64,000 nt of DNA from an uncultured Candidatus Saccharibacteria bacterium (GTDB lineage Bacteria; Patescibacteriota; Minisyncoccia; JACQLN01): assembly GCA_964526375.1 (NCBI GenBank), contig CAZGLK010000001.1, positions 4,811 through 68,810 of the forward strand. Reading direction: 5' to 3'. Every line of letters starts with the position of its first letter. Positions within the stretch are counted from its first letter, which is position 1. Positions 1 to 64,000 of this stretch are shown here, piece by piece. A model generated the notes under the pieces. That model made no database searches and was not told the origin of the DNA. It was given only the letters and a program-made list of their open reading frames with translations. The translations under genes were made by a program, and so were the position numbers.

Positions 1-2
1 GA

Positions 3-185
3 AAGAAAAGAAACTGGTTGAGGATAAACTTGGTTGCGGCTAACTACAGTCAGCTGCAAAAAAGTGTTTGGTTGGGTTATAACCCTTTGCCTGAAAGTTT
101 TATAAAATTTCTTGACGAGTTAAGGCTGAAAAATAAAGTTCATATCGTCAGTGTCAATAAATCAGGCACGATTGAGGAAGTTTAG
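3..185 (+). CDS. 3'-terminal fragment of an upstream ORF, truncated by the window edge; no recognisable family
   Basis: Open frame from the window start to TAG at 183-185 (…NKSGTIEEV*); shorter than the ORF-track cutoff. Confidence 0.25.
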   Translation, partial: KKRNWLRINLVAANYSQLQKSVWLGYNPLPESFIKFLDELRLKNKVHIVSVNKSGTIEEV

Positions 186-223
186 ATAAAATTTTTGCGT
201 TATCTGCGTTTGCCATTATTATT

Positions 224-269
224 TATTGTTTCCACCAACTAGACGATCGTCCAAGGCAAGGAAACAATA
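224..269. repeat. 46-nt stem-loop repeat, copy A
   Basis: Perfect 10-bp stem TATTGTTTCC/GGAAACAATA enclosing a 26-nt loop with the palindromic core AGACGATCGTC; two more copies in the window share the same architecture. Confidence 0.6.
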
Positions 270-323
270 GCCGCTGACGAGTTTTTGGTAGTTTAGTAAA
301 AGGACAATAGACTGTTTATCTTT

Positions 324-371
324 CTATTGTTTCCTTACCGTAAACGATCGTCTGATAGAGGGAAACAATAG
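324..371. repeat. 46-nt stem-loop repeat, copy B
   Basis: 11-bp stem CTATTGTTTCC/GGAAACAATAG with a 26-nt loop containing AACGATCGTCT. Confidence 0.6.
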
Positions 372-545
372 CACTTTTTAACTACTCTCAAAAACCCGCA
401 TAAAAGCTGGGTTTTTGTGGGGTTGACAGGCATTTAATAATTTGCTAGCATAAAAGAGTTCTTTTCGTATAAATCCACAAGAAAAGCCGCCCTCAGCTAC
501 TTTTCCGCTCTAAGACTATCTAACTTAAAATTCGAGAGGTTTAAG

Positions 546-995
546 ATGAGGCTCGATCAGGATATCAATTTTAATCTGGGAGGAGTGCCGATGGTGATGA
601 GACTTGATACCACGGCGCCAGAAAATGTGTGGATTATTACGCCGAAATGTCAAGAAGACATGGGAGACTCTTTCGCTAACGCCATTAAGAAATGCATCGG
701 CTTTCCTCATCAATTGTTCTCGTTTGGATTTGATGAGGCTGATGTCTACGTTGCTTTAGTGGCGGATGACCAGGCCGTTGTAATATATGGTGGAGATGAG
801 CCCGGTGCTTCTATGGCCTGTAACATTTTCGCCAGTTTGCCAGATTGGAGCGGCGAAAGTCTAAAGGGGCTCAGGGGAGCGGGAGAGTTTGTTGATTTTC
901 TCTCACTTCTTAAAGAGCATGCTGGAATCGAAGTATTTCGACGCAGCGATGGGGAGGTGATTGATTACACAAGCGCTCTTTTACTCTTACGATGA
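546..995 (+). CDS. hypothetical protein (149 aa)
   Basis: ORF with a GAGAGG Shine-Dalgarno 7-8 nt upstream of ATG; no family recognised. Confidence 0.5.
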   Translation: MRLDQDINFNLGGVPMVMRLDTTAPENVWIITPKCQEDMGDSFANAIKKCIGFPHQLFSFGFDEADVYVALVADDQAVVIYGGDEPGASMACNIFASLPDWSGESLKGLRGAGEFVDFLSLLKEHAGIEVFRRSDGEVIDYTSALLLLR

Positions 996-1109
996 GGAGC
1001 CCATTGAATTCTCTCAGATGTTTGATGATTTAGAGGATTCAAAGCTTTTTTGAATCCCATAAAGCCAAAACGGTCGTTAAAAAAATGAACAGCCTGACCA
1101 GCTGTTTTT

Positions 1110-1673
1110 TTATTCCTCGGTTGCTCGTCGAGTATACTCACTTGTTCTGGTATCTACTTCAATAAAATCGCCGGCTTCCACAAAAAGCGGAGTTTTAACC
1201 GTAATGCCGGTTTCTAAAAGAACATCTTTTAAGCCGCCTTGAACGGTGTCGCCTTTTAAGCCGGGCGGAGCATCTTTTACGCGCAGAACAACTTTTATGG
1301 GCAGCTCCAGGCTAATGGGCTGGCCGTTAAAAATAAGAACTTCACACGGCAAATCTTTTTTTAAGTAGCCGGTTTTTTCTTGCAGCAAATCTTGAGCCAA
1401 GCCAAATTTCTCTCCGCCGTCGGTTTGAAAGAAAAATTCGTCCCTGGTGCGATAAGCAAACTTGGCCTTGAGGCGCTCAATGTCGGCCTCGTCAACCTTA
1501 TCGGATTGCTGAAAAGTTTCGGCGCGAACTTTGCCGCTGATCAAGTGGCGGATTTTGGTTTGCATCACCGGCCGTCTTTGGGCCACCTTATTGTGATGAG
1601 CTTCCAGAACTTGATAAGGCTCGCCCTCCAGTTCAATCAAAACGCCGGGTTTTAGGTTGTTCATTGAAAGCAT
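1110..1673 (-). CDS. efp: translation elongation factor P
   Basis: Colinear with EF-P (…NGQPISLELP…PGLKGDT…GG…LETG…VKTPLFVEAGDFIEVDTRTSEY…). The start is taken at the internal Met (MLSMNNLKPG; MNN at 1664 also possible); the ORF-track start at 1724 lies in the repeat-rich upstream region. Confidence 0.85.
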   Translation of the reverse strand: MLSMNNLKPGVLIELEGEPYQVLEAHHNKVAQRRPVMQTKIRHLISGKVRAETFQQSDKVDEADIERLKAKFAYRTRDEFFFQTDGGEKFGLAQDLLQEKTGYLKKDLPCEVLIFNGQPISLELPIKVVLRVKDAPPGLKGDTVQGGLKDVLLETGITVKTPLFVEAGDFIEVDTRTSEYTRRATEE

Positions 1674-1689
1674 AATGCGATGCCAATCA

Positions 1690-1779
1690 ACGAATGACAT
1701 GCGAATTATGCGAATAGAATCCATTCAAATCAAATAAAAAATTCGTATCATTCGCACGAATTCGCATATTAGCATCGCG
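1690..1779. promoter_or_regulatory. divergent efp/comEC intergenic region carrying an inverted array of ATGCGAAT / ATTCGCAT units
   Basis: atgcgaattatgcgaata … attcgcacgaattcgcat arranged as an imperfect palindrome around ~1731; the same CGAAT unit family recurs upstream of other genes. Confidence 0.3.
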
Positions 1780-1798
1780 TTGAGTATACTAAATACTA

Positions 1799-2947
1799 AT
1801 GAGCTTATCAAGGGCGGCGGTTATCGGCGCGGTGGCGTTTATGGCGGGCGTGGCGGTTTATTCCGTGGCTGGTTTGCAGTGGTGGCTGGTGAGCGCGCTC
1901 GTGGGCGCGGTGGCGGTTTTGGGTGTGGTAGGCGCTCGGGTTAATGTAAAATATCTCGCGCCCATTTTTGTTGTTGTTTTGTCTTTGCTGGCTGGGCTGG
2001 TTTGGGGGGCCGTTTATCGGCCTCAACCGAAGCAGGAAAAAACTTTTTGGCAGGATGCGCGGGCGGCGTTAACGGCCAAGGCAGATAAAATTATGCCCCA
2101 ACCCGAGGCCGCGGTTTTTGACGGCATGGTTTTGGGCTACGATAAAAACATCCCCGCTTCTTTGAAAGACATTTACAACATTACCGGCACGCGGCATATT
2201 CTGGCCATATCGGGCATGAACATTTCCATTGTGTCCTTAATGCTGATGAGTTTTGGTTTGGCTCTCGGTTTGTGGCGGCGTCAGGCTTTTTGGCTGGCGC
2301 TCGCGGGCATAATCGCTTTTGTTCTTTTGGTAGGCAGTCCGCCTTCAGCTGTTAGGGCCGGCTTGATGGCCGGCATAGTTTTGTGGGCCAGAAACCACGG
2401 TCGGCTGTTCTTAGCTTGGCGGCCGCTGGTATTGGCCGCATTTTTTATGGTCTTGTTGAATCCGCGCCTCTTGATTTTTGACATTGGGTTTCAGCTTTCT
2501 TTTTTGGCGGTGGCCGGCATTTTATATTTTAAGAACTTTTGGGATCATGTTTTCGGCTGGCTGCCCGTAAAACTTGCCCGTGAGTTATTGTCGCTTTCGT
2601 TTGCGGCCCAAATTACCACTTGGCCCATTATTCTTTACAACTTCGGCACCTTTTCACTGGTCGGCCCCATAGCCAATATCTTTGTGGTGCCGCTTTTAAA
2701 CCCCATAATGCTTTTGGGTTTAGGATTTGCGATTTTTTCATGGTGGCCGATATTGTCCCAGGTGTTTTTGTGGCCAGCTTGGCTTATCTTGAAATTAGCC
2801 GACAAAGCCGTGGAATTTTTTGCTACCTTCCCTTGGGCCAGTTTGAACTTGGGCCAGCCGGGTTTGATCGTGCTCGCTTATTATCCTTTCCTGTTGTGGC
2901 TGTGGAAGTTTTTAGAAAGAAAGGGCTTGAACGAGGCGGTGCATTGA
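1799..2947 (+). CDS. comEC: ComEC/Rec2 competence-domain membrane protein (N-terminal half of a split ComEC)
   Basis: Polytopic membrane protein with the ComEC competence-domain signature (NITGTRHILAISGMNISIVSLML). Confidence 0.8.
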   Translation: MSLSRAAVIGAVAFMAGVAVYSVAGLQWWLVSALVGAVAVLGVVGARVNVKYLAPIFVVVLSLLAGLVWGAVYRPQPKQEKTFWQDARAALTAKADKIMPQPEAAVFDGMVLGYDKNIPASLKDIYNITGTRHILAISGMNISIVSLMLMSFGLALGLWRRQAFWLALAGIIAFVLLVGSPPSAVRAGLMAGIVLWARNHGRLFLAWRPLVLAAFFMVLLNPRLLIFDIGFQLSFLAVAGILYFKNFWDHVFGWLPVKLARELLSLSFAAQITTWPIILYNFGTFSLVGPIANIFVVPLLNPIMLLGLGFAIFSWWPILSQVFLWPAWLILKLADKAVEFFATFPWASLNLGQPGLIVLAYYPFLLWLWKFLERKGLNEAVH

Positions 2948-2974
2948 TATCGAGGTTGTGTATCCAGTTCATAA

Positions 2975-3085
2975 ACCGACCCGAACAATCCGAATTTTAC
3001 CCGAATGACCCGAACCAATTCGGATGAGATATTCGTTAAGTTCGGATTATTTCGCGTCATTCGGATGTATTCGTGGTTAGGGATC
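2975..3085. repeat. phased CCGAA(T)/ATTCGG heptamer array between the two ComEC halves
   Basis: cccgaacaatccgaattttacccgaatgacccgaaccaattcgg followed by the inverted ttcggatg…ttcgttaagttcggatt…cattcggatgtattcg; unit spacing is ~9-11 bp. Confidence 0.4.
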
Positions 3086-3092
3086 GCGTTTT

Positions 3093-3911
3093 ATGTGGTT
3101 GTCTAAAAAATTTGTCTTGGGGGTTTTGGCGTTTATTTTAATCTTGATTTCTTATGCCGTTTGGCAGAAGGGGAACCAGTCGCCGCGGCTGGTGTTTTTG
3201 AATGTGGGGCAGGGCGATGCCATGCTGGCCAGTTTGCCCGGCGACATTCAAATTTTGGTGGACGCCGGGCCGTCGGGCGAGTTGGCTTCTAAACTTTCCG
3301 GCTATTTGCCTTTTTACGATCGCGATATTGAACTGGCAATTTTAACCCATCCCCACGCCGATCACCTGCGGGGTTTTTTGGAGATATTCAAAAATTACAA
3401 TGTTAAAAATTTTATCTTTTCGGGTGCCAATTATTCCAGCCGGGTTTATGCCGATTTTATGGAGGCGTTAAGAAAAGAGGGCAGCGGTGTTTACTTGGCC
3501 GGAAAAGGTGATGTTGTCAGTTATCGGGGCAGACCGATATTGAGAATTTTTTCTCCCGATAAGGTTGAACTTGGGCGTGATTTCAAAAAAATTCACGAGG
3601 CCAACATTGTTAGCCAGCTGGAACTGGGCCATAGAAAATTTTTGCTGATGGGCGATGCCGAAGAAGATCTTGAATTGCGGCTCATCGCGTCAAAGACGAT
3701 TCAAGACGTGGACATTCTAAAAGTCGGCCACCACGGTTCTAAAACCTCCACCTCGGAAAAATTGCTCCAAGCCGCTCGTCCCGAAGAAGCCATCATCTCC
3801 GTCGGCCGCAACTCCTACGGCCACCCCAACCCCGGTGTCCTGGATCGCCTGCATCAAACCGGAGCCAAAGTTTTTAGGACGGATCAGGTGGGGGATGTGG
3901 TTTATAGGTAG
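3093..3911 (+). CDS. comEC: ComEC C-terminal metallo-beta-lactamase domain protein (second half of split ComEC)
   Basis: N-terminal TM helix then MBL motifs LTHPHADHLRG and KVGHHGSKTS. Confidence 0.8.
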   Translation: MWLSKKFVLGVLAFILILISYAVWQKGNQSPRLVFLNVGQGDAMLASLPGDIQILVDAGPSGELASKLSGYLPFYDRDIELAILTHPHADHLRGFLEIFKNYNVKNFIFSGANYSSRVYADFMEALRKEGSGVYLAGKGDVVSYRGRPILRIFSPDKVELGRDFKKIHEANIVSQLELGHRKFLLMGDAEEDLELRLIASKTIQDVDILKVGHHGSKTSTSEKLLQAARPEEAIISVGRNSYGHPNPGVLDRLHQTGAKVFRTDQVGDVVYR

Positions 3912-3947
3912 AAGTTAGAATCTAGAAGTTAGAAAATAGAATATCTT

Positions 3948-4012
3948 TTGGAGACCGAATCTCCAAAAATTGTAATCCCGGAGTTTCTGTTTTGGAGACT
4001 TAGTCTCCAAAA
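3948..4012. repeat. 65-bp direct repeat R1 (copy 1) with two internal hairpins
   Basis: ttggagaccgaatctccaaaaattgtaatcccggagtttctgttttggagacttagtctccaaaa; identical to 4789-4853; contains hairpins GGAGAccgaaTCTCC and GGAGACttaGTCTCC. Confidence 0.7.
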
Positions 4013-4016
4013 TTGG

Positions 4017-4048
4017 GCTCCCGGTGAAAAACATCGGGGGCTTTTTTT
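4017..4048 (+). terminator. rho-independent terminator T1 (copy 1)
   Basis: gctCCCGGTGaaaaaCATCGGGGgcttttttt: 7-bp stem (one G·U), 5-nt loop, U-run; duplicated at 5831-5860. Confidence 0.6.
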
Positions 4049-4077
4049 ATTTTTGAAATTAAGCTAGGATAACAGCA

Positions 4078-4416
4078 ATGAGGTTGGAGCATCAATCAGC
4101 TGAAGAATTAAAAAAGGAAATCTTGGGAATTACGGGTAAATATCTTGATTTAACCAAGTACCGGCTTTTCTTTTTTGGCTCGCGGGTGGCGGGTGATGGT
4201 GATGAGCATTCCGATGTGGATGTGGGTATTGATGGCATTGAGCCACTCCCGCCCGGGGCTATTTCGAGTATTCAGCAGGAACTGGACGATTTGAATACAC
4301 TCTATAAGATACAGGCTGTTGATTTCCAAAAAGTCTCGGAGGATTTTCGCAGGGTTGCCCTGAGCAAGGTAGAGATAATCAATCAACAAGATGAGCAAGC
4401 TAACAGCGGTGATTAA
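4078..4416 (+). CDS. minimal nucleotidyltransferase (MNT) antitoxin-type protein
   Basis: Pol-beta-like NTase motif GSRVAG…SDVDVGI; its 3' end overlaps the downstream HEPN gene. Confidence 0.75.
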   Translation: MRLEHQSAEELKKEILGITGKYLDLTKYRLFFFGSRVAGDGDEHSDVDVGIDGIEPLPPGAISSIQQELDDLNTLYKIQAVDFQKVSEDFRRVALSKVEIINQQDEQANSGD

Positions 4417-4768
4417 ACAATTTGAACAGGCTCTAAGCCGCTTGGACGAGGTTTTGAAAGAACCCAAGACCGATATAGTTAGAGATTCGGCTATAAAGAG
4501 ATTTGAGATTGTTTTTGATCTGTCTTGGAAGGCGGTCAAGGTTTTTTTGGAAGAGAAGAAGGGCATAGTTTGCCGCTCTCCGAAGGAATGTTTTCGTTCG
4601 GCTTATCAGGAGAAGCTGTTGGAGTACGACAATTTCTGGCTGGAGCTGACTGATAGTAGAAACGACATTGTGCATGTATACGGTGAATCGGAGGCGGAGA
4701 AAGTTTATGGAATTTTGCCCGAAGCCCTGCTTAGATTTAAGGAGTTGTTGGGTGCTCTCAAATCGTAG
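4391..4768 (+). CDS. HEPN-domain (nucleotidyltransferase substrate-binding, HI0074-like) toxin-type protein
   Basis: About 125 aa and helical; the overlap (4391-4416) with the MNT gene is typical of MNT-HEPN toxin-antitoxin pairs. Confidence 0.7.
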   Translation: MSKLTAVIKQFEQALSRLDEVLKEPKTDIVRDSAIKRFEIVFDLSWKAVKVFLEEKKGIVCRSPKECFRSAYQEKLLEYDNFWLELTDSRNDIVHVYGESEAEKVYGILPEALLRFKELLGALKS

Positions 4769-4788
4769 GCGGATATTCCGGTCTCGAT

Positions 4789-4853
4789 TTGGAGACCGAA
4801 TCTCCAAAAATTGTAATCCCGGAGTTTCTGTTTTGGAGACTTAGTCTCCAAAA
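4789..4853. repeat. 65-bp direct repeat R1 (copy 2)
   Basis: Identical to 3948-4012 up to …tctccaaaa, then diverges. Confidence 0.7.
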
Positions 4854-4859
4854 ATATCG

Positions 4860-5825
4860 TTGTTATCTCGGCGATGTATCTAAGTCTGCCTAAGCTTAGT
4901 TTGGGAATGGAATAGCAATTGCTTTGGGTTAGGTTAGGTTAGACCAACAAGGTCGGGTGTTTATAACTTGTCCTTGCGCATTTTTTCAATTGGGTATAAG
5001 GTTAAAATAATGTAATGTGATGAAAGTTCTTTAAATTTTGTAGGATGCGTCTGCACTGCGTCCGCCATCCGGAGTTTCCGTGCCACGGAGCTACCGGGTA
5101 ATCAACGGGGTCGATTTTGGTACATCCAATTAAGGAGGTTACCATGTTAGCGCCGCGGAATCGTGGCCGACCTCTTCTGAACAGCTCTAATTCTGTTTCC
5201 GTTCAGGAGAGTTAAGCGTCGACTGCCGGGCGGGCGGGAAACAGCGCCAATGCTAACTGGGAGAATGAGATAAACCGGGGTTCGGGGTGTCGGCTGAGGG
5301 GAGAGGTTATCAGCGACAGCCAGGGGATGAAATTGCCGGCGAGGCAGTTCTTCAAAAAATATCTGCTTCGATGATCAATGTTGTCCGGCGGGCGCGCGTC
5401 TGCCGTGTCAGTAACGGGGAGATGCGCGTTCGCCATTTAGTCTCGCTCCGGAACTTAATCAAATCGCCCGCGCCAAAATTGGCAGCGACGAATTTTGAAA
5501 AAGCTCTGGCTTCAACCGCAAGTTGAGGGCATAATAAGGAGGATCCAAATATGATTGCCCACAACAATCCCGTGCACACGGCCACGCGCGCTTCTCCCTC
5601 TCCGATCACAGGGAACGCAAGTGGTCACAGCGCCGTCGGTCAGAATCAGAACAGCTCCTCGGAAAACTAGTCGGAGATGCGTTAAGGCATATCTGATTGT
5701 GGGCCGACAGCTATCAAAAAAGGTATGCGGCGCTAGAGTCGCGTTTTGTCTCGGTGCACTAAGGAGCGACCGAGCTCCAAAATGCGGCGGCTGACGCAAA
5801 TGTAAGCCATCGAGATTCAACCTCG
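4860..5825. other. GC-rich orphan segment without a long ORF (possible structured RNA, small-peptide locus or decayed foreign DNA)
   Basis: GC visibly higher than flanks; only short overlapping ORFs in all six frames. Two mini-ORFs have perfect AAGGAGG Shine-Dalgarno sequences (ATG 5144, 23 aa; ATG 5551, 39 aa). The segment is bracketed by repeat R1' and terminator copy T1'. Confidence 0.3.
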
Positions 5826-5830
5826 ATAGA

Positions 5831-5860
5831 GCTCCCGGTGAAAAACATCGGGGGCTTTTT
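5831..5860 (+). terminator. rho-independent terminator T1 (copy 2)
   Basis: gctcccggtgaaaaacatcgggggcttttt, identical to 4017-4046. Confidence 0.6.
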
Positions 5861-6104
5861 ATTTGTTATTTGTAGCAATATTGCAGAGTCTTCGGATATT
5901 TCTGTTTCAGGCGATCGCTGGAAATAGAAATATCTGCTGATAGCCGATAGATGTCGATAGATGCTGATGGATTTGGGTTAGAAGTACCTCTTTTTTTATT
6001 CCGGCAGATACGTTAGACTGACAAAACGCAAATTGACGCGGATGATGACCCTGCTTCGCTAGTCAGCTGCGCAGGACACGGCGCGGATTCGCGCGGATAA
6101 TAAT

Positions 6105-7175
6105 ATGACAAAAGGGTTTCCTATTTTTAAAACAAGAATTAAGGGGGTGAATCAAGTTTTTAAACTGGAAGATCCGGTAGATCGCCAAAAGTATTTCCGG
6201 CTTAAGGCCGGGCGGGAAATAGCAAAAATACGCGGCTACCTAAAGAAAAACACTTTTGTTGGTTTTCTTTTGGGCAAGAAAAATTCGGGTAAGGGCACTT
6301 ACGCTAAGTTGTTTATGGAGGCAATTGGCTCAGCCCGCCTTGCTCACATTTCCATTGGCGACATCGTGCGCGGCGTTCACAAAGATTTGAATGATAGGAA
6401 AAGAAAGAAAGATCTGGTTGAGTTTTTAAGGCGCCGTTATCGCGGGCCGATTACCATTGAAAGCGCCTTGGAGATAATCTTGGGCCGGGACACCAAAGGC
6501 CTCTTGCCCACGGAAGTCATATTAGCTTTGGTGGAGCGCGAAATTGACAAGCTGGCCGGCAAAGCCGTTTTTATAGACGGTTTCCCGCGCGATCTGGACC
6601 AAATATCTTACTCGCTTTATTTTAGGGCCTTGATGGGTTACCGCGACGACCCCGATTTTTTTGTTTTTATAGATGTGCCTGAAAGCATCATAGACGAGCG
6701 CATGAAATATCGGGTGGTTTGCCCGTTGTGTCAGACCCCGCGCAATATGCGGGTCCATGCCACCAAAGAGGTGGATTATGATTCCGGCGCCAAAAAGTTT
6801 TACTTGCTGTGCGACAACCCCGGCTGCGGCAAAAAAAGAATGACGGCCAAAGAGGGCGATGAGTTGGGCATTGAGGCTATTCGCTCGCGCATAGAAATAG
6901 ACGATAAAGTTATGAAAACTCTGCTGAACTTTAACGGCATAGACAAAATATATTTGCGCAATTCTGTGCCGGTCAAAACGGCCAAGAGGTATGTGGATGA
7001 CTATGAAATTACGCCGGCTTATCGGTACGAGTGGGACAAAAATGTCAGTAAAGTTAGGATCGTAGAAGAGCCCTGGGTGGTTAAAGACGGCGCCGGAGAA
7101 AAATCTTACAGCTTACTGCCGCCGGCTGTAGTTGTGTCTTTGATTAGGCAAGTGGCCAAGGTTTTATCCTTGTAG
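6105..7175 (+). CDS. adenylate kinase family protein, divergent and extended (356 aa)
   Basis: P-loop GKKNSGKGT, ISIGDIVRG (cf. STGDMLRA), IDGFPRDLDQ (cf. LDGFPRTIPQ), a zinc LID CPLC…C..GC and RSRIE. The N-terminal ~50 aa and C-terminal ~120 aa extensions have no Adk counterpart. Confidence 0.65.
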   Translation: MTKGFPIFKTRIKGVNQVFKLEDPVDRQKYFRLKAGREIAKIRGYLKKNTFVGFLLGKKNSGKGTYAKLFMEAIGSARLAHISIGDIVRGVHKDLNDRKRKKDLVEFLRRRYRGPITIESALEIILGRDTKGLLPTEVILALVEREIDKLAGKAVFIDGFPRDLDQISYSLYFRALMGYRDDPDFFVFIDVPESIIDERMKYRVVCPLCQTPRNMRVHATKEVDYDSGAKKFYLLCDNPGCGKKRMTAKEGDELGIEAIRSRIEIDDKVMKTLLNFNGIDKIYLRNSVPVKTAKRYVDDYEITPAYRYEWDKNVSKVRIVEEPWVVKDGAGEKSYSLLPPAVVVSLIRQVAKVLSL

Positions 7176-7255
7176 ATGGTCAGCTTCCCACATATGTGGA
7201 TAAATGGTTGTTGACTTTTTGATCTATGGTGCTACACCGAAAGCAAGATAAAAAA

Positions 7256-7284
7256 CCCCAGACTTCAAATCTGGGGCTTTTTAT
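7256..7284 (+). terminator. rho-independent terminator
   Basis: CCCCAGActtcaaaTCTGGGGcttttta directly after the adk-like gene. Confidence 0.7.
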
Positions 7285-7339
7285 GCTGGCTACGAAATAC
7301 GACGTAAAGTCGCGTGGCGACCACGTCGCTTTACGCGAA

Positions 7340-7378
7340 TTGTTACGAATATACGAATATGAAATCAAGTGGTATAAT
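7340..7378 (+). promoter_or_regulatory. candidate nth promoter: tandem TACGAAT units plus an extended -10 (TGgTATAAT)
   Basis: ttacgaatatacgaatatgaaatcaagTGgTATAAT, with the -10 at 7373-7378, 20 nt upstream of the nth ATG; the 18-mer tacgaatatacgaatatg recurs at 12576-12593. Confidence 0.4.
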
Positions 7379-7397
7379 TTTAAAAGAGGGAATTTGT

Positions 7398-8111
7398 ATG
7401 TCTAATGTTGTGGCAATAAATCCAAAACTCAAAATCCAAAATCCTAAGCAAATCCCAATGACCAAAATCCAAAACAAATCCCGCGGTGAGGGTTTAGAAG
7501 AGAAAAAGTCTCGGGCGAGCAAGGTTATTGCCTACTTAAAGAAAAAATTTCCCGGTGCCAAAATAGCCCTGAAGTACGGCAACCCAATCCAATTATTAGT
7601 GTCGGTTGTATTATCGGCTCAATGCACCGACAAAAAAGTCAACGAGGTTACGGCGGAGCTGTTTAAGAAATACAAAACAGGGGCTGATTTTGCCGAAGCG
7701 AACACAAAAAAATTTGAGCGGGAAGTAAAGCCCTGCGGGTTTTACCGCAATAAGGCCAAAAATATTATCGCCGCTTGTAAAATCATCCAAGACAAATTCA
7801 AAGGCAAACTGCCGCGAACGATGGCCGAGATGTTAACTTTGCCGGGCGTGGCCCGCAAAACCGCCAATGTGGTTTTGGGCAATGCCTTTGGTGTGGTGGA
7901 GGGGATTGCGGTGGATACGCACATGATCCGCATCAATCAGAAGCTTGGTTTTTCTACCAGTACCGACCCCAAAAAAATTGAGAGGGATCTTATGCAGATT
8001 ATTCCTAAAAAGGATTGGTTTAAATACACCTATTTAATAATTGACTACGGCCGCCAGGTTTGCCCGGCGCGGCATAAAAAATGTGAGTGCGGGATTTATA
8101 AAATTAAATAG
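7398..8111 (+). CDS. nth: endonuclease III (DNA glycosylase/AP lyase)
   Basis: HhH-GPD motifs LVSVVLSAQCTD and LPGVARKTANVV, DTHMIRI, and a C-terminal [4Fe-4S] cluster C-x6-C-x2-C-x5-C. The start is chosen at MSNVV with an AGAGGG RBS; the ORF-track start at 7314 lies inside the promoter repeats. Confidence 0.85.
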   Translation: MSNVVAINPKLKIQNPKQIPMTKIQNKSRGEGLEEKKSRASKVIAYLKKKFPGAKIALKYGNPIQLLVSVVLSAQCTDKKVNEVTAELFKKYKTGADFAEANTKKFEREVKPCGFYRNKAKNIIAACKIIQDKFKGKLPRTMAEMLTLPGVARKTANVVLGNAFGVVEGIAVDTHMIRINQKLGFSTSTDPKKIERDLMQIIPKKDWFKYTYLIIDYGRQVCPARHKKCECGIYKIK

Positions 8112-8127
8112 GATTCGTCTGATAACG

Positions 8128-8168
8128 CGATCCGAAAAATCCGAATACATCCGAATGACCCGAATAGA
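8128..8168. repeat. four phased direct repeats of (A/C)TCCGAA(T)
   Basis: atccgaaaa atccgaatac atccgaatg acccgaatag with ~10-bp periodicity, immediately 5' of / overlapping the next ORF start. Confidence 0.4.
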
Positions 8169-9294
8169 ATTCAAAAAATTGATGGCCATATTTTTGGTTT
8201 GCGTTTTGCTATTTGGTCTGGTCGGATTTGTGGAAGCAGGCAAAATTAAGGACATTAAAAAGCGCAGCCGCGCGTCTGTTTTTATTCCTCCGCAAAGCCG
8301 CCAAGAGATAATCCGGCCGGCTCGCAACGCCGTGTTTTTTAGTCCGCTGGAAACAATCATCACTTCGGGTCCGGCGAACAACAATTTTGTTCAAAGCACC
8401 AGTGTTGAGTTTGTTTTGGACGGCTGGCAGATAGTGCCTTTTAAAAAAACCAATCGTTTTGAGGTTTGGCTGTTTGGCCTGGACGCTGGCTGGCGCGAGG
8501 CCGGGGAGAGAATAAGCTATAACCTGCCGCCCGGCAAGCGGCTTTATACTTTTATGGCCCGGGCCAAAAACGAAGCCGGCGAGACGGATCGCACCGCCGC
8601 GGTTAGAAATTTTTATACTTTCACCTCGCCCTATTACGGCAAGATTGACATTACTGCCGTGGACGGCCGCGGTTCTTTTGACAAGCCGCAGTATGAGCGC
8701 GTCACTTTGTACGCTCGTAATCTGGCCGGCCCCGTTAATGTTAGCGGCTGGCGGCTGGCTACCCGCCGCAAGAGTTTTTCGTTTGCAATCCCTTCGGCGG
8801 CGCGGTTGTTTGATCCCGCCAATCTTATCGGCATAGAGCCGATCAAACTCTCGTCTGGAGATTCGCTGAATGTTTTTGTGGGCAAGGCAAGCCCGGTGGG
8901 AAGCGGTTTTCAGGAGAATGGCTGTATGGGCTATTTGCGGTCGGGTTTTGAAGGTTACGATGCTCTGGCCGGCGGCGGCAGTTGCTCGGCTGTCAGCCCT
9001 TCCGTGTATAGCAGTTACAGCGTTGACTGCCGCCGGTTCTTAAACGGCTTGAGCGCTTGCGCCAGCGTGAACTTGGAGCCGTGGCAATTCGGGGCCGATC
9101 CCGCTTGCCGTGATTTTATAGTTAGAAATTACAATTACGCCGCTTGCGTGGAGCGCGGCAAAAACCAAGCCAACTTTTTTACCGGCCGCTGGAGAATTTA
9201 TCTGGGCCAGAGCGATGAAATTCTGGATGATTTGGATGACACGGTTTATTTGTACGACGGGCAGGGGTTGTTGGTGGACATATACAGTTATTAG
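8155..9294 (+). CDS. secreted protein with a lamin-tail-like (LTD) segment and a Cys-rich C-terminus
   Basis: N-terminal signal/TM (MAIFLVCVLLFGLVGFVEA); YERVTLYARNLAGPVNVSGWRL resembles LTD; the start could also be 8182. Confidence 0.55.
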   Translation: MTRIEFKKLMAIFLVCVLLFGLVGFVEAGKIKDIKKRSRASVFIPPQSRQEIIRPARNAVFFSPLETIITSGPANNNFVQSTSVEFVLDGWQIVPFKKTNRFEVWLFGLDAGWREAGERISYNLPPGKRLYTFMARAKNEAGETDRTAAVRNFYTFTSPYYGKIDITAVDGRGSFDKPQYERVTLYARNLAGPVNVSGWRLATRRKSFSFAIPSAARLFDPANLIGIEPIKLSSGDSLNVFVGKASPVGSGFQENGCMGYLRSGFEGYDALAGGGSCSAVSPSVYSSYSVDCRRFLNGLSACASVNLEPWQFGADPACRDFIVRNYNYAACVERGKNQANFFTGRWRIYLGQSDEILDDLDDTVYLYDGQGLLVDIYSY

Positions 9295-9323
9295 TGAGTA
9301 GGGAGTAGGGGGGTAAAAATTAA

Positions 9324-9362
9324 AACAGCCGCTTCGTTTTTTGTGCGAAGGGCTGTTTTATG
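9324..9362. terminator. bidirectional hairpin terminator between convergent genes
   Basis: acagccgcttcg-ttttttgtg-cgaagggctgt with T-runs on both strands. Confidence 0.5.
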
Positions 9363-9557
9363 TTACGAGACCGTGGCCCCGAAACGGATGGTGGGGTTGC
9401 ATACGATTTCTTCTATGCATTTTGTGAATAAGTCTCCTAGGGTATCGGGGTGAAAGTCTTCATGGTGGATTAGATCTCTGATCTTGTCTGGTGTCATTAG
9501 GTCGGGAGGCGGCCTTTGACCCATTAGTTTTTCCCAAGCCTGTTCAATGGGAGTCAT
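9363..9557 (-). CDS. small hypothetical protein (64 aa), paralog of 9873-10151
   Basis: Shared pattern AW..M.G..PPP……HP……C..EI with the neighbouring ORF; GC-richer than the backbone. Confidence 0.45.
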   Translation of the reverse strand: MTPIEQAWEKLMGQRPPPDLMTPDKIRDLIHHEDFHPDTLGDLFTKCIEEIVCNPTIRFGATVS

Positions 9558-9708
9558 AAAATATCACCACCTTTGTGTTGAAAGAACTTGGTTCTATTTT
9601 CTCACGGCGGTTGCAGCGGCGCAAGTGTATAAACTACGGCACCGCCCAATTTTTACAGCCAAAGTATTCCGAGGGGGCAGGTCAAACATGTAGCAACTCA
9701 TTTCATTG

Positions 9709-9754
9709 TATTGTTTCCTCTTCCCAGACGATCGTCTGTGGGATGGAAACAATA
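9709..9754. repeat. 46-nt stem-loop repeat, copy C
   Basis: 10-bp stem TATTGTTTCC/GGAAACAATA and a 26-nt loop with AGACGATCGTC; same architecture as copies A and B. Confidence 0.6.
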
Positions 9755-9872
9755 TCAAAGTCGCTTACAAATCATCGCTGGAAGAAATTTTTAGCGGGAT
9801 TCTTGCAAAGGAACAAATAAAAATCCGCCCCGATGCGCGCATCGGGGCGGGGGAGGAGGGAAGGAACTTGCT

Positions 9873-10151
9873 TTAGATGGACTCCAGCACTGGACCATCT
9901 AGAAAAGAACTCGCCGGGGTGTGTTCCAGAAACTGGTTACCGGCCCAGATTTGTATCTCCTCCGAGTCGTAGGTGTCGGGATCGTTCCGAATCTCATCCA
10001 CACAGGCTCGGAAGGTTGCCAGCCCTATAATACGAGGATGAAAACTCGGATCACCGATCAGGATTTTGGCAATAACCTGCGCCCGGGCCGGTGGTGGCCC
10101 GTCGCCATTCATTGCCTGCCAAGCCGCGTAAAACGGGTGGTTCTGGTCCAT
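9873..10151 (-). CDS. small hypothetical protein (92 aa), paralog of 9363-9557
   Basis: See its paralog; GC-rich; immediately downstream of murD on the same strand. Confidence 0.45.
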   Translation of the reverse strand: MDQNHPFYAAWQAMNGDGPPPARAQVIAKILIGDPSFHPRIIGLATFRACVDEIRNDPDTYDSEEIQIWAGNQFLEHTPASSFLDGPVLESI

Positions 10152-10153
10152 TT

Positions 10154-11530
10154 TTATTCTCCTTTCAAAATTGATTTTACGAGAAGATTAAATTGTTTTC
10201 CGCGGTCAAATTCGTTTTTGAACTTTTCAAACGAAGCCGCGGAGGGCGAAAAAAGAACCAGGGTCGATTTGACAATCTTGGCATACCTAATGGCGCTTGT
10301 CAATAAAGGGGGCAGGGTAGGGTAGAGTTGGGGCTGGGAGTTCTTAAAGTATTTCTGACGGTCAAGCGCCGCGATCATTTTGTTTGTGGCTGAACCTTCC
10401 AGCAAAAACAAGTTTTCTTTTTTTACGAATTTTTTTACGGCGGCGGCCCAGTCGTCAAAAATCAAATTTTTGTCCGTGCCGCCGGTTATCAGTATCAAGT
10501 TTCTGGCCTGTGCGTGGAATCGTTTTAAGGCGGCCATGGTAGCGTCGGGTGAAGTGGCCACCGCGTCGTTTACTATAGTCAGTCCACCCCCACGGTAGAT
10601 AATTTCCTGGCGGAATTTTATCTGGGGCAGGGTTTTAATGGCTTTCTTTATCGTTGCCCAGCTTAGGCCGGCTAGATTGGCGGCTAGCGCCGCGAGCATT
10701 AAGTTTTGCAGGTTATGGTTACCAAAGGGTGGCAAATGGGGAAAACGGGATGAAAAAGGGAAAGGCACGAATAAGATTTGGCCAGGCGGTTTTTGCTTAA
10801 GAAAAAATTTGGTCCATTTGTCTCCCCTGTTCAGAATCAAGAAATCATTCTTGGTTTGGTGCTTAAAGATGTTGGCCTTGGCTAGGGCGTAGTCGGTTAG
10901 GTTTTTATAACGATTTAGGTGGTCGGGTAAAATATTTGTTATCAGGGCTATATGGGGTTTTTTGTTCCAAGCTAAGCTTGGAACATTTAGGAGTTCAAGA
11001 TGCCAGCTGGAAAGTTCCACCACCACTGGGCTTTTGCCGTCCAATTTGTCCAACGCTTTTAGCATGGGGTTGTCCGAAGAATTTCCAGCCAGCGCGGCGT
11101 CCGGAAATTTTTGTTTCAGCAGGTGATAGGTCCAATTAGCCGTGGTGGTTTTGCCTCGGGTGCCGGTGACGCCGATGATTGGATTTTTGCAAAACCTAAA
11201 AAACAAACTGGCTTCGTTTTCCAATTGGGCGCCGCTCTGGCGCGCGGTTTTCAAATACGGGCTTTCTCGGGGCACGGCTGGGTTTACGACCACGATATCG
11301 TGAGACCGAAAGTCGGAGGCCAGATGTCGGCCTAAAACAAACCGGATTCGTTGGGCGGTTTGCCCTAAAGCTTTTATTGAGGCAGCCAGTTCGCGTCGCG
11401 GTTTTAGGTCAGTCACGGTAACTTTAGCTCCATGTTTAACCAGCCATTTGGTAGCGGCCACTCCCCCGCCCAAAAGCCCCAAACCCATCACCAGAACTTT
11501 TTTGTTTTTTAGGTAATCCTCCGGTGTCAT
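10154..11530 (-). CDS. murD: UDP-N-acetylmuramoylalanine--D-glutamate ligase
   Basis: KVLVMGLGLLGGG Rossmann N-terminus, Mur ligase P-loop IIGVTGTRGKTTT, about 458 aa. Confidence 0.9.
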   Translation of the reverse strand: MTPEDYLKNKKVLVMGLGLLGGGVAATKWLVKHGAKVTVTDLKPRRELAASIKALGQTAQRIRFVLGRHLASDFRSHDIVVVNPAVPRESPYLKTARQSGAQLENEASLFFRFCKNPIIGVTGTRGKTTTANWTYHLLKQKFPDAALAGNSSDNPMLKALDKLDGKSPVVVELSSWHLELLNVPSLAWNKKPHIALITNILPDHLNRYKNLTDYALAKANIFKHQTKNDFLILNRGDKWTKFFLKQKPPGQILFVPFPFSSRFPHLPPFGNHNLQNLMLAALAANLAGLSWATIKKAIKTLPQIKFRQEIIYRGGGLTIVNDAVATSPDATMAALKRFHAQARNLILITGGTDKNLIFDDWAAAVKKFVKKENLFLLEGSATNKMIAALDRQKYFKNSQPQLYPTLPPLLTSAIRYAKIVKSTLVLFSPSAASFEKFKNEFDRGKQFNLLVKSILKGE

Positions 11531-11560
11531 GGATTTAATCGTAACCGCAGGAGGGGGACT

Positions 11561-11589
11561 TTGACAAGCGTTAGCTAAAGCGATAGCAT
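11561..11589 (+). promoter_or_regulatory. sigma70-like promoter candidate
   Basis: TTGACA-17 nt-TAGCAT followed by RBS GGAAGGAGG and ATG 11627. Confidence 0.4.
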
Positions 11590-11626
11590 TTCAAAAATGT
11601 TCTTTTTGGGAAGGAGGTGAAGCATT

Positions 11627-11812
11627 ATGTCCGGGCTTTGTGATCCCGCCGATCGCTATCCGATACAAGAAGCACCAATAGGTATCCGGGAACAGATACT
11701 GGACCTTTGGGAGCAACTTGTTAAGGAACTGCCGGTGGAAGGCAGGCGTTGGTTGATTTTTGAGTTACACAAAATTGACCCCGAGCCGTTTTCGCAATGG
11801 TTTGGCAAATAA
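11627..11812 (+). CDS. small hypothetical protein (61 aa)
   Basis: Strong RBS GGAAGGAGGTG; no family recognised. Confidence 0.4.
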   Translation: MSGLCDPADRYPIQEAPIGIREQILDLWEQLVKELPVEGRRWLIFELHKIDPEPFSQWFGK

Positions 11813-11827
11813 GAGGAGGCGCCGGGT

Positions 11828-12082
11828 ATGTCAAAAAAGATATTGCTGCGAGACACCGGAGTCTATATTGTTGGGATGGCGGTTTTGATTCTGGCGATAT
11901 TTGGGCTTTTCTGGCTGTCCCAAACAATGTGGGCGAGTTTTGGGTCTGTTTGGGTTCTCTTGGCTATGGGCGGCATCGCGCTGGAAGGTTTGGTTATTGC
12001 CGCGAGTGTCATCTTGCTTAGTGTGTGGTACGGTTTTGGCTGGAGGGAATTCATTCATCTACATCTAGCGCGGCGAGGTTAA
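11828..12082 (+). CDS. small membrane protein (84 aa, 2-3 TM helices)
   Basis: RBS AGGAGG, hydrophobic helices. Confidence 0.5.
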   Translation: MSKKILLRDTGVYIVGMAVLILAIFGLFWLSQTMWASFGSVWVLLAMGGIALEGLVIAASVILLSVWYGFGWREFIHLHLARRG

Positions 12083-12098
12083 ACCTTACCCCAAAAAA

Positions 12099-12126
12099 GC
12101 GGCTTGTAACCACAGGCCGTTTTTTA
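12099..12126. terminator. hairpin terminator between the + operon and tRNA-His
   Basis: GGCTTGTaaccACAGGCC followed by GTTTTTT. Confidence 0.5.
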
Positions 12127-12134
12127 TAAAAAGG

Positions 12135-12206
12135 GGTGGGTAAGGGGAATCGAACCCCCCTCACCGCTGCCACAGAGCGGCGCTTTACCACTAAGCTATA
12201 CCCACC
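12135..12206 (-). tRNA. tRNA-His (anticodon GTG)
   Basis: Hand-folded cloverleaf: G-1 GTGGGTA acceptor, D-stem GCTT/AAGC, anticodon stem CCGCT/AGCGG with loop CTGTGGC, T-arm GGGGG-TTCGATT-CCCCT, discriminator C. Confidence 0.8.
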
Positions 12207-12299
12207 ATAAAAGCTCTACAGCTTATGGCTAATAGCTTATAGTTTTTTTGGGGAAAATTCAAATTAATGGGTCCAATAGGACCGATAGGCCTGATAAAA

Positions 12300-12548
12300 C
12301 TATTCCTCGGCCTTTAACACCGACGCGCCTTCGCGGGCTTTCTCGGTTACTTTTAAGCCGACAACATCGCCGGCCACGGCTAGGCTGACGCTTTTGCGGT
12401 CTACCTCCATAGATTCCACGGTTTGTTCAAACTCGTTTTTGCCGCCTTCAATTTTTATGCGGTCGCCCACTTTTAAATCGCCGGTCAGTTCCACAATGGC
12501 CACGCCCAGTTTGCCGTAGTAATGGGTAATTTTGCCGATGGGTTTCAT
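12300..12548 (-). CDS. small beta-barrel protein (82 aa), EF-Tu domain-2-like
   Basis: …GKLGVAIVELTGDLKVGDRIKIEG… pattern; sits between two tRNA genes. Confidence 0.5.
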   Translation of the reverse strand: MKPIGKITHYYGKLGVAIVELTGDLKVGDRIKIEGGKNEFEQTVESMEVDRKSVSLAVAGDVVGLKVTEKAREGASVLKAEE

Positions 12549-12619
12549 AGGGTAACGAATTTACGAATTGATTACGAATATACGAATATGTTTCCAAGGT
12601 CGACCTTTGGGAGTTTTCG

Positions 12620-12628
12620 TGGTAATAT
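12620..12628 (+). promoter_or_regulatory. extended -10 (TGgTAATAT) for the tRNA-Arg transcript, downstream of TACGAAT repeats
   Basis: Preceded by aacgaatttacgaattgattacgaatatacgaatatg (12557-12593); a 14-bp tandem repeat gacaag(a/c)gacatgg x2 (12636-12663) lies in the leader. Confidence 0.35.
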
Positions 12629-12674
12629 GTCTGGTGACAAGAGACATGGGACAAGCGACATGGAAAAATTGACC

Positions 12675-12746
12675 GCCCCAGTAGTTCAATGGACAGAACA
12701 GGACTCTTCTAAGGTCTAGATGGGGGTTCGATTCCCTCCTGGGGCG
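12675..12746 (+). tRNA. tRNA-Arg (anticodon TCT)
   Basis: Hand-folded: acceptor GCCCCAG/CTGGGGC, D-stem GTTC/GAAC, anticodon stem GGACT/GGTCT (two G·U) with loop CTTCTAA, T-arm GGGGG-TTCGATT-CCCTC; 72 nt. Confidence 0.8.
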
Positions 12747-12787
12747 CATATAAAAACCAAATCTCAAATCTAAAAAATCCGCAAGCG

Positions 12788-12816
12788 TTGACACAGCTTT
12801 TTGGGTTTGGTAAGAT
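12788..12816 (+). promoter_or_regulatory. sigma70-like promoter candidate for clpB
   Basis: TTGACA-17 nt-TAAGAT. Confidence 0.4.
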
Positions 12817-12818
12817 TA

Positions 12819-12845
12819 TTATCACTCTATAGAGCCAAGTGATAA
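12819..12845. promoter_or_regulatory. CIRCE-like inverted repeat (candidate HrcA operator) between promoter and clpB start
   Basis: TTATCACTC-N9-AAGTGATAA versus the CIRCE consensus TTAGCACTC-N9-GAGTGCTAA (3 mismatches, a perfect 9-bp IR). Confidence 0.4.
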
Positions 12846-12878
12846 TGGGTTCTATAAGTCCTATAAGACCAATATTAC

Positions 12879-15497
12879 ATGAATTTCGGAAATTTTACCA
12901 CCCGGGCCCAGGAGGCTTTTCAAAAGGCCCACTATATTGCCCAAGAAAAAAGCAGTGAGCAGGTCAACTGCCTGCATTTGCTTTTGGCGTTATTGCGCCA
13001 AGACGACGGTTTGGTAGCCACCATCTTAAAAAAGATGGAGGCCGATGTGGGCCGACTGGACGCGGCTTTGGAACTGGAAATCAACCGACTCCCCCGTTTG
13101 GTTGGCGGCGGCGGGGTGGCCCAGATTTTTTTGGGTCAGGATTTGGCTTTAGTGATTGAGCAGGCCCAAAAAGAAGCCATGGGTTTTAAGGACGAATATG
13201 TTTCCACCGAACACTTGCTTTTGGCGGTGCTGGCCGTGCCGTCGCGGGCGCGGCAAATTTTGGAAGAAATGGGAGTCGGCGCCGAGAATGTTCTTAAAGT
13301 GCTTAAAGATGTTCGTGGCAGTGGGCGGGTAACATCTTCTGAACCCGAGCAAACCTATCAGGCCCTGCAAAAATACGGACGCAACTTAACCGATTTAGCC
13401 CGACGCGAAAAGCTGGATCCGGTGATCGGCCGCGATTCCGAAATTCGCCGAGTGATGCAGGTTTTGTCGAGGCGCACCAAAAACAATCCGGTTTTGATAG
13501 GCGAAGCCGGTGTGGGCAAAACGGCCATTGTGGAGGGCTTGGCCCAGCGCATTGTGGCCGGCGATGTGCCCGAAGGTTTGCTTAACAAAGAGATCGTGGC
13601 TTTGGATATCGGCTCGCTGGTGGCTGGCACCAAGTTTAGGGGCGAGTTTGAGGAGCGGCTTAAAGCCATATTAAAAGAAATAGACCGCGCCGAAGGGCGG
13701 ATGGTTTTGTTTATAGACGAACTTCATACTCTGGTGGGCGCCGGCGGCGCTGAGGGCGCGGTGGACGCCTCCAATTTGCTTAAACCTCCCCTAGCCCGGG
13801 GCGAATTGCATGCCATTGGCGCTACCACTCTAAAGGAATATCAAAAATACATAGAAAAGGACCCGGCCTTTGAACGAAGATTCCAGCCGATTTTAGTAAG
13901 TGAGCCCTCGGAAAAAGATGCCGTGGCCATTTTGCGCGGCATTAAAGAAAAATACGAGGTTCACCACGGCGTTAGAATCACCGATGCCGCCATTGTGGCG
14001 GCGGTGGAGCTTTCCCAACGCTACATATCCGATCGCTTTTTGCCCGACAAGGCCGTGGACTTAATAGACGAAGCCACCTCGGCTTTGAGAATGGAAATAG
14101 ATTCCATGCCCGACGAGCTGGATGTGCTTTCGCGCGAAATCAGGCGGCTTGAAATTGAACGTGAGGCCCTAAAAAAAGAAAAAGAGGCCGCCGACAAATT
14201 AAAAAAGATCAAACACAATCTGGCCGACATAAAAGAAAAATATCAGGCCTTGGAAGCGCAATGGCAGGGCGAGAAAAGTTTGATTACCAAAATGCGCGAA
14301 ACCCAAAAAGAGGTTGAGCGTTTGCGCAGCGAGGCCGAGATTGCCGAGCGCGAGGGCCGCCTGGAGCGGGTGGCCGAAATCCGCTACGGCCTTATACCCT
14401 CTTTGGAAAAAACCATTGGCGAGTGTTCGGAGAAACTGGGCCATTTGGAAAAGTCGCATCGCCTGTTAAAAGAAGAAGTTGGCGCCGACGACATTGCCGA
14501 AGTAGTCAGCCGCTGGACGGGCATTCCCGTAAGCCGTCTGCTGGAAGAAGAATCCAAAAAACTGGCTCGCATGGAGCAGGAATTGTCGCAGAGAGTGGTG
14601 GGCCAGATGAAAGCGGTGCAGGCGGTTGCCAATGCCATCCGCCGCGCCCGCACCGGTTTGGGCGAGGAATCGCGGCCGATCGGTTCGTTTGTGTTTTTGG
14701 GCCCCAGCGGCGTGGGCAAAACGGAATTGGCGCGGGCTTTGGCCGAGTTTATGTTTAACGACGAGAACGCGCTTATTAGGGTGGATATGTCGGAATACAT
14801 GGAGCGGCATTCCGTAAGCCGTATGATCGGTTCTCCGCCCGGCTATGTGGGCCACGAGGAGGGTGGCCAACTGACCGAACTGGTGCGCCGCCGGCCCTAC
14901 AGCGTGGTGCTTTTTGACGAAATAGAAAAAGCTCACCCCGAAGTGTTTAATTTACTGCTTCAGGTTTTGGACGACGGCCACCTAACCGACGCCAAAGGCC
15001 GCCGCGTCAACTTTAAGAACGCCATTATTATTATGACCTCTAACCTCGGCACCGAGATTATCCACGAATACCACGGTTTGGGTTTTGCCCACGACGACGG
15101 CAAGCGCCAAGAGGCCCAAGCCCGTGAAGCCGAAGATAAAATAATGGAAATCCTGCGGCGGAACTTTAGGCCCGAATTTTTGAACCGCTTGGATGAAATT
15201 ATTGTTTTTAACCAGCTAAGAAAAAGCGATCTGGAAAAGATTGTGGAATTGCAATTGGAAAAAGTTAAAGAGCGCCTGGCCAAAAAGGGCATTAAACTGC
15301 GCGTCTCGCCCGAACTAAAGGCTTATTTGGTTAAGAAGGGTTTTGATCCGGTCTACGGCGCCCGGCCGCTCAAGCGGGCGATTCAGGATTTGGTTTTGAA
15401 TCCTTTGGCCCAGCGCCTTTTGCAAAAACAGCCCGCCCCTGTGGCAGAACAGATTTTTAAGGCCGACTTCAGCCGGGGGGAAGTTCTCATTAAATAG
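12879..15497 (+). CDS. clpB: ATP-dependent chaperone ClpB
   Basis: Clp N-domain, two AAA+ modules ([30 protein letters not shown]) and a long middle coiled-coil; 872 aa. Confidence 0.95.
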
Positions 15498-15628
15498 CTT
15501 CCTTAGCTTGTTAGAAAAAATTCTCTGACCTAAAAAGCCAATGAAGCTAATAAGCTAACGAAGCTTTAGAATAATCCACAGCTTGGCTGTTGGAGGTGGC
15601 GGTTTTTTGTGATATTGTAGGTGGAGAT

Positions 15629-15793
15629 GGTTACAAAACTCTCTCTGCTGCAATTTCATATTTTCGGCTGCGACTTCGTCAGACTGCGCAAAAAGGTTTT
15701 CACCGTAGTTTTACTACGGCTTCAAACCTTTTTGCTTGCCTTCCTCGTCTCGCCAGAAAATATGAAATTTCGCCACGAAAGAGTTTTGTAACC
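15629..15793. repeat. 165-bp imperfect palindrome (arms ~70 bp) in the long intergenic region after clpB
   Basis: Outer blocks GGTTACAAAACTCT / AGAGTTTTGTAACC are perfect. Inner blocks are aatttcatattttc / gaaaatatgaaatt and caaaaaggttt / aaacctttttg, with a central small IR ccgtagt…actacgg. Confidence 0.5.
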
Positions 15794-16515
15794 ATCTCGT
15801 AAATAGTTTTTGCCGGGTTTCTTTATGCTGGTGTTTATCCACAACCCTGCCCTTGCTCTAGGTTGGCTTGTGGTATAATTGCTGTAAAGAGTTTTGACCT
15901 GTGTATAAACCATGTCTCTTGTGATGGGTTGACGGGTCTTGTTGACTTGTGAAATGCGCTAGCATATCATTTGGTCTAAGGAAGATCTATCAGCTCGCGT
16001 ACGGAGTGTGAGTGTTAAACCAAGCGGTTCGCAGGCAATATATGATTGTTTCCCAAACAAAGATATTTTGAAGGCCTTTTGCAACGGCTCTTTTGTGATT
16101 TACGAAATACGAATTGGTACGCCTGCCTGCGGTAGGCAGGAATCTACGAAAATTAAAGATGTGGACAGATGAGTTTGCGCGAGGATTGATTTGAGATTAG
16201 GACTCGTGTATGCTCATATGTTCATGTCCGGTGTAGTTTTCCAGCAAGCTCGCACCTTGACAATTGAATATCCTGTAAGTCTCGAATCTTGAATCTTGGA
16301 TCTTGGATCGTGAATATTGGATCATGGGGTGCGATTCAAGAAGTGCGAATAGTGATTTTAGTGGAGTGTCTTAAGTCGGGTCGGTCTCTTTAGGAGGAAG
16401 ACTTGACCTCCGATTGAATGCGATTATTAAAATTAGCAACTAACTTTGCGGGTTGATAGCAACCAAGGGATCGCAAGATACCTGGGCTGCCTTCAGCCAA
16501 AAACGAGAAAAACAA

Positions 16516-19500
16516 ATGAGTTATCTAAATAGCAAAACCCGCGAGTTGGGCAAAAAGGTTATCTCCGTCGGTTTGGCGGTAACAACCTTTGCCTGGCTGG
16601 TGGGTGTTCCTTCTGCGGGCGCGCAAACAAGCGCCGATCAGATCGCGGCGTTGCTGGCGCAGATTCAAGCTCTGCAGGCGCAGTTGGTGGCTTTGCAGGC
16701 GCAAAGCGGCGGCAGTGCCGGTGCGGCGGCTTGTACTTTCACCCGAAGCTTAACAATGGGCTCGCGGGGTGATGATGTAAAGTGTCTGCAGGAATATCTA
16801 ACTGATACGGGTCACTTTACCTACTCCGGCGGCGCTACCGGATACTTTGGTTCCATAACCAAAGCGGCCGTGGCGGCTTGGCAGGCCGACAATGATATCA
16901 GCCCGGCGCGAGGTTACTTTGGCCCTATTTCAAGGGCAAAGTATAGTGAGATGGCAGTGGTGGCGCCAACTACTCCCACAACTCCGACAACGCCAACCAC
17001 GCCCGGGACAACTCCGACAACCCCGGCCGGCACCGGCTTGACGGTGGCTTTGGCTTCCGATACTGCCGCGGCTGGTTTGTTCGGCGAGAGCTTTGCTTCG
17101 CGGCCGTTTACCAAAATAAACTTTACGGCTTCGGCCGACGGCGACATTACGGTAAAATCGGTAACGGTGGAAAGAACCGGTCAGGCGGCTGATGCGGTCT
17201 TTAGTGGCCTTATTGTGCTGGATGAAACCGGCACCAGAATCGGAACTTCCAAAACACTAAATTCCAATCACCAAGCCGTTTTGAACGAACCCTTTGTGGT
17301 TAAAGCCGGAACAACGCGAGGCATGACTTTGGCGGGAGATTCCGATAACAACCAAGACGCTTATGCCGGCCAGATTGCCACCTTGAGCTTGATAGCGGTG
17401 GATGCCGGTACGGCCACGGTCAACGGCACTTTGCCAATAACCGGTAACGGCATGACCATTAACTCAACTTTGGCGGTGGGTACTTTGACTTTGACCACCG
17501 GCGCTAGAGAGCCCGGTTCCAGCCCCACCAAAGAGGTCGGTTTGACCAACTATACCTTTGCCTCTATTAAGTTGTCGGCTGGTTCAGCGGAAGATATGAC
17601 TGTTAAATCCATTCGCTGGAATCAGTCGGGTTCGGCGGCTACGGGCGACTTAGCTAATGCTAAAACATGTATTGACGGCGGCGATTGCTACGATCATGTT
17701 GTTTCCAGCGACGGCAAGTACTACACGGCCAAATTCGGTGATGCCGGTTTGAAGCTGACTAAGGGCGAATTCAAAGATATCTACATTAAGGGAGATATTG
17801 TCAGCGGTTCCGGCCGCGGCGTGGACTTTGATTTGTACCGCTATGCCGACATCAAAGTTACCGGCAATGTTTACGGCTACGACATTTTGCCCACGGCCAC
17901 CAACTCGGCTGACTCGGCCACGGACGATGATGGCACCTTCCAAGATGCTAACCCCAACTACGATGGGTATGAAGTTACGATTTCCAACGGCACCATCAAT
18001 GTAACCAAGTCCAACAAGGTGGCGGCCCAGAATGTGGCGGTCAATCTTTCCAACCAGATTTTGGGTGGGTTTGATGTGGAAGTAAAGGGCGAGGAAATTT
18101 CGGTGGCGGCCATGAATTTTGATGTGTCCACAATAGATGCGGCTGGCACGGGAGGCGCCATTGATTCCAACGACATTACCAGCATCACTTTGGTGGATGG
18201 CAATGGCAACACGGTGGCCGGTCCGGTGGATGGCGTGGCCGGCGGTAACAACGGTATTCAGTTTACCGACACGGTTACCTTCCCCATCGGCACCAACACT
18301 TACACCATTAAGGGTAAAATGGGCACCGATTTCTTGAGCAACGACACGGTGGCGGCTTCCACCACGCCCAGTTCCGACTGGACCACGGTCAGAGGCAAGA
18401 CCACGGGCAATTCCATTACGCCCAGCCCGACCAGTGCCGTTACCCTAAACACCATGACGGTTAAGGCGGCGGCGATGACGGTTACGGTTTCCCCCACGCC
18501 GACGGCTCAAAATATAGTGACTGGTTCCAAAGCATTCGTTTTTGCCAACTATGTTTTTGACGCTTCGGCTTCGGGCGAAGACATTAGATCAACCTTAATA
18601 AAGACCCGATTCACTGGCACCAGCAATACGGCTGATCAATTGCAGAGTTGCGGATTGTTTGACGGTACGAACGCGCTGACCACCGGCGGCAATACCAACA
18701 GCCCGGCTAACACCGTGGCAACCGGCGATGACCTTACTTTCAATTTGGACAGCGGTTTGATTACGCCCAAGGGCTCGGTTAAGACCATTAGCTTAAAGTG
18801 CGATGTTAAAGGCAATGTGGATGCTGAAGCCACGGCTGGCACAACCACCTTTAGTTTGGGCATAACCAACGCGGCCGGCAGCATAACCTCAACCGGCCAG
18901 ACATCGGGCCAATCGGTTACCGAGACCATTACCCAAGCCAACGGCCAGGCCATGACCCTGCAGAGCGGCGGATCGCTTACTCTAGCTTTGGATGCTTCCA
19001 GCCCGGCTTTGAAGTGGGTGCAAGCGGGGGCAACCGACCAAATCTTGGCGGTATTCCGGCTTAATGCCAACTATGAGGCCGTTAAGCTGGAACGGATGGG
19101 ACTGCAGCTTTCTACTTCCACCAATGCCGCGCCGAATGCTATGGCTTCTAACACGCCGGCCGATATTCAGAAGGTGACTCTGTGGAATGGCGCTAAGAAG
19201 ATAGGCGAGGTTCAGTTTAGTAGTTCTGATTTTGCTACTACCACCTTTTCTACTAGCTTTGGCGCTACCGATGAGGATCTGACGGTGCCTAAGGACGGCC
19301 AAATGCTGTTAACGGTTAAAGGTGACATCGGAAGCATCGGCACTGTGACTCAAGCTTTCCCCGGACACTTGGCAGTGGTTAACTATGATTCCGGTTCAGC
19401 GGATGATGAAGCCAACCGCGGGGTGAAAGGCACTGGAGCGTCTTCGGGTACGGCTTTGTATGCGGCAGGATCGGATACGGCATCCAACGGCGCCAGAATT

Positions 19501-20337
19501 AGCAAGGCAATTCCTACGGTGGAAAGAGTGGCGTTTACGAGCGCTAAGTTTGCCAACTTGAATGACCAGAACCTGTATCGCTTTAAGGTTTCCGCTCCGG
19601 CTGGGACAAACGGCATTAGCTTGTACAAGTTTACCTTTAATGTGGCTACTTCAGTCAGCGGTTACTTGCAGGAGCTGCCGGGTGATGGCGATATACCCCC
19701 GGAACTGTCCGGCTTTAGAGTGACCAACTTTAGGGTATACTGCTACGATGATGCCGCCTTTTCCAACGCGTCTTGTCCGAATGTCGGCGCTACCGGTGGG
19801 TTGTTGAACGGAAGCGGAGTTTCGGATGAATCCACGGTTATGTCCAGCTCTACCGCTGGCTTAACGGCTCCGGCTAATGATGTAGACATCAACATAACCT
19901 TTAATCCAACCAATCCTTCCAGCGCCACGACAGAGGGAGTTAAGATTGACGCGGGAACAAGCAAGTACTTTGTCTTGAAAGCCGATGTTACGGGTGCAAG
20001 CTCCACGCCTTCCATCTCTACCAAGATGCTGGGTGACGCTTCATTCGCTTCTATTGTGAATGCGGTGGGCAGCTTTAGCGATGCCGGTGCTATTCCCGAT
20101 GGCGTTGACACTGATTTGACCATGGCCGGGGATGATTGGACCAATGGTTTCTACATCTTTGCCACCACGGCGAGCGATGTGGATCTGTGGGATGACGATG
20201 ACTTCATCTGGTCCGGTAATTCTACCAACACCGCCGCGACGGATGTGAATGCCTATGACTGGTTTAACGGATTCTTGGTGCCGGGGCTGTCTAACACCGA
20301 TGTCTCTCAAACCGAGATTTTGACCTTGAGCCAGTAG
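16516..20337 (+). CDS. giant secreted surface protein (≥1273 aa)
   Basis: Signal peptide, coiled-coil QIAALLAQIQALQAQLVALQAQ, a PG_binding_1-like segment (GSRGDDVKCLQEYL…AAVAAWQ), a PTTPTTPTT linker, then ~1100 aa of low-complexity T/G/S/A/V-rich beta-type sequence. GC is higher than the backbone. The ORF-track start 16453 is probably upstream of the true start. Confidence 0.8.
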   Translation: MSYLNSKTRELGKKVISVGLAVTTFAWLVGVPSAGAQTSADQIAALLAQIQALQAQLVALQAQSGGSAGAAACTFTRSLTMGSRGDDVKCLQEYLTDTGHFTYSGGATGYFGSITKAAVAAWQADNDISPARGYFGPISRAKYSEMAVVAPTTPTTPTTPTTPGTTPTTPAGTGLTVALASDTAAAGLFGESFASRPFTKINFTASADGDITVKSVTVERTGQAADAVFSGLIVLDETGTRIGTSKTLNSNHQAVLNEPFVVKAGTTRGMTLAGDSDNNQDAYAGQIATLSLIAVDAGTATVNGTLPITGNGMTINSTLAVGTLTLTTGAREPGSSPTKEVGLTNYTFASIKLSAGSAEDMTVKSIRWNQSGSAATGDLANAKTCIDGGDCYDHVVSSDGKYYTAKFGDAGLKLTKGEFKDIYIKGDIVSGSGRGVDFDLYRYADIKVTGNVYGYDILPTATNSADSATDDDGTFQDANPNYDGYEVTISNGTINVTKSNKVAAQNVAVNLSNQILGGFDVEVKGEEISVAAMNFDVSTIDAAGTGGAIDSNDITSITLVDGNGNTVAGPVDGVAGGNNGIQFTDTVTFPIGTNTYTIKGKMGTDFLSNDTVAASTTPSSDWTTVRGKTTGNSITPSPTSAVTLNTMTVKAAAMTVTVSPTPTAQNIVTGSKAFVFANYVFDASASGEDIRSTLIKTRFTGTSNTADQLQSCGLFDGTNALTTGGNTNSPANTVATGDDLTFNLDSGLITPKGSVKTISLKCDVKGNVDAEATAGTTTFSLGITNAAGSITSTGQTSGQSVTETITQANGQAMTLQSGGSLTLALDASSPALKWVQAGATDQILAVFRLNANYEAVKLERMGLQLSTSTNAAPNAMASNTPADIQKVTLWNGAKKIGEVQFSSSDFATTTFSTSFGATDEDLTVPKDGQMLLTVKGDIGSIGTVTQAFPGHLAVVNYDSGSADDEANRGVKGTGASSGTALYAAGSDTASNGARISKAIPTVERVAFTSAKFANLNDQNLYRFKVSAPAGTNGISLYKFTFNVATSVSGYLQELPGDGDIPPELSGFRVTNFRVYCYDDAAFSNASCPNVGATGGLLNGSGVSDESTVMSSSTAGLTAPANDVDINITFNPTNPSSATTEGVKIDAGTSKYFVLKADVTGASSTPSISTKMLGDASFASIVNAVGSFSDAGAIPDGVDTDLTMAGDDWTNGFYIFATTASDVDLWDDDDFIWSGNSTNTAATDVNAYDWFNGFLVPGLSNTDVSQTEILTLSQ

Positions 20338-20354
20338 TAATTAGCCACCTTGTG

Positions 20355-20423
20355 CCCCGACTCAAGTCGGGGGGCTAGAACACCCCCTCACTCGATTTAT
20401 CGAGTGAGGGGGTTGTTTTTTTG
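20355..20423 (+). terminator. tandem-hairpin rho-independent terminator
   Basis: CCCCGACtcaaGTCGGGG, then CACCCCCTCACTCGatttatCGAGTGAGGGGGTTG followed by TTTTTTT. Confidence 0.75.
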
Positions 20424-20472
20424 TGTGGATCCTGTTAGATTTAAGTCCTATCTGTAGTGAGCTTGTCGAACT

Positions 20473-21279
20473 ATGTTCAAACTAAACAAAAAATTGTTGG
20501 TTGGCGTCGGTGTTGTTCTTGTTTTGGCATTGATAATTATAGCCGATCGTTTGCTGAAAAAACCGGCTCTGCCTCCTGACAATACGCCCACGGCATTGGA
20601 GCACAATAGCCAAGACATTGCTGGCAATGTGCCGAGAGAGTCAGTCCAAAAACCTTCCGGCAAATCTGGGCAGTTGAGCCAGATACCGCCTTACTCGGGC
20701 CGGCCTTTGAGCGAGGTACGTTTTGGGCAAGGTTTTTCCGCGCCCCAGGAAAGGATAAGCCAGCAGCGCCGCGATCTGGCTTTGTTGGCCGCGGTTTTAA
20801 CTGCCCAGCCGTTGGGGGCGGAAGGGGTTAATGATTGGATTGCTTTGGGATCAATTAAAAAATTTTTTAACGATTACGAAGGCGCCAAAGACGCCTGGGA
20901 GTATGCCGGTGTTTTATACCCCGGAAACGCCCTTTCTTTTGCCAATTTGGGACACCTTTATGGGTTTTATTTGGGTGATGCAGCCAAGGCAGAGAATAGT
21001 TTTAGACGCGCCATTGACAGCGATCCCTACCAGCCCAGCTATTATATTGGGCTGGCTGATTTGTACAGGCACGCCTATGCTTCCAAAAAATCGGAAGCCC
21101 CCAAGGTTTTGCTGGAAGGAATGAGTGTGATTGGAGACGCAAATTTAGTGCTGAGTTTGGCTACTTTTTATCGGGATGAGGGAGACAAGACCAATGCCGT
21201 AAAGTACTACGAGGAAGTTCTAAAAATCGCGCCGGATCAGGCGGGGGTGAGGGAAGAGATTGACAGATTAAGTAATTAA
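20473..21279 (+). CDS. membrane-anchored TPR-repeat protein
   Basis: N-terminal TM, then TPR-like repeats (…AENSFRRAIDSDPYQPSYYIGLADLY…, …AVKYYEEVLKIAPDQ…). Confidence 0.6.
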   Translation: MFKLNKKLLVGVGVVLVLALIIIADRLLKKPALPPDNTPTALEHNSQDIAGNVPRESVQKPSGKSGQLSQIPPYSGRPLSEVRFGQGFSAPQERISQQRRDLALLAAVLTAQPLGAEGVNDWIALGSIKKFFNDYEGAKDAWEYAGVLYPGNALSFANLGHLYGFYLGDAAKAENSFRRAIDSDPYQPSYYIGLADLYRHAYASKKSEAPKVLLEGMSVIGDANLVLSLATFYRDEGDKTNAVKYYEEVLKIAPDQAGVREEIDRLSN

Positions 21280-21386
21280 GTAACTGGTAATTACGTAATT
21301 ACTTAGTTACTAAATTACTGCATTTCCCTTGTTATTTTTACCTGCGGTTTTGGGTTATAGTGTTAGTGAATTAGGAATAAGGAATT

Positions 21387-23741
21387 ATGAATGATCCAAG
21401 GCCGCGGATTTTGATTTTTTCTCTGGCCTATTTCCCTTTAGTGGGTGGCGCCGAAATTGCCGTAAAAGAAATCGCCGATCGCCTCGGTGATGTTTTTGAT
21501 TTTGACCTGATAACTCTGGGATTTGGCAAAGACTGGCCCAAAGAAGAAAAAATAGGCCAGACGAGGGTTTTTCGGGTAAAAAAGGGCTTTATACTGCCCA
21601 AGCTGACCTTCGCCCTTAAGGGGGCAATTTTGGCCCACAAACTGCATTCCCGCAGCCAATATCAGCTAATCTGGCCGATTATGGCCGCCTATGCCGGCTT
21701 GGCCGGTTTGCTGTTTAAGTTTCTGCACCCCAAAATACCCCTGCTTTTGACTTTGCAGGAAGGCGACTCGGAATCACATATTTTAAAACGAGTGGGCGTA
21801 TTTTACCCTCTATGGCGGCTGATTTTTAAGAAAGCTGATTACATACAAGCCATCAGCAATTACTTGGCTGGTTTTGCCCGTAGGCATGGAGCGAGGTGTC
21901 CGGTAGAGATAGTTCCTAATGGTGTGAATCTTAAAAATTTCCAATTTCCAATTTCCAATTTCCAATTAAATTCCAAATTCCAAACAAGCTCCAAGTTCCA
22001 AGCTCCAAGCTCCAAGACGATAATCACTACCTCTCGGTTGGTTTATAAGAATGGAATTGATATTTTGATTAGGGCCGCGGCAGATCTAAAGTTCCAAGCT
22101 CCAAGCTCCAAGTTCCAAGTTCTCATTGTCGGCGATGGCCCCGATCGTTCCAAGTTAGAGAAACTTGCCGCCGATCTTGCTGTTTCCGATAGGATTAAAT
22201 TCGTTGGCCATATTGATCCCGACCTAATTCCCGGCTATCTTGCCCAAGCCGATATTTTTGTCCGTCCATCCCGCTCCGAGGGTTTGGGTAATTCGTTTTT
22301 AGAGGCCATGGCGGCCGGTCTTCCGATTGTTGGTACAGCTGTAGGCGGGATCACCGATTTTTTAAAAGATGGCGAGACTGGTTTGGTGTGCCAAGTTGAC
22401 GATTCTAACGATTTGGCCGAAAAAATTGTTAAAGTTTTGAGTGATGCCGAGCTGTCTCATAAATTGGCCGAGAATGGTAGGAGGTTGGTTGAAACTGGCT
22501 ATTCTTGGGATAAAATTGCGTCAAAAATGAAAGCAATCCTGAACTCCCTATACCCTAAACCCTATACCCTATACCCTATACCCTATACCCCAAACCCTCG
22601 AATCTTGTTGGCCACCGGCATTTATCCCCCCGAAATCGGCGGGCCGGCCACTTATGCCGTTTTGCTGGAAAAGGAATTGCCCAAGCGAGGTATCGGCGTA
22701 TCCGTGCTGCCATTTAGAGCCGTAAGAAATTGGCCAAAGGGTTTGCGCCACCTTCTTTATTTTATAAAGGCCACGCGTCTTTGCCGCGGGCACGATTTGA
22801 TTTTGGCGCAAGACACCATCAGCGTCGGCTTGCCTTCCTTGCTGGCGGCTAAACTATTAAGAAAAAGATTCTTGATCCGCGTGCCCGGGGATTATGTTTG
22901 GGAACAATCCGTTCAGCGCTTTGGCGTTAAAGATTCCATAGATGATTTTCAGCACCCGAATAGCGCGCCTTCGCCTGGCGGCTTCGGCAACACGAAAGCG
23001 CCCACCCGAATAAAAAGATATCCCTGGCGAGTAGAATTTTTAAGATCGGTTCAGAAATTTGTCGTTAACCACGCCGACACGGTTATTACCCCAAGTATTT
23101 ATTTCAGGGATTTGGTCCGCAGTTGGGTCAAGGACAAAAACAAAGTAATAACTATTTATAACGGTATTGATTTATCAATTTATGAACCAACCCTAAACCC
23201 TAAACCCTATACCCTAAAAACTATTGTTTCCGCTGGTCGGTTGGTGCCGTGGAAGGGCTTTGATATGGTTATAGAGATGATGCGGGATTTGCCGGAGTGG
23301 AGGTTGGTTATAATCGGCGATGGTCCGGAGCGGGAAAATCTCCAATTACTAATTACTAATTACCAATTACAAAACCGCGTTACGCTTACCGGCGCAATTC
23401 CAAGAGAAAAAGTGTTGGAATATTTGATGCAAGCTAAGATATTTGTTCTGAATACCTCCTTTGAAAGTTTTTCGTTTCAGATTGTGGAAGCCATGAGTTT
23501 GGGTCTGCCGGTTATTGCTTCTAATATAGGCAATCTTGCGGAGATTATAGAAAACGGCGTCGACGGAATGTTGGTGGAGCCGAATAACAAAGAGCAGTTT
23601 TTGGCCGCCGTGGCGAGACTGGAGCGAGACGAAGGTTTTAGGAAAAGCATTTCCGAACAGGCCCGGGTAAAAGCCCAAAACTTTTCTTTAGAAAGGACCC
23701 TGGCCGCCCTAGAGAATTTATTAAGAAACTTACTGCCATGA
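21387..23741 (+). CDS. tandem double GT4 glycosyltransferase (two complete GT-B GT4 modules fused)
   Basis: Module 1 has SRSEGLGNSFLEAMAAGLPIVGTAVGG; module 2 has SFESFSFQIVEAMSLGLPVIASNIG. Five in-frame simple-repeat linkers. Confidence 0.8.
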   Translation: MNDPRPRILIFSLAYFPLVGGAEIAVKEIADRLGDVFDFDLITLGFGKDWPKEEKIGQTRVFRVKKGFILPKLTFALKGAILAHKLHSRSQYQLIWPIMAAYAGLAGLLFKFLHPKIPLLLTLQEGDSESHILKRVGVFYPLWRLIFKKADYIQAISNYLAGFARRHGARCPVEIVPNGVNLKNFQFPISNFQLNSKFQTSSKFQAPSSKTIITTSRLVYKNGIDILIRAAADLKFQAPSSKFQVLIVGDGPDRSKLEKLAADLAVSDRIKFVGHIDPDLIPGYLAQADIFVRPSRSEGLGNSFLEAMAAGLPIVGTAVGGITDFLKDGETGLVCQVDDSNDLAEKIVKVLSDAELSHKLAENGRRLVETGYSWDKIASKMKAILNSLYPKPYTLYPIPYTPNPRILLATGIYPPEIGGPATYAVLLEKELPKRGIGVSVLPFRAVRNWPKGLRHLLYFIKATRLCRGHDLILAQDTISVGLPSLLAAKLLRKRFLIRVPGDYVWEQSVQRFGVKDSIDDFQHPNSAPSPGGFGNTKAPTRIKRYPWRVEFLRSVQKFVVNHADTVITPSIYFRDLVRSWVKDKNKVITIYNGIDLSIYEPTLNPKPYTLKTIVSAGRLVPWKGFDMVIEMMRDLPEWRLVIIGDGPERENLQLLITNYQLQNRVTLTGAIPREKVLEYLMQAKIFVLNTSFESFSFQIVEAMSLGLPVIASNIGNLAEIIENGVDGMLVEPNNKEQFLAAVARLERDEGFRKSISEQARVKAQNFSLERTLAALENLLRNLLP
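21934..22016. repeat. intragenic heptanucleotide SSR (AATTTCC x4, AAATTCC x2, CCAAG(C/T)T x5)
   Basis: aatttccaatttccaatttccaatttcc…ccaagttccaagctccaagctccaag; in frame (NFQFPISNFQLNSKFQTSSKFQAPSSK). Confidence 0.85.
22090..22124. repeat. intragenic heptanucleotide SSR (CCAAG(C/T)T x4)
   Basis: gttccaagctccaagctccaagttccaag, encoding KFQAPSSKFQ. Confidence 0.8.
22546..22597. repeat. intragenic heptanucleotide SSR (CCCTATA/CCCTAAA x7) at the junction of the two GT4 modules
   Basis: ccctataccctaaaccctataccctataccctataccccaaaccct, encoding LYPKPYTLYPIPYTPNP. Confidence 0.85.
23190..23218. repeat. intragenic heptanucleotide SSR (CCCTAAA/CCCTATA x4)
   Basis: ccctaaaccctaaaccctataccctaaaa. Confidence 0.8.
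23341..23375. repeat. intragenic heptanucleotide SSR (ATTAC(C/T)A x4)
   Basis: ccaattactaattactaattaccaattac, encoding LQLLITNYQLQN. Confidence 0.8.
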
Positions 23742-24895
23742 TCATTTTAATGCTTTCTACCGATGAAAATATCTTAAAAGAGGGTTCGGAATCCCAAAAA
23801 CGGATGATTGATTACGGAGGTTTGGTGGAAGAATTGCATATCATCGTTTTTACAAAACGAAATTACCAATTACCAATTACCAATTACCAACAAAATTCCA
23901 AATTCCAAATTTCAAAAAATGTTCGGATATACTCTACAAACACTTGGTTCAGACCGTTATATTTTTTCGATGCTTATCGGATTGGTCGAAGAGTTATTGA
24001 AAATTGTAAATTGAAAATTGAAAATTGGGTCGTGACGACCCAAGATCCTTTTGAAACTGGCCTGGTCGGTTGTTGGCTCAAGAAAAAATACAAATTGCCC
24101 CTGCAGATTCAAGTCCACGCCGATTTTTTAAGCCCGCATTTTTGGCGAGAATCATTGAAGAATAAAATCCGTGTTTTGGTGGCTCAACGGTTAGTAAAGA
24201 AAGCAGACGGTATCAGAGTAGTTTCTGAGCGAATTAAAAATTTGTTATTATCCCTATACCCTAAACCCTATACCCTAAACCCTATTTCCGTCCTGCCGAT
24301 TTTTGTGGATGTAGAAAAAATCAAAAACTCTCCAGTCAGAATTGATCTGCACCAAAAATATCCCGGCCGGTTCATAATTCTAATGGCTTCCCGCCTGACG
24401 CGGGAAAAAAACATCCCCATGGCTCTGGAAGCCATACGCGGATTAACGCGGAATAATACGCGGATTAACGCGGAAAAGATTTTATTACTTATTGTCGGTG
24501 ATGGTACAGAGCTTGAAAAGCTCAAACTACTCACTACTCACTACTCACTACAAACCGATGTCGTTTTTGAGCCCTGGACGGATGATTTGCCGTCGTATTA
24601 CAAAACCGCCGATCTGTTTCTTTTAACTTCCAACTACGAAGGCTATGGTCGGACTGTTGTGGAAGCCGCAGCCGCCGGTTTGCCGGTTTTGATGACCGAT
24701 GTCGGCGTGGCCATCGGCTCGGTTGTGCCTGTGGGCGACAGGGAAGTGTTGGCGGGTCATTTGGAATTGCTTGTCGGAAATCGGCTGGAGCGGGAGGGAA
24801 TTCTGGAGGGCCAAAGGAGAAATTTAGAATTTTATCGTTCAAAAGAGGATTACCTAAAACAGCTTAAACAATCATGGCTAAACTGCTTTTCATAA
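23738..24895 (+). CDS. GT4 glycosyltransferase
   Basis: …RLTREKNIPMALEA…EGYGRTVVEAAAAGLPVLMTDVG; ATGA overlap with the upstream gene; five in-frame SSR linkers. Confidence 0.8.
   Translation: MIILMLSTDENILKEGSESQKRMIDYGGLVEELHIIVFTKRNYQLPITNYQQNSKFQISKNVRIYSTNTWFRPLYFFDAYRIGRRVIENCKLKIENWVVTTQDPFETGLVGCWLKKKYKLPLQIQVHADFLSPHFWRESLKNKIRVLVAQRLVKKADGIRVVSERIKNLLLSLYPKPYTLNPISVLPIFVDVEKIKNSPVRIDLHQKYPGRFIILMASRLTREKNIPMALEAIRGLTRNNTRINAEKILLLIVGDGTELEKLKLLTTHYSLQTDVVFEPWTDDLPSYYKTADLFLLTSNYEGYGRTVVEAAAAGLPVLMTDVGVAIGSVVPVGDREVLAGHLELLVGNRLEREGILEGQRRNLEFYRSKEDYLKQLKQSWLNCFS
23861..23915. repeat. intragenic heptanucleotide SSR (AATTACC x4, AAATTCC x2)
   Basis: aattaccaattaccaattaccaattaccaacaaaattccaaattccaaatttc. 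Confidence 0.85.
23998..24026. repeat. intragenic heptanucleotide SSR (AAAATTG x4)
   Basis: gaaaattgtaaattgaaaattgaaaattg. Confidence 0.8.
24251..24285. repeat. intragenic heptanucleotide SSR (CCCTATA/CCCTAAA x5)
   Basis: tccctataccctaaaccctataccctaaaccctat, the same unit as in 22546-22597 of the upstream gene. Confidence 0.85.
24435..24474. repeat. intragenic repeat (ACGCGGATTAACGCGGA x2; CGCGGAT heptamer family)
   Basis: acgcggattaacgcggaataatacgcggattaacgcgg; related to 25060-25101 and 6080-6103. Confidence 0.8.
24524..24553. repeat. intragenic heptanucleotide SSR (ACTCACT x3-4)
   Basis: aactactcactactcactactcactac. Confidence 0.8.
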
Positions 24896-25968
24896 CCCAA
24901 AAAGTGGACAAAGACGACGACGTTTTGGGCGTGTATCACCGCTGGATAGAGGAATTGTCTAAAAAGGCGGATAAGATAAGTGTCGTTTGTCTTTATAAAG
25001 GCCGTTCCGAACTTCCCGGAAATGTGAGGGTCTTCTCTTTAGGCAAAGAAATCCTATCGGACGCGGATTCACGCGGATGGCGACGCGGATTCACGCGGAT
25101 CAAATATATTCTCCGGTTCTATAAATATATTTGGGGATTGAGAAAAGAATGCGACTCGGTTTTTGTCCACATGAATCCAATCTATATTGTTTTGGGGGGA
25201 TTATTTTGGAAAGCGCTCGGTAAGAAGGTATTGTTGTGGTACAACCATCCGCTGGGCAACTTAACGGCTAGATTCGGTATCGCTCTGGCTGATAAGGTGT
25301 TTTGCACATCCCGCTATTCTTTTTCGGCGAAATATAGAGGAACTGAAATTATGCCGGTGGGCGTAGATACATCTTTTTTTGAACCGATGCCGGAGGTGGT
25401 TAAAAAACGCAACAGAATTTTATACTTGGGCCGCATATCGCCCATCAAAAAAATAGGGGTTTTGATAGACGCGGTCAAGATGCTGGAGATTCAAGGCCTT
25501 GATTTTGAACTCTGGGTTGTTGGCTCACCCGCTTCGCCGCAGGACAAAAGGTACGAAATTGAGATAAAAAAAACAACGGCGGGATTGTTTTTAAAAGGCA
25601 AGGTTGTTTTTAAATCTGCTGTGCCTCACCACGAAGCGCCAAAAATTTATAATTCAGCCGGAGTCTTTGTTAACCTTACTCCCACTGGCAGTTTTGATAA
25701 AACTATTTTGGAAGCTATGGCTTGTGAAACACCAGTGTTGGTAGCCAATAGAACCATGGAACAATATTTACCAAAGAAATTGCAACAACTCTGCCTTTTT
25801 CAAGAAGACAACGCGGGTGAGTTGTGTGGCCGGCTGGAGCAGTTGTTTGAATTATCCTATGGAGAAAGGCAGAAGATGAGTCAAGAGCTACGGGATATAG
25901 TGACGAAACAACATAGCATGGATAGTTTAATAGAACGATTCTCGCATTTTTTTGAGAGTCGTTTGTAG
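24874..25968 (+). CDS. GT4 glycosyltransferase
   Basis: …GRISPIKKIGVLIDA…GSFDKTILEAMACETPVLVANRT…; contains the CGCGGAT repeat pair. Confidence 0.75.
   Translation: MAKLLFITQKVDKDDDVLGVYHRWIEELSKKADKISVVCLYKGRSELPGNVRVFSLGKEILSDADSRGWRRGFTRIKYILRFYKYIWGLRKECDSVFVHMNPIYIVLGGLFWKALGKKVLLWYNHPLGNLTARFGIALADKVFCTSRYSFSAKYRGTEIMPVGVDTSFFEPMPEVVKKRNRILYLGRISPIKKIGVLIDAVKMLEIQGLDFELWVVGSPASPQDKRYEIEIKKTTAGLFLKGKVVFKSAVPHHEAPKIYNSAGVFVNLTPTGSFDKTILEAMACETPVLVANRTMEQYLPKKLQQLCLFQEDNAGELCGRLEQLFELSYGERQKMSQELRDIVTKQHSMDSLIERFSHFFESRL
25060..25101. repeat. intragenic repeat (ACGCGGATTCACGCGGAT x2)
   Basis: gacgcggattcacgcggatggcgacgcggattcacgcggatc, encoding DADSRGWRRGFTRI. Confidence 0.8.
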
Positions 25969-25973
25969 AACCA

Positions 25974-27449
25974 ATGATTACAAGTCGTCTGGCTTCTGCC
26001 GATTTCATCAAAAAGCATTCATCCCTGTACGAGTTTTTTATCAAGGGGGAAGGTTATTGGCGTTTAAGCGATGCTATAGCTAGTGGTTTGGCTTTAGTTA
26101 GTTCTTTTCTGGTTTTGTCTTTGTTAAGCGTCCACGAGTTCGGTCTTTATCAGTTAGTTCTGGCTTTTATTGGGCTGGTTGGGGGTTTTATTGTTATAGA
26201 TTCTTTTGACGGCATCGTCGCGGTGGAAATGCGCCATTATCTAAATGGCAAACGCACTGATTTGGCCGAGGGTATTTTAAGGGAATATGCTTGCGTGAAA
26301 GTGCTGGTAGTGACAATGACGACCGCGGCTATATTTTTTGCTTCCGACCTGATTGCCCGCAGATACGGTGCTGATGTAAGCCTCTTCGTTAAAATAGCTT
26401 CACTTTTTCTGATAATTGACACTCTTCAGTCTTTAGCAAATATTTTTCTTAAGGTTATATTCTCGTTTGTTTACTTTTTTGGTGCGGTCGTGCGGGAGGT
26501 AGTTAAATTGACATTGCTCGTGGGGTGGATGTTTTGGGGTAAGGTAGGCATAGCCACAATATTGATGCTGGGTATTTTTGGTTGGGCGGCTGCTTTGATA
26601 TTTACCTCCGGATATTTTTTTAAATTTTATAGGATGGTTTTTAAAACGCCGCAGGAATCTGATTTAGAAAAACAACGTTTTCCTATACTTGCCTATAAAC
26701 AGCGGGAATGGTATAAAATTAAGTTGTTGCTCAACATTTTAAAAAAGCATGGTTTTTGGACCACGGGCCGGTATTTATTTTCTAAAGCGACGAAAAACAC
26801 AACCCCGTGGCTGATAAAGTTTTTTATCAACACCGAAGCGGTGGCGATTTATGCGTTGGCTATTAATTTGGTTGACTTTGTAGAAAAGTTTTTTCCAATG
26901 AACATGTTAGGTTGGATAATGATGCTGAAGATTGACAGAAGGGAGGAACTTAACCGTATTTTTTCCAAAGCAGTAAAGTATGTTGTTTGTTGGGGTGTTA
27001 TTTTAGGATTTTTAAGTATGATATTTGCGCCGTTCTTAATAAGGTGGATATTGCCCAAGTATGAATCTGCTTTGCCCCTTTTTAAGTTCATGATCTTGGC
27101 GCTGCCTATTTTTGGTTTTTATAAGGTGATGAAGGCTCAATTACTGGTTTTGCGGGAGTATAAAATTTTGGCTTTGCGCATCGTTTTTGAAAGTGTGGTT
27201 ATGGTGGGGATTTTAGTCACGCTTTTACCCACTATCGGTTTAATTGGTGCCGCCGTAGCTTATATTGGAGTTTATATTACCAGGGTGCTGTTTTCGTATC
27301 CCGCCCTGATTCGCAGCCATCCTTATTTGCGTTTGAGTTTTAAGGAATTGGCAAGTTTTGATAAATCTGATAAAGAGTTTTTAATAAGGTTTTGGCAGCA
27401 GCTGATTAGTATTGTTGGATCTTATTGGACCAGATTGAGATTCAAGTAG
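25974..27449 (+). CDS. polysaccharide-biosynthesis membrane protein (Wzx/MOP-type flippase-like, ~12-14 TM helices)
   Basis: 491-aa polytopic protein with the architecture of the oligosaccharide-flippase superfamily. Confidence 0.6.
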   Translation: MITSRLASADFIKKHSSLYEFFIKGEGYWRLSDAIASGLALVSSFLVLSLLSVHEFGLYQLVLAFIGLVGGFIVIDSFDGIVAVEMRHYLNGKRTDLAEGILREYACVKVLVVTMTTAAIFFASDLIARRYGADVSLFVKIASLFLIIDTLQSLANIFLKVIFSFVYFFGAVVREVVKLTLLVGWMFWGKVGIATILMLGIFGWAAALIFTSGYFFKFYRMVFKTPQESDLEKQRFPILAYKQREWYKIKLLLNILKKHGFWTTGRYLFSKATKNTTPWLIKFFINTEAVAIYALAINLVDFVEKFFPMNMLGWIMMLKIDRREELNRIFSKAVKYVVCWGVILGFLSMIFAPFLIRWILPKYESALPLFKFMILALPIFGFYKVMKAQLLVLREYKILALRIVFESVVMVGILVTLLPTIGLIGAAVAYIGVYITRVLFSYPALIRSHPYLRLSFKELASFDKSDKEFLIRFWQQLISIVGSYWTRLRFK

Positions 27450-27458
27450 GGTGATAAG

Positions 27459-28850
27459 GTGTCCTCGCAAAGAAACAGACAAAGACCAGAAATTATGTTT
27501 AAGAAAACTATTTTCATAACGGCGTTTTTTAATCTGGCGGTCCGGAATATTTTAAGCACCGATTTTTTGGATATCCTAAAATCGAGAAAGGATTTGAGGG
27601 TAATTCTGCTTGTGCCGGAGGGAAGAAAATTCTTGTTTGAACGGGAGTTTGGAGAAACCAATGTAGTGGTGGAGGAAATCCCTTTCAGACGTATATCGCG
27701 ATTGAACCTCTTGTTTCATTTTTTGTCGTGGAATTTACTTAGCACGCACAGCAAGAAAATCCATCGTCTTGTTCAATTGCGCAAGGATAACAATTATTTG
27801 ATGTTCTGGCTGACCAGCCTTTTGGGGTTTTTGGGCAGATTCAACCCGACAAAAAAAGTGTTTAGGTGGCTGGATTATAATTTTTCCCCGCGGGATGTTT
27901 TTGATCCCTGGTTTGATAAATATAAACCCGACTTGGTTTTGGCCACAGACATTCAGGATTTAAGAGTTCAGGAATTAAGCGATACCGCCTTGGTGCGTGT
28001 GGCTAGAAACAAGGATGTGGCGAGCGTGGGCATGTCTCGCTCTTGGGATGCTATAACCACAAAAGGTTTGCTGCGAACTCTGCCCGATATCTTGGTGACC
28101 CAGAGCGAGAACATGAAAAAGATGGCGGTTTGTTATCATGGTTTGGACCCCGAAAGGGTTGCGGCGGTTGGTTTTCCTCATTACGACTCTTATGTTAAAG
28201 GTACCAGGATTGATCGCGGAGTTTTTTTTAAGAGATTGGAATTGAATCCCAACAAACGGCTGATATTTTTTGTCCCGCCAAGTGACCTTTGGACCGGTGA
28301 CAAATCGCTCAATTTTTATTTATTGCGGCTCCTGGCTGGTTTAGGTGAGCAGGTTGTGGTTCGGTTCCCTTTGTTTGGGGAGCTTGATATTGGCGACTTT
28401 GTTCCCCCAGGCTACATGATTTTTGACAAGCCCAGAAATGTTTCTCAACTGGAAGAATCATTTTTGAACAGGCAAGATGATGCTCATTTGGCTGATCTTA
28501 TCTATCACAGCGATGTTGTGCTGACCGGTCCATCAAGTATAATTTTGGATGCGGCTATTTTGGATAAACCGACTATCCTGCTTGGTTTTGATGGTGATAC
28601 AAGTAAACCTTACTGGAAGAGTTTAAGAAGGTATTATGATTATGAACATCAGCAGGTTGTTATTAATGGAGCCGGGACCAGAATTGCCACCAGCGGGGAA
28701 GAATTGATTGCTTATTTGCGGGTCTGTCTGAATAACCCCCAGCAGGGGTCGACATTTAGGCGCACGATTGCTCAAGAGGCCTGTTATAGTTTAGACGGAC
28801 AGTCGGGCGAGCGTTTGGCCAAGCTGGTTTTAAAAAGGTTGGACTTATGA
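27459..28850 (+). CDS. GT-B-fold transferase, TagB/TagF (CDP-glycerol glycerophosphotransferase) / KpsC-like family, paralog 1 of 5
   Basis: Shared family pattern: N-terminal …I(F/L)(S/T)… Rossmann, YKPDLVLATDI…, (M/I)(S/R)SWD(N/A)(I/L)T(S/T)KG…, GxPxxD(S/R)Y…, then a C-terminal …(I/L)(I/L)(Y/F)(S/A)P… and …SLDGQSGERLA. Confidence 0.6.
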   Translation: MSSQRNRQRPEIMFKKTIFITAFFNLAVRNILSTDFLDILKSRKDLRVILLVPEGRKFLFEREFGETNVVVEEIPFRRISRLNLLFHFLSWNLLSTHSKKIHRLVQLRKDNNYLMFWLTSLLGFLGRFNPTKKVFRWLDYNFSPRDVFDPWFDKYKPDLVLATDIQDLRVQELSDTALVRVARNKDVASVGMSRSWDAITTKGLLRTLPDILVTQSENMKKMAVCYHGLDPERVAAVGFPHYDSYVKGTRIDRGVFFKRLELNPNKRLIFFVPPSDLWTGDKSLNFYLLRLLAGLGEQVVVRFPLFGELDIGDFVPPGYMIFDKPRNVSQLEESFLNRQDDAHLADLIYHSDVVLTGPSSIILDAAILDKPTILLGFDGDTSKPYWKSLRRYYDYEHQQVVINGAGTRIATSGEELIAYLRVCLNNPQQGSTFRRTIAQEACYSLDGQSGERLAKLVLKRLDL

Positions 28851-29932
28851 AGATTTGTTACCTGAACCGCCATCTGCAGGACAATACCGGCGTGGGCGCT
28901 TTCTGTTTGTCGTTAACCAGGTCCATAGTCGGTATTAGATCCGATGTTTCTTATAATGTTTTGACCGGTGAGGATATTCTCTCGGGCGGTTTTTTTGGCT
29001 TGGTTTTCAATTTTTTTAAAATACGAAGGTTTTTTAGGCAATATGACATAATCCATGCTTTGGACGCATGGCCTTATGGGGTCATAGCTGCATTTTTTTC
29101 TTTGGGTCTTAAAAAAAGGGTTCTGATTACAGCGGTCGGCACGGGTGCGGTGGAGCCGTTATACCACACTTTAAAAAAGCAGTTGTTAATCTGGGCTTAC
29201 AGAAACGCCCATAGGGTTGTGGCGGTAAGCAGTAACACCAGATCCGAGATTTTGAAGGTGGTTCCTGATCTTAAAATTGATGTTATCAACCACGGAGTCG
29301 ATGTTTCCAAGTTCCCCGCCTCCGCCGACCCGCTTCGCCAGAGCTTCAGCGAGATTGAAAATCTCAGACCTTACATTTTGAGCGTTGGTTGGCTTAAACC
29401 AAGAAAGGGATTGATCTATTCTTTGAGAGCCTTTGCCCTGATTGCCCCTAAGTTTCAAGGGCTTCGCTACATGATTGTAGGCGAGGGTTTGGAATACGAA
29501 AACCTTGTAGCGGAGAGTATAAGATTGGGTGTTCATGATAAGGTAATCATACTCAAGAAAGTCTCGGAGGAATACTTGGCATCTTTGTATAAGGGCGCGG
29601 AGTTGTTTTTGTTGCTTCCCCAGAGCGACAGCAAAGATATCGAAGGATTTGGGCTTGTCTTTCTGGAGGCGGCCGCTTGCGGCCTGCCGGTGGTAGGAAC
29701 TTATAAAAGCGGGGCCGCAGACGCAATTTGGGAAGGCCACAACGGCTTTTTGGTAGAACCACGGGATCCTCAAGCCGCTGCCGAGGCCGTGTTGAAAATT
29801 TTGACGGATCACACTCTTAGGAATGAATTTTCTCGCAACTCTATTTTGTTTGCCCAAAAGATGAGTTGGGACAAAGCGGCCCGCCTGTATTTGGATGTTT
29901 ACGAGTCCCAGATCAAGCAAAAACAAACTTGA
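28847..29932 (+). CDS. GT4 glycosyltransferase
   Basis: …EGFGLVFLEAAACGLPVVGTYKSGA…. Confidence 0.8.
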   Translation: MKICYLNRHLQDNTGVGAFCLSLTRSIVGIRSDVSYNVLTGEDILSGGFFGLVFNFFKIRRFFRQYDIIHALDAWPYGVIAAFFSLGLKKRVLITAVGTGAVEPLYHTLKKQLLIWAYRNAHRVVAVSSNTRSEILKVVPDLKIDVINHGVDVSKFPASADPLRQSFSEIENLRPYILSVGWLKPRKGLIYSLRAFALIAPKFQGLRYMIVGEGLEYENLVAESIRLGVHDKVIILKKVSEEYLASLYKGAELFLLLPQSDSKDIEGFGLVFLEAAACGLPVVGTYKSGAADAIWEGHNGFLVEPRDPQAAAEAVLKILTDHTLRNEFSRNSILFAQKMSWDKAARLYLDVYESQIKQKQT

Positions 29933-30567
29933 TCGGCGAATAGATTGGGCCAGAAATATTTTAACAATCGCGTTCCAGAACTAACCTCCCTTTGGCTGAT
30001 CTTAAAACCTAGTTTTTGGGTTGCAGCTTCAAAGTCTTTTACGGAAAAAAAGCGCAGGTGTTCCCTTGGTTCAAGAATCCATTGTTTGGGGAATCGTCCT
30101 AAAATTAACAGCCGGAGACGATGTTTCCAGAGAGCGATATTAGGTATAGAAACCAGCACGGCTTTTTTGGTTACCCGCCGGGCTTCCAGCAGCAGTTCTT
30201 CCGGATTGGGGATGTGTTCTAATGTTTCGGAGATGATTGTAAAATCAAACTCGCCGTCGTTAAACGGCAACTTTTTAGCGGCATCATGTCTTTGGGCTGG
30301 TATCTTTCTTTCCCGGCAGATATTTAAGGCAGTTTCCGAGATATCCAGCCCCAAGGGCCGGATGTTCCGCTTGGAGGCAACGAGGTAACGGAGCAGGGAG
30401 CAATCGCCGCAGCCCACATCTAAAACCTTGGAGCCATCGGCTATCCATTGGGCGAATATCTTGTGCCGGGGGCGATAACCGGATTGACCTCGGTGCCGCC
30501 AGTAGCTTTCGTAGAATGGAGAGTTGGGGTCGTCCGTTTTTGTTTTTAGTAGAGTTTTTTCTTCCAA
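29899..30567 (-). CDS. class I SAM-dependent methyltransferase
   Basis: Motif I VLDVGCGDCSLL. Confidence 0.7.
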   Translation of the reverse strand: MEEKTLLKTKTDDPNSPFYESYWRHRGQSGYRPRHKIFAQWIADGSKVLDVGCGDCSLLRYLVASKRNIRPLGLDISETALNICRERKIPAQRHDAAKKLPFNDGEFDFTIISETLEHIPNPEELLLEARRVTKKAVLVSIPNIALWKHRLRLLILGRFPKQWILEPREHLRFFSVKDFEAATQKLGFKISQREVSSGTRLLKYFWPNLFADQVCFCLIWDS

Positions 30568-31589
30568 GTTTGAGGTATGTGTTTATGTTCCAATTCCAGG
30601 GAATCAAGATATTTAAATTTTTGCGGCCCTAACGTTTTGGCCCAGGCTATTGTCTTTTTAAGACCCGTCTCCAGGGAGGTTTGTTTTATATTGCCCAAGA
30701 GTTTTCTCATGGTCTCGTGGCTGGAATAAGCCAATTTGACTTCTTGGGGTCTGGACGGCAAATACTCTGGATTAAATTGCGGCGGCGCTTTTTTCCCAAA
30801 AAATTCTTTCAGGATGATATCTTTTAAGTGATTCAAGGTTACATTTTCGTTTGAGCCTACATTTATGGTGTTATTCTGGCACTTTTTGGAGAAGGCGGCT
30901 TTAACCATAGCCGTGGTGACATCGCTTATGTAACTAAAGGCCCGTTGTTGTAAGCCATCGCCGTAAATATAGAAGTTTTTGCCTTGCCCGAGTCTGTTTA
31001 TAAAAATACCGACGACATTGCGGTAAGGATCGCTAAGATTTTGTCTGGGCCCATAGACGTTGTGCGGCCTGATGATGACATACTTAAAACCATAGACTGT
31101 GGACATAATCCTGGTTACACTTTCCATGGCTGCTTTGGCCACACCATAGATGTCCTCTGGAGCAGGTGTCATGCTCTCTCTGAAAGGAACTTGTTGGTTG
31201 CCATAAACGCTCATGGAACTCACCAGTATTATCTTTTTAACGCCATTTTTTATGGCTGGCACCAGCAGGTTTAAATAGGCCAGCAGGTTTCTGTCCATGG
31301 CACTAAATGGGGTAAATTGGCTTCGCCCTTCTGTGGCATCGGCGGCTAAATGAAAGATTGTGTCTGGCTTAAGCTTATTAATGTATTCGGCCGTTTTTTC
31401 GCGGCGGCGTAGGTCCAATTTGGTAAAGTATTTCTTTTGGGAGACATTGCGCATAAAACCACCAGAAAGATCATCAACTCCGAAAACCTTGTATTTTTTA
31501 AGGTCATGGAGTCTATCGTAAATATGGCTGCCCATGAATCCGGCTGAGCCGGTTATCAGAATCTTTTGTTTTGGCATGGCACTGGTCAT
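30546..31589 (-). CDS. NAD-dependent epimerase/dehydratase family protein
   Basis: ILITGSAGFMGSH… YxxxK (YGVAKAA). Confidence 0.75.
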   Translation of the reverse strand: MTSAMPKQKILITGSAGFMGSHIYDRLHDLKKYKVFGVDDLSGGFMRNVSQKKYFTKLDLRRREKTAEYINKLKPDTIFHLAADATEGRSQFTPFSAMDRNLLAYLNLLVPAIKNGVKKIILVSSMSVYGNQQVPFRESMTPAPEDIYGVAKAAMESVTRIMSTVYGFKYVIIRPHNVYGPRQNLSDPYRNVVGIFINRLGQGKNFYIYGDGLQQRAFSYISDVTTAMVKAAFSKKCQNNTINVGSNENVTLNHLKDIILKEFFGKKAPPQFNPEYLPSRPQEVKLAYSSHETMRKLLGNIKQTSLETGLKKTIAWAKTLGPQKFKYLDSLELEHKHIPQTWKKKLY

Positions 31590-31596
31590 TATGACT

Positions 31597-32646
31597 CTAT
31601 TTGATTAAACACTTTAACATACTTTTCAGGTTTTTTCCAATCAACTCCGGCGTGGCGCTGGAAGTAAATTTCGCATGTCCCTGCCGGGCTATGGCCTGAC
31701 GCAACTCGGGGTTTCCCTTTAGAGTTATGATAGCCCGGGCTATTGATTCGGGATTGGCTATTGGCACGAGCATAAGTTCTGTTTCGTCAAACAGCTCTCG
31801 TATGGCCGGCGTGTCGGCGGTTATAACCGGTTTGCCCATAGCCAGGTATTCGTACACTTTGTTGGGAATTACCATTTTTGTTTTTGAGGTGTTGCCAAAG
31901 ATACCCAGGCAAATGTCCATTCTAGCTACCCATTGAGGTACTGCCTCTGCGGGTATTCTGACGTCGTGAAATTTAACATTATTAAGTTCTAAGCCCCGGG
32001 CTATTTTTTTGGCTAAGTTTAGCGTCTGGCCGTTACCCACCATCAGCAGTTCAAGGCTGGGGTCTTTGATTAAGCCTAAGGCTTGGATAATATATTCTAC
32101 CCCCTGTAAGGGCACGAACGTTCCCTGGAAACCAATGGTCGTCTTTTCGTTGACGAGGCCATCTTGGGGATAAAAGATGTCTGTATCCGCCCCAATCCAA
32201 ACTCGCGCGAATTTTGACGGAGGCTGGTGAAAAGTCCGACAAAAATATTTTATGTGTTCTTGGGTGTCCAGCAATACCAAATTGGCGACTCTGGCCGAGG
32301 CCCAATCCAGAAAATAGTTGTGGCAGGCTGTCCACGAGAGCTTGGCGTGCAGTTTTCTGTCTTCAACCACGGTGTTGTAAAGGGAATAGAAAGCGTCAAG
32401 TACTATGGGTTTTCTGGTTATGAGACGGGCGAATAGGGCCATGCCTTGGCCGGCAAATCCAACAATCATAATATCGTAGCTGTCTCTGATTCGCCGGTGT
32501 TTACGGAACAGACTAACGAGTTTTTTAAAACCGGCCGCTCTTTCGTGGCATTCAATAACATTCACTCCGTTTTTTCGGAGGCCTTTGATTATTATTCTGT
32601 TTCTGGAGTAATCTCGGTTATAGGAGCCGAAGTAGCAAATGGTCAT
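31597..32646 (-). CDS. GT4 glycosyltransferase
   Basis: …KVYEYLAMGKPVITADTPAIRELF…. Confidence 0.75.
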   Translation of the reverse strand: MTICYFGSYNRDYSRNRIIIKGLRKNGVNVIECHERAAGFKKLVSLFRKHRRIRDSYDIMIVGFAGQGMALFARLITRKPIVLDAFYSLYNTVVEDRKLHAKLSWTACHNYFLDWASARVANLVLLDTQEHIKYFCRTFHQPPSKFARVWIGADTDIFYPQDGLVNEKTTIGFQGTFVPLQGVEYIIQALGLIKDPSLELLMVGNGQTLNLAKKIARGLELNNVKFHDVRIPAEAVPQWVARMDICLGIFGNTSKTKMVIPNKVYEYLAMGKPVITADTPAIRELFDETELMLVPIANPESIARAIITLKGNPELRQAIARQGHAKFTSSATPELIGKNLKSMLKCLIK

Positions 32647-34541
32647 TTTTTAATTCGGTAGATTGCTACCGAAGGATTTTTATAAATTAAAGTCAAGTTT
32701 TCATCTAAATCCGAGCGGACGGAATTGATCTGCTGTTCCCACGGCCCATAGTAGGCATAATCGGCTGGCGAGCTTTTCCAATCAGTCTTGAGAAGGCGAT
32801 AACGTTCTATCAGTTCATCAAACTTTTGAAGCTTGGCTAGCTCAATCGCATCAGGCGCGTCGGAGTCAGCGCCCCTTAGGAAGTGGCGAAAATCGCCGTA
32901 TTTGCTGGCAAAATAGTTGCCATAGATATGCCAGACGCTATCATTTAAATTGCTGTCTTTGTCGGGGGGGCATTGGTATTCAAGGCATCCGATTGGGACT
33001 TTACGTTCAAGTCTCTGTCTTAAGATATCTTCGGGGACCTTGAATAATTTATGAGCAGTCAAATATCTTTCTTCTATTTCTTTCATGCTCAACAAAGTAG
33101 TGAAAGCGGTGGCTAGATATGGGCGGGCAGAAGTATAGGTGTTTAGATAAAAAGAGTTCATGCTTGAAGGAGAAAGCAACTTGGGCTCAGGCTCCAGATT
33201 ATTGTTTATCCACCCCCAGGAAGCGGTGATATCGTTGGGAAAAGCATAATACATTACCAGATGGGGCTGGATGCTTTTTTTAATCTCCAAAACATTTACT
33301 ATTTTTTTGGTAACGGTGGCAACACTTAGCAGGACCACCAATAAAACCACCATTTTTTTCAGATGGACATGGCGGTTTTGATATTTCTTGATTAGATCAT
33401 GAGCCAGGATAAACAGAATTATGAACATCGTGGGGCCAATGACCTTAAACCAGGTATGGGGCACGGGTACATAGCCGACTAGCAGCTGAATGTTCCAGAC
33501 CGTTATCATGGTGGCACACATTGACCATAGAAAGACGGCTTTTCTAGAATTTGCCCTGAAGCAAATAAAGTAAATGGCCGGTATCAATAGTAAATAAACC
33601 AAATAGTCCAATATGTTGGCCGAATTTATGCCAATAAATCTGCCTTGGGCCAGACCCAGGCGGAAGGTGTAGTCTTGACTGGCGGGGAGTTGAGAAAATT
33701 TAAAGTAGTTTACAAAGTAAGGTATGGCCATGACGGCCGTGGTTGCCGTCAGCAGGGCCAGGCTTTTTAGCTGGACGGCGTTTTTTCTTTCAAAGGCAAC
33801 GGCATAGCCGAAGAGAATGCCGATTAACACTACCCAGAAGACCCAGAGGTGGAAGTAAATGTAAAAAAGCAATCCAGCGAATAAACCGGCCAGGACGGCT
33901 TTTTTATAAGAAGGCTGTTTCCAAAATCTGTAGAGACTCCAGCAGGCCAACAGGTAAAATGGAACGGTCAAAAGAGGATTATCTATTTGAGCCAGATACA
34001 ATTTGTCAAATTGAGTTTTAACCACGGGGATAAAGTTTTTTACAAAGAAAGCCAAAAAATCATTCCAGCCACGCCAGTCATAAAAGGGCAGTTTGCCCGG
34101 TATGGGGGTGAGGGTTCCAGCCAGCGCCATTAAAACCGACCAGAGTCGGGATTCAAGGATAATTCTTCCGACTAGGTAGAACCCTGCAAAAGCTAGGGCA
34201 GAGAATATAAATTGGGTCAACAAATAGGCCGCATTCATATTCCCTTTGGTTATGAACATTGAGGCGGCAGATAGCGTAGAGGTCAGGGTGTTCATTACTG
34301 TCGGTTGTTCCCTGATGTCACCGGATAAGTCGGCGGGCGGGAAATTGCCGTCATAGATTTCTCGGGCGCGGGGCAGATAATGAAGCAGGCTATTACGGTA
34401 GGTTTTGAACTGGGCCAGCGTAAACTCTTCCCCCGATCTTTCAAAATATTCCTTGATCATTAAAGGCGGCCCAATATAAAGCGAACCTACCAGGATTGAT
34501 AGGCTGGCTATGATTATGATTTCGGTTGACTTGGTTGTCAT
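32643..34541 (-). CDS. large polytopic membrane protein (632 aa), candidate GT-C-fold glycosyltransferase/polymerase
   Basis: More than 12 predicted TM helices; adjacent (divergent) to a DPM1-like GT2, the classical polyprenyl-P-sugar synthase/GT-C pairing; paralog of the partial ORF at 63031. Confidence 0.55.
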   Translation of the reverse strand: MTTKSTEIIIIASLSILVGSLYIGPPLMIKEYFERSGEEFTLAQFKTYRNSLLHYLPRAREIYDGNFPPADLSGDIREQPTVMNTLTSTLSAASMFITKGNMNAAYLLTQFIFSALAFAGFYLVGRIILESRLWSVLMALAGTLTPIPGKLPFYDWRGWNDFLAFFVKNFIPVVKTQFDKLYLAQIDNPLLTVPFYLLACWSLYRFWKQPSYKKAVLAGLFAGLLFYIYFHLWVFWVVLIGILFGYAVAFERKNAVQLKSLALLTATTAVMAIPYFVNYFKFSQLPASQDYTFRLGLAQGRFIGINSANILDYLVYLLLIPAIYFICFRANSRKAVFLWSMCATMITVWNIQLLVGYVPVPHTWFKVIGPTMFIILFILAHDLIKKYQNRHVHLKKMVVLLVVLLSVATVTKKIVNVLEIKKSIQPHLVMYYAFPNDITASWGWINNNLEPEPKLLSPSSMNSFYLNTYTSARPYLATAFTTLLSMKEIEERYLTAHKLFKVPEDILRQRLERKVPIGCLEYQCPPDKDSNLNDSVWHIYGNYFASKYGDFRHFLRGADSDAPDAIELAKLQKFDELIERYRLLKTDWKSSPADYAYYGPWEQQINSVRSDLDENLTLIYKNPSVAIYRIKK

Positions 34542-34668
34542 AATCCAGTATTCTATCTTGATATCGGCTATGGTTAATAATAGACCGGTTTTACCGGTAA
34601 TGACAATCCGTCTAGTGATTTAGCCCCTTTGATTTACGGCGAGTTTTTTTTGTTTTATCATTAGATAT

Positions 34669-35409
34669 ATGCTTCACGGTAAAAAGATATCGGTAGTTTT
34701 TGCGACTTACAGGGAAAAAGCCTCAATCCGAAACGTCATAACAGAGTTTGAAGAAACCGGAATTGTTGACGAAATAGTGGTGGTCAACAACAATGCCGAG
34801 CCGGGCACGGACGAAGAAGTAAAAAAGACAAAAGCGCGGCTGGTTTATCAAACGAAACAGGGCTATGGCTGGGCTCTCCGGAAAGGCATTAAAGAGGCCA
34901 CAGGAGATTATATCGTGTTGTGTGAGCCGGATTACACTTATGCCGGCAAGGACATTTGGAAGTTTCTTGCCTATGCCGAAGATTTTGACATTGTTTTTGG
35001 TTCCCGCACCAATCGCGCTACTGTTGCTCTCAATACCGACATGAATGTGCTGCGGCGAATTGGCAATGTTTTTTACGCCAAAGTAATTGAAGTCTTGTAC
35101 GGCGCTAAAACCATTACCGACATCGGTTGCACTTACAAGCTTTTCAGAAAGGAGGCGCTTCGGATGATTGAGCCGTATTTTAGCTCGGGTGATCCGAAAT
35201 TCGCGACAGAACTTATTTTATTGGCGGCGAGTTTCAAAATTCCATTTGTGGAAATACCGGTTAATTATCGAAGTCGGGTTGGAGAATCCACTATAATTTC
35301 TCATTGGTATAAACTGATCCGTTGGGCTTTCAAGCTTATGTGGTTTTTCTTTTCTTTCCGAGCGAAATGGGCCTTAGGCCGGATCAGGGCCAATCACTAT
35401 AATGTTTAA
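34669..35409 (+). CDS. GT2 polyprenyl-phosphate sugar transferase (DPM1/GtrB/ArnC-like)
   Basis: …ISVVFATYREKASI… DEIVVVNNNAEPGTDE… LCEPDYTY…. Confidence 0.75.
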   Translation: MLHGKKISVVFATYREKASIRNVITEFEETGIVDEIVVVNNNAEPGTDEEVKKTKARLVYQTKQGYGWALRKGIKEATGDYIVLCEPDYTYAGKDIWKFLAYAEDFDIVFGSRTNRATVALNTDMNVLRRIGNVFYAKVIEVLYGAKTITDIGCTYKLFRKEALRMIEPYFSSGDPKFATELILLAASFKIPFVEIPVNYRSRVGESTIISHWYKLIRWAFKLMWFFFSFRAKWALGRIRANHYNV

Positions 35410-36637
35410 GATTAATAAGGCCTGCCGCGATTGCGGATCAAGCGACTTGGTTAAGTTTCTTGATTTGGGAGATCAACCGGCAGCCAACAGTTTTCTGAAT
35501 AAAGAAAAATTGAAAGGAGACGAACCCAAGTTCCCCTTGGGGGTTTATTTTTGCGGAAACTGCAATTTGGCCCAACTTATTCACATAGTTGATCCGGCCG
35601 CCCTTTTCCGGAGTTATATTTATCTCTCTTCCGGTATGCCCAAGGTTTCACCCTATTGGCAGGCCTATGCCCAACAGGTAATAACCGATTACTTGCCCCA
35701 GAGAGACGGATTCATTGTTGAGTTTGGAAGTAATGACGGAGTTTTACTTAGATTTTTTAAAGATTCCGGTTATAAGGTTCTAGGAATTGATCCTGCTGAA
35801 AATGTGGCCAAGATAGCCCAAGAGCGAGGTATGCCAACGATTGTGGATTTTTTTGGTGAAGCCGTCGCATCGGAGATTGTTAAAAACCATGGCCGCGCCG
35901 AAGTTATAATGGCCAACAATGTCTTGGCGCACATTGATGATCATCAGGATGTCTGCAGAGGAGTGAGGACGCTTTTAGCCCCGAGAGGGGTGTGGGTGAT
36001 AGAAGCCCCTTACCTAATTGATATGTTCGAAAACCTCACTTATGATACAATTTACCATGAGCATCTTTCGTTCTTGTCAGTTCGGCCTTTGCAGAAACTG
36101 TTTGCTCGTTACGGACTGGAAATTTTTAAGGCTGATGTGGTTCAAGCGCAGGGACAATCTTTGAGGTTGTTTGTTGGCCACAGCGGAACTCGCCCGGTTT
36201 CAGAAACAGTTTTTGAACTGACAAGCCGGGAACTTGAATACCGTTTAGATTCCGGTCAAAGTTATTTTGATCTGGCTCGGCGAGTCGAAAAATCAAGATC
36301 CATATTGGTGTCGCTGTTGAGAAGGTTGAAATCGGAGGGGAAGACCGTGGCTGCTTATGGGGCCCCGGCCAAAGGCAATACGGTTCTTAATTATTGCAAT
36401 ATCGGCGCCGATATTTTGGATTATGCCTTGGATGATCTGCCGACCAAACAGGGTCTTTATACGCCAGGTCAACGCATACCGGTGCTTGATCGGGAATGGG
36501 CCCATCTTAATCCACCCGATTATTATTTGATGCTGGCCTGGAATTATAAAGGAGCCATTCTGGAAAAGGAAGCGGATTACATTAGAAAAGGGGGTAAATT
36601 TATTATGCCCATAGGCGATGAACCAAAAATCATATAA
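35402..36637 (+). CDS. NDP-hexose C-methyltransferase family protein (TylC3/NovU-like)
   Basis: N-terminal Zn-ribbon CRDC…CGNC plus a class I SAM-MTase core and the C-terminal domain typical of sugar C-methyltransferases. Confidence 0.65.
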   Translation: MFKINKACRDCGSSDLVKFLDLGDQPAANSFLNKEKLKGDEPKFPLGVYFCGNCNLAQLIHIVDPAALFRSYIYLSSGMPKVSPYWQAYAQQVITDYLPQRDGFIVEFGSNDGVLLRFFKDSGYKVLGIDPAENVAKIAQERGMPTIVDFFGEAVASEIVKNHGRAEVIMANNVLAHIDDHQDVCRGVRTLLAPRGVWVIEAPYLIDMFENLTYDTIYHEHLSFLSVRPLQKLFARYGLEIFKADVVQAQGQSLRLFVGHSGTRPVSETVFELTSRELEYRLDSGQSYFDLARRVEKSRSILVSLLRRLKSEGKTVAAYGAPAKGNTVLNYCNIGADILDYALDDLPTKQGLYTPGQRIPVLDREWAHLNPPDYYLMLAWNYKGAILEKEADYIRKGGKFIMPIGDEPKII

Positions 36638-37658
36638 AAACATACTTATCTGCGGCGGTTGCGGTTTTATGGGGTCAAATTTTGTTCGCCGACTCCACAA
36701 TAAGTATCCGGCCTATAAAATATTTAATCTGGATCTTTTAACTTACGCCGGCAACCCGGAAAATTTATCGGATGTAGCCGTGAGTCAGCGGTATCAGTTC
36801 GTCCACGGCGATATTGGAGATCGGCCGATGGTTGAAGATCTCTTTTCCACGCATAAATTTGAAGTAGTTATTAACTTTGCCGCCGAAAGCCATGTTGACC
36901 GCTCTTTGGTTGACACTCTGCCGTTTATCAAGACCAATGTTCAAGGGGCTTATATTTTGCTTGAGGTCGCTCGAAATTACAAAACCCCCAGGTTTATTTA
37001 TATTTCTACAGACGAAGTCTATGGCGATGTTCCCCGGGGCATAAAAACCCAAGAGTCCTATCCCCTTAATCCCACTAATCCTTATGCCGCCTCCAAGGCC
37101 GCCGCCGACCTGATGGTTCAAGCCTACATTAAAACCCACAATATTCCGGCTTTGATTTTGCGAAGTTCAAATAATTATGGACCGTATCAGTACCCGGAAA
37201 AGTTGAATTCGTTGGTGGTAACTAATTTGATTGAGGGCAGAAAGGTTCCCGTTCATGGCCAGGGCCAGCATATTCGGAGCTGGATTCATGTTGAAGATTT
37301 TTGCAATGCTTTGGATTTGATTATGCATAGGGGTTATGATCACCGAATTTATAATATCGCCGGAGAAGAAAAAAGCAACATGGATATTATTAAAGAAATC
37401 GCTCAAGCCCTGGGTAAGAATCATCAGGAACACCTGGAATACGTACATGATCGTCCTGGCGCGGATTTTCGTTACTCGCCCGATCATTCTTTAATAACCA
37501 AAGAATTGAGTTGGAGCCGAGAGCATTCTTACGGGGAGTCTTTGGCTGGCTTGGTAAATTGGTACATAGATAACCGATCCTGGTGGGAAAAAATTAAACA
37601 AAGGAGGGAATTTTTAGACCACTACGATAAACAAAGCAAAGGGCAATATGATCTCTAA
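36618..37658 (+). CDS. rfbB: dTDP-glucose 4,6-dehydratase
   Basis: ILICGGCGFMGSNFVR… VINFAAESHVDRS… YISTDEVYGD… YAASKAAAD. Confidence 0.85.
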   Translation: MNQKSYKNILICGGCGFMGSNFVRRLHNKYPAYKIFNLDLLTYAGNPENLSDVAVSQRYQFVHGDIGDRPMVEDLFSTHKFEVVINFAAESHVDRSLVDTLPFIKTNVQGAYILLEVARNYKTPRFIYISTDEVYGDVPRGIKTQESYPLNPTNPYAASKAAADLMVQAYIKTHNIPALILRSSNNYGPYQYPEKLNSLVVTNLIEGRKVPVHGQGQHIRSWIHVEDFCNALDLIMHRGYDHRIYNIAGEEKSNMDIIKEIAQALGKNHQEHLEYVHDRPGADFRYSPDHSLITKELSWSREHSYGESLAGLVNWYIDNRSWWEKIKQRREFLDHYDKQSKGQYDL

Positions 37659-38541
37659 AAATGCCGCAGTCTTGATCGTGGGCGCCAGCGGCCAATTAGG
37701 TTTTGATCTGATGCGGGTTTTTGGCGACCGGGCAGTCGGTTTGACCCATCGGGATATTGAGGTTTCTAATTTTGAAAAAGTTGCCCAAATCGTAAAAAGC
37801 CATAAGCCGGCCTTGGTAATAAATGTTGCCGCTTTTGTGAAAGCAGAAGAGTGTGAAACCAAACCGGAATTATGTTTTAATGTTAATGCTGTGGGTGCGT
37901 TTAATGTTGCGAAAGCCGCCTCTGATGTGGGAGCGGATATTGTTTACTTAAGCACTGATTATGTTTTTGACGGCTCTAAACGAGTTTTTAGGGAAAACGA
38001 CGCGATTAATCCATTGAATGTTTATGGTGCCAGCAAAGCCGCGGGGGAAAGTTTAGTCAAAATTGCCAATAGCCGTCATTACATAATACGGTCCAGCTGG
38101 TTTTTTGGCGCTAATTTACCGCATAAGGGTCTTGATTTTCCAAGAAAAATGTTAGAATTAGCCCGCAGAAAGTCAGAAATGAAGGTGGTTAACGACCAGT
38201 TCGGTTCCCCAACATATACGAAAGACCTGGCGTTTAAAATTAAAGAAGTAGTCCAGTGCGCGCCTTATGGGGTTTACCATATTACCAATCAAGGTGCAGC
38301 CTCGTGGTTTGATTTTGCCAAAGAAGTTCTAAGAGTGTCTGGTTCTAACATCAAACCTAGTCCCATTCCAACTTCTGAAAGCGGTTCCAAAATTAGAAGG
38401 CCAAAAAGTTCGGTTTTAGAGAACGCGAAACTTAAAAAATTGAACATCGGCCTTTTGCGCCCGTGGCAGGAAGCTCTGTCTGTATTCTTCAAAGAAATCA
38501 GCAAGCGAGGAGTAAATAATCTTCGCAAAAACAAAAGCTGA
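37648..38541 (+). CDS. rfbD: dTDP-4-dehydrorhamnose reductase
   Basis: VLIVGASGQLG… YLSTDYVFDGS… NVYGASKAAGE. Confidence 0.8.
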   Translation: MISKNAAVLIVGASGQLGFDLMRVFGDRAVGLTHRDIEVSNFEKVAQIVKSHKPALVINVAAFVKAEECETKPELCFNVNAVGAFNVAKAASDVGADIVYLSTDYVFDGSKRVFRENDAINPLNVYGASKAAGESLVKIANSRHYIIRSSWFFGANLPHKGLDFPRKMLELARRKSEMKVVNDQFGSPTYTKDLAFKIKEVVQCAPYGVYHITNQGAASWFDFAKEVLRVSGSNIKPSPIPTSESGSKIRRPKSSVLENAKLKKLNIGLLRPWQEALSVFFKEISKRGVNNLRKNKS

Positions 38542-38561
38542 TTCTGTTATGTTTTAAACAG

Positions 38562-39935
38562 ATGAAAACGGTATTTCTGGTTATTCCAAACCCAGTAATA
38601 ACTTCGGATATTCTACGCACCAGGTACATAGAGTACTTGGCGTCTAAATACCGAGTAATTGTCGTCAACCCATTTTTTGGCGAGGGCGCGGCTAAAAAAA
38701 TGGGTTACTTTGTTTCTCCTGCCACTGAATACATAAAATGGAAGCTGGAGCATCCTAGTTTCTGGGATATCCTCAAGCTCTTTCGCATAAGCTTAATAGG
38801 TGAGTTTGATTATCTGTCGGCCGTTCAGTTTTTTTACCGCCGCCCCAACTTTAGAAATAATCGGAGGAGGAGATTTTTAAGGATGCTGGGTAGGCCCTTT
38901 TCTGCTTTTCTGACGGCAGATTTTTTTACCAACTTAGAGAAATTGTTGTTGCCTCGATCGGTATTTTTCGAAAGTCTCCTCAAGAAGTATAATCCAGCTC
39001 TTTTGATTACAGCCACACCCGGTTTTGACCCTATGGAGGCGGAGGTGATCATATGCGCCAAAAGAGCCGGTTTAACTACCGCGGCCATTGACTTTTCTTG
39101 GGACAATTTGACTACCAATTGCAAACATATCAGGCGGACGGACTATTTAATAGTTTGGAATGACATTGTTAGAGACGAAGCAATTCGTATTCATCACTAT
39201 GACCGCAGCAAGATATTCACAGCCGGCGTTTTAAAATTCGACCACTACTTCCGGAATCAGTCCGGCGAACTTTCCCGCGAAGATTTTTTGACGTCCAGGA
39301 ACCTGAATCCTGCCAATAAGACCATAGTTTTCGCCACCAAGCCTAGGATCTATGGTGAACAGATTGAGCATATTAGGGCCGTAATCAAGGCGCGTGAGGC
39401 GGGTCAATTTGGACAAACCCTTAACATTTTGATTAGGCCGCACATTTTGGATGATCCAAAATTCTATCAGGAGTTTCTGTCTTTTGATAATGTTTATGTG
39501 GATTGCCCGGGCAAAAGATTAATTTTGGAAAACGGAACTCCGAGCAGTGCCATGGAGATGGATCAAGAAGACTTGGTTAATCTTAAGCACATTCTCAAAT
39601 ACGGCGATGTTCATCTTCAATACGGTTCGACTCTGGCTTTGGAGGCAGCGGTGTTTGATAGGCCCGTGGTTAATATAGGATTTTTAAAAACCATGCTTCA
39701 TAACGAAAGCTACCGGATAGATCATTACTGGCCGGTGATTAAAAGCGGCGCCGCTCCTTTGGCCAAAGACATGGGCGAATTGGTCGGCTGGATCAATAAA
39801 TATCTTAATCAACCGTCGTTGCACAGAGAAAACAGAGCCGGATTAGTTGCCGCCTACATACCCTTCCAAGACGGTCTGGCTTATCAAAGAAGTGTCCAGT
39901 TTTTAGACGGCATTTTGCAATCTGGCCATGGTTAA
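38562..39935 (+). CDS. GT-B-fold transferase, TagF/KpsC-like family, paralog 2 of 5
   Basis: …YNPALLITATPGFDPMEAEVIICAKRAGLTTAAIDFSWDNLTTNC… VLKFDHYF… KTIVFATKP…. Confidence 0.6.
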   Translation: MKTVFLVIPNPVITSDILRTRYIEYLASKYRVIVVNPFFGEGAAKKMGYFVSPATEYIKWKLEHPSFWDILKLFRISLIGEFDYLSAVQFFYRRPNFRNNRRRRFLRMLGRPFSAFLTADFFTNLEKLLLPRSVFFESLLKKYNPALLITATPGFDPMEAEVIICAKRAGLTTAAIDFSWDNLTTNCKHIRRTDYLIVWNDIVRDEAIRIHHYDRSKIFTAGVLKFDHYFRNQSGELSREDFLTSRNLNPANKTIVFATKPRIYGEQIEHIRAVIKAREAGQFGQTLNILIRPHILDDPKFYQEFLSFDNVYVDCPGKRLILENGTPSSAMEMDQEDLVNLKHILKYGDVHLQYGSTLALEAAVFDRPVVNIGFLKTMLHNESYRIDHYWPVIKSGAAPLAKDMGELVGWINKYLNQPSLHRENRAGLVAAYIPFQDGLAYQRSVQFLDGILQSGHG

Positions 39936-41040
39936 CTTTGGGCTGGTGAAAAAAACGGAATTAGATTTGTTGCATCGGTTTTATGAAGATGTCTATCCTG
40001 TCGGCCATATTTTGCGGCAGCAGGAATTTTTAGATTGGTATACCATAGCCAGTCCTTATTATCGCGGTTCCGTTTTTGAAAAGAATGGATGCTACCCCAT
40101 TATTGCCGCCTATGAGCAAAAAAAGATAATCGGTCAATGGATTTGTCAGCCAAGCAAGTTTAATTTTTATGGCCGGCTATTCTCAATGGCTTGGTTGTCC
40201 AATTGGATGATTCATCCGGCTTGGCGCCATCGGGGTGTGGGTGTTTTTTTTATTAAATTTTTGCTGGAGCAAGATTTTGACGTTTTTGCCGCCAATATGG
40301 TTACCCCCGAGGTAAACAAGATGCTGACTCATTTTGGCTACAGCCACCACGATCTCCGCCGCTACCTGGCTGTTCTTTCGCCTCAAGCGATTCGATTGGT
40401 TCAGCGGCCAACGTCGCAGTTACAAGAAAAGATAAACTCAAACTTGATTATTCAAGATAATCCCGACCCAGCCGTGCTTAATGATGTTGATCATTTTGAC
40501 AGCCGCTACGATCTTTTTTGGGAGGCTGTTTTTGCCAATAACACCATGGGTTCTCTGCGCTCGGCGGATTTTTTGAATTGGCGCTACTTTCAAGATCCGT
40601 TTTTAACCTACAAAGGCTTTGTGGTGCAGGATGAGGCCGGCCATGTTAAAGGCGCGGTGGTTCTACGTTTAGAAAATATCAGGAATACCGGACTTAAAGC
40701 TTGCCGCCTAGTAGAGTTTATAGTTGATCCTGCATTTGTAACATTGGCAATGAAATCGGTTCTTGTTCAGGCATTGAAACGGGGCTGTGTCTTTATGGAT
40801 TTTTATAATTTACTGGAAAATTTTGACAAAGAGTGGTATAGTCTGGGTATTTTGAAAAACGATCCAGTATTGTCTTGTGCTTTGCCTCGTCTAACCCAGC
40901 CTGTTTCTTATGAGAACTTTTTTATTAATTTAGCTGTTTTTGAAAAGCATCCCGCGATTCCATTGGCAGAGTTTTTAGATTTTAAAAAATGGTATACCAC
41001 TTCGGGAGATGCCGATCAGGACAGGAAAAATTTTTCATGA
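39928..41040 (+). CDS. FemAB/BioF2-like GNAT-fold acyltransferase, paralog 1 of 2
   Basis: …MIHPAWRHRGVGVFF… GNAT-like motif; paralogous to 59454-60467. Confidence 0.5.
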   Translation: MVNFGLVKKTELDLLHRFYEDVYPVGHILRQQEFLDWYTIASPYYRGSVFEKNGCYPIIAAYEQKKIIGQWICQPSKFNFYGRLFSMAWLSNWMIHPAWRHRGVGVFFIKFLLEQDFDVFAANMVTPEVNKMLTHFGYSHHDLRRYLAVLSPQAIRLVQRPTSQLQEKINSNLIIQDNPDPAVLNDVDHFDSRYDLFWEAVFANNTMGSLRSADFLNWRYFQDPFLTYKGFVVQDEAGHVKGAVVLRLENIRNTGLKACRLVEFIVDPAFVTLAMKSVLVQALKRGCVFMDFYNLLENFDKEWYSLGILKNDPVLSCALPRLTQPVSYENFFINLAVFEKHPAIPLAEFLDFKKWYTTSGDADQDRKNFS

Positions 41041-41996
41041 TCAAAGAAGATCAATATTTTATTGTTAACTATCATTATGTGCTTGACCCGGTTTTACACC
41101 CGCGACTGGAGGGCATTTATCCGGTGCTCCCGGACGATTTTAGGGATCAAGTCCGTTTTCTCTGCGGTAATTTCAAAATAGTTACGGTTGAAGAACTTTA
41201 CCATGCGGCTAGAGAGAACCTGGCTGGCAGGTTTTGCTCTCTAACTTTTGACGATGGTTTAAAAGAGCACGCTAATTTTGTTTTGGCGACTCTTAAGGAA
41301 TATAAAGCGCCGGGGACATTTTTTGTCATCACCATTCCCTTGGCTGGCAGAATTCCTTTGGCTCACAAAATTCATTGCTTGAGATCCAAGTATTCTGTGC
41401 CGGAACTGGCGGAGTTTTATCGTTGCTTTGCACAAGAACGTTATCCGGATTTGCTAAAGACGCACGCAGTAAAAGAGAACAGCCCGCGGCCCGCCTCAAA
41501 AATTAAAGTTTATGATGACGCCTTAACGGCTAGTTTTAAGGTAGCCATGTCTAGATTATCTCCGGCCGTGAGTCAGGAATTTGCGGATCTTCTTTGGTCT
41601 AAGTGCGGTTGGGATAGCAAGTACGAACAGTCAATGGCGCGAGAGATGTTTTTGAGCGCCGAAGAGATTAAAGAGATGGTGCGTCGGGGCATGGCTATAG
41701 GCTGTCATACCCACAGCCACAACGCTCTGGGGCTGTTAGATAATAAAGCCGCCAAATCGGATATATTAAATTCACAGAAAATTTTGTCGGACATTACCGG
41801 ACATAGAATAAATTTATTCTCTTATCCCCACGGGATCTATTCTTCAAAGGACGGAGATATGCTTAAAGAACTGGGTTTCAATTATGCTGTAACCACAGAA
41901 AGACGGGGTTTGAGTGAGGCGGATTACCCACTGCAAATACCGAGGTACGATGTCCGTGATCTGGAAAATGCCAAATTGCTGAACATAGGTAATTAA
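41037..41996 (+). CDS. polysaccharide deacetylase (CE4/NodB-homology)
   Basis: …TFDDGLKEHANFVLATLKEYKAPGTFFVI… and HTHSHNAL; the start is chosen at the ATGA overlap. Confidence 0.75.
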   Translation: MIKEDQYFIVNYHYVLDPVLHPRLEGIYPVLPDDFRDQVRFLCGNFKIVTVEELYHAARENLAGRFCSLTFDDGLKEHANFVLATLKEYKAPGTFFVITIPLAGRIPLAHKIHCLRSKYSVPELAEFYRCFAQERYPDLLKTHAVKENSPRPASKIKVYDDALTASFKVAMSRLSPAVSQEFADLLWSKCGWDSKYEQSMAREMFLSAEEIKEMVRRGMAIGCHTHSHNALGLLDNKAAKSDILNSQKILSDITGHRINLFSYPHGIYSSKDGDMLKELGFNYAVTTERRGLSEADYPLQIPRYDVRDLENAKLLNIGN

Positions 41997-42042
41997 CCAA
42001 AACAAAACTTGCCGGAAATGTGTTTTAATAGCAAGCCTTTTT

Positions 42043-43671
42043 ATGAACTTTCGTGAGGTCCAACTTCGGGTTTTTGACTTGATGACCAGCGGCGCGGCTT
42101 CGCTGGCCGATTATTTGGCATGTCAGCGCGACTTAAAGAATCTAGCCGAGCAACCCCCCTCGTATTTTAGAAATCTGCGGGTCGCTTTTTTAAGTAATTT
42201 TACCCTGCAAGGACTCCCCGAGGTTTTTGAGGTTCAAGCCATTTTTCATAATTTGCGTTCTCAAACCTACCTAAGTCCTTATAACCAATATCCCCAGGAT
42301 ATATTAAATCCCAATAGTGAACTGAACCGATTTAAACCAGACCTGGTTTATTTTTTGATGGACATGACGGATGTCGACCAGGCGCAATTTACGACTTTAT
42401 TGAACAATCTTTTAGATAACGTTAGAGCCAAGGTAATAGTGCCTCAAAGTTTTTTGGCGCTTGAGGCTAATGGTTTTTCCAACCGCAACCTGGTTGGTTT
42501 TGATTGGGACGGTTTTATAGACAAGATAGGCCGTGATGAGTTTTGGTATACCAAATACAAGGAATTGGGCGATTTAAGGCTGTCTCCGGCGGCTTTCTTG
42601 TCTTTGGCTAACGCCATTATGGGCTATGCCGTGTCTGTGGCTGGAGCCGACAAGAAGTGTTTGGTGACGGATTTAGACAATACGCTTTGGCGGGGTGTGG
42701 TTGGCGAGGACGATTTGGAAAGGATTGATCCTAATATCAATTTTCAAGATTTACTCTTGGGGTTTTATAGCCGAGGCGTAGTTTTGGCGGTTAACAGTCG
42801 CAACAACCAAGCCGATGCTTTGGCTGTTTTTGACGATCATCAGGAAATGAGGCTGCGTAAAAATCATTTGGCGGCTTGGCGCATAAATTGGGACGACAAA
42901 GTCACCAACATGAGAAGTTTGGCCGCGGAACTTAATTTGGGATTGGAATCTTTTGTTTTTGTTGATGATGATCCTTTTCAAAGAGGTTTGGTTAAGGAGT
43001 CTTTGCCGGAGGTGGCTGTGCTGGCCCCGGGTGGTTTGGAAGCATATCAAGGATTCACTAAATTGACCCTGACCGAAGAAGACGCGATGCGGGGGCAGAT
43101 GTACGCCCAAGAGCGCGGTCGCAAGGAACTGGAGGCTGTCTTTACCAACCTGGGCGATTTTTTAAGCCAGTTGCAGATGGGCATATCCGTAGAACCAATC
43201 TCGGCCTTAACGATTCCACGAGTTAGCCAACTTACCCAAAAGACCAATCAATTTAACTTGGTTACGCGGCGATACTCGGAAGCAGAAGTGCAAGAATTGA
43301 TCTCCAGCGGCTGGAAGATTTGGACGGCGCAGGCGCGGGATCGTTTTGGCGATTATGGGATAATAGCCGTGGCGGTTGTAGAGCCCCGGTCGAATTCAGT
43401 TTGGAGAATTGATAACTTTTTGTTAAGCTGCCGGGTTCTGGGTCGTGGGCTGGAGACAGCTTTTTTGTCTTACATTTTGGACAAAGCCAGAAATGAAGGC
43501 GTGTTGAAGGTTGTTGGAGAATTTGTTCCCACTTCCAAAAACAAGCCATGCGAGATGTTCTATCAGGGTCATAAATTTAAAGAGGTGGCCCGGCGGGACA
43601 ACTCCACTTTTTACGAATATGACTTTAGCCAGCAGTGTCCCAGCCCGGAATTCATTAAGTTTTTAACCTAG
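42043..43671 (+). CDS. FkbH-like HAD-superfamily protein with C-terminal GNAT-like domain
   Basis: HAD motif I in the FkbH form (VTDLDNTLWRG), HAD motif-containing middle region, C-terminal GNAT-like segment; immediately followed by a carrier protein. Confidence 0.65.
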   Translation: MNFREVQLRVFDLMTSGAASLADYLACQRDLKNLAEQPPSYFRNLRVAFLSNFTLQGLPEVFEVQAIFHNLRSQTYLSPYNQYPQDILNPNSELNRFKPDLVYFLMDMTDVDQAQFTTLLNNLLDNVRAKVIVPQSFLALEANGFSNRNLVGFDWDGFIDKIGRDEFWYTKYKELGDLRLSPAAFLSLANAIMGYAVSVAGADKKCLVTDLDNTLWRGVVGEDDLERIDPNINFQDLLLGFYSRGVVLAVNSRNNQADALAVFDDHQEMRLRKNHLAAWRINWDDKVTNMRSLAAELNLGLESFVFVDDDPFQRGLVKESLPEVAVLAPGGLEAYQGFTKLTLTEEDAMRGQMYAQERGRKELEAVFTNLGDFLSQLQMGISVEPISALTIPRVSQLTQKTNQFNLVTRRYSEAEVQELISSGWKIWTAQARDRFGDYGIIAVAVVEPRSNSVWRIDNFLLSCRVLGRGLETAFLSYILDKARNEGVLKVVGEFVPTSKNKPCEMFYQGHKFKEVARRDNSTFYEYDFSQQCPSPEFIKFLT

Positions 43672-43675
43672 CAGC

Positions 43676-43900
43676 ATGAGTATCGTCGAAGAGGTTTTGT
43701 GTAAAGTTATGGGGGTTGGGTCTGTTTCGGACAGCACCTCTCTCAAGGACATAGCCAGTTGGGATTCTTTTAATAGTTTGGTTTTGCTTAACGAGCTGGA
43801 GAGCCAATTTGAAGTTAGGTTTACTTTGGATGAGGCCACGAGCTTTAATAGCGTGGCTGACATTAAACGAATCCTCCAGCAACGCGGCATTAAGGTCTAA
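43676..43900 (+). CDS. acyl/peptidyl carrier protein, paralog 1 of 3
   Basis: 74 aa, phosphopantetheine Ser in the SWDSFNSL motif; paralogs at 55457 and 58643. Confidence 0.7.
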   Translation: MSIVEEVLCKVMGVGSVSDSTSLKDIASWDSFNSLVLLNELESQFEVRFTLDEATSFNSVADIKRILQQRGIKV

Positions 43901-43908
43901 AATACATT

Positions 43909-44607
43909 ATGAAAACTTTTATTTTAAATTTTTTAAAGAAAAAATATCCCGCCGTAAAGTTTATTCTTGAGTATCAACCCAAAAACATAGAGAGAAAGGA
44001 AATATTGCGGCGGATAATGAATTACGTTTCGGCCTGTCGGATCAGCGGGGATTATTTGGAATTTGGCGTTTACAAGGGATCAACTTTCATTGAGGCCTAT
44101 AAAATGGCCAAGGCCAAGAAATTGGAATCAATGAGGTTTTTTGCCTTTGATTCATTTGAAGGTCTGCCGGAAATATCTAAAAAAGAAAGTGATCCGGTTT
44201 CTTTAGAACAATTTAGGGAAGGTCAATATTCATTCTCGCTGGAGAATTTTAGAAAGAATCTAGAGCGGGCTGCCGTTTCTATGGCTGATGTTAAGATTGT
44301 GCCCGGTTGGTTTGATAAGGTTCTTAACGAGGACACCAAAAACAAAATAGGCCTGGGAGCCATAGCGGTAGTGTGGGTGGACGGGGATCTGTACGAGTCG
44401 GCCGTGCCGGTTTTGGATTTTATAAGAGACCATATTGTTGACGGCACGATTTTGGTTTTTGATAATTGGTTTCTCTTCCGGGGTTCTCCCTTTAGAGGTG
44501 AACAGCGGGCTTTTAGGGAATGGCTTAGCCGGAATCCGGACCTTAGTTTTTCGGAATTTCATAAATACTTTTGGCACGGTAATTCTTTTATTATTCATAA
44601 AAACTGA
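43909..44607 (+). CDS. TylF/MycF-family (macrocin-type) O-methyltransferase
   Basis: GDYLEFGVYKGST… VWVDGDLYES… VFDNW. Confidence 0.7.
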   Translation: MKTFILNFLKKKYPAVKFILEYQPKNIERKEILRRIMNYVSACRISGDYLEFGVYKGSTFIEAYKMAKAKKLESMRFFAFDSFEGLPEISKKESDPVSLEQFREGQYSFSLENFRKNLERAAVSMADVKIVPGWFDKVLNEDTKNKIGLGAIAVVWVDGDLYESAVPVLDFIRDHIVDGTILVFDNWFLFRGSPFRGEQRAFREWLSRNPDLSFSEFHKYFWHGNSFIIHKN

Positions 44608-44611
44608 TTTG

Positions 44612-45064
44612 ATGTTTAAGATAACGCAGTTAAAACAAGCCGCGCCGCAGGCCCTAAAAGAAATAAATAATTTGATTTCTAAACTTAGCTTGAGCCGTAT
44701 TCCTCCTAAAAAGCTGACTCGGGACCTTTTTAAGAAGATGCTGGATCAGAAAGATTTTTTTCTTTTTGCGGCGACCGCGCCCAGCGGTGTGGATAACAGG
44801 ATAGTCGGTACTTTAAGCATTTACTTTGTGAGAATACCGACTGGGTTGATTGCCGTGGCCGAAGATTTGATTGTGGAAGAAATTTACCGCCGCTGGGGCG
44901 TGGGGCGCTTGCTTATGGAGAAGGGCATAACCCTGGCCCGCTCCCGACGAGCTAGACACATCAGTCTAAGAACAAATCCCAAGCGGGCGGAGGCCAATAG
45001 GTTGTATCGCTCGTTGGGTTTTAAGCAGATGGCCGCGAATTTTTACCGCATAAACCTTTTTTGA
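44612..45064 (+). CDS. GNAT N-acetyltransferase
   Basis: …EEIYRRWGVGRLLMEKGITLAR… motif A; the start is chosen at MFKITQ 5 nt after the upstream stop, and the ORF-track 5' extension overlaps the upstream gene. Confidence 0.7.
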   Translation: MFKITQLKQAAPQALKEINNLISKLSLSRIPPKKLTRDLFKKMLDQKDFFLFAATAPSGVDNRIVGTLSIYFVRIPTGLIAVAEDLIVEEIYRRWGVGRLLMEKGITLARSRRARHISLRTNPKRAEANRLYRSLGFKQMAANFYRINLF

Positions 45065-45088
45065 TAAGGTCACCGATTTGGGCATCAA

Positions 45089-46465
45089 ATGAACAGGAGC
45101 ACTATTTTTATATCCAGTTTCAATCCTTTTATATCAAGAAACATCCTGTGCACGGATGCCTTTGGTTTGTTTAGAAACAGAGAGGATGTTCTTGTGGTTA
45201 TTTTCGTGCCCGACTACAAATCCGCCTATTTTGTGGAGCGGTTTGGCGGCCCTAATGTTGTTGTTGAGGGCGTGGCTCTGCCCCCGGTTTCATCCGCCGA
45301 TATTTTTTTTACCTACCTGGCCAGTTCTTTAATATGGACTGGAACCCTCTGGGCGCATAAAAAAGAGAAGTTTTTTAGAGACAAAAAACTTTTGCGCTTT
45401 TTAATTTCCGGATTATTGATGAAACTGGCGGGGCGGCTTGGTTTTGTGAAAGACCTGGTGCGCTGGCTGGATCTGTGGACTATGTCGGGGCGTGTGTTTA
45501 GGGACTACTTTGAGAAGTATAAGCCCGATCTTGTTTTTGCTACGGACATTTTTAATAATAATGACGCTAAGCTGATCGCTGAGGCTAAGCTTTTCGGCGT
45601 TGTTAGCGTGGCCATGATCCGTTCCTGGGACAATATTACCTCCAAAGGCATGTTTCGGGTTAAGCCCGGTAAGCTGATAGTTCATAATGAGATTATTAAA
45701 CATGAAGCTGTAAAATACGAACGTATGAACCCCGGTGATATTTTTGTCAGCGGCCTGCCTCAATTTGATAGATACACTAAAGCTCCCCGTCTGGCGCGCG
45801 AGCAGTTTTTCCGCAGGATTAAGCTTGATCCCAAAGGCAAATTGGTTCTGTTTTCACCATTTGGTCAGCGGTTTAGTTCGACCGACTGGCAGGTTCTTGA
45901 TATTTTGAAACAAGGACGTTTGAGAGGAGAGATTCCGAAAGAGACTCAATTTTTGGTTAGACCGCCGCCCAATGACTCTGTTGCTTTTCTGGATAGATTT
46001 GCGGCTGATGAGGCCTTCTTTCTAGATGTGCCCGGCCACCAATTTTCTGCGGGTGTGTTCAGGGACACCGAACTGGACGACAAAGACGCGGAATGGTTAG
46101 CCGATTCTTTGTATCACTGCGATTTGATAATCAGCGCTGGCGCCACCTTGCTTGTGGATGGAGCTGTTTTTAATAAACCGGGGATCTTAATTTATCTGGA
46201 CGGCTGGGAGCAGAGGCCTTATCCAAAGAGCGTCCGCAGGTTTACGGAGTATGATCATGGATTGTTGTTAAGAAACAGCGGGGCAATCAAAACCGTGTTT
46301 ACCCAAGAAGAGCTGTTTGAGGCCATCAATGAATGTTTGCTTAGTCCGGAGAATGACTCGGTTAAACGGCTTAGTATGGCCCAAGAGCAATGCTGGCGGC
46401 TGGATGGTCAATCGGGACGCAGGATTTATAATTTTATATCCAGTCTTTTAGATCCGGATGTCTAG
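45089..46465 (+). CDS. GT-B-fold transferase, TagF/KpsC-like family, paralog 3 of 5
   Basis: …KPDLVFATDI… IRSWDNITSKGMFRV… GLPQFDRY… KLVLFSPFG… RLDGQSGRR. Confidence 0.6.
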   Translation: MNRSTIFISSFNPFISRNILCTDAFGLFRNREDVLVVIFVPDYKSAYFVERFGGPNVVVEGVALPPVSSADIFFTYLASSLIWTGTLWAHKKEKFFRDKKLLRFLISGLLMKLAGRLGFVKDLVRWLDLWTMSGRVFRDYFEKYKPDLVFATDIFNNNDAKLIAEAKLFGVVSVAMIRSWDNITSKGMFRVKPGKLIVHNEIIKHEAVKYERMNPGDIFVSGLPQFDRYTKAPRLAREQFFRRIKLDPKGKLVLFSPFGQRFSSTDWQVLDILKQGRLRGEIPKETQFLVRPPPNDSVAFLDRFAADEAFFLDVPGHQFSAGVFRDTELDDKDAEWLADSLYHCDLIISAGATLLVDGAVFNKPGILIYLDGWEQRPYPKSVRRFTEYDHGLLLRNSGAIKTVFTQEELFEAINECLLSPENDSVKRLSMAQEQCWRLDGQSGRRIYNFISSLLDPDV

Positions 46466-46534
46466 CCACGCTGGTTTGGGGGGAAACCTATTTTCTGTAG
46501 CGATTGTTTAATTTGTATGAATTTGGTTTGTTAA

Positions 46535-47542
46535 ATGAATTCAAATAGTATGCCTCAAGTCAATATAGGTGGAATGTCAATTGGTGAAAATCGACCCGTT
46601 TTTATTTTGGCCGAAGTAGGCCTTAACCATAATGGTGACTTAGGTTTAGCTAAAAGACTTATTGATGTGGCTGTGGACGCCGGCTGCCAAGCCGTAAAAT
46701 TTCAAAAAAGAACCATACCCTTGGCTTTCAGCGAGAGTGACTTAAAAAAGCCGCGTGAAGCCCCAGCGGAGGTTTTGGTTAACGCTATTAAACGTGGAGT
46801 CTTGCCCTCAGAGAATGTAGCTCGTCTGGCCGCATCCAATTTTCAGAATGCAACCTACGGCGACGCCAAGTGGGCGTTAGAATTTACCGAGAGTGAATAT
46901 CGTGAAATAGATAGTTATTGTAAAACCAAAGGTATTTTGTGGACAGCTTCTGTTTGGGACGAGGCCAGCGTTGATTTTCTTGAAAGGTTTAATCCACCCG
47001 TTTATAAAATTCCTTCCCCGTCTTTAACCGATGATAGTTTGTTGCGGCGTGTCCGCAGTACAGGGAGGCCTGTAATTCTCTCTACCGGTATGAGCACTGT
47101 TGAAGAAATTGATCATGCCGTGGCTATTTTAGGCGCAAAAGATTTAGTATTGATGCATTGTGTTTCCACTTATCCTTGCGAGTTGGGGGATATTAACCTT
47201 AGGGTGATTGAATTTTTGGCCAAACGCTACAATGTTCCGATAGGTTACAGTGGCCATGAAAAAGGCGTTTACCCATCTGTACATTCTATTGCTCATGGCG
47301 CCTGTATGGTTGAACGTCATATAACTCTGGATAGAACTATGTGGGGTGGGGATCAGGCGGCTAGTTTGGAACCAAAGGGATTGAGCCTGCTGGTTAAGGC
47401 GATTAAGGTTTACGAAAAGTCGCGTGGCGACGGCGTAAAAAGAGTTTTGGAGTCCGAACTAGTTAAAATGAAAACCTTGCGCCGCAATAAGTCGCCCGAT
47501 ATTTCGGTGGTTAGCCAACCAAATATTATACAACATGGCTAA
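46535..47542 (+). CDS. NeuB-family PEP-condensing sugar-acid synthase (sialic/Kdn/nonulosonate synthase-like)
   Basis: …PVFILAEVGLNHNGDLGLAKRLIDVAVDAGCQAVKFQKRT… (cf. NeuB IVAEIGCNHNGS…AVKFQ); C-terminal SAF-like tail. Confidence 0.75.
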   Translation: MNSNSMPQVNIGGMSIGENRPVFILAEVGLNHNGDLGLAKRLIDVAVDAGCQAVKFQKRTIPLAFSESDLKKPREAPAEVLVNAIKRGVLPSENVARLAASNFQNATYGDAKWALEFTESEYREIDSYCKTKGILWTASVWDEASVDFLERFNPPVYKIPSPSLTDDSLLRRVRSTGRPVILSTGMSTVEEIDHAVAILGAKDLVLMHCVSTYPCELGDINLRVIEFLAKRYNVPIGYSGHEKGVYPSVHSIAHGACMVERHITLDRTMWGGDQAASLEPKGLSLLVKAIKVYEKSRGDGVKRVLESELVKMKTLRRNKSPDISVVSQPNIIQHG

Positions 47543-48290
47543 ATCAATGAACGCCCCTTTTTCTGTAAGCAATAAAGTGGTCATAATAACTGGCGGTAGT
47601 GGTTTTTTGGGCGGCCAGTATGTAGAAGCTTTTAGGGCCGGAGGAGCCACAGTAATCAACTGGGATAGAGATACCGGAGTCGATATTGCCAGCGAAGCTT
47701 CGGTTAGAAGGGCCATTCAAAAGGTTATCAACGAACATGGCCGAGTGGATGTTTTGGTTAATAATGCGGCTTTTAATCCGCAGGTGGGAGAGAAAAGTAT
47801 TTCTGAAAACAATTGGGTTCCCTACGAAAAGTTTTCTGTTTCTGCTTGGGAAAAAGAACTGAAAATAAACCTAACCGGCCAGCTTATTACGACACAGGCG
47901 GTAGCGCCGCGTATGATGAAGCGAAAGTCCGGGTCAATTATATTTGTTTCTTCAGATTTTGCTTTTATGGGGCCCAACAACAGTATCTATGAGTCCGGCA
48001 AGTTTAAGGATGTTGCCTATATAACCTCCAAGGCCGGAGTTTTGGGTTTGATGCGTTCTTGGGCGGCTTACCTTGGTCCGTATAATGTTCGGGTTAACGC
48101 TTTGGTGCCTGGCGGCATGTATCGCAACCAACCGCCCGGTTTTGTTAAGAAGAACGGACGTCTTAATATGTTGGGTCGGATGTCACGGCCGGGAGAATAC
48201 AGCGGTGCCGTGCTTTTCTTGGCTTCGGATGCCGCTTCGTATGCGACTGGTTCTTGTTTGGTAGTGGATGGCGGGCGGACTGCTTGGTAA
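47535..48290 (+). CDS. short-chain dehydrogenase/reductase (SDR)
   Basis: VVIITGGSGFLGG… YITSKAGVLGL…. Confidence 0.75.
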   Translation: MAKSMNAPFSVSNKVVIITGGSGFLGGQYVEAFRAGGATVINWDRDTGVDIASEASVRRAIQKVINEHGRVDVLVNNAAFNPQVGEKSISENNWVPYEKFSVSAWEKELKINLTGQLITTQAVAPRMMKRKSGSIIFVSSDFAFMGPNNSIYESGKFKDVAYITSKAGVLGLMRSWAAYLGPYNVRVNALVPGGMYRNQPPGFVKKNGRLNMLGRMSRPGEYSGAVLFLASDAASYATGSCLVVDGGRTAW

Positions 48291-48293
48291 AAA

Positions 48294-49349
48294 ATGAAAT
48301 TTTTAATTTGCGGTTTGGGCTCTATAGGCCAAAGGCATTACAAAAATTTAAAATCCCTCGGATACGATGATATTTTCGTTTTTCGCAGCGGAAGGGGGGA
48401 CTCTGATTTTGTAAAAAAATTCCTTTTGGAATTTAAGCCCAGGGAGATTTTCAATTTGAAGGAAGCTCTGACTTTAAAGCCGGATGTTGTTTTTGTTACG
48501 AATCCTACAGCTTATCACATTCCGACTGCTTTGGAGGCGGCTCGGGCGAATTGTCACATTTTTATTGAGAAGCCCATTTCCCACACGTCAGAAAATTTGG
48601 AGTATCTTCTTAATGAAGTAACGAAGCGGAATCTAATCAGCTATGTGGCTTATCATTTAAGATTTCATCCCTTGTTGTTAACAATCAAGACTTGGCTTAG
48701 CAATAACAAAAGATTTGGTCGGGCAATCTCGGTGCACGCGGCTTTGGGTGAGCGAGTGACCAATTGGCATCCTTGGGAGGATTATCGAACCAGCTATTCT
48801 TGCCGCGGGGATTTGGGCGGTGGAGTTGTCTTAACTCAAAGCCACGAAGTAGATTACCTGCATTGGTTGTTTGGCCCGGTTAGCCAAGTAAGTGCAATGG
48901 GTGGGCAATTAAGCGATTTGGAAATTGATGTTGAAGATGTGGCCAAAGCTATTTTCAAGTTCAAATCCGGCGTAATAGGCTCTCTGGATCTGGATTACTT
49001 GAAAAGCCCGCCTAAAAGAACATTAGAAATAGTTACTACCTCGGGAAAAATTGCCTGGGACTATTTTGGAAAAACAGCCGAATTTGCTTCAATAAAAAAC
49101 CCGGAAGATAATCTAAAAATTTCGGAGCCGGATAATTTTGAGCGCAATACCTTATACTTGCTAGAACTTGAAAATTTTATAAAATGCGTACAGGAAAACA
49201 GGCAGCCATTGAATTCTTTGGCGGAAGCATATGAGGTTTTTAAATTAATACTGGGCGTTAAAAAATCAATGCTTCTGGACGGCCAATCTGTTCGAATTCT
49301 CTCCAGACGTCCGACCACTGGGAAACAGTGGTCGGACGTCTGTATTTAA
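48294..49349 (+). CDS. Gfo/Idh/MocA-family NAD(P)-dependent oxidoreductase
   Basis: MKFLICGLGSIGQRH… N-terminal Rossmann fold of the family. Confidence 0.7.
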   Translation: MKFLICGLGSIGQRHYKNLKSLGYDDIFVFRSGRGDSDFVKKFLLEFKPREIFNLKEALTLKPDVVFVTNPTAYHIPTALEAARANCHIFIEKPISHTSENLEYLLNEVTKRNLISYVAYHLRFHPLLLTIKTWLSNNKRFGRAISVHAALGERVTNWHPWEDYRTSYSCRGDLGGGVVLTQSHEVDYLHWLFGPVSQVSAMGGQLSDLEIDVEDVAKAIFKFKSGVIGSLDLDYLKSPPKRTLEIVTTSGKIAWDYFGKTAEFASIKNPEDNLKISEPDNFERNTLYLLELENFIKCVQENRQPLNSLAEAYEVFKLILGVKKSMLLDGQSVRILSRRPTTGKQWSDVCI

Positions 49350-51307
49350 GAGTTATTTTTTGGCTTAAAATAGAACCCAAAACGGTACAAACCGGATTTA
49401 AAATTGTTTTCTAAAAGGAATTGGGCGTATTTATTGGCCAGCATCATCTTTTTTTCAAGAAATTTTCGGTAATTGTTATTCATTTTTAGCGCTTGGGGTG
49501 CCGATAGTAGTTTTAATTGTTTGAGCATTTGGCGGCTCAAAGCTCCTGTTTGTTTACTATAGATTAAAAAGTGCGGCAATAATCTTGAGTCTACCGGCAC
49601 GACTACTTTTTCTAAGTTGGAGAAAGAGAGGGCAATATCGGGATCAATTTCAGACGCATTATTTGTGAAAAATATTTTCTGCCAAGCAAAGAGAGATAAC
49701 TTTGCGCAGACGTCGTGTTTTTGATTAAAAAATTTTTCCGTGAAAACATTCAAGGCTTCATAGCCGACGTATACGAGCCGCGTTATCAAGTGGCGCAGGT
49801 CTTGGCGGCCGCCCTTCAACCACAACAATCTTGCTTTAAGCACCTCCTCGGCGAAGCCGGCAAAATAGGGATCTCGTGTCAGTTGAGCGACTCTTTCGAG
49901 AACATAACAAAATGACCTTAAATACAGCAGGGAATTTCTAACATCCAAGGCCGGTTGTTTAAGCATACGCACCAGCCGAGCCAATCTTTCTGGCAACCAA
50001 TCTACCACGCTGGCTACCTCTCTTTGTTTAAGATCTCTTTTCCCAATCTTGTTTAGGGGAATATCTTCTCCCCAGAGTTTAGATAGATTTACCTCGTCAA
50101 AAAGTTTTATATCGGCAAAGTTTTTTTGGCTTATTACCATTAAAGTTCCTGTGGCTACCTGAGAGCCGTATGGGAATTTTTCCGGGGTGATGATATAATC
50201 AGCCGGTTGGGAAGATTTAAGGTTGCCCCGTGTTACCACTATCAGGTCTAAGTCGCTTATGCCAGGTGTTTGCACGCGCCCGTATTCATAAATTGCCGCC
50301 ACATCGCGGTTGTTTTTAAATTTCTTTACCAACTCTTGCCGCGCCTTTTCGTAGACGTTGATTAAAATTGGTCGGGGCTTGTTTTTGTATAAGACGTCTT
50401 GATGCCTTTGCGCCTTAAGGCCTTGTTTCATTTCCTCTATCATGTTTTTGGCTTGGGAAAGATAGTCACGACCCAAAAGCCGCCCCAATTTTTTTAGCGG
50501 TTTTTGGGAGAAGTTTTTTCGAACCAAGGTTGCTTTATCCAGAAGGGGATGGGTGTACAGTTTGAACGAATGTTTTTTGTATAGAATCGAGCCCCGAGCT
50601 TGAAGATAGAGCGCCGGCATTAAGAGCAGTACCGAAACAAAGTATTTAAGATCAAAAATGGTTACCGAGTTGGGATCAAACCTTTTTTTGTCCAGCAATA
50701 TGCGGGCGAACCTTTCAAAAACTTGTTTTTGTTCCGCTCGGGAGTCCCTCAAATGAAAAGTGATGCGGCTGGGACCGAGCAAAATTTTGGCGTTTCTAAA
50801 AACAGGTATGGGCATATAAGCGCTGCAGTAATAATCAAGGTCGGCTTCGTTGCAGCACAAAAAACCGTGGTGACTATTGGGGTCGATCTCTTTTAACAAG
50901 TTTCGGGCCAAGGCCAGTTTGGCTTTGAATTGTTTAAGTTTTTTGGGTTGGGCGCAGACGGCTTTTTTAACAAAGATATAAGTGTCAAGATCGCTGAAAC
51001 CAGGAGTATAGTCTAGAGTAGCCAAACTGCCGTGTATGAAGAAGTAAACCACAAAGGGTGTTAATTCCCCGCGAGCAAAGCTACTTAACCGTTTTAGCGT
51101 TTTGTGAAAAGCTGTACCCCGATACTTTTTTAGATCCAGCGGAGTTGTTTTAAGTGTAAGCCGGCTGGTTTGTTTTGATGTCTCAAAACCGCGGCCGAAC
51201 ATTTTTTGATAACCACGGGCTATTTTAAGAGCTAGTTTAGGATTATCATTTTCGGAGTTTAGGTAGCGGTTTAGGTTATAGTGAAGCTCGTTTTGTTCTT
51301 CCGTCAT
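49346..51307 (-). CDS. hypothetical 653-aa protein with two nucleotidyltransferase-fold-like motifs
   Basis: HGSLATLDYTPGFSDLDTYIFV (~aa 95) and YGRVQTPGISDLDLIVV (~aa 365) both fit the GS…DxD minimal NTase motif; sits in an operon with the CMP-sugar-acid synthetase. Confidence 0.45.
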   Translation of the reverse strand: MTEEQNELHYNLNRYLNSENDNPKLALKIARGYQKMFGRGFETSKQTSRLTLKTTPLDLKKYRGTAFHKTLKRLSSFARGELTPFVVYFFIHGSLATLDYTPGFSDLDTYIFVKKAVCAQPKKLKQFKAKLALARNLLKEIDPNSHHGFLCCNEADLDYYCSAYMPIPVFRNAKILLGPSRITFHLRDSRAEQKQVFERFARILLDKKRFDPNSVTIFDLKYFVSVLLLMPALYLQARGSILYKKHSFKLYTHPLLDKATLVRKNFSQKPLKKLGRLLGRDYLSQAKNMIEEMKQGLKAQRHQDVLYKNKPRPILINVYEKARQELVKKFKNNRDVAAIYEYGRVQTPGISDLDLIVVTRGNLKSSQPADYIITPEKFPYGSQVATGTLMVISQKNFADIKLFDEVNLSKLWGEDIPLNKIGKRDLKQREVASVVDWLPERLARLVRMLKQPALDVRNSLLYLRSFCYVLERVAQLTRDPYFAGFAEEVLKARLLWLKGGRQDLRHLITRLVYVGYEALNVFTEKFFNQKHDVCAKLSLFAWQKIFFTNNASEIDPDIALSFSNLEKVVVPVDSRLLPHFLIYSKQTGALSRQMLKQLKLLSAPQALKMNNNYRKFLEKKMMLANKYAQFLLENNFKSGLYRFGFYFKPKNNS

Positions 51308-52025
51308 ATTTTATGATAGTTTCAGCTACGACCAAGTCTTTGGGCGAATCAATGTCTACGGTTTTTTCCGGACTGACCACAAAACCACGGATGTCGGGGC
51401 CATAAACCCGATTTTTCTTTATGAACTTGGCTCGGGTGGCGTCTACCACTGCATTTTGCCAATAGACGGCTGGTAACCATTGGCGGGGTACATCCGTGCC
51501 CAAGGTTTTGAAATATTTTGTGGCCAGCAAAGGTTTAATTTTACCTTTTTTTTGATCAGCTAGTGTCCACATTTTGTAAGGATTGTATGGATTGGGTGGG
51601 GAAACTGTTCTAACCGAGTCGCAATTTTCTTTAGTCATAAAACTTACAACCTCGTCTATGTCTTTGGATGTTCTTAGGGGCGTGGTGGGTCTTAACAGCA
51701 CGATTATTTCGGGATGCCAATTCCTGTTTTTTTCCAACCAAACTAGGGCGTGTTTGAGGAATTGGATATCGGTGGCGTTGTCGCCAGAGATGTTCTTTGG
51801 TCTTAAAAAGGGCACATCTGCTCCCAGGGACCTAGCCACACCGGCTATTTTTTCGTCGTCGGTGCTAACAATAAAAGCGTCGAGTTGCCTCGATTCTTGT
51901 GCGGATTTTATGGTGTAGTATATCAAAGGTTTTCCGGCTAAAAGCGCTATGTTTTTGTGGGGGATGCCCTTGGAACCACCTCTGGCCGGGATGATGCCCA
52001 GCACTTTTATTTCTTTTTTTGACAT
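51276..52025 (-). CDS. CMP-sugar-acid synthetase (acylneuraminate cytidylyltransferase/NeuA/KdsB family)
   Basis: …LGIIPARGGSKGIPHKNIALLAGKPLIYYTI…. Confidence 0.8.
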   Translation of the reverse strand: MSKKEIKVLGIIPARGGSKGIPHKNIALLAGKPLIYYTIKSAQESRQLDAFIVSTDDEKIAGVARSLGADVPFLRPKNISGDNATDIQFLKHALVWLEKNRNWHPEIIVLLRPTTPLRTSKDIDEVVSFMTKENCDSVRTVSPPNPYNPYKMWTLADQKKGKIKPLLATKYFKTLGTDVPRQWLPAVYWQNAVVDATRAKFIKKNRVYGPDIRGFVVSPEKTVDIDSPKDLVVAETIIKYDGRTKRASL

Positions 52026-52069
52026 TTGCTTATTATTGCATTTTTATATATAGTTATCAATACTTCAAG

Positions 52070-52588
52070 ATTATGGATTCAAAACTGAAAAATAGATTCT
52101 CTAATGTAAAACTTCTGGTTTCTGACTTTGACGGCGTAATGACAGACGGCTATGTTTACTTGGATGAGAACGGCCGGGAGTCGGTTAAGTGCAGCCGCAA
52201 GGACGGTTTGGGTGTGGAACTTCTTAAAAACGCTGGTGTAGAAGTAATGGTTTTGTCCAAGGAAAATAACTCGGTGGTTAAAGCCAGGTGCCGCAAACTG
52301 AAAATAAAATGCCGGCAGGGAATCTCCAGCGGGGCTGGCAAGGTTGGTATTTTAAAGGAAATACTTAAGGCGAAAAATCTTGATAATAAGTCAAGTTGCT
52401 ATATTGGTGACGATATCAATGATGTCGCTGCCATAAAATACGCGGCTGTGGGTGTTGCCGTGGCCGACAGCCACCCGCTGGTTAAAAAAGCGGCCGACTA
52501 TATCACCAAGGCCCGGGGTGGTCACCATGCCGTCAGAGAACTGGCGGAATTGATATTGGAGTCTCAAGGCACCGAGCTTAAGATTTAA
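52070..52588 (+). CDS. KdsC-type HAD phosphatase (sugar-acid phosphate phosphatase)
   Basis: VSDFDGVMTDG… GDDINDV…; the start is taken at MDSKLKN. Confidence 0.75.
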   Translation: MMDSKLKNRFSNVKLLVSDFDGVMTDGYVYLDENGRESVKCSRKDGLGVELLKNAGVEVMVLSKENNSVVKARCRKLKIKCRQGISSGAGKVGILKEILKAKNLDNKSSCYIGDDINDVAAIKYAAVGVAVADSHPLVKKAADYITKARGGHHAVRELAELILESQGTELKI

Positions 52589-52592
52589 AACC

Positions 52593-53942
52593 ATGGAAAC
52601 CATTTTTTTGTTTGTGGATAAAGATTTATTGATACGAGACCTGCTTACCGGCGATTTTTTGCCGTATCTTGCTTCCAAATTTCAAGCGGTAGTTTTTATG
52701 CAGGAGAAATCATATGCAAGAAACAAGGATTTTTTGTTTGCCGGGAGCGATCGTGTTGAATATAAAATCTGGCCGGTTTACAACAATAAATTTTTAGACT
52801 GGATGAAAGCGATTCGGAGCGTGTTCGTAAGGCAATTTGACCACCTGAACGTGCAGCAGTTCAAAAAAAGAAAGCTTCCCGGAACTAAATTCAATCGCTG
52901 GCTGCTGCCATTGGCTAGCGCCGGCCGTCGTTTTTTTACCCTGAAGTTTTTTAAGTCTTTAGAAAAACAGCTTCTTTCCGGTAAATCAAAGGAGATTTTT
53001 AGAGGTTATGTTAACAAATACCGTCCCAGTTGCGTTGTAACCGCGTCTTGCGGCATTATGAATTTTGAGGCCGAAGGGTTGCTGTTGGCGGAATTTTTTG
53101 GTATCCCCACGGTAGCCGTTAACTTTAATTGGGACAATTTGACGTCTAAAGTGCGAAGCTTAAGGTTGCCGGATAAATTGGTTGTTTGGAATGAACCAAT
53201 CAAGAATGTCGCTTTGGAGATGCATGGGTATGAAGCTAATGAAGTGTTTGTTTCGGGGATTATCAGGTTTGATCCCTATTTTAACAAGAGTGCTCCCGAG
53301 TTGCCCGGTCGGGAGGGGTTTTTAAGGTCTAAAGGATTGGATCCCAACAATAAAACGATTGTCTATGCCAGCACGGCTGATTTTGTGTATCCTTTTCAAA
53401 AGGAATTGATAAGTCTGCTGATTGAATTGAGGGATCAAGGCAAACTTTTGGGCCAGCCCAATATCTTTGTTCGTCTCCATTACAAGGATCCAATAGACGG
53501 CTACCGCCGTTTTTTAAACCAGCCCAATGTTTACATAGAAAAATATGAATCTACTTCCTTGGAGCGGGATGGTTTGAATTTGAAGGCGACCCTGCTGTAC
53601 GGTGATGTCCATTTAAATTATGCGTCCACTGTCTCTTTAGATGTCTGTGCCCTAAACCGGCCGCTTATTAATTTGGCCTTTCCGGCCGATGTTGTGGCAA
53701 GATTCCCCAATCAGGATTTTCCGCATTACCGGCCTTTAGTGGAAACCGGCGCGGCGCGGCTGGCTCGCGACCCGATTGAACTGGTTAATCTGATCAACGG
53801 TTATTTTCTTAATCCCGACTTAGATTCAGAAAAACGTGGGGAAATTGCCGCAAATTTGGTTTGTAACGCGGACGGTCTGGCCCATAAGCGGGTTGTGGAT
53901 TTTCTTGTAAATATGGCCGCCGGCAGCTCCAAGAAGGATTGA
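52593..53942 (+). CDS. GT-B-fold transferase, TagF/KpsC-like family, paralog 4 of 5
   Basis: …NFNWDNLTSKVRSL… IIRFDPYF… KTIVYAST…. Confidence 0.6.
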   Translation: METIFLFVDKDLLIRDLLTGDFLPYLASKFQAVVFMQEKSYARNKDFLFAGSDRVEYKIWPVYNNKFLDWMKAIRSVFVRQFDHLNVQQFKKRKLPGTKFNRWLLPLASAGRRFFTLKFFKSLEKQLLSGKSKEIFRGYVNKYRPSCVVTASCGIMNFEAEGLLLAEFFGIPTVAVNFNWDNLTSKVRSLRLPDKLVVWNEPIKNVALEMHGYEANEVFVSGIIRFDPYFNKSAPELPGREGFLRSKGLDPNNKTIVYASTADFVYPFQKELISLLIELRDQGKLLGQPNIFVRLHYKDPIDGYRRFLNQPNVYIEKYESTSLERDGLNLKATLLYGDVHLNYASTVSLDVCALNRPLINLAFPADVVARFPNQDFPHYRPLVETGAARLARDPIELVNLINGYFLNPDLDSEKRGEIAANLVCNADGLAHKRVVDFLVNMAAGSSKKD

Positions 53943-55417
53943 AGCTCCCCGCCCCAAGTGTGAGTTTCACTGGCCCATGGCGCGATTTGGTTACAATTAA
54001 GTTGGCAGCGGAGTTATTAAGTTATGACGGCATGAAGACCATTCTGATCAGTATTTTACAGGGCATTGAAGCCAAAAATATTTTAAGAACTGAGATTTGC
54101 AAAACGCTCTTGGCAACACCCGACATAAGGCTTGTTTTTTTGGTTGGCACCAAGGACAAATTGGATTATTATGGCCGGGAGTTTACGCATCCCAGGATGA
54201 TCTACGAGCTGGTTTTGCCCGTTAAGGTTTCAAGGTGGGATCGTTTTTTGGGTTTCTTAAAATTTAAGCTGATTAACACCGAGACCATAGATTTAAGAAG
54301 AAAACTGGCAGCTAAAGACAATCGCGTCAGTTTTTTTCTGTACCCGTTCATTTTTTTGTTTAATAGAATTTTTGCCCGAAGAATTTTTAGAAAATTTGTT
54401 AGGCAGTTAGACCAGAGCTTGGCCCCGAGTGCCGATTTTTCCTGTCTTTTTGACAAGTATAATGTTGCCGCGGTTTTCCTGGCTCATCTTTTTGACGATA
54501 CGGAGGCCGCTTTGCTGCGCGAGGCGAAGCGAAGGGGAATTGTAAATGTGGGGCTTATAAATTCTTGGGACAAATTAACAGCCCGGTGCATGTTGAGGGT
54601 GTTGCCGGACAAATTGCTGGTTTACAACGATATCGTGAAAAAAGAGGCTGTTGAGTATGCCGATATGCCGCCGGAGAACGTTGTAGCGGTTGGCGTGCCG
54701 CATTATGATCAGTATTTTACCGATAAACCCCCTTCGCTCGATGAATTTTATAAGAGGGCGAACATTGATTCTAAAAAAAGGATTATTCTTTATTCTCCCA
54801 TAGGCAAGTATTTTAGCGACTCGGATTGGGATATAATAGATTTACTCAACGGTTTTACGGAAAACGAGCTAAGGAGTTATAATGTAGAATTGCTGGTTAG
54901 ATTTCAGCCCAATGATTTTGTCAGTGAGATTGAAATCAAGAAAAGGCCTTGGCTTAAATACGATCTGCCCGGCATTAGATTTTCCAATAAGCGCGGGGTT
55001 GACTGGGATATGAATTTTGCGGATCTAAAAAATCTGTTTGACACTCTGTATTACTGTTCACTCCTGGTTTGTTACGCGGCCAGTATAACCGTTGAGGCTG
55101 CTATTTTGGGCAAGCCGGTTATAAATATAAATTTTGAGGTTAAAGACAAGCAAAAACATTCCCAAACGCCAACCTATTTTTACGGCATGAGCCACTATCG
55201 CAAGGTTTTAGCAACCGGCGGCATCCGTTTGGTTAATAGTAAAGAGGAGTTGTTGAAATGGATTAAAATATATTTGGATCAGCCCGAAATTGATGCTGAC
55301 GGCAGATCTAGACTTGTCAGCGAGCAGTGTTGGAGACAAGACGGCCGGGCCGGGCAAAGGATTGCGGGGTTTTTAATAAGCGAAATTGGTTCAAACCGAG
55401 ACGGTGCGGTGGCTTAA
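53939..55417 (+). CDS. GT-B-fold transferase, TagF/KpsC-like family, paralog 5 of 5
   Basis: …LINSWDKLTARCMLRV… GVPHYDQYF… RIILYSPIGKYF… RQDGRAGQR. Confidence 0.6.
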   Translation: MKLPAPSVSFTGPWRDLVTIKLAAELLSYDGMKTILISILQGIEAKNILRTEICKTLLATPDIRLVFLVGTKDKLDYYGREFTHPRMIYELVLPVKVSRWDRFLGFLKFKLINTETIDLRRKLAAKDNRVSFFLYPFIFLFNRIFARRIFRKFVRQLDQSLAPSADFSCLFDKYNVAAVFLAHLFDDTEAALLREAKRRGIVNVGLINSWDKLTARCMLRVLPDKLLVYNDIVKKEAVEYADMPPENVVAVGVPHYDQYFTDKPPSLDEFYKRANIDSKKRIILYSPIGKYFSDSDWDIIDLLNGFTENELRSYNVELLVRFQPNDFVSEIEIKKRPWLKYDLPGIRFSNKRGVDWDMNFADLKNLFDTLYYCSLLVCYAASITVEAAILGKPVININFEVKDKQKHSQTPTYFYGMSHYRKVLATGGIRLVNSKEELLKWIKIYLDQPEIDADGRSRLVSEQCWRQDGRAGQRIAGFLISEIGSNRDGAVA

Positions 55418-55456
55418 TTGGGAACTTGGTTTGACTGCTAATTATCAAGTGCAAAA

Positions 55457-55687
55457 ATGGACAGGTTAGAAAATTTAATAGCTAGGGTTTTGAATGTTGA
55501 ACCCACCGCGGTAAACGACAACACCAGCCCCGATAATGTGGAAAGCTGGGATTCTTTTAGCAGTTTAATTTTGGTTACGGAACTGGAAAAGAATTTTAAA
55601 GTTAAGTTTAGTTTGGAAGAGGTTGTTCTGGTTAAAAATGTGGGGGACATTAAAAAAGCCTTAAGGAATCATGGCGTGAAAGTATGA
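55457..55687 (+). CDS. acyl carrier protein, paralog 2 of 3
   Basis: 76 aa, SWDSFSSL motif. Confidence 0.7.
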   Translation: MDRLENLIARVLNVEPTAVNDNTSPDNVESWDSFSSLILVTELEKNFKVKFSLEEVVLVKNVGDIKKALRNHGVKV

Positions 55688-56112
55688 CTTTAATTTCCAG
55701 CAACCTGGAGTTTGAGCAAATTAAGATAGGGGATGTTTTTTCGTTTAAAAAACTTATAGATGACGAATTGATTGATCGTTTTGCCGTGCTGGTGGGTGAT
55801 TACAATCCTCTGCATACGGATATTGCTTATGCTAAAGAAAATGGTTTTGATGGCCGATTGGCTCAAGGTCTGTTGACGGGAAGTTTATTTTCAACCCTGG
55901 TGGGTATGTTTTGCCCGGGTCGGCGGGCCTTATACTTATCGCAGAGTTTAAATTTTAAAAAACCCGTGGTTGCCGGCAGAGAGGTGTTAATTAAGGGCGA
56001 GGTATTGGATAAATCTGAAAGTACCAGAGTTATTAGGTTAAAAACTTTGGTTTGTGACGAGAAAGAAGATATAGCCGTAGAGGGGGAGGCTTTAATTAAA
56101 GTCGGGTTGTAA
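55684..56112 (+). CDS. MaoC-like (R)-specific enoyl dehydratase (hot-dog fold)
   Basis: …GDYNPLHTDIAYAKENGFDGRLAQG…. Confidence 0.7.
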   Translation: MTLISSNLEFEQIKIGDVFSFKKLIDDELIDRFAVLVGDYNPLHTDIAYAKENGFDGRLAQGLLTGSLFSTLVGMFCPGRRALYLSQSLNFKKPVVAGREVLIKGEVLDKSESTRVIRLKTLVCDEKEDIAVEGEALIKVGL

Positions 56113-56143
56113 ATTTTGTTAGGTAAAGAGATAGTTTCAAATT

Positions 56144-56839
56144 ATGAGATTCAAAAACAAAGTTATTCTTATTTTAGGGGGCACGGGGCACATTGGTTCG
56201 GCCGCGGCCGCGGCTTTTGAAAGAGAGGGCGCCAAAGTATGCCGCCACGGGCGATCCGGAAAATACAAAGCTGATCTAAGAAACGAAAAAGATATTGATG
56301 ATTTGGTTTCTAGTGTATTGGCTGATCATGGGCGGGTTGATGTTGTGGTTAATTCGGTTAGCCATCCCGTTAAAATAAATAGTTTTGACAAAAAAACATG
56401 GTCCGATTTTAAGGATCAGTTTCTGGTTCAGCTGGGTGGCGGTTGGGAAGTAATACAAAGATTGCTGCCGGGCATGAAAACAAACAGAGAGGGGAGAATA
56501 ATAAATATTCTCACGTCTTATGCCGTCGGCCAGCCGCCTTCTGGTTTAGCGGATTATGTCACGGCCAAATATGCTTTATTGGGTTTGACAAAGGCATTGG
56601 CTAAGGAGTTGGGCAAGTATGGAATTACCGTTAATGCAGTTTCGCCCAGTTTAATAAAAAACGCTTTTTCTGGTGGCGTGCCGGAGAAGCTCTTGGATTT
56701 GATCGTTGCCCAAACGCCGTTGGGCCGTTTAGCCACAGCGGAAGATGTTGCCGGTAGCGTGTTATTTTTGGCTTCCGATGAGGCCGCTTATATAACTGGA
56801 CAGAATATCGTCGTGGCTGGCGGAAATGCAATGCTATGA
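56144..56839 (+). CDS. SDR-family 3-oxoacyl-(ACP) reductase-like (FabG-like)
   Basis: ILGGTGHIGSA… YVTAKYALLGLTKALAKE…. Confidence 0.7.
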   Translation: MRFKNKVILILGGTGHIGSAAAAAFEREGAKVCRHGRSGKYKADLRNEKDIDDLVSSVLADHGRVDVVVNSVSHPVKINSFDKKTWSDFKDQFLVQLGGGWEVIQRLLPGMKTNREGRIINILTSYAVGQPPSGLADYVTAKYALLGLTKALAKELGKYGITVNAVSPSLIKNAFSGGVPEKLLDLIVAQTPLGRLATAEDVAGSVLFLASDEAAYITGQNIVVAGGNAML

Positions 56840-56884
56840 AATTAAATCAACCAAGGTAGTATATAGTAGCACGGTCTAGCGTCC

Positions 56885-58627
56885 ATGACAAAGAATATTA
56901 CTAACATAGAACCTAATTTGGCTGATTATGATAAAACCCGTGCTAATTTCTCTTGGGAGGATTGGCATAGGGAGTTTTATTTCTATAACCATGGCAACAG
57001 GGTTAACTATGCCTATGAGGTTACCAACCATCAAGTGGAGAAGGGCAACGGCGGTGTGGCGGCGATAATAGAACAAAGGGCTGACGGAAGCATCGACAGG
57101 ATAACTTACCGGGGATTAGCCCGGGCCACCGATGTAATTGCCGGCAACCTCAAGTCTCTTGGTTTAAAACCCGGAGAGAGGTTTGCGATCTACGCCCCTA
57201 GATCAATCGATTATGCGAAAGTACTTTTGGCGTCTGTAAAATGCGGCGCCGTGGCTGTTCCTCTTTTTGATGCTTTTGGCCCGGGCGCGATCAAGGATAG
57301 AATTAATGATTGTTCAGCCAGCTGGATTTATGTTGCCGGTGATTTGTTCAATAATGTGCGTCTCGGGGAATTACCTTCTCTGAAGAAGGTATTAATGAAT
57401 AGATTGCCGGCCGGGCTTGAGAAAACCAAGAGTGATGTTCGGTTTGTTACATTGGCAGAGCTCATGAGGGGTAAGGTTGGTTGGGACGCAGTTAGTTTCG
57501 GGGATTTAGAAACAGCCTTTATTATTCATTATACCTCCGGCTCCACAGCTAAGCCCAAGGGTGTGTTGTTGGCCAACAGGACCATGGTGGGCCATTTGGT
57601 TACGGGACTATATGTTTTAGATTTGCGGCGGGGTGACAGGTTATGGAATACCGGCGATCCGGGCTGGATAACAGGAATGGTTTATAATTTTTTTGCACCT
57701 CTGTTACTAGGTGCTACTACTCACATATACCATGGTCCTTTTCATCCCCAGGGTTGGTCTAATTTTATGAGAAAGATGAAAATAACGGTTTGGTACAGCA
57801 CACCTACGGCTTTCAGGTTGCTCCGTTATTATAATGCGCCAGTAAACAGAAAAAATACTCCCTGTTTGAGGCATATAGTCAGTGCCGGTGAGCCGCTTAA
57901 TTCCAGTTTGGTTGACTGGACCATGGAAAATCTTGGAATTCCCATACATGATTCTTGGTACATGACGGAAAATGGGCATCAGCTTATAAATAATTACCGC
58001 TGTCTGACGGTTAAAAAAGGTTCCATGGGCAAGCCGTTTCCGGGAATTGAGGCCGCGATTATTGATGAAAAATGCAGAAAGTTGCCGGTCGGAAAAGTTG
58101 GGCGTCTGGCTGTAAAAACTCCCTGGCCCGGTTTAATGAAAACAATCTGGAATAACCGTAAAAAATTTGATTCCTATTTTGAGAAAGGATGGTATATATC
58201 TGGAGACATGGCATATCGGGATAGGGATGGATATTTTTGGTTCCAGGGTCGGGAGGATGACATGATAAAAAGCGCTGCCGAGAGAATAAGCCCCTTCGAG
58301 ATAGAAAATATCTTGGTTTCTCATCCGGCTGTTGGGGAGGCGGCAGTTATAGAAAAACCGGACGACTTGTATGGGGGAATTGTTAAAGCCTTTGTGGTGC
58401 TAAAACCAAATTTCGCTTCTTCGGAGTCTGTCAGGGAAGACATAGTAAGACACGTGAGAGACAATTTATCCACTTCTCAAGTCCCGCGAGAGGTGGAGTT
58501 CGTGGGTGATTTGCCAAAAACAAGGAGTGGTAAAATAATGAGACGGCTGCTAAGGGCCAAAGAAATGAACATGGATCTCGGCGATGTTTCTACATTGGAT
58601 ACGGAAATGAAAACAGATCTTAAGTGA
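56885..58627 (+). CDS. AMP-dependent synthetase/ligase (acetyl/acyl-CoA or acyl-ACP synthetase-like)
   Basis: IHYTSGSTAKPKGV… GDPGWITGM… YISGDMAYRDRDGYFWFQGREDDMIKS… LPKTRSGKIMRR. Confidence 0.8.
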   Translation: MTKNITNIEPNLADYDKTRANFSWEDWHREFYFYNHGNRVNYAYEVTNHQVEKGNGGVAAIIEQRADGSIDRITYRGLARATDVIAGNLKSLGLKPGERFAIYAPRSIDYAKVLLASVKCGAVAVPLFDAFGPGAIKDRINDCSASWIYVAGDLFNNVRLGELPSLKKVLMNRLPAGLEKTKSDVRFVTLAELMRGKVGWDAVSFGDLETAFIIHYTSGSTAKPKGVLLANRTMVGHLVTGLYVLDLRRGDRLWNTGDPGWITGMVYNFFAPLLLGATTHIYHGPFHPQGWSNFMRKMKITVWYSTPTAFRLLRYYNAPVNRKNTPCLRHIVSAGEPLNSSLVDWTMENLGIPIHDSWYMTENGHQLINNYRCLTVKKGSMGKPFPGIEAAIIDEKCRKLPVGKVGRLAVKTPWPGLMKTIWNNRKKFDSYFEKGWYISGDMAYRDRDGYFWFQGREDDMIKSAAERISPFEIENILVSHPAVGEAAVIEKPDDLYGGIVKAFVVLKPNFASSESVREDIVRHVRDNLSTSQVPREVEFVGDLPKTRSGKIMRRLLRAKEMNMDLGDVSTLDTEMKTDLK

Positions 58628-58642
58628 AACCATCTCTTAAAT

Positions 58643-58873
58643 ATGAAGCAGAAACTCGAGAAAATTTTAGGGAAAGTTTTTGGAGTAAATCCAAAGAGAA
58701 TCACAGACAAAACAAGTCCAGAAAACTTGCCCAGTTGGGATTCTTTTAACGGTTTGGTTTTGGTGCGGGAGCTGGAAAAGAATTTCAATATTAAGTTGGA
58801 TGTTGAAGAGATGGCTAAGATCAAAAGAGTGGCGGATATAAGAAGATTACTGAAACGTTACGGCCGTCTTTAG
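58643..58873 (+). CDS. acyl carrier protein, paralog 3 of 3
   Basis: 76 aa, SWDSFNGL motif. Confidence 0.7.
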   Translation: MKQKLEKILGKVFGVNPKRITDKTSPENLPSWDSFNGLVLVRELEKNFNIKLDVEEMAKIKRVADIRRLLKRYGRL

Positions 58874-58985
58874 TTGGCGCGCGGCTATGCGCAAAAGCGG
58901 TTTGTTGAATAGTTAAATGTAATTTGTTAAGCTTGAGTTTGCAGTTTATGAAGTTCTTTTCGCACCCACATAGGAGGGAGCCCGG

Positions 58986-59363
58986 ATGGTTAAGGTTAAG
59001 CATGGGCAAGTCTTCGCTGCCAGAATGGATGACGCGGTTTTTGTTGACCGAAAAATAAAATTAATTGCTAAGGAGGTTTGGGATGTTATCAATCAGGAGT
59101 TAGAGGTTGATCTCGAACCAGGTGATTTGGGGGAGCATATCATTACCGAGGGTTTAGGTGATCTCTCCGATATCACGCCGGGGACGTTCTTGCTGATCGG
59201 AGACTCGATTGGATTGTCCTTGCAGGTACAAGAAAGAGAGCATCTTGAAAAAATCGAAGGGTATCACTCTGGTCCTAGTGTTTGCGGAGCGGTTTTGATA
59301 GCTGTTGTAAGGAGAGGTCTGTATTACAGAATTAAACCGAGGGATGTTATAACAGCTGCGTAA
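58986..59363 (+). CDS. small beta-barrel protein, MOSC-domain-like
   Basis: …GEHIITEGLGDLSDITPGTFLLIGDSIGLSLQV… resembles the MOSC core; weak. Confidence 0.35.
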   Translation: MVKVKHGQVFAARMDDAVFVDRKIKLIAKEVWDVINQELEVDLEPGDLGEHIITEGLGDLSDITPGTFLLIGDSIGLSLQVQEREHLEKIEGYHSGPSVCGAVLIAVVRRGLYYRIKPRDVITAA

Positions 59364-59453
59364 AAGCAAAAGCCGCGGGTGGCGTGTTAAAATTAAACAC
59401 GCCATCTTTTTTCAACACTATTACACCACTATTACACCAATAGAAATTATAAG

Positions 59454-60467
59454 ATGTTTGTTACAACTTACCAGAATACTGATTTTAAGATCTTTTCTGA
59501 ATATATAAAATCGGTTTTTAATCCTAATTATATATTAGGCTATGAGAAATATCTTAAATGGCAATACTCCGATTCTTTGTATCTTCTTAAGGCCGGAGAT
59601 CAAATTGCGGGCCATTTTGGCTTCAGAGATATTTCCTACAAAGTGGGAGAAATGGTAAAAAATGTACGGGTGCTGATGAATCTGTTTGTTTTGCCTCAAT
59701 TTCGCGTTTCGGGCGGGGGAGCGATACTTTCTGGGAAAGTTTTTGACACCGCTAACGCCGTTATGGTTTCTGGCTACAACCCGGCTCTTCACGGTCTCGG
59801 CGCGCACCTGATTTCGGGCTGGAAAGCCGCCGGCAATCTTTCTAGGTTTATGGCCGTGCTGAATCCTAAAAATCCCATGCTGGCCCAATATAAGTCGTCC
59901 TGGGCTAGACCCGTTCGCAAACGGCACAGGGGTTGGGTGGTGGATTTGGGCATTAGTGACCCGGATGTTTTGGAACGGGCCTGGCTGGAATCTAGGTTCA
60001 ATTACCGATTGACCGTTGAACGCAGCAGCAGTTATGTGAAATGGCGTTTTTTTGATCACCCCTTTATAGATTACCGGGTTTTTGTTTGTTTTAATAACGG
60101 GTCGCCTCGCGGTTATTTGATTGGTCGGATAGAGGGGAATAGTGTTTTCAAAATAGCTCGGATTATAGATCTGGTGGCCGTTGAGCCGGCTGATTACTGC
60201 CTTATAAGCAGTTTTATTGATTGGGCCGGACAGGAGTTTTGTGACGCTGCGGATTTCATGTTTTCTGGAAAGGCGCACCGGGAGGCTTTACGGGATGTCG
60301 GTTTTTTTGATGTGTTGGATACGGATTTTGCTGATTTTCCGATACTTTTTAGTCCGATTTCTAACAGGAAAAATTTTATCAACATAGCCTATAACCTGGA
60401 ATTTGGTTTAGGAGAGTGTTACTTCACCAAGGCCGACGGCGACCAAGACAGATATAATCCTTATTAA
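59454..60467 (+). CDS. FemAB/BioF2-like GNAT-fold acyltransferase, paralog 2 of 2
   Basis: Same architecture as 39928-41040. Confidence 0.5.
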   Translation: MFVTTYQNTDFKIFSEYIKSVFNPNYILGYEKYLKWQYSDSLYLLKAGDQIAGHFGFRDISYKVGEMVKNVRVLMNLFVLPQFRVSGGGAILSGKVFDTANAVMVSGYNPALHGLGAHLISGWKAAGNLSRFMAVLNPKNPMLAQYKSSWARPVRKRHRGWVVDLGISDPDVLERAWLESRFNYRLTVERSSSYVKWRFFDHPFIDYRVFVCFNNGSPRGYLIGRIEGNSVFKIARIIDLVAVEPADYCLISSFIDWAGQEFCDAADFMFSGKAHREALRDVGFFDVLDTDFADFPILFSPISNRKNFINIAYNLEFGLGECYFTKADGDQDRYNPY

Positions 60468-60469
60468 TC

Positions 60470-61210
60470 ATGACCAAGTTGGGATACGGCATTTCGGTTT
60501 TTTTCCCGGCTTATAACGAGGAGGAAAACATAGGTGATCTTGTTTTAACCGCCTATCGCTATCTTAGGCGCCGGTTTGAAGATTTTGAGATTTTGGTGAT
60601 AAGTGAAGGCAGCACCGACAGAACCAAAGAGATTGTCTTAAGCCTAAGCCGGAGTATTCCCAGCTTGAGATTATTATACCAACCACGGAGTTTTGGTTAT
60701 GCCGGCGCCTTGAGAACCGGTTTTAGGAACGCCCGCAAAGAGCTTGTCTTTTACACCGACGGCGATAATCAGTTTGACATAAACGAGCTGGATAAGTTAA
60801 TTCCCCTTATAGAAACTCATGGAGTGGTAACGGGTTATAAAATCAAACGTCATGATCCGCCAGTGCGCCGTTGGGCCTCGTGGCTGTATAATTTGGCCAT
60901 GAGGCTATTTTTTGGACTAAGGCTCCGAGACATTAACTGCGCTTTTAAGCTTTACCGCCGGGAGGTGATTGAGAAGATTGATTTCATTCCTAGCCTGACC
61001 CAGGGAGTTATCAACGCCGAGATTTATGTGAACGCTCTGGCCAATGGTTATAAAATAGCCGAGGTGGGAGTTAACCATTACCCGCGCGTTAAGGGTGTTT
61101 CCGGAGCAGAGTTGGGGCGGACGCTGGGGTTTGTTAAACCAAAAATTATCTGGCTTTTTTTAAAGGACACTTTGAGTTTATGGACAAAAATTCACCTAAG
61201 AAAAAATTAA
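60470..61210 (+). CDS. GT2 polyprenyl-phosphate sugar transferase (DPM1-like), second copy
   Basis: …ISVFFPAYNEEENI… TDGDNQFD…. Confidence 0.75.
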   Translation: MTKLGYGISVFFPAYNEEENIGDLVLTAYRYLRRRFEDFEILVISEGSTDRTKEIVLSLSRSIPSLRLLYQPRSFGYAGALRTGFRNARKELVFYTDGDNQFDINELDKLIPLIETHGVVTGYKIKRHDPPVRRWASWLYNLAMRLFFGLRLRDINCAFKLYRREVIEKIDFIPSLTQGVINAEIYVNALANGYKIAEVGVNHYPRVKGVSGAELGRTLGFVKPKIIWLFLKDTLSLWTKIHLRKN

Positions 61211-62133
61211 AGGCGCTGGTTAGCGGCGAGGCCGGAATTTTCAGCTCCAACCTGGTTGAGGTTTTCTTCGACAAAGGGCACGAGGTAAAGGTCGTTAATG
61301 ATTTTACGTATGGTTTTCGGACGTTTGTTGATAAAAGCGCTAAATTTCATCGTGGTTCCATAGCCGATGTTAAGCTTTTAGGGAAAATTCTGCCCGGGGT
61401 TGATGTTGTTTTCCACTTGGCCGCCACGGCCACCATAGCCTTTTCTCTCAATCAGCCCGAAAAGTATTTTGAGAATAATTTCATGAACGGGATCGTTCTG
61501 TTGGAAGCCATGAGGCGAGCCGGCGTAAAAAAAATAATTTATTCTTCCAGCGGGGCTGGCTACGGCCAGCCACAAAATCCTTATGTTAAGGAGACCACTC
61601 CAACGGAGCCGATAAACCCCTACGGTGCCTCCAAATTGGCTTTTGAGCACGCCCTTAGCGCTTACTGCAATTCTTTCGGCTTAGAAAGCGTTTCTCTTAG
61701 ATACACCAATGTTTACGGACCGCGGGATGAGCAAAAATCCAGCACCCGCGCAATTTCGCGCTGGATCAGGTCTGCAATTAAAGGTGAACCGTTAATTTTG
61801 TACTGGGCTGGTAAACAAACGAGAGACTATGTCTATGTTGAGGATATAGCTAGAGCCAATCTTCTGGCCGCGGAGCGTGGCCGCGGTTTAAAGGTTTATA
61901 ACGTGGGTTCGGGCGAGGGTATAATCATGAAAGATATTGTTAAAAAGTTAGAGTATTTGTTCGGCCGCAAACTAAAAACCAAGGATTTGGGTGAGCGTAA
62001 GGGGGATCCCAGTATTGTGATAGCAGACATTTCTAAAATCAAACAGGAGCTAGGCTGGAAACCACAGATGGATTTTGACGCTGGACTGGCTAAGACCGTA
62101 GATTATTACCTAAATCACGCCATTAAATTATGA
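61180..62133 (+). CDS. NAD-dependent sugar epimerase (GalE/WbpP-like), copy 1 with an atypical GEAGIFSS dinucleotide motif
   Basis: …VFHLAATATIAFS… YGASKLAFE…; tandem paralog of the next gene. Confidence 0.7.
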   Translation: MDKNSPKKKLKALVSGEAGIFSSNLVEVFFDKGHEVKVVNDFTYGFRTFVDKSAKFHRGSIADVKLLGKILPGVDVVFHLAATATIAFSLNQPEKYFENNFMNGIVLLEAMRRAGVKKIIYSSSGAGYGQPQNPYVKETTPTEPINPYGASKLAFEHALSAYCNSFGLESVSLRYTNVYGPRDEQKSSTRAISRWIRSAIKGEPLILYWAGKQTRDYVYVEDIARANLLAAERGRGLKVYNVGSGEGIIMKDIVKKLEYLFGRKLKTKDLGERKGDPSIVIADISKIKQELGWKPQMDFDAGLAKTVDYYLNHAIKL

Positions 62134-63050
62134 AAGCTCTGGTCACTGGAGGGGCTGGTTTTATCGGTTCCAACTTAACCAAATTTATGTGCGATCAAGG
62201 CCACCAGATAACGGTAATTGATGATTTGTCTTCCAGCGGCCGCAAAAAGATTGACCCGCGAGCCAAGCTGGCTATCGGATCGGTTGGCGATTCTAAATTG
62301 ATGGAAAAACTTGTGCGGGGCCAAGATGTTGTTTTCCACTTAGCCGCCACCGGGATTATCAAGTTTTCTTTAGAACGGCCGGTTGATTATTTTAAGAATA
62401 ATGTTATGAACGGAATTGTTTTATTGGAAGCCATGAGGAAAGGGAATGTCAATAAAATGGTTTATTCTTCCAGCTCTGGCGCTTACGGCGAACCAAAAAA
62501 AATTCCCATAAAAGAAGACTACCCCAAGAACCCCATCAACCCCTACGGAGCGGCTAAGCTGGCTTTTGAGAATGTCTTAAGTTCTTATTATCATGCTTAT
62601 GGGATAGAAAGTGTTTCCCTTAGATATTTCAATGTCTACGGCCCCGGCGATGAACAACGGCCGGCCACGCGGGCTGTGCCTAACTGGATCAAGTCGGCAC
62701 TTAAAAGCAAACCTCTAACTCTTTATTGGGGCGGCCGGCAGATCAAGGATTATGTTTTTGTGGGAGATGTTATTAGGGTCAACCTCTTGGCGGCCCAAAA
62801 GGGCAAGGGTTGCCTTGTTTATAACATCGGTAGCGGTGTGGGCAGAAAAATGATAGATGTGGCCGGGAGGTTGGAAAAAGTCTTTGGCAAAAAATTAAAG
62901 ATAAAGCAAATGGGCGACCGAGCCGGCGACCCCAATATCTTGGTCGCGGATATCAGCAAAATCAGGAAAGAGTTGGGCTGGAAGCCGGAGATTAGTTTTG
63001 AAGAGGGATTAGAGAGAACCATTGAGTATTATGCCCAGAGTCTCATTTAG
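62130..63050 (+). CDS. NAD-dependent sugar epimerase (GalE/WbpP-like), copy 2
   Basis: ALVTGGAGFIGSN… YGAAKLAFE…. Confidence 0.75.
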   Translation: MKALVTGGAGFIGSNLTKFMCDQGHQITVIDDLSSSGRKKIDPRAKLAIGSVGDSKLMEKLVRGQDVVFHLAATGIIKFSLERPVDYFKNNVMNGIVLLEAMRKGNVNKMVYSSSSGAYGEPKKIPIKEDYPKNPINPYGAAKLAFENVLSSYYHAYGIESVSLRYFNVYGPGDEQRPATRAVPNWIKSALKSKPLTLYWGGRQIKDYVFVGDVIRVNLLAAQKGKGCLVYNIGSGVGRKMIDVAGRLEKVFGKKLKIKQMGDRAGDPNILVADISKIRKELGWKPEISFEEGLERTIEYYAQSLI

Positions 63051-64000
63051 GTATCTCGCCTTAGTTCTGGCGGGCGTATTGTTAACGGGTGTGCTGTATG
63101 TGTCCCCCCAGATTTTAATTTTAAGACAGGTTGAAAATAGCGGGGGTGCTTTTGCGCTAAGACAATTTGTGGAATTTACCGACGAAGTTCATGGTTATTT
63201 TCCTCGGGCTAAAGAGGTGGCTGACGGCCATTTTCCTCCCAGCGATCTTTTTCTCGGCAGCGGAGCTCCAATCGTGCTTAATCCATTGCCGCCTTTGTTG
63301 TTTGGGGCGTTAATATTTTTATTTGGCGACATAACCCGGGCCTACTTCGCCGCCCAGTTTATTTTTTCGGGATTATTATTTCTTTTGTTTGTCTGGCTGG
63401 GCCGCGAGATTTTTAACGGTTCCCGGTTTGGATCAGTAGTGTTAGGTTTGGTGGGCATTTTAACGCCCATAGCTTTGCATCTGCCGCGAGCTTTTTTTGG
63501 TCTGGAGAACTTTCTTAATATTGTGGCTAAAAATTTTTTCCCTTTGGTTAAGACACACCTGGGAACCCTGTTTTTTTCGCGCATAGACGACCCTTTGTTG
63601 ACCTATCTTTTTTATCTGCCCGCCATTGTTTTACTGCTTAGGTTTTGGAAAGATCCCTCCCGCCGCGGCGTGGCCGTGGGCGCTGGTCTTTTAGGAGCAT
63701 CCCTGATGTATGTCTATTTCCATTTTTGGGTCTATTGGATTGTTGTTTTGGGACTATTGGGCATCATCTGCATCTTGTTAAAAGAAAGGAACAAAGATTA
63801 TTTTAGCGGGTTTAGGTGGTTGCTGGGGGCTTTCCTGGTAACGGCTTTGCCCTACGGTGTTAATTATTTTAACTTTTCAAGGTTGCCGTCGTCGGCTGAT
63901 TACCTCTTGAGATTGGGTCTAGAATCGGGCAGAATTTTTAAGCCCGAGGCCATCCCTCATTTTATTGCCTATTCCGTTTTGGCGGTTTTGGTTTATTTTG
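63031..64000 (+). CDS. large polytopic membrane protein, N-terminal part (continues past the window); paralog of 32643-34541
   Basis: YFPRAKEVADGHFPPSDL aligns with YLPRAREIYDGNFPPADL; IDDPLLTYLFYLPA… aligns with IDNPLLTVPFYLLA…; FHFWVYWIVVLGLL aligns with FHLWVFWVVLIGIL in the - strand protein; again adjacent to a DPM1-like GT2. Confidence 0.6.
   Translation, partial: MPRVSFRYLALVLAGVLLTGVLYVSPQILILRQVENSGGAFALRQFVEFTDEVHGYFPRAKEVADGHFPPSDLFLGSGAPIVLNPLPPLLFGALIFLFGDITRAYFAAQFIFSGLLFLLFVWLGREIFNGSRFGSVVLGLVGILTPIALHLPRAFFGLENFLNIVAKNFFPLVKTHLGTLFFSRIDDPLLTYLFYLPAIVLLLRFWKDPSRRGVAVGAGLLGASLMYVYFHFWVYWIVVLGLLGIICILLKERNKDYFSGFRWLLGAFLVTALPYGVNYFNFSRLPSSADYLLRLGLESGRIFKPEAIPHFIAYSVLAVLVYF

What the first reader, a model, noticed from the sequence alone, without database searches (positions are those of the whole stretch)
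42043..58873. Carrier-protein-centred acyl-tailoring module (FkbH-like + 3 ACPs + acyl ligase + MaoC + FabG-like + FemAB/GNAT-like) inside a glycan locus
Seen in sequence: an FkbH-like HAD/GNAT protein (DLDNTLW motif) is immediately followed by an ACP, a TylF-family O-methyltransferase and a GNAT. Twelve kb further on, a second ACP is followed by a MaoC dehydratase, a FabG-like SDR, an AMP-ligase (580 aa) and a third ACP, then a FemAB-like GNAT-fold protein. The three ACPs are close paralogs (SWDSF motif). Established: FkbH loads a glyceryl unit from 1,3-bisphosphoglycerate onto a dedicated ACP (methoxymalonyl-ACP pathway). Ligase/FabG/MaoC sets make 3-hydroxyacyl or enoyl thioesters, and FemAB/GNAT-like enzymes transfer acyl groups to amino sugars. 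Inference: the locus decorates a sugar with ACP-delivered O-methylated glyceroyl and/or 3-hydroxybutyryl-type groups, as known on some pseudaminic/legionaminic acids and O-antigens. An ACP-dependent pathway is unusual in a reduced CPR-like genome, where fatty-acid synthesis is typically absent.
Basis: partly seen in the sequence, partly recalled or inferred. Interest (0 to 1): 0.8.

Follow-up and report, generated by a model that had tools for sequence, protein, structure and literature searches.

The report
Carrier-protein system decorating a surface sugar
Inside a surface-sugar gene cluster, a small-genome groundwater bacterium (Parcubacteria) carries enzyme sets that build small hydroxy-acid groups on carrier proteins and most likely attach them to the sugar; the genes are real, and they are a widespread but little-studied variant of a known kind of pathway.

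Summary
They are an FkbH loader, three acyl carrier proteins (ACPs) with the conserved serine, a TylF-type O-methyltransferase, a small GNAT, a MaoC dehydratase, a FabG-like reductase and an acetyl-CoA-synthetase-like ligase. Two 337/370-aa proteins (here GNATL) are predicted tandem-GNAT acyltransferases. The two halves lie on one 78-kb contig.

Comparison with about 170 related loci shows one recurring unit: a loader (FkbH or an AMP-ligase), an ACP, optional tailoring enzymes and a tandem-GNAT transferase. Natural fusions support this (ACP+GNATL, FkbH+ACP+GNATL, ligase+GNATL).

- The unit sits among nonulosonic-acid (nine-carbon sialic-acid-like sugar) genes: NeuB, a CMP-transferase and TagB-like transferases.
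- A sister genome has ACP-MaoC-reductase-GNATL without the ligase. Ligase-ACP3-MOSC is therefore an insertion.
- MaoC and the reductase most likely process the FkbH product. I favour glyceryl to pyruvoyl to D-lactyl, with 3-hydroxybutyryl as the rival.

The claim that this is unusual in candidate-phyla-radiation (CPR) bacteria fails, because FkbH homologues are abundant in Patescibacteria. The closest precedent is the Campylobacter jejuni flagellin-glycan locus, which has an FkbH-domain gene and a di-O-methylglyceroyl pseudaminic acid product.

Verdict: a new variant of a known kind, of moderate interest. The acyl groups and the acceptor remain unproven.

The parts
39928..41040 (+). GNATL1: 370-aa paralogue of the tandem-GNAT acyltransferase. 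Proposed to transfer the acyl group from ACP to the sugar.
   Evidence: 24% identical to 59454, E 6e-15. Weak PF00583 hit. The order GNATL1-PDA-FkbH is conserved in sister locus L167.
40989..41996 (+). Polysaccharide deacetylase (PDA, NodB-type; called from 41037 in the NCBI record). Proposed to free an amine for re-acylation.
   Evidence: PF01522 at 89.6 bits. Lies directly upstream of FkbH in L006, L007 and L167.
42043..43671 (+). FkbH-type loader: N-terminal domain, HAD phosphatase domain and C-terminal GNAT-fold domain. Has DLDNT at residues 210-214 and invariant Cys463 and Cys206.
   Evidence: TIGR01686 at 282.6 bits against a cut-off of 146.65. Invariant residues from alignment A1. Model and fold matches.
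43676..43900 (+). ACP1 (74 aa, Ser31).
   Evidence: PF00550 at 26.5 bits. Serine aligned with AcpP Ser36.
43909..44607 (+). TylF-family O-methyltransferase.
   Evidence: PF05711 at 74.4 bits. Follows a loader-ACP pair in L167 (FkbH-ACP-TylF) and in L087 (ligase-ACP-TylF, 282 bits).
44612..45064 (+). Small GNAT (150 aa), probably an acetyl-CoA N-acetyltransferase. It travels with the next TagB-like gene.
   Evidence: PF00583 at 43.4 bits. The GNAT-TagF3 pair is conserved in L087 and L167.
55457..55687 (+). ACP2 (76 aa, Ser33). It is the closest counterpart of the ACP that follows FkbH in relatives.
   Evidence: PF00550 at 27.6 bits. The ACPs of L006 and L007 score 88.6 and 87.5 bits to ACP2, 84.5 and 81.1 to ACP3, and 49.8 and 53.8 to ACP1.
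55684..56112 (+). MaoC/hotdog (R)-hydratase-dehydratase with a GDYNPLH motif (Asp39, His44).
   Evidence: PF01575 at 56.1 bits. Motif position. Scores 136 bits to the FkbH-linked MaoC of L007, against 78-89 bits to ligase-linked ones.
56144..56839 (+). FabG-like SDR reductase with a YxxxK motif at residue 138.
   Evidence: PF13561 at 156 bits. Best NCBIfam matches are FabG and acetoacetyl-CoA reductase, all below their cut-offs.
56885..58627 (+). AcsA-like AMP-ligase with an altered acyl pocket (Ala334, Tyr359, Asn363). Proposed acyl-ACP ligase for a small (hydroxy)acid. First gene of the inserted segment.
   Evidence: NF003313 at 622 bits, below the 729 cut-off. PDB 9g79 at 499 bits. Pocket changes are shared by its clade. 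Clade members sit next to ACPs in glycan loci. Absent from L166.
58643..58873 (+). ACP3 (76 aa, Ser34), partner of the ligase.
   Evidence: PF00550 at 24.9 bits. The ligase-linked ACP of L087 scores best to ACP3, at 92.6 bits.
58986..59363 (+). 125-aa MOSC-like ORF of uncertain role. Last gene of the inserted segment.
   Evidence: PF03473 at 22.2 bits, just below the 22.7 cut-off. Called as a gene on the Logan contig. Absent from L166.
59377..59407 (+). Terminator-like hairpin (12 pairs followed by a T run) at the right end of the insertion.
59454..60467 (+). GNATL2: 337-aa tandem-GNAT acyltransferase. Proposed acyl-ACP:sugar acyltransferase.
   Evidence: AlphaFold pLDDT 91; Foldseek best matches are NMT, Eis and 3n7z. 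Family has 4,685 representatives at E<=1e-10. Fusions to ACP, FkbH+ACP and a ligase. Follows ACP-MaoC-SDR in L007 and L166.
46535..52588 (.). Sugar-acid core between the two modules: NeuB-type synthase (46535-47542), SDR (47535-48290), Gfo/Idh/MocA oxidoreductase (48294-49349), 653-aa unknown (49346-51307, minus strand), PseF-like CMP-transferase (51276-52025, minus strand) and KdsC-like phosphatase (52019-52588).
   Evidence: Same gene order in L166.
52593..55417 (+). Two of the five TagB/TagF-like (BFO_1060-like) putative nonulosonic-acid transferases. The others are at 27459-28850, 38562-39935 and 45089-46465.
   Evidence: Weak PF04464 hits on all five; NF046086 on two of them (38562, 45089), far below cut-off. 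Paralogy shown. TagB-domain Pse/Leg transferases of T. forsythia are described in PMC5420450.

Best explanation
The locus encodes a cytoplasmic glycan-acylation system with four kinds of part: loaders, dedicated ACPs, tailoring enzymes that act on the ACP-bound acyl group, and tandem-GNAT transferases.

Shown here: the families, the conserved catalytic motifs, the synteny and the gene fusions that link loader, ACP and tandem GNAT.

Inferred:
1. FkbH takes a glyceryl unit from 1,3-bisphosphoglycerate and loads it on ACP1 and ACP2.
2. On ACP1 the TylF-type enzyme O-methylates it. GNATL1 then transfers (O-methyl)glyceroyl to an amine that the adjacent NodB-type deacetylase has freed. This deacetylate-then-reacylate order is the same logic as LpxC/LpxD, and as proposed for Cj1295 in C. 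jejuni.
3. On ACP2 the MaoC dehydratase converts glyceryl to enol-pyruvoyl and the FabG-like reductase reduces it to D-lactyl. GNATL2 transfers it.
4. An inserted unit adds a third stream. The AcsA-derived ligase, which has an enlarged pocket, adenylates a free small (hydroxy)acid and loads ACP3.
5. The acceptor is most likely the nonulosonic acid (or an amino sugar) made by the NeuB/phosphatase/CMP-transferase genes. The five TagB-like transferases would then install it.
For: Families and motifs.

Loader, ACP and GNATL as one unit:
- 58 of 80 FkbH loci have an ACP within 1.5 kb.
- L007 reads PDA-FkbH-ACP-MaoC-SDR-GNATL. L006 reads PDA-FkbH-ACP-GNATL.
- Fusion proteins exist: ACP+GNATL (P0191, P0212, P0223), FkbH_N+HAD+ACP+GNATL (P0226, whose FkbH part is 35% identical to the window's, E 6e-99) and AMP-ligase+GNATL (P0243).

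MaoC and the reductase act on the FkbH product:
- They are adjacent to FkbH-ACP in 7 (both) or 24 (either) of 80 loci from many phyla, including archaea.
- L166 has ACP-MaoC-SDR-GNATL2 with no ligase.
- The window's MaoC and SDR score highest to the FkbH-linked ones of L007 (136 and 162.7 bits).

Chemical precedents:
- FkbH loading modules of polyketide synthases are tabulated as 1,3-BPG + ACP giving D-lactyl-ACP (PMC7901079).
- N-(R)-lactyl pseudaminic acid and N-(R)-2-hydroxypropionyl perosamine exist in nature (PMC7281560).
- 2,3-di-O-methylglyceroyl-Pse occurs in C. jejuni, which has the FkbH-domain gene cj1302.
- N-glyceroyl Pse occurs in T. forsythia.

Ligase as an ACP loader:
- Its 61-64% identical relatives all have an ACP nearby in glycan loci: adjacent in three of four, about 2 kb downstream in L090.
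- L087 reads PanE-type 2-oxoacid reductase-ligase-ACP-TylF.
- The clade carries specific pocket changes, SVGEP to SAGEP and WW.TETG to WYMTENG.

Glycan context.
Against: - No experiment bears on this locus. The identities of the acyl groups and of the acceptor are inferred.
- No phosphopantetheinyl transferase was found among the window's ORFs, so holo-ACP formation depends on a gene elsewhere.
- No aminotransferase lies in the locus. The KdsC-like phosphatase together with a NeuB lacking a SAF domain could point to a KDN-like sugar with no ring amine. The acceptor would then have to be another amino sugar or a hydroxyl group.
- FabG-type SDRs normally reduce 3-oxo groups, not 2-oxo groups. 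MaoC is PhaJ-like, which fits C4 substrates equally well.
- That one FkbH serves two ACPs 12 kb apart is an assumption.
- TylF-family enzymes often methylate sugars rather than acyl groups.
Confidence: 0.65

Rival explanations
1. Module B makes (R)-3-hydroxybutyryl-ACP. The ligase loads acetoacetate, crotonate or 3-hydroxybutyrate on ACP. The FabG-like reductase and the MaoC hydratase interconvert the C4 thioesters. GNATL2 then puts N-3-hydroxybutyryl on the sugar.
For: - MaoC is PhaJ-like and the SDR resembles acetoacetyl-CoA reductase and FabG.
- In the window they are adjacent to the ligase, whose pocket is larger than that of an acetate enzyme.
- L086 and L089 pair a ligase-ACP with a MaoC.
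- Hydroxybutyryl nonulosonic acids are known (abbreviation list in PMC5378307; PMC8157484).
Against: - In L166 the same ACP-MaoC-SDR-GNATL2 block has no ligase.
- In 24 of 80 FkbH loci, MaoC and/or an SDR sit next to FkbH-ACP with no C4 source in view.
- The window's MaoC scores higher to FkbH-linked copies than to ligase-linked ones.
Confidence: 0.25
2. A Dlt-like system. The ligase and carrier protein esterify a teichoic-acid-like polyol-phosphate polymer built by the five TagF-like enzymes.
For: All five paralogues hit PF04464, the CDP-glycerol glycerophosphotransferase family. A ligase plus a small carrier protein is the DltA/DltC layout (from my own knowledge).
Against: - No CDP-glycerol or CDP-ribitol synthesis gene and no DltB/DltD-type protein is in the window.
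- The only cytidylyltransferase is PseF/NeuA-like, and it sits with NeuB.
- TagB-domain proteins are proven Pse/Leg transferases in T. forsythia (PMC5420450).
- The transferase partner here is a cytoplasmic tandem GNAT that occurs fused to ACP.
Confidence: 0.06
3. The ligase is simply the cell's acetyl-CoA synthetase, supplying acetyl-CoA to the GNATs, and its position next to ACP3 is incidental.
For: Best matches are acetate-CoA ligases: NF003313 at 622 bits and PDB 9g79 at 499 bits.
Against: - It scores below the equivalog cut-off of 729.
- Residues I recall as lining the acetate pocket are changed throughout its clade.
- All four close relatives with enough flank have an ACP close by in a glycan locus.
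- A ligase+GNATL fusion exists.
Confidence: 0.05
4. A fragment of a methoxymalonyl-ACP, polyketide or fatty-acid operon that landed in the glycan locus.
For: FkbH, an ACP and an O-methyltransferase are three of the five methoxymalonyl-ACP functions (from my own knowledge).
Against: - No ketosynthase, no FkbK-type 3-hydroxyacyl-CoA dehydrogenase and no FkbI-type acyl-CoA dehydrogenase is in the window.
- The arrangement is conserved together with glycan genes in sister and distant genomes.
Confidence: 0.02

Closest known systems
Campylobacter jejuni NCTC 11168 flagellin-glycosylation genes around cj1295-cj1304, whose product is pseudaminic acid carrying N-(2,3-di-O-methylglyceroyl)
   Same: An FkbH-domain gene (cj1302) lies inside a nonulosonic-acid glycosylation locus (PMC7099621). 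The product carries an O-methylated glyceroyl amide. The proposed order is removal of the N-acetyl group followed by re-acylation (PMC3068675). The window has FkbH, an ACP, an O-methyltransferase and a deacetylase in the same kind of locus.
   Different: The proposed deacylase there is aminopeptidase-like (Cj1295), not NodB-type. I could not compare the C. jejuni genes directly, and its pathway is not reconstituted either. The window lacks PseB/C/H/G-type genes. It adds a MaoC/reductase branch, a ligase loader and two tandem GNATs.
FkbH/FkbJ step of methoxymalonyl-ACP and tetronate biosynthesis (glyceryl-ACP from 1,3-bisphosphoglycerate)
   Same: An FkbH-family loader above the TIGR01686 cut-off, with the HAD motif and a conserved cysteine, followed directly by a dedicated ACP.
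   Different: There are no FkbK/FkbI oxidation enzymes and no ketosynthase. The acyl group is handed to a GNAT-type transferase in a sugar locus, not to a polyketide synthase.
FkbH-containing loading modules of trans-AT polyketide synthases that give D-lactyl-ACP
   Same: The same set of activities: FkbH, ACP, a dehydratase and a ketoreductase. PMC7901079 tabulates the net reaction as 1,3-BPG + ACP giving D-lactyl-ACP. That these modules contain DH and KR domains is from my memory.
   Different: Here the activities are separate small proteins, with a MaoC hotdog and a FabG-like SDR instead of polyketide-synthase domains. No chain extension follows.
Tannerella forsythia Pse5Am7Gra glycan and its TagB-domain nonulosonic-acid transferases (Tanf_01245 / BFO_1060)
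   Same: An N-glyceroyl nonulosonic acid installed by a TagB-like transferase (PMC5378307, PMC5420450). Two of the window's five TagB/TagF-like paralogues weakly match the BFO_1060 model.
   Different: Scores are far below the family cut-off (63 and 32 bits against 200). As of 2017 the genes for the glyceroyl group in T. forsythia were described as unknown.
Vibrio cholerae O1 perosamine N-acylation with tetronate (rfbK-O: ACP, AMP-ligase-like and others)
   Same: From memory only: a dedicated ACP and an adenylating enzyme inside an O-antigen locus supply a small hydroxy-acyl group to an amino sugar.
   Different: Not compared here. It has no FkbH and no tandem GNAT that I know of.

Membership tests
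FkbH family (TIGR01686) | Profile score above the curated cut-off | tested here: met
   282.6 bits against a cut-off of 146.65, covering profile positions 3-320 of 323.
FkbH family (TIGR01686) | HAD DxDxT motif and a conserved cysteine for the acyl-enzyme intermediate | tested here: met
   D210, D212, T214, C463 and C206 are invariant in 19 homologues. Which cysteine is catalytic rests on memory of OzmB work.
FkbH family (TIGR01686) | Uses 1,3-bisphosphoglycerate and loads a glyceryl unit on a partner ACP | not testable with these tools
   Only adjacency can be shown: an ACP 4 nt downstream, and 58 of 80 relatives with an ACP within 1.5 kb.
Acyl carrier protein (PF00550) | Profile above cut-off and a serine at the phosphopantetheine attachment site | tested here: met
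   26.5, 27.6 and 24.9 bits against 20.8. Ser31, Ser33 and Ser34 align with AcpP Ser36.
Acyl carrier protein (PF00550) | A phosphopantetheinyl transferase available to make holo-ACP | tested here: inconclusive
   No PF01648-type hit among about 50 window proteins scanned. The rest of the genome was not available.
Methoxymalonyl-ACP pathway (FkbG-K) | FkbK-type 3-hydroxyacyl dehydrogenase and FkbI-type acyl-CoA dehydrogenase alongside FkbH and FkbJ | tested here: not met
   Neither family was found in the window. The O-methyltransferase is TylF-type.
   Only PF00583 at 19-21 bits. The fold is a tandem GNAT, but the top 50 PDB matches are NMT, Eis and 3n7z.
Acetate-CoA ligase (NF003313 equivalog) | Score above the equivalog cut-off and an acetate pocket (Val and Trp) | tested here: not met
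   622 bits against 729. SAGEP and WYMTENG replace SVGEP and WW.TETG. The role of these residues as pocket residues is from memory.
(R)-specific enoyl hydratase / MaoC (PF01575) | Profile above cut-off, with the hydratase-2 Asp and His | tested here: met
   56.1 bits against 27. GDYNPLH at residues 38-44.
Nonulosonic-acid pathway (synthase plus CMP-activation) | NeuB-family synthase and a CMP-sugar synthetase in the locus | tested here: met
   PF03102 at 244 bits and PF02348 at 74.6 bits. The TIGR03569 and TIGR03584 matches are below their equivalog cut-offs, so the sugar type is open.
Pseudaminic / legionaminic acid pathway | 4,6-dehydratase, aminotransferase and N-acetyltransferase of the PseB/C/H or LegB/C/H type | tested here: not met
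   No DegT-type aminotransferase in the window. Relative L006 has one in a second gene set.
Dlt-type carrier-protein esterification | DltB (MBOAT) and DltD partners | tested here: not met
   No such families among the window proteins.

The most novel reading that the evidence does not exclude
Loader (FkbH or an AcsA-derived ligase), ACP and tandem GNAT form a widespread, uncharacterised three-part system. It would be the missing genetic basis for N-glyceroyl, O-methylglyceroyl and N-lactyl decorations of nonulosonic acids and amino sugars across bacteria and archaea. In this Parcubacteria lineage, one FkbH would feed two ACP-specific branches that give two different acyl groups. The ligase clade would be a new kind of acyl-ACP synthetase for small 2-hydroxy acids.
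Probability: 0.35. Interest if true: 0.65.

Novelty: new variant of a known kind. Interest (0 to 1): 0.5.

Why it matters
Nonulosonic acids on microbial surfaces carry many unusual N-acyl groups, including glyceroyl, lactyl, hydroxybutyryl and O-methylglyceroyl. These shape recognition by phages and immune systems. The genes that make and attach these groups are largely unassigned. The T. forsythia authors called the glyceroyl step 'a major challenge' (PMC5378307), and I found no open-access paper linking FkbH, an ACP and a polysaccharide.

The synteny and fusion evidence here points to a concrete enzyme set that can be tested: loader, ACP, optional dehydratase/reductase/methyltransferase, and tandem GNAT. 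The transferase family has thousands of members and no dedicated Pfam model.

The result also shows that small-genome Patescibacteria, which generally lack fatty-acid synthesis, commonly keep ACP-based chemistry for surface decoration. That corrects the idea that this is exceptional.

Tried and rejected
1. Concatenated contigs. I suspected the window joined two contigs, because NCBI record JACQLP010000020.1 ends at window 49336, inside a perfect hairpin. Three exact-protein look-ups across the junction found nothing, and another gave only short contigs. I rejected the idea after four proteins from both sides proved to be on a 77,981-bp NCBI contig and L166 showed the same gene order.
2. Pfam gave no hit for FkbH. 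NCBIfam was needed.
4. The genome-collection scan did not return the window's own genome. The best relatives were 45-48% identical.
5. I looked for a phosphopantetheinyl transferase, an aminotransferase, a ketosynthase and FkbI/FkbK in the window and found none.
6. Literature searches for FkbH with lactyl or pyruvoyl gave mostly unrelated hits. The polyketide DH-KR-FkbH-ACP architecture therefore rests partly on memory and on one table.
7. The profile search of GNATL against PDB sequences gave only marginal GNAT hits. The fold search was needed.
8. The promoter scan found no more sites than chance (30 against 32 expected).

Full report
**What is there.** Between 39.9 and 60.5 kb the window carries, all on the + strand and mostly separated by 4-45 nt or overlapping, two groups of genes.

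- Group A is a 370-aa GNAT-like protein (GNATL1, 39928), a NodB-type polysaccharide deacetylase (40989), FkbH (42043), ACP1 (43676), a TylF-family O-methyltransferase (43909) and a 150-aa GNAT (44612).
- Group B is ACP2 (55457), MaoC (55684), a FabG-like SDR (56144), an AMP-ligase (56885), ACP3 (58643), a 125-aa MOSC-like ORF (58986) and a 337-aa GNAT-like protein (GNATL2, 59454).

- FkbH scores 282.6 bits on TIGR01686 (cut-off 146.65). Pfam has no hit for it.
- The three ACPs pass PF00550. TylF, MaoC, the SDR and AMP-binding are all above their cut-offs.
- The FkbH model (pLDDT 89.5) has an N-terminal part plus HAD domain that matches PDB 3slr, and a C-terminal GNAT-fold domain. 'HAD/GNAT' is therefore correct.
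- D210, D212, T214, C463 and C206 are invariant among 19 homologues.
- The ACP serines (Ser31, Ser33, Ser34 in the WDSF motif) align with Ser36 of E. coli AcpP, as in 65 of 66 FkbH-linked ACPs.
- The ACPs are 42-46% identical to each other, so they are paralogues of one family but not close ones.
- MaoC has the GDYNPLH hydratase motif and the SDR has YxxxK.

**Is it one locus?** One NCBI record of this DNA (JACQLP010000020.1, 41,947 bp) corresponds exactly to window 7390-49336. It ends inside a perfect 17-bp hairpin between the convergent genes at 48294 and 49346. That raised the possibility that the two groups lie on different contigs.

The exact-sequence look-up removed the concern. FkbH, the CMP-transferase, the ligase and GNATL2 are all recorded on an NCBI contig of 77,981 bp, named 'Parcubacteria group bacterium'. 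An independent Patescibacteria genome (L166) has the same gene order across that point. I treat the window as contiguous.

**What the relatives show.** I fetched 80 loci encoding FkbH relatives from species-representative genomes. I searched their six-frame ORFs with all 40 proteins of the window's glycan locus.

- An ACP lies within 1.5 kb of FkbH in 58 of 80 loci.
- A MaoC homologue lies within 3 kb in 15, an SDR in 16, both in 7 and either in 24.
- The hosts range from Saccharibacteria and other Patescibacteria to Clostridia, Nitrospinota, Alphaproteobacteria, Nitrososphaerales and Micrarchaeota.

The two closest loci (Saccharibacteria, 45-48% identity) are the most informative.

- L007 reads NeuB, TagB-like, deacetylase, FkbH, ACP, MaoC, SDR, GNATL, UDP-GlcNAc 2-epimerase, CMP-transferase.
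- L006 reads TagB-like, deacetylase, FkbH, ACP, GNATL, NeuB, 2-epimerase, CMP-transferase.

Two sister genomes fix the history of the window's own arrangement.

- L167 (FkbH 79% identical) repeats window 34.6-46.4 kb gene for gene, including GNATL1-deacetylase-FkbH-ACP-TylF-GNAT-TagB-like.
- L166 (GNATL2 66% identical) repeats window 46.5-63 kb. It reads NeuB, SDR, Gfo, a 655-aa protein (-), CMP-transferase (-), KdsC-like, two TagB-like, ACP, MaoC, SDR, GNATL2, GT2 and two epimerases. It has no ligase, no second ACP and no MOSC-like ORF.

The segment 56885-59363 is therefore an insertion in the window's lineage. A terminator-like hairpin at 59377-59407 lies at its right edge.

The block ACP2-MaoC-SDR-GNATL2 is the counterpart of the FkbH-linked block of L007.

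- The ACPs that follow FkbH in L006 and L007 score 88.6 and 87.5 bits to ACP2, and 84.5 and 81.1 bits to ACP3. They score only 49.8 and 53.8 bits to ACP1.
- The window's MaoC and SDR score 136 and 162.7 bits to those of L007.
- The MaoC copies linked to ligases score only 78-89 bits.

**The transferase.** GNATL1 and GNATL2 are distant paralogues (24% identity, E 6e-15). They have only marginal PF00583 hits and no FemAB/PF13480 hit.

The GNATL2 model is confident (pLDDT 91, pTM 0.90). It is a tandem GNAT whose best PDB matches are N-myristoyltransferases, Eis and 3n7z, at TM 0.53-0.62.

A profile of the family finds 4,685 cluster representatives at E<=1e-10 and 284 at E<=1e-30 among 1.84 billion. 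Among these are natural fusions:

- three proteins with an N-terminal PP-binding domain (P0191, P0212, P0223);
- one with an unknown domain plus ACP (P0208);
- one 1,068-aa protein reading FkbH_N, HAD, PP-binding, GNATL (P0226), whose FkbH part is 35% identical to the window's over its full length, E 6e-99;
- one AMP-ligase+GNATL protein (P0243).

This is the strongest evidence that loader, ACP and tandem GNAT work together, and that either an FkbH or an adenylating enzyme can be the loader.

**The ligase.** It is about 55% identical by eye to a 572-aa acetyl-CoA synthetase structure (9g79, 499 bits) and scores 622 bits on NF003313, below the 729 cut-off.

A scan of metagenome contigs returned five close relatives (61-64% identity). 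The four with enough flank all lie in glycan loci with an ACP nearby.

- In L086 and L089 an ACP and a MaoC are transcribed divergently from the ligase.
- In L090 an ACP lies about 2 kb downstream.
- L087 reads PanE/ApbA-type 2-oxoacid reductase, ligase, ACP, TylF, then 2-epimerase, CMP-transferase, D-2-hydroxyacid dehydrogenase, TagB-like and deacetylase.

This clade has SAGEP and WYMTENG where AcsA-like and classical acetyl-CoA synthetases have SVGEP and WW.TETG. From memory, that Val and that Trp line the acetate pocket, so the changes point to a slightly larger, possibly hydroxylated, acid. One of the search patterns was WYMTENGH, so the shared motif helped retrieve these loci. The ACP adjacency did not.

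In L087 a ligase replaces FkbH in front of ACP-TylF. This suggests the two loaders are interchangeable entry points for small hydroxy acids.

**The glycan context.**

- Between the two groups lie a NeuB-family synthase without a SAF domain (PF03102, 244 bits), an SDR and a Gfo/Idh/MocA oxidoreductase.
- On the minus strand lie a conserved 653-aa protein of unknown function and a PseF-like cytidylyltransferase. A KdsC-like phosphatase follows on the plus strand.
- Five paralogues with a weak TagB/TagF (PF04464) match are spread through the locus in two subgroups. Two of them also match the BFO_1060 model, far below its cut-off.
- In Tannerella forsythia, TagB-domain proteins of that family (Tanf_01245, TFUB4_00887) are required to add the pseudaminic or legionaminic acid derivative, including N-glyceroyl Pse (PMC5420450, PMC5378307).
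- Upstream are GT4 and GT2 transferases, a flippase-like protein, RmlB/RmlD-like enzymes and a C-methyltransferase.
- The window has no aminotransferase, no ketosynthase and no phosphopantetheinyl transferase.

**How it most likely works.** The parts and their linkage are shown. The rest is inferred.

1. FkbH loads a glyceryl unit from 1,3-bisphosphoglycerate on its ACPs. This is the established activity of the family, recalled from the methoxymalonyl-ACP and tetronate literature.
2. On ACP1 the TylF-type enzyme O-methylates it, and GNATL1 transfers it.
3. On ACP2 the MaoC dehydratase removes water across C2-C3 to give the enol of pyruvoyl-ACP. The SDR reduces it to D-lactyl-ACP, and GNATL2 transfers it. 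This is the net chemistry tabulated for FkbH loading modules of polyketide synthases (1,3-BPG + ACP giving D-lactyl-ACP; PMC7901079).
4. The products exist in nature. N-(R)-lactyl pseudaminic acid occurs in the Psychrobacter marincola capsule, and N-(R)-2-hydroxypropionyl perosamine in Vibrio cholerae O144 (PMC7281560).
5. The deacetylase directly upstream of FkbH is conserved in L006, L007 and L167. It would remove an N-acetyl group so the amine can be re-acylated. The same order was proposed for Cj1295 in C. jejuni, whose locus holds the FkbH-domain gene cj1302 and whose product is 2,3-di-O-methylglyceroyl-Pse (PMC3068675, PMC7099621).
6. The inserted ligase-ACP3 pair adds a third acyl stream from a free acid.

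I put 0.65 on the general model. I put roughly 0.4 on each specific acyl assignment.

**Rivals.**

It does not explain why MaoC and the SDR follow FkbH-ACP in many loci, or sit without any ligase in L166.
- A Dlt-like esterification of a teichoic-acid-like polymer is unlikely. There are no CDP-polyol genes and no DltB/DltD, and the transferase is a cytoplasmic GNAT.
- A housekeeping acetyl-CoA synthetase and a stray polyketide or fatty-acid fragment are both unlikely, for the reasons given under the rival explanations.

**Comparison and novelty.** The kind is known: dedicated ACPs and loaders inside glycan loci that supply unusual N-acyl groups. Examples are the C. jejuni flagellin island and, from memory, the V. 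cholerae O1 tetronate genes.

What I did not find described is the three-part unit with its large tandem-GNAT family, the fusions, the stand-alone FkbH-ACP-MaoC-SDR cassette in sugar loci across bacteria and archaea, and the AcsA-derived ligase clade. In the searchable library only one paper links FkbH to a nonulosonic-acid locus, and none links FkbH, ACP and polysaccharide in a glycan context. Subscription journals were not searched.

The claim that an ACP pathway is unusual for a CPR genome is not supported. The FkbH search returned 7,704 proteins at E<=1e-10. Most of the named hits among the top 120 are Parcubacteria, Patescibacteria, Paceibacterota, Sungbacteria and Harrisonbacteria.

I rate it a new variant of a known kind, with interest 0.5.

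**Limits.** There is no biochemical or glycan-structure evidence for this organism. The sugar type is open: the NeuB and CMP-transferase scores are below their equivalog cut-offs, and a KdsC-like phosphatase could mean a 9-phosphate route or a KDN-like sugar. The acceptor atom is unknown, and the source of holo-ACP is not in the window.

Noticed in passing
window 21936-24551: At least a dozen short tandem arrays of 7-nt units (3.4-7.6 copies; for example AATTTCC, CCCTATA, AATTACC, CCCTAAA) lie inside the reading frames of three glycosyltransferase genes (21387, 23738, 24874 region). They are translated as odd linkers such as SKFQ and PKPYTL runs. A period of 7 is not a multiple of 3, so a change in copy number would shift the frame. 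This may be phase variation of surface-glycan genes in a Parcubacteria genome.
   Followed up: partly
window 5050-5850: A stretch of about 0.8 kb with 54-57% G+C against about 44% around it. It has no convincing ORF and no Rfam match even at E<=1. Its predicted fold is much more stable than shuffles (z -4.9 on the + strand, -3.5 on the - strand, 20 shuffles). It may be an undescribed structured RNA.
   Followed up: partly
window 49303-49342: A perfect 17-bp hairpin with a 5-nt loop spans the ends of two convergent genes. The shorter NCBI record of this DNA ends inside its 3' arm, at 49336. It is probably a bidirectional terminator and a spot where assemblies break.
   Followed up: yes
window 49346-51307 (- strand): A 653-aa protein with two weak Pol-beta/nucleotidyltransferase-like hits and no family assignment. 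It is conserved at the same position, between the Gfo-type oxidoreductase and the CMP-transferase, in sister locus L166 (655 aa). It may be an unknown step of the sugar-acid pathway.
   Followed up: no
L006 16055-17017; L007 10196-11158; L087 14962-15927 and 6932-7906: A D-isomer-specific 2-hydroxyacid dehydrogenase directly follows the CMP-transferase in three related loci. In L087 a PanE/ApbA 2-oxoacid reductase directly precedes the ligase. These enzymes could make the free D-2-hydroxy acid (glycerate or lactate) that is loaded on ACP. Neither is present in the window.
   Followed up: partly
window 27459-28850, 38562-39935, 45089-46465, 52593-53942, 53939-55417: Five TagB/TagF-like paralogues in two subgroups ({27459, 45089, 53939} and {38562, 52593}) within one locus. 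That is unusually many putative nonulosonic-acid or polyol-phosphate transferases for one small genome.
   Followed up: partly
window 4078-4768: An overlapping pair of small genes that look like a nucleotidyltransferase and HEPN-type toxin-antitoxin module. Judged by eye from the translations only.
   Followed up: no

What the first reader, a model, noticed from the sequence alone, without database searches (positions are those of the whole stretch)
46535..52588. NeuB-like synthase / KdsC-like phosphatase / NeuA-like CMP-transferase trio: a CMP-activated 2-keto-3-deoxy sugar acid (Kdn/nonulosonate-type) pathway
Seen in sequence: a NeuB-family synthase (46535), SDR and Gfo/Idh/MocA oxidoreductases, a CTP_transf_3 cytidylyltransferase (51276, - strand) and a KdsC-type HAD phosphatase (52070). 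Established: synthase plus 9-phosphate or 8-phosphate phosphatase plus CMP-transferase is the route to CMP-Kdn or CMP-Kdo, and NeuB/NeuA without the phosphatase is the sialic, legionaminic or pseudaminic route. Inference: this organism makes a CMP-nonulosonate or octulosonate and incorporates it, perhaps via the TagF/KpsC-like paralogs, into a surface polymer. Such sugars are rarely described for CPR-type bacteria.
Basis: partly seen in the sequence, partly recalled or inferred. Interest (0 to 1): 0.55.

Follow-up and report, generated by a model that had tools for sequence, protein, structure and literature searches.

The report
CMP-Kdn-type sugar acid pathway, Parcubacteria
A groundwater Parcubacteria (CPR) genome carries a complete, widely conserved gene set for making a CMP-activated nine-carbon keto-deoxy sugar acid (Kdn type) from a sugar phosphate, set inside a large cell-surface polymer locus; this is a known kind of pathway in an unstudied lineage, with extra conserved enzymes whose roles are unknown.

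Summary
All the genes named are present at the stated coordinates on one contiguous Parcubacteria contig, and a related groundwater contig has the same order.

The synthase is an intact NeuB-family enzyme with every catalytic and metal residue, but no SAF domain. It belongs to a large clade whose sister is the biochemically proven Prymnesium Kdn-9-phosphate synthase, and it shares motifs absent from NeuB, PseI and SpsE.

The phosphatase is YrbI/KdsC-type. It carries the residues of the Bacteroides Kdn-9-P phosphatase rather than those of true KdsC. The cytidylyltransferase is NeuA/PseF-like, not KdsB.

In 81 related loci from many phyla, the synthase sits with the phosphatase in 70, the cytidylyltransferase in 43, the SDR in 38 and the Gfo oxidoreductase in 21. 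Fusions of synthase with phosphatase and of cytidylyltransferase with phosphatase also exist.

Best reading: sugar-6-phosphate plus PEP gives a nonulosonate-9-P, then the free acid, then the CMP-sugar. Two oxidoreductases tailor it, and TagF-like transferases related to the Tannerella nonulosonate transferase probably install it.

The exact sugar remains unproven: Kdn, an epimer, Neu5Ac or a longer chain.

The parts
46535..47542 (+). SAF-less NeuB-family synthase of the phosphosugar (Kdn-9-P / Neu5Ac-9-P synthase) type, 335 aa. An alternative start at Met6 gives 330 aa.
   Evidence: Pfam NeuB 244 bits with no SAF hit. It falls below the NeuB and PseI equivalog cut-offs. Catalytic residues E27, K55, Q57, K158, S161, S183, Y213, S239, H241, E260, H262 and D273 align with NmNeuB E25, K53, Q55, K129, S132, S154, Y186, S213, H215, E234, H236 and D247. 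Its clade is sister to the P. parvum Kdn-9-P synthase, and it shares the motifs KFQKR, [SP]WD and DRTxWGxDQAASLEP.
47535..48290 (+). Classical SDR oxidoreductase, 251 aa, overlapping the synthase gene by 8 nt. Predicted tailoring reductase or dehydrogenase.
   Evidence: adh_short_C2 129 bits. The best NCBIfam matches are sugar-acid dehydrogenases (gluconate 5-dehydrogenase, KduD type), all below cut-off. A homologue lies within 10 kb of the synthase in 38 of 81 loci.
48294..49349 (+). Gfo/Idh/MocA sugar dehydrogenase, 351 aa. The last ~15 residues are encoded by the hairpin and are absent from homologues.
   Evidence: Three Gfo/Idh/MocA Pfam domains. The best NCBIfam match is UDP-GlcNAc 3-dehydrogenase. 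The best solved relatives are 3Q2I and 3Q2K, deposited only as 'dehydrogenase'/'oxidoreductase'. A homologue is present in 21 of 81 loci.
49304..49342 (.). Perfect 17-bp inverted repeat with a 5-nt loop, between the two convergent operons. Probably a transcription terminator. One public assembly breaks here.
   Evidence: Sequence read. NCBI contig JACQLP010000020 ends at 49336, inside the second arm. The simple terminator scan did not call it.
49346..51307 (-). 653-aa protein made of two tandem ANT-like nucleotidyltransferase modules. A CPR-specific member of the module; function unknown.
51276..52025 (-). NeuA/PseF-type CMP-nonulosonate synthetase, 249 aa. It overlaps the 653-aa gene by 32 nt, so the two form one operon.
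   Evidence: CTP_transf_3 74.6 bits. PseF 143.9 bits against KdsB models at 35-59 bits. Best PDB hits are CMP-Neu5Ac synthetases 6IFD and 1EYR. 35% identity to the P. parvum CMP-Kdn synthetase over 136 aa.
52073..52588 (+). YrbI/KdsC-family HAD phosphatase, 171 aa from the ATG (the ORF opens at 52019). It has Kdn-9-P-phosphatase-type specificity residues.
   Evidence: TIGR01670 113.6 against 106.95; below the KdsC and Kdn-9-P phosphatase equivalog cut-offs. The DFDGV catalytic motif is present. Glu and Lys occupy the BT1713 Glu56 and Lys67 positions, where E. coli and V. cholerae KdsC have Arg and Thr/Ala. PDB hits are listed.
52593..53942 (+). TagF/TagB-like GT-B transferase, paralogue D. Candidate CMP-ulosonate transferase.
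   Evidence: Glyphos_transf 22.9 bits. NCBIfam BFO_1060 family E=1e-15, below cut-off. BFO_1060 is the Tannerella nonulosonate transferase orthologue.
53939..55417 (+). TagF/TagB-like GT-B transferase, paralogue E.
   Evidence: Glyphos_transf 30.5 bits. BFO_1060 E=6e-10. Paralogy shown.
45089..46465 (+). TagF/TagB-like GT-B transferase, paralogue C, immediately upstream of the synthase.
   Evidence: Glyphos_transf 21.4 bits. BFO_1060 E=5e-8. The same position is occupied in L087.
38562..39935 (+). TagF/TagB-like GT-B transferase, paralogue B.
   Evidence: Glyphos_transf 27.4 bits. 35% identical to paralogue D.
27459..28850 (+). TagF/TagB-like GT-B transferase, paralogue A.
   Evidence: Glyphos_transf 49.6 bits. 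33% identical to paralogue C.
42043..45064 (+). FkbH-domain protein (42043-43671), TylF-type O-methyltransferase (43909-44607) and GNAT (44612-45064). Predicted decoration enzymes of the same glycan.
   Evidence: FkbH TIGR01686 282.6 bits. TylF and acetyltransferase Pfam hits on the same genes in L001. The same genes flank the module in L087 and L091.
55457..58627 (+). Carrier protein (55457-55687, 76 aa), MaoC dehydratase, SDR and AMP-dependent ligase. A set for loading an acyl or glyceroyl group, in the same operon as the phosphatase.
   Evidence: PP-binding, MaoC_dehydratas, adh_short_C2 and AMP-binding hits. The same set follows the module in L087.

Best explanation
The locus encodes the phosphosugar route to a CMP-activated nonulosonic acid of the Kdn type.

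Proposed steps:
1. The SAF-less NeuB-type synthase condenses PEP with an aldose phosphate of manno configuration, most likely mannose-6-phosphate. The product is a 3-deoxy-nonulosonate 9-phosphate.
2. The YrbI/KdsC-type phosphatase removes the phosphate.
3. The NeuA-type enzyme makes the CMP-sugar from CTP.
4. The Gfo/Idh/MocA dehydrogenase and the SDR, which travel with the cytidylyltransferase in many genomes, probably oxidise and re-reduce one hydroxyl. That would epimerise or otherwise tailor the sugar, so the product may not be plain Kdn.
5. TagF/TagB-like GT-B paralogues, together with the GT4 and GT2 enzymes and the flippase of the surrounding 40-kb locus, are predicted to build an anionic polymer or glycan on the surface of this peptidoglycan-containing CPR cell. 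That polymer would resemble a teichulosonic acid. An FkbH, carrier-protein and methyltransferase set would decorate it further.

Shown here: family assignments, intact catalytic residues, relationship to a proven Kdn-9-P synthase, conserved synteny and gene fusions.

Inferred: the substrate, the order and role of the two oxidoreductases, the acceptor, and the role of the 653-aa tandem nucleotidyltransferase.
For: - Family hits for all five enzymes.
- The synthase active site is fully conserved against NmNeuB.
- The synthase clade has 100% bootstrap support and is sister, at 77%, to the P. parvum Kdn-9-P synthase. That enzyme accepts only Man-6-P (paper PMC6200933).
- The motifs KFQKR, [SP]WD and DRTxWGxD[QH]AAS[LV]EP are shared with that enzyme and with SAF-bearing synthases of related CPR modules. 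They are absent from NmNeuB, PseI, SpsE and 6NCS.
- The phosphatase has Glu and Lys where BT1713 has Glu56 and Lys67; true KdsC enzymes have Arg and Thr/Ala.
- The cytidylyltransferase is NeuA/PseF-like, not KdsB-like.
- Synteny in 81 loci from many phyla: phosphatase 70, cytidylyltransferase 43, SDR 38, Gfo 21.
- Fusion proteins link the steps: synthase-HAD (P0147), synthase-TIM barrel (P0122), synthase-SIS (P0009, P0017, P0195), all; and cytidylyltransferase-HAD (L056).
- Related CPR contigs repeat the module.
- KpsC/S-like or TagF-like transferases lie next to the module in other phyla.
- The TagF-like paralogues hit the BFO_1060 nonulosonate-transferase family.
- The window is a chromosomal glycan locus of a Parcubacteria bacterium that also carries MurD and ClpB.
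Against: - No enzyme was assayed, so the sugar is not identified.
- Identity to the proven Kdn-9-P synthase is only 35%, and the sister relationship has 77% support, not more.
- The synthase, phosphatase and cytidylyltransferase all fall below every NCBIfam equivalog cut-off, so none is an orthologue of a characterised enzyme.
- Plain Kdn synthesis needs no oxidoreductases, yet SDR and Gfo are conserved here.
- In some relatives the synthase is fused or adjacent to a GmhA-like heptose-phosphate isomerase. That points to a seven-carbon substrate in at least those genomes.
- No mannose-6-P isomerase is visible in the 64-kb window.
- The reading of Glu56 and Lys67 as Kdn-9-P phosphatase markers rests on my recollection of Lu et al. 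2009, which could not be read here.
- Three of the five TagF-like paralogues lack the His of the R-x-H position.
Confidence: 0.65

Rival explanations
1. The module makes a longer-chain (C10) ulosonic acid. D-glycero-D-manno-heptose 7-phosphate, made from sedoheptulose-7-P, is condensed with PEP to a 3-deoxy-deculosonate 10-phosphate, which is then dephosphorylated and CMP-activated.
For: Several close homologues of the synthase are fused to a SIS_2 domain. That domain shows what I recall as the GmhA signature (CGNGGS..DA.HF.EEL.GR ... RIQEVH). A GmhA-like gene lies within 10 kb in 21 of 81 loci. Loss of the SAF domain could open the sugar pocket. CMP-activated ulosonic acids with a C10 backbone have just been reported in Magnetospirillum (bioRxiv 10.64898/2026.04.20.719630).
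Against: No SIS or GmhA gene lies in the 64-kb window or in the closest CPR modules. The nearest characterised synthase is strictly specific for Man-6-P. A GmhA-like isomerase could equally make Man-6-P from Fru-6-P, or serve a separate heptose residue of the same glycan.
Confidence: 0.12
2. The module is an animal-like sialic acid route: ManNAc-6-P plus PEP gives Neu5Ac-9-P, then Neu5Ac, then CMP-Neu5Ac.
For: The synthase belongs to the phosphosugar-type branch. From my own recollection of the human NANS sequence, that branch also contains Neu5Ac-9-P synthase. Cytidylyltransferase-HAD fusions in relatives mirror the vertebrate CMAS architecture; the CMAS C-terminal domain 3EWI is among the PDB hits of the phosphatase. 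Serratia capsule strains with a NeuB fusion produce Kdn and Neu5Ac in a ratio of about 20:1 (PMC9000132).
Against: The window has no UDP-GlcNAc 2-epimerase, ManNAc kinase, NanE, GlmS or aminotransferase. The closest proven relative does not accept ManNAc-6-P.
Confidence: 0.1
3. The module supplies CMP-Kdo. The NeuB-type enzyme replaces KdsA, acting on arabinose-5-P, for a Kdo-containing capsule-like polymer.
For: The phosphatase scores slightly higher against KdsC models and structures than against BT1713. KpsC/KpsS-like (Capsule_synth) proteins sit next to the module in Chloroflexi and Peribacteria; from my own knowledge these are beta-Kdo transferases in E. coli.
Against: The cytidylyltransferase is clearly NeuA/PseF-like and scores far below KdsB models. 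The phosphatase has Glu and Lys where KdsC has Arg and Thr/Ala. The nearest proven synthase does not use arabinose-5-P. No KdsD-type isomerase is present.
Confidence: 0.05
4. The synthase and phosphatase only extend a carbon chain for a non-glycan or non-CMP product, as seems to occur in relatives where a TPP-dependent enzyme follows them. The nearby cytidylyltransferase would then serve something else.
For: In about 19 loci (Acidobacteria, Melainabacteria and others) the synthase-phosphatase pair is followed by a 606-aa TPP enzyme, with no cytidylyltransferase nearby.
Against: The window has no TPP enzyme. Its phosphatase, cytidylyltransferase, SDR and Gfo are closest (36-49% identity) to those of the loci that do contain a cytidylyltransferase. 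The same set recurs in related CPR contigs. Cytidylyltransferase-phosphatase fusions tie the steps together.
Confidence: 0.05

Closest known systems
CMP-Kdn pathway of Bacteroides thetaiotaomicron (BT1713 phosphatase, BT1714 synthase, BT1715 synthetase) and of Prymnesium parvum
   Same: The same three steps and the same three protein families. The synthase is the nearest characterised relative in the tree and shares the KFQKR / WD / DRTxWGxDxAASLEP motifs; the P. parvum enzyme also lacks a SAF domain. The phosphatase shares BT1713's Glu56 and Lys67 residues.
   Different: Identity is only 30-35%. This module adds a conserved SDR, a Gfo/Idh/MocA dehydrogenase and, in CPR, a 653-aa tandem nucleotidyltransferase. 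The synthase carries a ~37-residue insertion specific to the CPR subclade. BT1714 itself could not be compared because no sequence was available.
Vertebrate sialic acid route NANS / NANP / CMAS
   Same: It uses a phosphorylated sugar, a dedicated phosphatase step and a CMP-transferase. The CMAS C-terminal domain is a KdsC-like HAD (3EWI), like the cytidylyltransferase-HAD fusions in Chloroflexi relatives. SAF-bearing synthases with the same motifs occur in related CPR modules.
   Different: The window has no enzymes that make ManNAc-6-P and no SAF domain. The similarity to human NANS is recalled from memory, not tested here.
ptmA / ptmB(legF) / ptmF genes of legionaminic acid clusters (Campylobacter, Vibrio fischeri, Plesiomonas)
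   Same: A ~250-aa 'flagella modification protein', a ~230-aa CMP-transferase and a ~330-aa oxidoreductase sit side by side (PMC4481668). The sizes and arrangement match the SDR / cytidylyltransferase / Gfo set here and the CTPtr3-Gfo-SDR operon in L091.
   Different: The resemblance is in size, arrangement and annotation only. Sequence homology to PtmA and PtmF could not be tested. The SDR scores 105 bits against the 255-bit cut-off of NF006619, which I recall as the flagellin-modification-protein-A model. Legionaminic acid clusters also need a dehydratase, an aminotransferase, an N-acetyltransferase and a NeuC-type epimerase, none of which is present here.
Streptomyces coelicolor teichulosonic acid (Kdn polymer) cluster SCO4873-SCO4882
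   Same: A monoderm-type cell envelope. NeuA- and NeuB-like genes sit beside a NeuE-related protein and teichoic-acid-type glycosyltransferases, and make a phosphate-free anionic wall polymer (PMC3479208 and PMC13011467). The second-best PDB hit of the phosphatase (3MMZ) shares its Glu/Lys residues; it is from Streptomyces by my recollection.
   Different: No sequence comparison with the SCO proteins was possible. The polymer of this CPR organism is unknown.
Tannerella forsythia nonulosonate transferase Tanf_01245 / BFO_1060
   Same: A TagB-like GT-B protein shown by knock-out to be required for adding a CMP-activated Pse or Leg derivative (PMC5420450). Three of the window's TagF-like paralogues hit its NCBIfam family with E values from 1e-15 to 5e-8.
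   Different: All hits are well below the family cut-off (at most 58 bits against 200). The His of the sialyltransferase-type HP motif is kept in only two of the five paralogues.
Serratia marcescens KL1/KL2 capsule NeuA and NeuB (NeuB fused to a COG1082 sugar-phosphate isomerase domain)
   Same: That NeuB is linked genetically to Kdn production (PMC9000132). A xylose-isomerase-like TIM-barrel gene lies next to, or is fused with, the SAF-less synthase in many relatives.
   Different: The window itself has no such TIM-barrel gene.

Membership tests
NeuB family (PF03102) PEP-condensing ulosonate synthases | NeuB TIM-barrel domain scoring above the Pfam gathering score | tested here: met
   244.3 bits against 22.1
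NeuB family (PF03102) PEP-condensing ulosonate synthases | Catalytic Glu residues, PEP-binding Lys/Ser residues and the two metal-binding His residues of NmNeuB | tested here: met
   All 12 residues checked are conserved in the HMMER alignment to 2WQP and invariant in 26 homologues. The residue roles are from my own knowledge of the NmNeuB structure papers.
Bacterial Neu5Ac, Pse or Leg synthases (NeuB_NnaB, PseI equivalogs) | C-terminal SAF/antifreeze-like domain, and a score above the equivalog cut-off | tested here: not met
   No SAF hit; the protein ends 33 residues after the NeuB domain. TIGR03569 scores 244 against 399.65; TIGR03586 scores 196 against 340.25.
Phosphosugar-type synthases (Kdn-9-P / Neu5Ac-9-P synthase branch) | Groups with an experimentally proven 9-phosphate synthase and shares its distinguishing motifs | tested here: met
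   Sister to the P. parvum Kdn-9-P synthase at 77% bootstrap, with its own clade at 100%. The motifs are shared only with that enzyme.
Phosphosugar-type synthases (Kdn-9-P / Neu5Ac-9-P synthase branch) | A dedicated sugar-acid phosphate phosphatase encoded alongside | tested here: met
   A KdsC-type gene lies 4.5 kb away in the window and within 10 kb in 70 of 81 related loci. A synthase-HAD fusion exists (P0147).
Phosphosugar-type synthases (Kdn-9-P / Neu5Ac-9-P synthase branch) | Activity with Man-6-P or ManNAc-6-P and not with free sugars | not testable with these tools
   Needs an enzyme assay.
YrbI/KdsC subfamily of HAD-IIIA phosphatases | Subfamily model score and the DxD nucleophile motif | tested here: met
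   TIGR01670 113.6 against 106.95. DFDGV aligns with the DxDGV motif of BT1713 and KdsC.
KdsC (Kdo-8-P phosphatase) equivalog | Equivalog score, and Arg at the position that aligns with BT1713 Glu56 | tested here: not met
   NF007019 138.7 against 208. The window has Glu where E. coli and V. cholerae KdsC have Arg.
Kdn-9-P phosphatase (BT1713) equivalog | Equivalog score, and the Glu56 and Lys67 residues | tested here: inconclusive
   NF058599 100.1 against 180, which is not met. Glu and Lys are present at both positions. Their status as specificity markers is recalled from the literature and was not checked here.
CMP-nonulosonate synthetases (NeuA / PseF / LegF, PF02348) | CTP_transf_3 domain, and closer to NeuA/PseF than to KdsB | tested here: met
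   Pfam 74.6 against 22.6. PseF 143.9 bits against KdsB models at 35-59 bits. The top PDB hits are CMP-Neu5Ac synthetases. It is below the PseF equivalog cut-off of 205.7.
Canonical Kdo pathway (KdsD, KdsA, KdsC, KdsB) | KdsA-type Kdo-8-P synthase and a KdsB cytidylyltransferase | tested here: not met
   No family or NCBIfam hit to KdsA or KdsB was found among the window ORFs scanned. The rest of the genome was not available.
Legionaminic / pseudaminic acid pathways | NDP-sugar 4,6-dehydratase, DegT-type aminotransferase, N-acetyltransferase and a hydrolysing 2-epimerase next to the synthase | tested here: not met
   No aminotransferase or NeuC-type epimerase was found in the window. A phosphatase is present instead.
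TagB/TagF-like GT-B transferases, including the BFO_1060 nonulosonate transferase family | Family model above cut-off, and a conserved catalytic His (HP motif) | tested here: inconclusive
   Glyphos_transf scores of 21-50 bits straddle the 22.1 cut-off. BFO_1060 scores at most 58 bits against 200. The His is kept in two of five paralogues.

The most novel reading that the evidence does not exclude
The module does not make plain Kdn but an undescribed ulosonic acid. That could be a Kdn epimer or keto derivative produced by the conserved Gfo and SDR pair, or a C10 acid in relatives where the synthase is fused to GmhA. In CPR bacteria the 653-aa tandem ANT-like nucleotidyltransferase, found only beside this module, would add a step unknown in any sialic-acid-type pathway, for example nucleotidylylation of a hydroxyl of the sugar or of the growing polymer.
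Probability: 0.25. Interest if true: 0.7.

Novelty: new variant of a known kind. Interest (0 to 1): 0.45.

Why it matters
CPR/Patescibacteria are tiny bacteria that live attached to host cells, and their surface chemistry is almost unknown. Nonulosonic acids are classic mediators of cell-cell recognition, phage resistance and immune evasion.

This work shows that a Parcubacteria genome, and many other CPR, Chloroflexi, Myxococcota and Acidobacteria genomes, carry a coherent phosphosugar-type CMP-ulosonate module. That gives a concrete, testable candidate for an anionic surface glycan in these lineages.

It also defines sequence motifs that separate phosphosugar-type synthases from ordinary NeuB, PseI and LegI enzymes, which current annotation lumps together as 'N-acetylneuraminate synthase family protein'.

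Finally, it flags three conserved partners with no assigned role: the SDR, the Gfo dehydrogenase and the tandem nucleotidyltransferase. The core chemistry itself is not new.

Tried and rejected
1. Suspected that the trio was an artefact of concatenated contigs, because NCBI contig JACQLP010000020 stops at 49336 and another contig (JACQLP010000016, reversed) covers window ~3976-7402. Rejected. All the genes are recorded on a 77,981-bp contig, L087 repeats the order, and the hairpin arms continue across the break.

2. Exact look-ups of the 653-aa protein and of the full Gfo product found no further contigs.

3. Looked for a GmhA/SIS gene in the window: none.

4. The best PDB hit by score is 6NCS, a 290-aa NeuB deposited as an N-acetylneuraminic acid synthetase (Leptospira by my recollection). 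It lacks the KFQKR, WD and WGxD motifs and falls outside the clade, so shortness alone does not define the group.

5. Literature searches found nothing on this module. The queries were NeuB+KdsC+GmhA, ulosonic acid+heptose, and nonulosonic acid+Patescibacteria.

6. Could not read Wang 2008, Lu 2009 or Daughtry 2013 on BT1713 and BT1714. The meaning of the phosphatase marker residues therefore rests on memory.

7. Could not obtain sequences for BT1714, SCO4881, Serratia NeuB, PtmA or PtmF, so those comparisons remain at the level of gene architecture.

8. A chimeric query (synthase plus TIM barrel) was used to fish for fusion proteins. It found synthase-TIM, synthase-HAD and synthase-SIS fusions, but not the Serratia protein.

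10. The promoter and terminator scan of the region was no better than shuffled sequence for promoters, and it did not call the 17-bp hairpin.

Full report
**What is there**

Window 46535-52588 holds two convergent operons and the start of a third.

On the + strand are three genes:
- a NeuB-family gene (46535-47542);
- an SDR gene that overlaps it by 8 nt (47535-48290);
- a Gfo/Idh/MocA gene 3 nt further on (48294-49349).

On the - strand are two genes:
- a CTP_transf_3 gene (51276-52025);
- a 653-aa ORF (49346-51307) that it overlaps by 32 nt.

Diverging from the cytidylyltransferase, a KdsC/YrbI-type HAD phosphatase (ATG at 52073, ending at 52588) opens a + strand operon. That operon continues with two TagF-like genes, a 76-aa carrier protein, a MaoC dehydratase, a second SDR and an AMP-dependent ligase.

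A perfect 17-bp hairpin (49304-49342) separates the convergent operons. Alignment with homologues shows that the Gfo protein is complete before the hairpin-encoded tail.

**Is the window contiguous, and whose is it?**

One public assembly of the same organism (GCA_016204085.1) breaks inside the hairpin at 49336. Another of its contigs maps, reversed, to window ~3976-7402. I therefore checked whether the trio might be a concatenation artefact.

It is not, for three reasons:
- ClpB, MurD, the synthase, the cytidylyltransferase and the 653-aa protein are all on record on a 77,981-bp contig of a 'Parcubacteria group bacterium' (MBI41199xx proteins).
- An independent 17.3-kb contig from another groundwater site (L087, whose 655-aa homologue is 72% identical) shows the same order. 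That order is TylF, GNAT, TagF-like, NeuB, SDR and Gfo, convergent with the 655-aa gene and CTP_transf_3, then divergent HAD, TagF-like, TagF-like, carrier protein, MaoC and SDR.
- The rest of the window carries ComEC, EF-P, Nth, MurD and ClpB, followed by 40 kb of glycan genes. These include GT4 and GT2 transferases, a flippase, a C-methyltransferase, 4,6-dehydratase- and RmlD-like genes, and five TagF-like paralogues.

The organism is thus a CPR bacterium with peptidoglycan, and the finding lies inside a large surface-glycan locus.

**The synthase**

It is a full NeuB catalytic domain (244 bits) without the C-terminal SAF domain. It falls below the NeuB and PseI equivalog cut-offs.

The alignment to N. 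meningitidis NeuB shows every residue I checked conserved. These are E25, K53, Q55, K129, S132, S154, Y186, S213, H215, E234, H236 and D247, which correspond to window E27, K55, Q57, K158, S161, S183, Y213, S239, H241, E260, H262 and D273.

It has thousands of homologues of 290-335 aa in CPR, Chloroflexi, Acidobacteria, Myxococcota, Melainabacteria and other phyla.

The supplement of PMC6200933 gave the sequence of the Prymnesium parvum Kdn-9-P synthase. That enzyme converts only Man-6-P, and not ManNAc-6-P, arabinose-5-P or free sugars.

In a neighbour-joining tree, the window protein and its relatives form a clade with 100% bootstrap support. The Prymnesium enzyme is its sister at 77%. NmNeuB, PseI, SpsE, the short protein 6NCS and two paralogues from L004 lie outside.

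Three motifs are shared only by this clade and the Kdn-9-P synthase: KFQKR, [SP]-W-D and DR[TA]-x-W-G-x-D-[QH]-A-A-S-[LV]-E-P. Synthases of more distant CPR modules have the same motifs and do carry a SAF domain. The motifs, not the missing SAF domain, therefore mark the phosphosugar-type branch. From memory, human Neu5Ac-9-P synthase has them too.

**The phosphatase and the cytidylyltransferase**

The HAD protein passes the YrbI/KdsC subfamily model but neither the KdsC nor the Kdn-9-P phosphatase equivalog.

Aligned with BT1713 (the Bacteroides Kdn-9-P phosphatase, sequence from the same supplement), it has Glu and Lys at the positions of BT1713 Glu56 and Lys67. So do 24 of 26 and 22 of 26 stand-alone phosphatases that accompany the synthase elsewhere, and the structure 3MMZ. 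E. coli and V. cholerae KdsC have Arg and Thr/Ala at these positions. I recall these two positions as the published specificity markers, but I could not read the papers.

The cytidylyltransferase scores 144 bits to PseF and 102 bits to a CMP-Neu5Ac synthetase structure. It scores only 35-59 bits to KdsB models. It is 35% identical to the Prymnesium CMP-Kdn synthetase over its N-terminal 136 residues.

**Conserved neighbourhood**

I examined 81 loci that carry a relative of the synthase. Within 10 kb of the synthase, tblastn with the window's proteins found the following.

| Partner | Loci with a hit (of 81) |
|---|---|
| Phosphatase | 70 |
| Cytidylyltransferase | 43 |
| SDR | 38 |
| Gfo dehydrogenase | 21 |
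| GmhA-like SIS protein | 21 |

Two layouts stand out.

The first layout is the one the window belongs to, judged by sequence identity of 36-49% for phosphatase, cytidylyltransferase, SDR and Gfo. It reads [Gfo] ... SDR, cytidylyltransferase, phosphatase, synthase. In Chloroflexi the cytidylyltransferase and phosphatase are often fused into one 406-aa protein. KpsC/KpsS-like or TagF-like transferases, a xylose-isomerase-like TIM barrel, sulfotransferase genes and sometimes the SIS gene often lie nearby.

The second layout occurs in Acidobacteria, Melainabacteria and others. It has the synthase and phosphatase followed by a TPP-dependent enzyme, with no cytidylyltransferase. It is probably a different pathway.

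Fusion proteins link the synthase to a HAD domain (P0147), to the TIM barrel (P0122) and to a GmhA-like SIS domain (P0009, P0017, P0195, P0235).

**How it most likely works**

The route is a sugar phosphate plus PEP giving an ulosonate phosphate (synthase), then the free ulosonate (phosphatase), then the CMP-ulosonate (cytidylyltransferase). Three lines of evidence favour a nine-carbon Kdn-type acid made from Man-6-P:
- the relationship to the Man-6-P-specific synthase;
- the BT1713-type residues of the phosphatase;
- the NeuA-type cytidylyltransferase.

The window has no aminotransferase, NeuC-type epimerase or ManNAc-forming enzyme. This argues against Leg, Pse or Neu5Ac.

The Gfo protein gives its best NCBIfam match to UDP-GlcNAc 3-dehydrogenase, and its best solved relatives (3Q2I, 3Q2K) are, by my recollection, WlbA-type sugar 3-dehydrogenases; the entries themselves are deposited only as 'dehydrogenase'/'oxidoreductase'. 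The SDR resembles sugar-acid dehydrogenases of the gluconate 5-dehydrogenase and KduD type. Plain Kdn needs neither enzyme. I therefore infer an oxidation-reduction step (epimerisation or another tailoring reaction) on the sugar, before or after activation.

Legionaminic acid clusters show the same side-by-side trio: a ~250-aa 'flagella modification protein' (PtmA), a CMP-transferase and a ~330-aa oxidoreductase (PtmF). I could not test homology to those proteins.

**Where the sugar goes**

Three of the five TagF-like paralogues (those scanned against NCBIfam) hit the NCBIfam family named after BFO_1060. BFO_1060 is the orthologue of the Tannerella forsythia transferase whose deletion removes the terminal Pse or Leg derivative from the O-glycan. 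All hits are below the family cut-off, and only two paralogues keep the His of the R-x-H position.

In Streptomyces coelicolor, NeuA- and NeuB-like genes sit with a NeuE-related protein and teichoic-acid-type transferases in the cluster for the Kdn-containing teichulosonic acid.

A teichulosonic-acid-like anionic polymer is therefore a reasonable model for this locus, but it is only a model. The FkbH protein, carrier protein, TylF-type methyltransferase, GNAT, MaoC, SDR and AMP-ligase genes travel with the module in L087 and L091. They suggest acyl or (methyl)glyceroyl decoration.

**The overlooked member**

The 653-aa protein has only about a dozen full-length homologues; the sources name only two of them, both as Patescibacteria. 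The three whose contigs were fetched lie beside CTP_transf_3, Gfo, SDR, HAD and NeuB genes.

ANT enzymes transfer an NMP onto a sugar hydroxyl, so a nucleotidylyl transfer to the sugar or the polymer is conceivable. Nothing here shows it.

**Rivals**

- A C10 acid made from heptose-7-P is suggested by the GmhA fusions in relatives, but no GmhA gene lies in the window or in the nearest CPR modules.
- CMP-Neu5Ac by the animal-type route lacks any ManNAc-6-P supply.
- CMP-Kdo is disfavoured by the NeuA-type cytidylyltransferase and by the phosphatase residues.
- A role that does not involve a CMP-sugar fits the loci with the TPP enzyme, not this one.

**Novelty and verdict**

The core three-step pathway is known from Bacteroides, Prymnesium and, in outline, vertebrates. 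Three things are new:
- its presence as a coherent module in a Parcubacteria surface-glycan locus, and widely across uncultured phyla;
- the conserved oxidoreductase pair;
- the CPR-specific tandem nucleotidyltransferase.

No paper in the library combines 'nonulosonic acid' with 'Patescibacteria'.

I rate it a new variant of a known kind, of moderate interest. The identity of the sugar and the roles of three conserved proteins remain open.

Noticed in passing
L008 10001-13277, and about 19 similar loci (for example L012, L014, L017, L042): In Acidobacteria, Melainabacteria, Verrucomicrobia and Planctomycetes, the same SAF-less synthase and KdsC-type phosphatase are followed by a 606-aa TPP-dependent enzyme. 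A DegT aminotransferase, an NDP-sugar epimerase/dehydratase, an NTP transferase, an FkbM methyltransferase and a GmhA-like gene lie nearby, and no cytidylyltransferase is present. One possibility is an ulosonate that is made and then decarboxylated, giving a net two-carbon extension. I could not match this to any described pathway.
   Followed up: partly
window 49346-51307 (-): A 653-aa protein built from two tandem ANT-like nucleotidyltransferase modules, each with an intact catalytic motif. Of about a dozen full-length homologues, the only two named by their sources are Patescibacteria, and the three whose contigs were fetched sit inside this sugar-acid module. No function can be assigned.
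   Followed up: yes
window 49304-49342: A perfect 17-bp inverted repeat between convergent operons. Its second arm encodes the last residues of the Gfo ORF and overlaps the stop codon of the 653-aa gene. One public assembly of the organism breaks exactly inside it.
   Followed up: yes
window 55457-55687 (+): A 76-aa phosphopantetheine carrier protein gene (WDSFSSL motif), below the 80-aa minimum set for the ORF listing. It overlaps the MaoC start by 4 nt. With FkbH (42043-43671), TylF-type methyltransferase, GNAT, MaoC, SDR and AMP-ligase, it looks like a system that loads a glyceroyl or acyl decoration. The same set occurs in L087 and L091.
   Followed up: partly
window 27459-28850, 38562-39935, 45089-46465, 52593-53942, 53939-55417: Five TagF-like paralogues fall into two groups: 38562 with 52593, and 27459 with 45089 and 53939. 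All share an SWDNxT motif and an invariant His near the C-terminus. Only the first group keeps the His of the R-x-H position.
   Followed up: partly
L056 855-2072, and about 30 Chloroflexi loci: The cytidylyltransferase and the KdsC-type phosphatase are fused into one ~406-aa protein. Vertebrate CMP-sialic acid synthetase has the same domain order.
   Followed up: partly
L010, L015, L048, L057, L060: Chloroflexi loci carry two copies of the SAF-less synthase and two cytidylyltransferases, with one phosphatase, Gfo, SDR, TIM barrel and GmhA-like gene. Sulfotransferase and ATP sulfurylase/APS kinase genes lie in related loci. This suggests two related sugar acids and a sulfated glycan.
   Followed up: no
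L004 174-20954: A single contig with three NeuB-family genes (one with a SAF domain), three or four CTP_transf_3 genes, several B12-binding radical SAM enzymes and a LIC12162-family protein. It is a very dense and unusual ulosonic acid locus.
   Followed up: no
window 16453-20337 (+): A 1294-aa ORF with no NCBIfam match, lying between ClpB and the glycan locus.
   Followed up: no
window 35402-38541 (+): A sugar C-methyltransferase (Methyltransf_13/14), a 4,6-dehydratase-like gene and an RmlD-like reductase. They indicate that a branched 6-deoxy sugar is made in the same locus.
   Followed up: no
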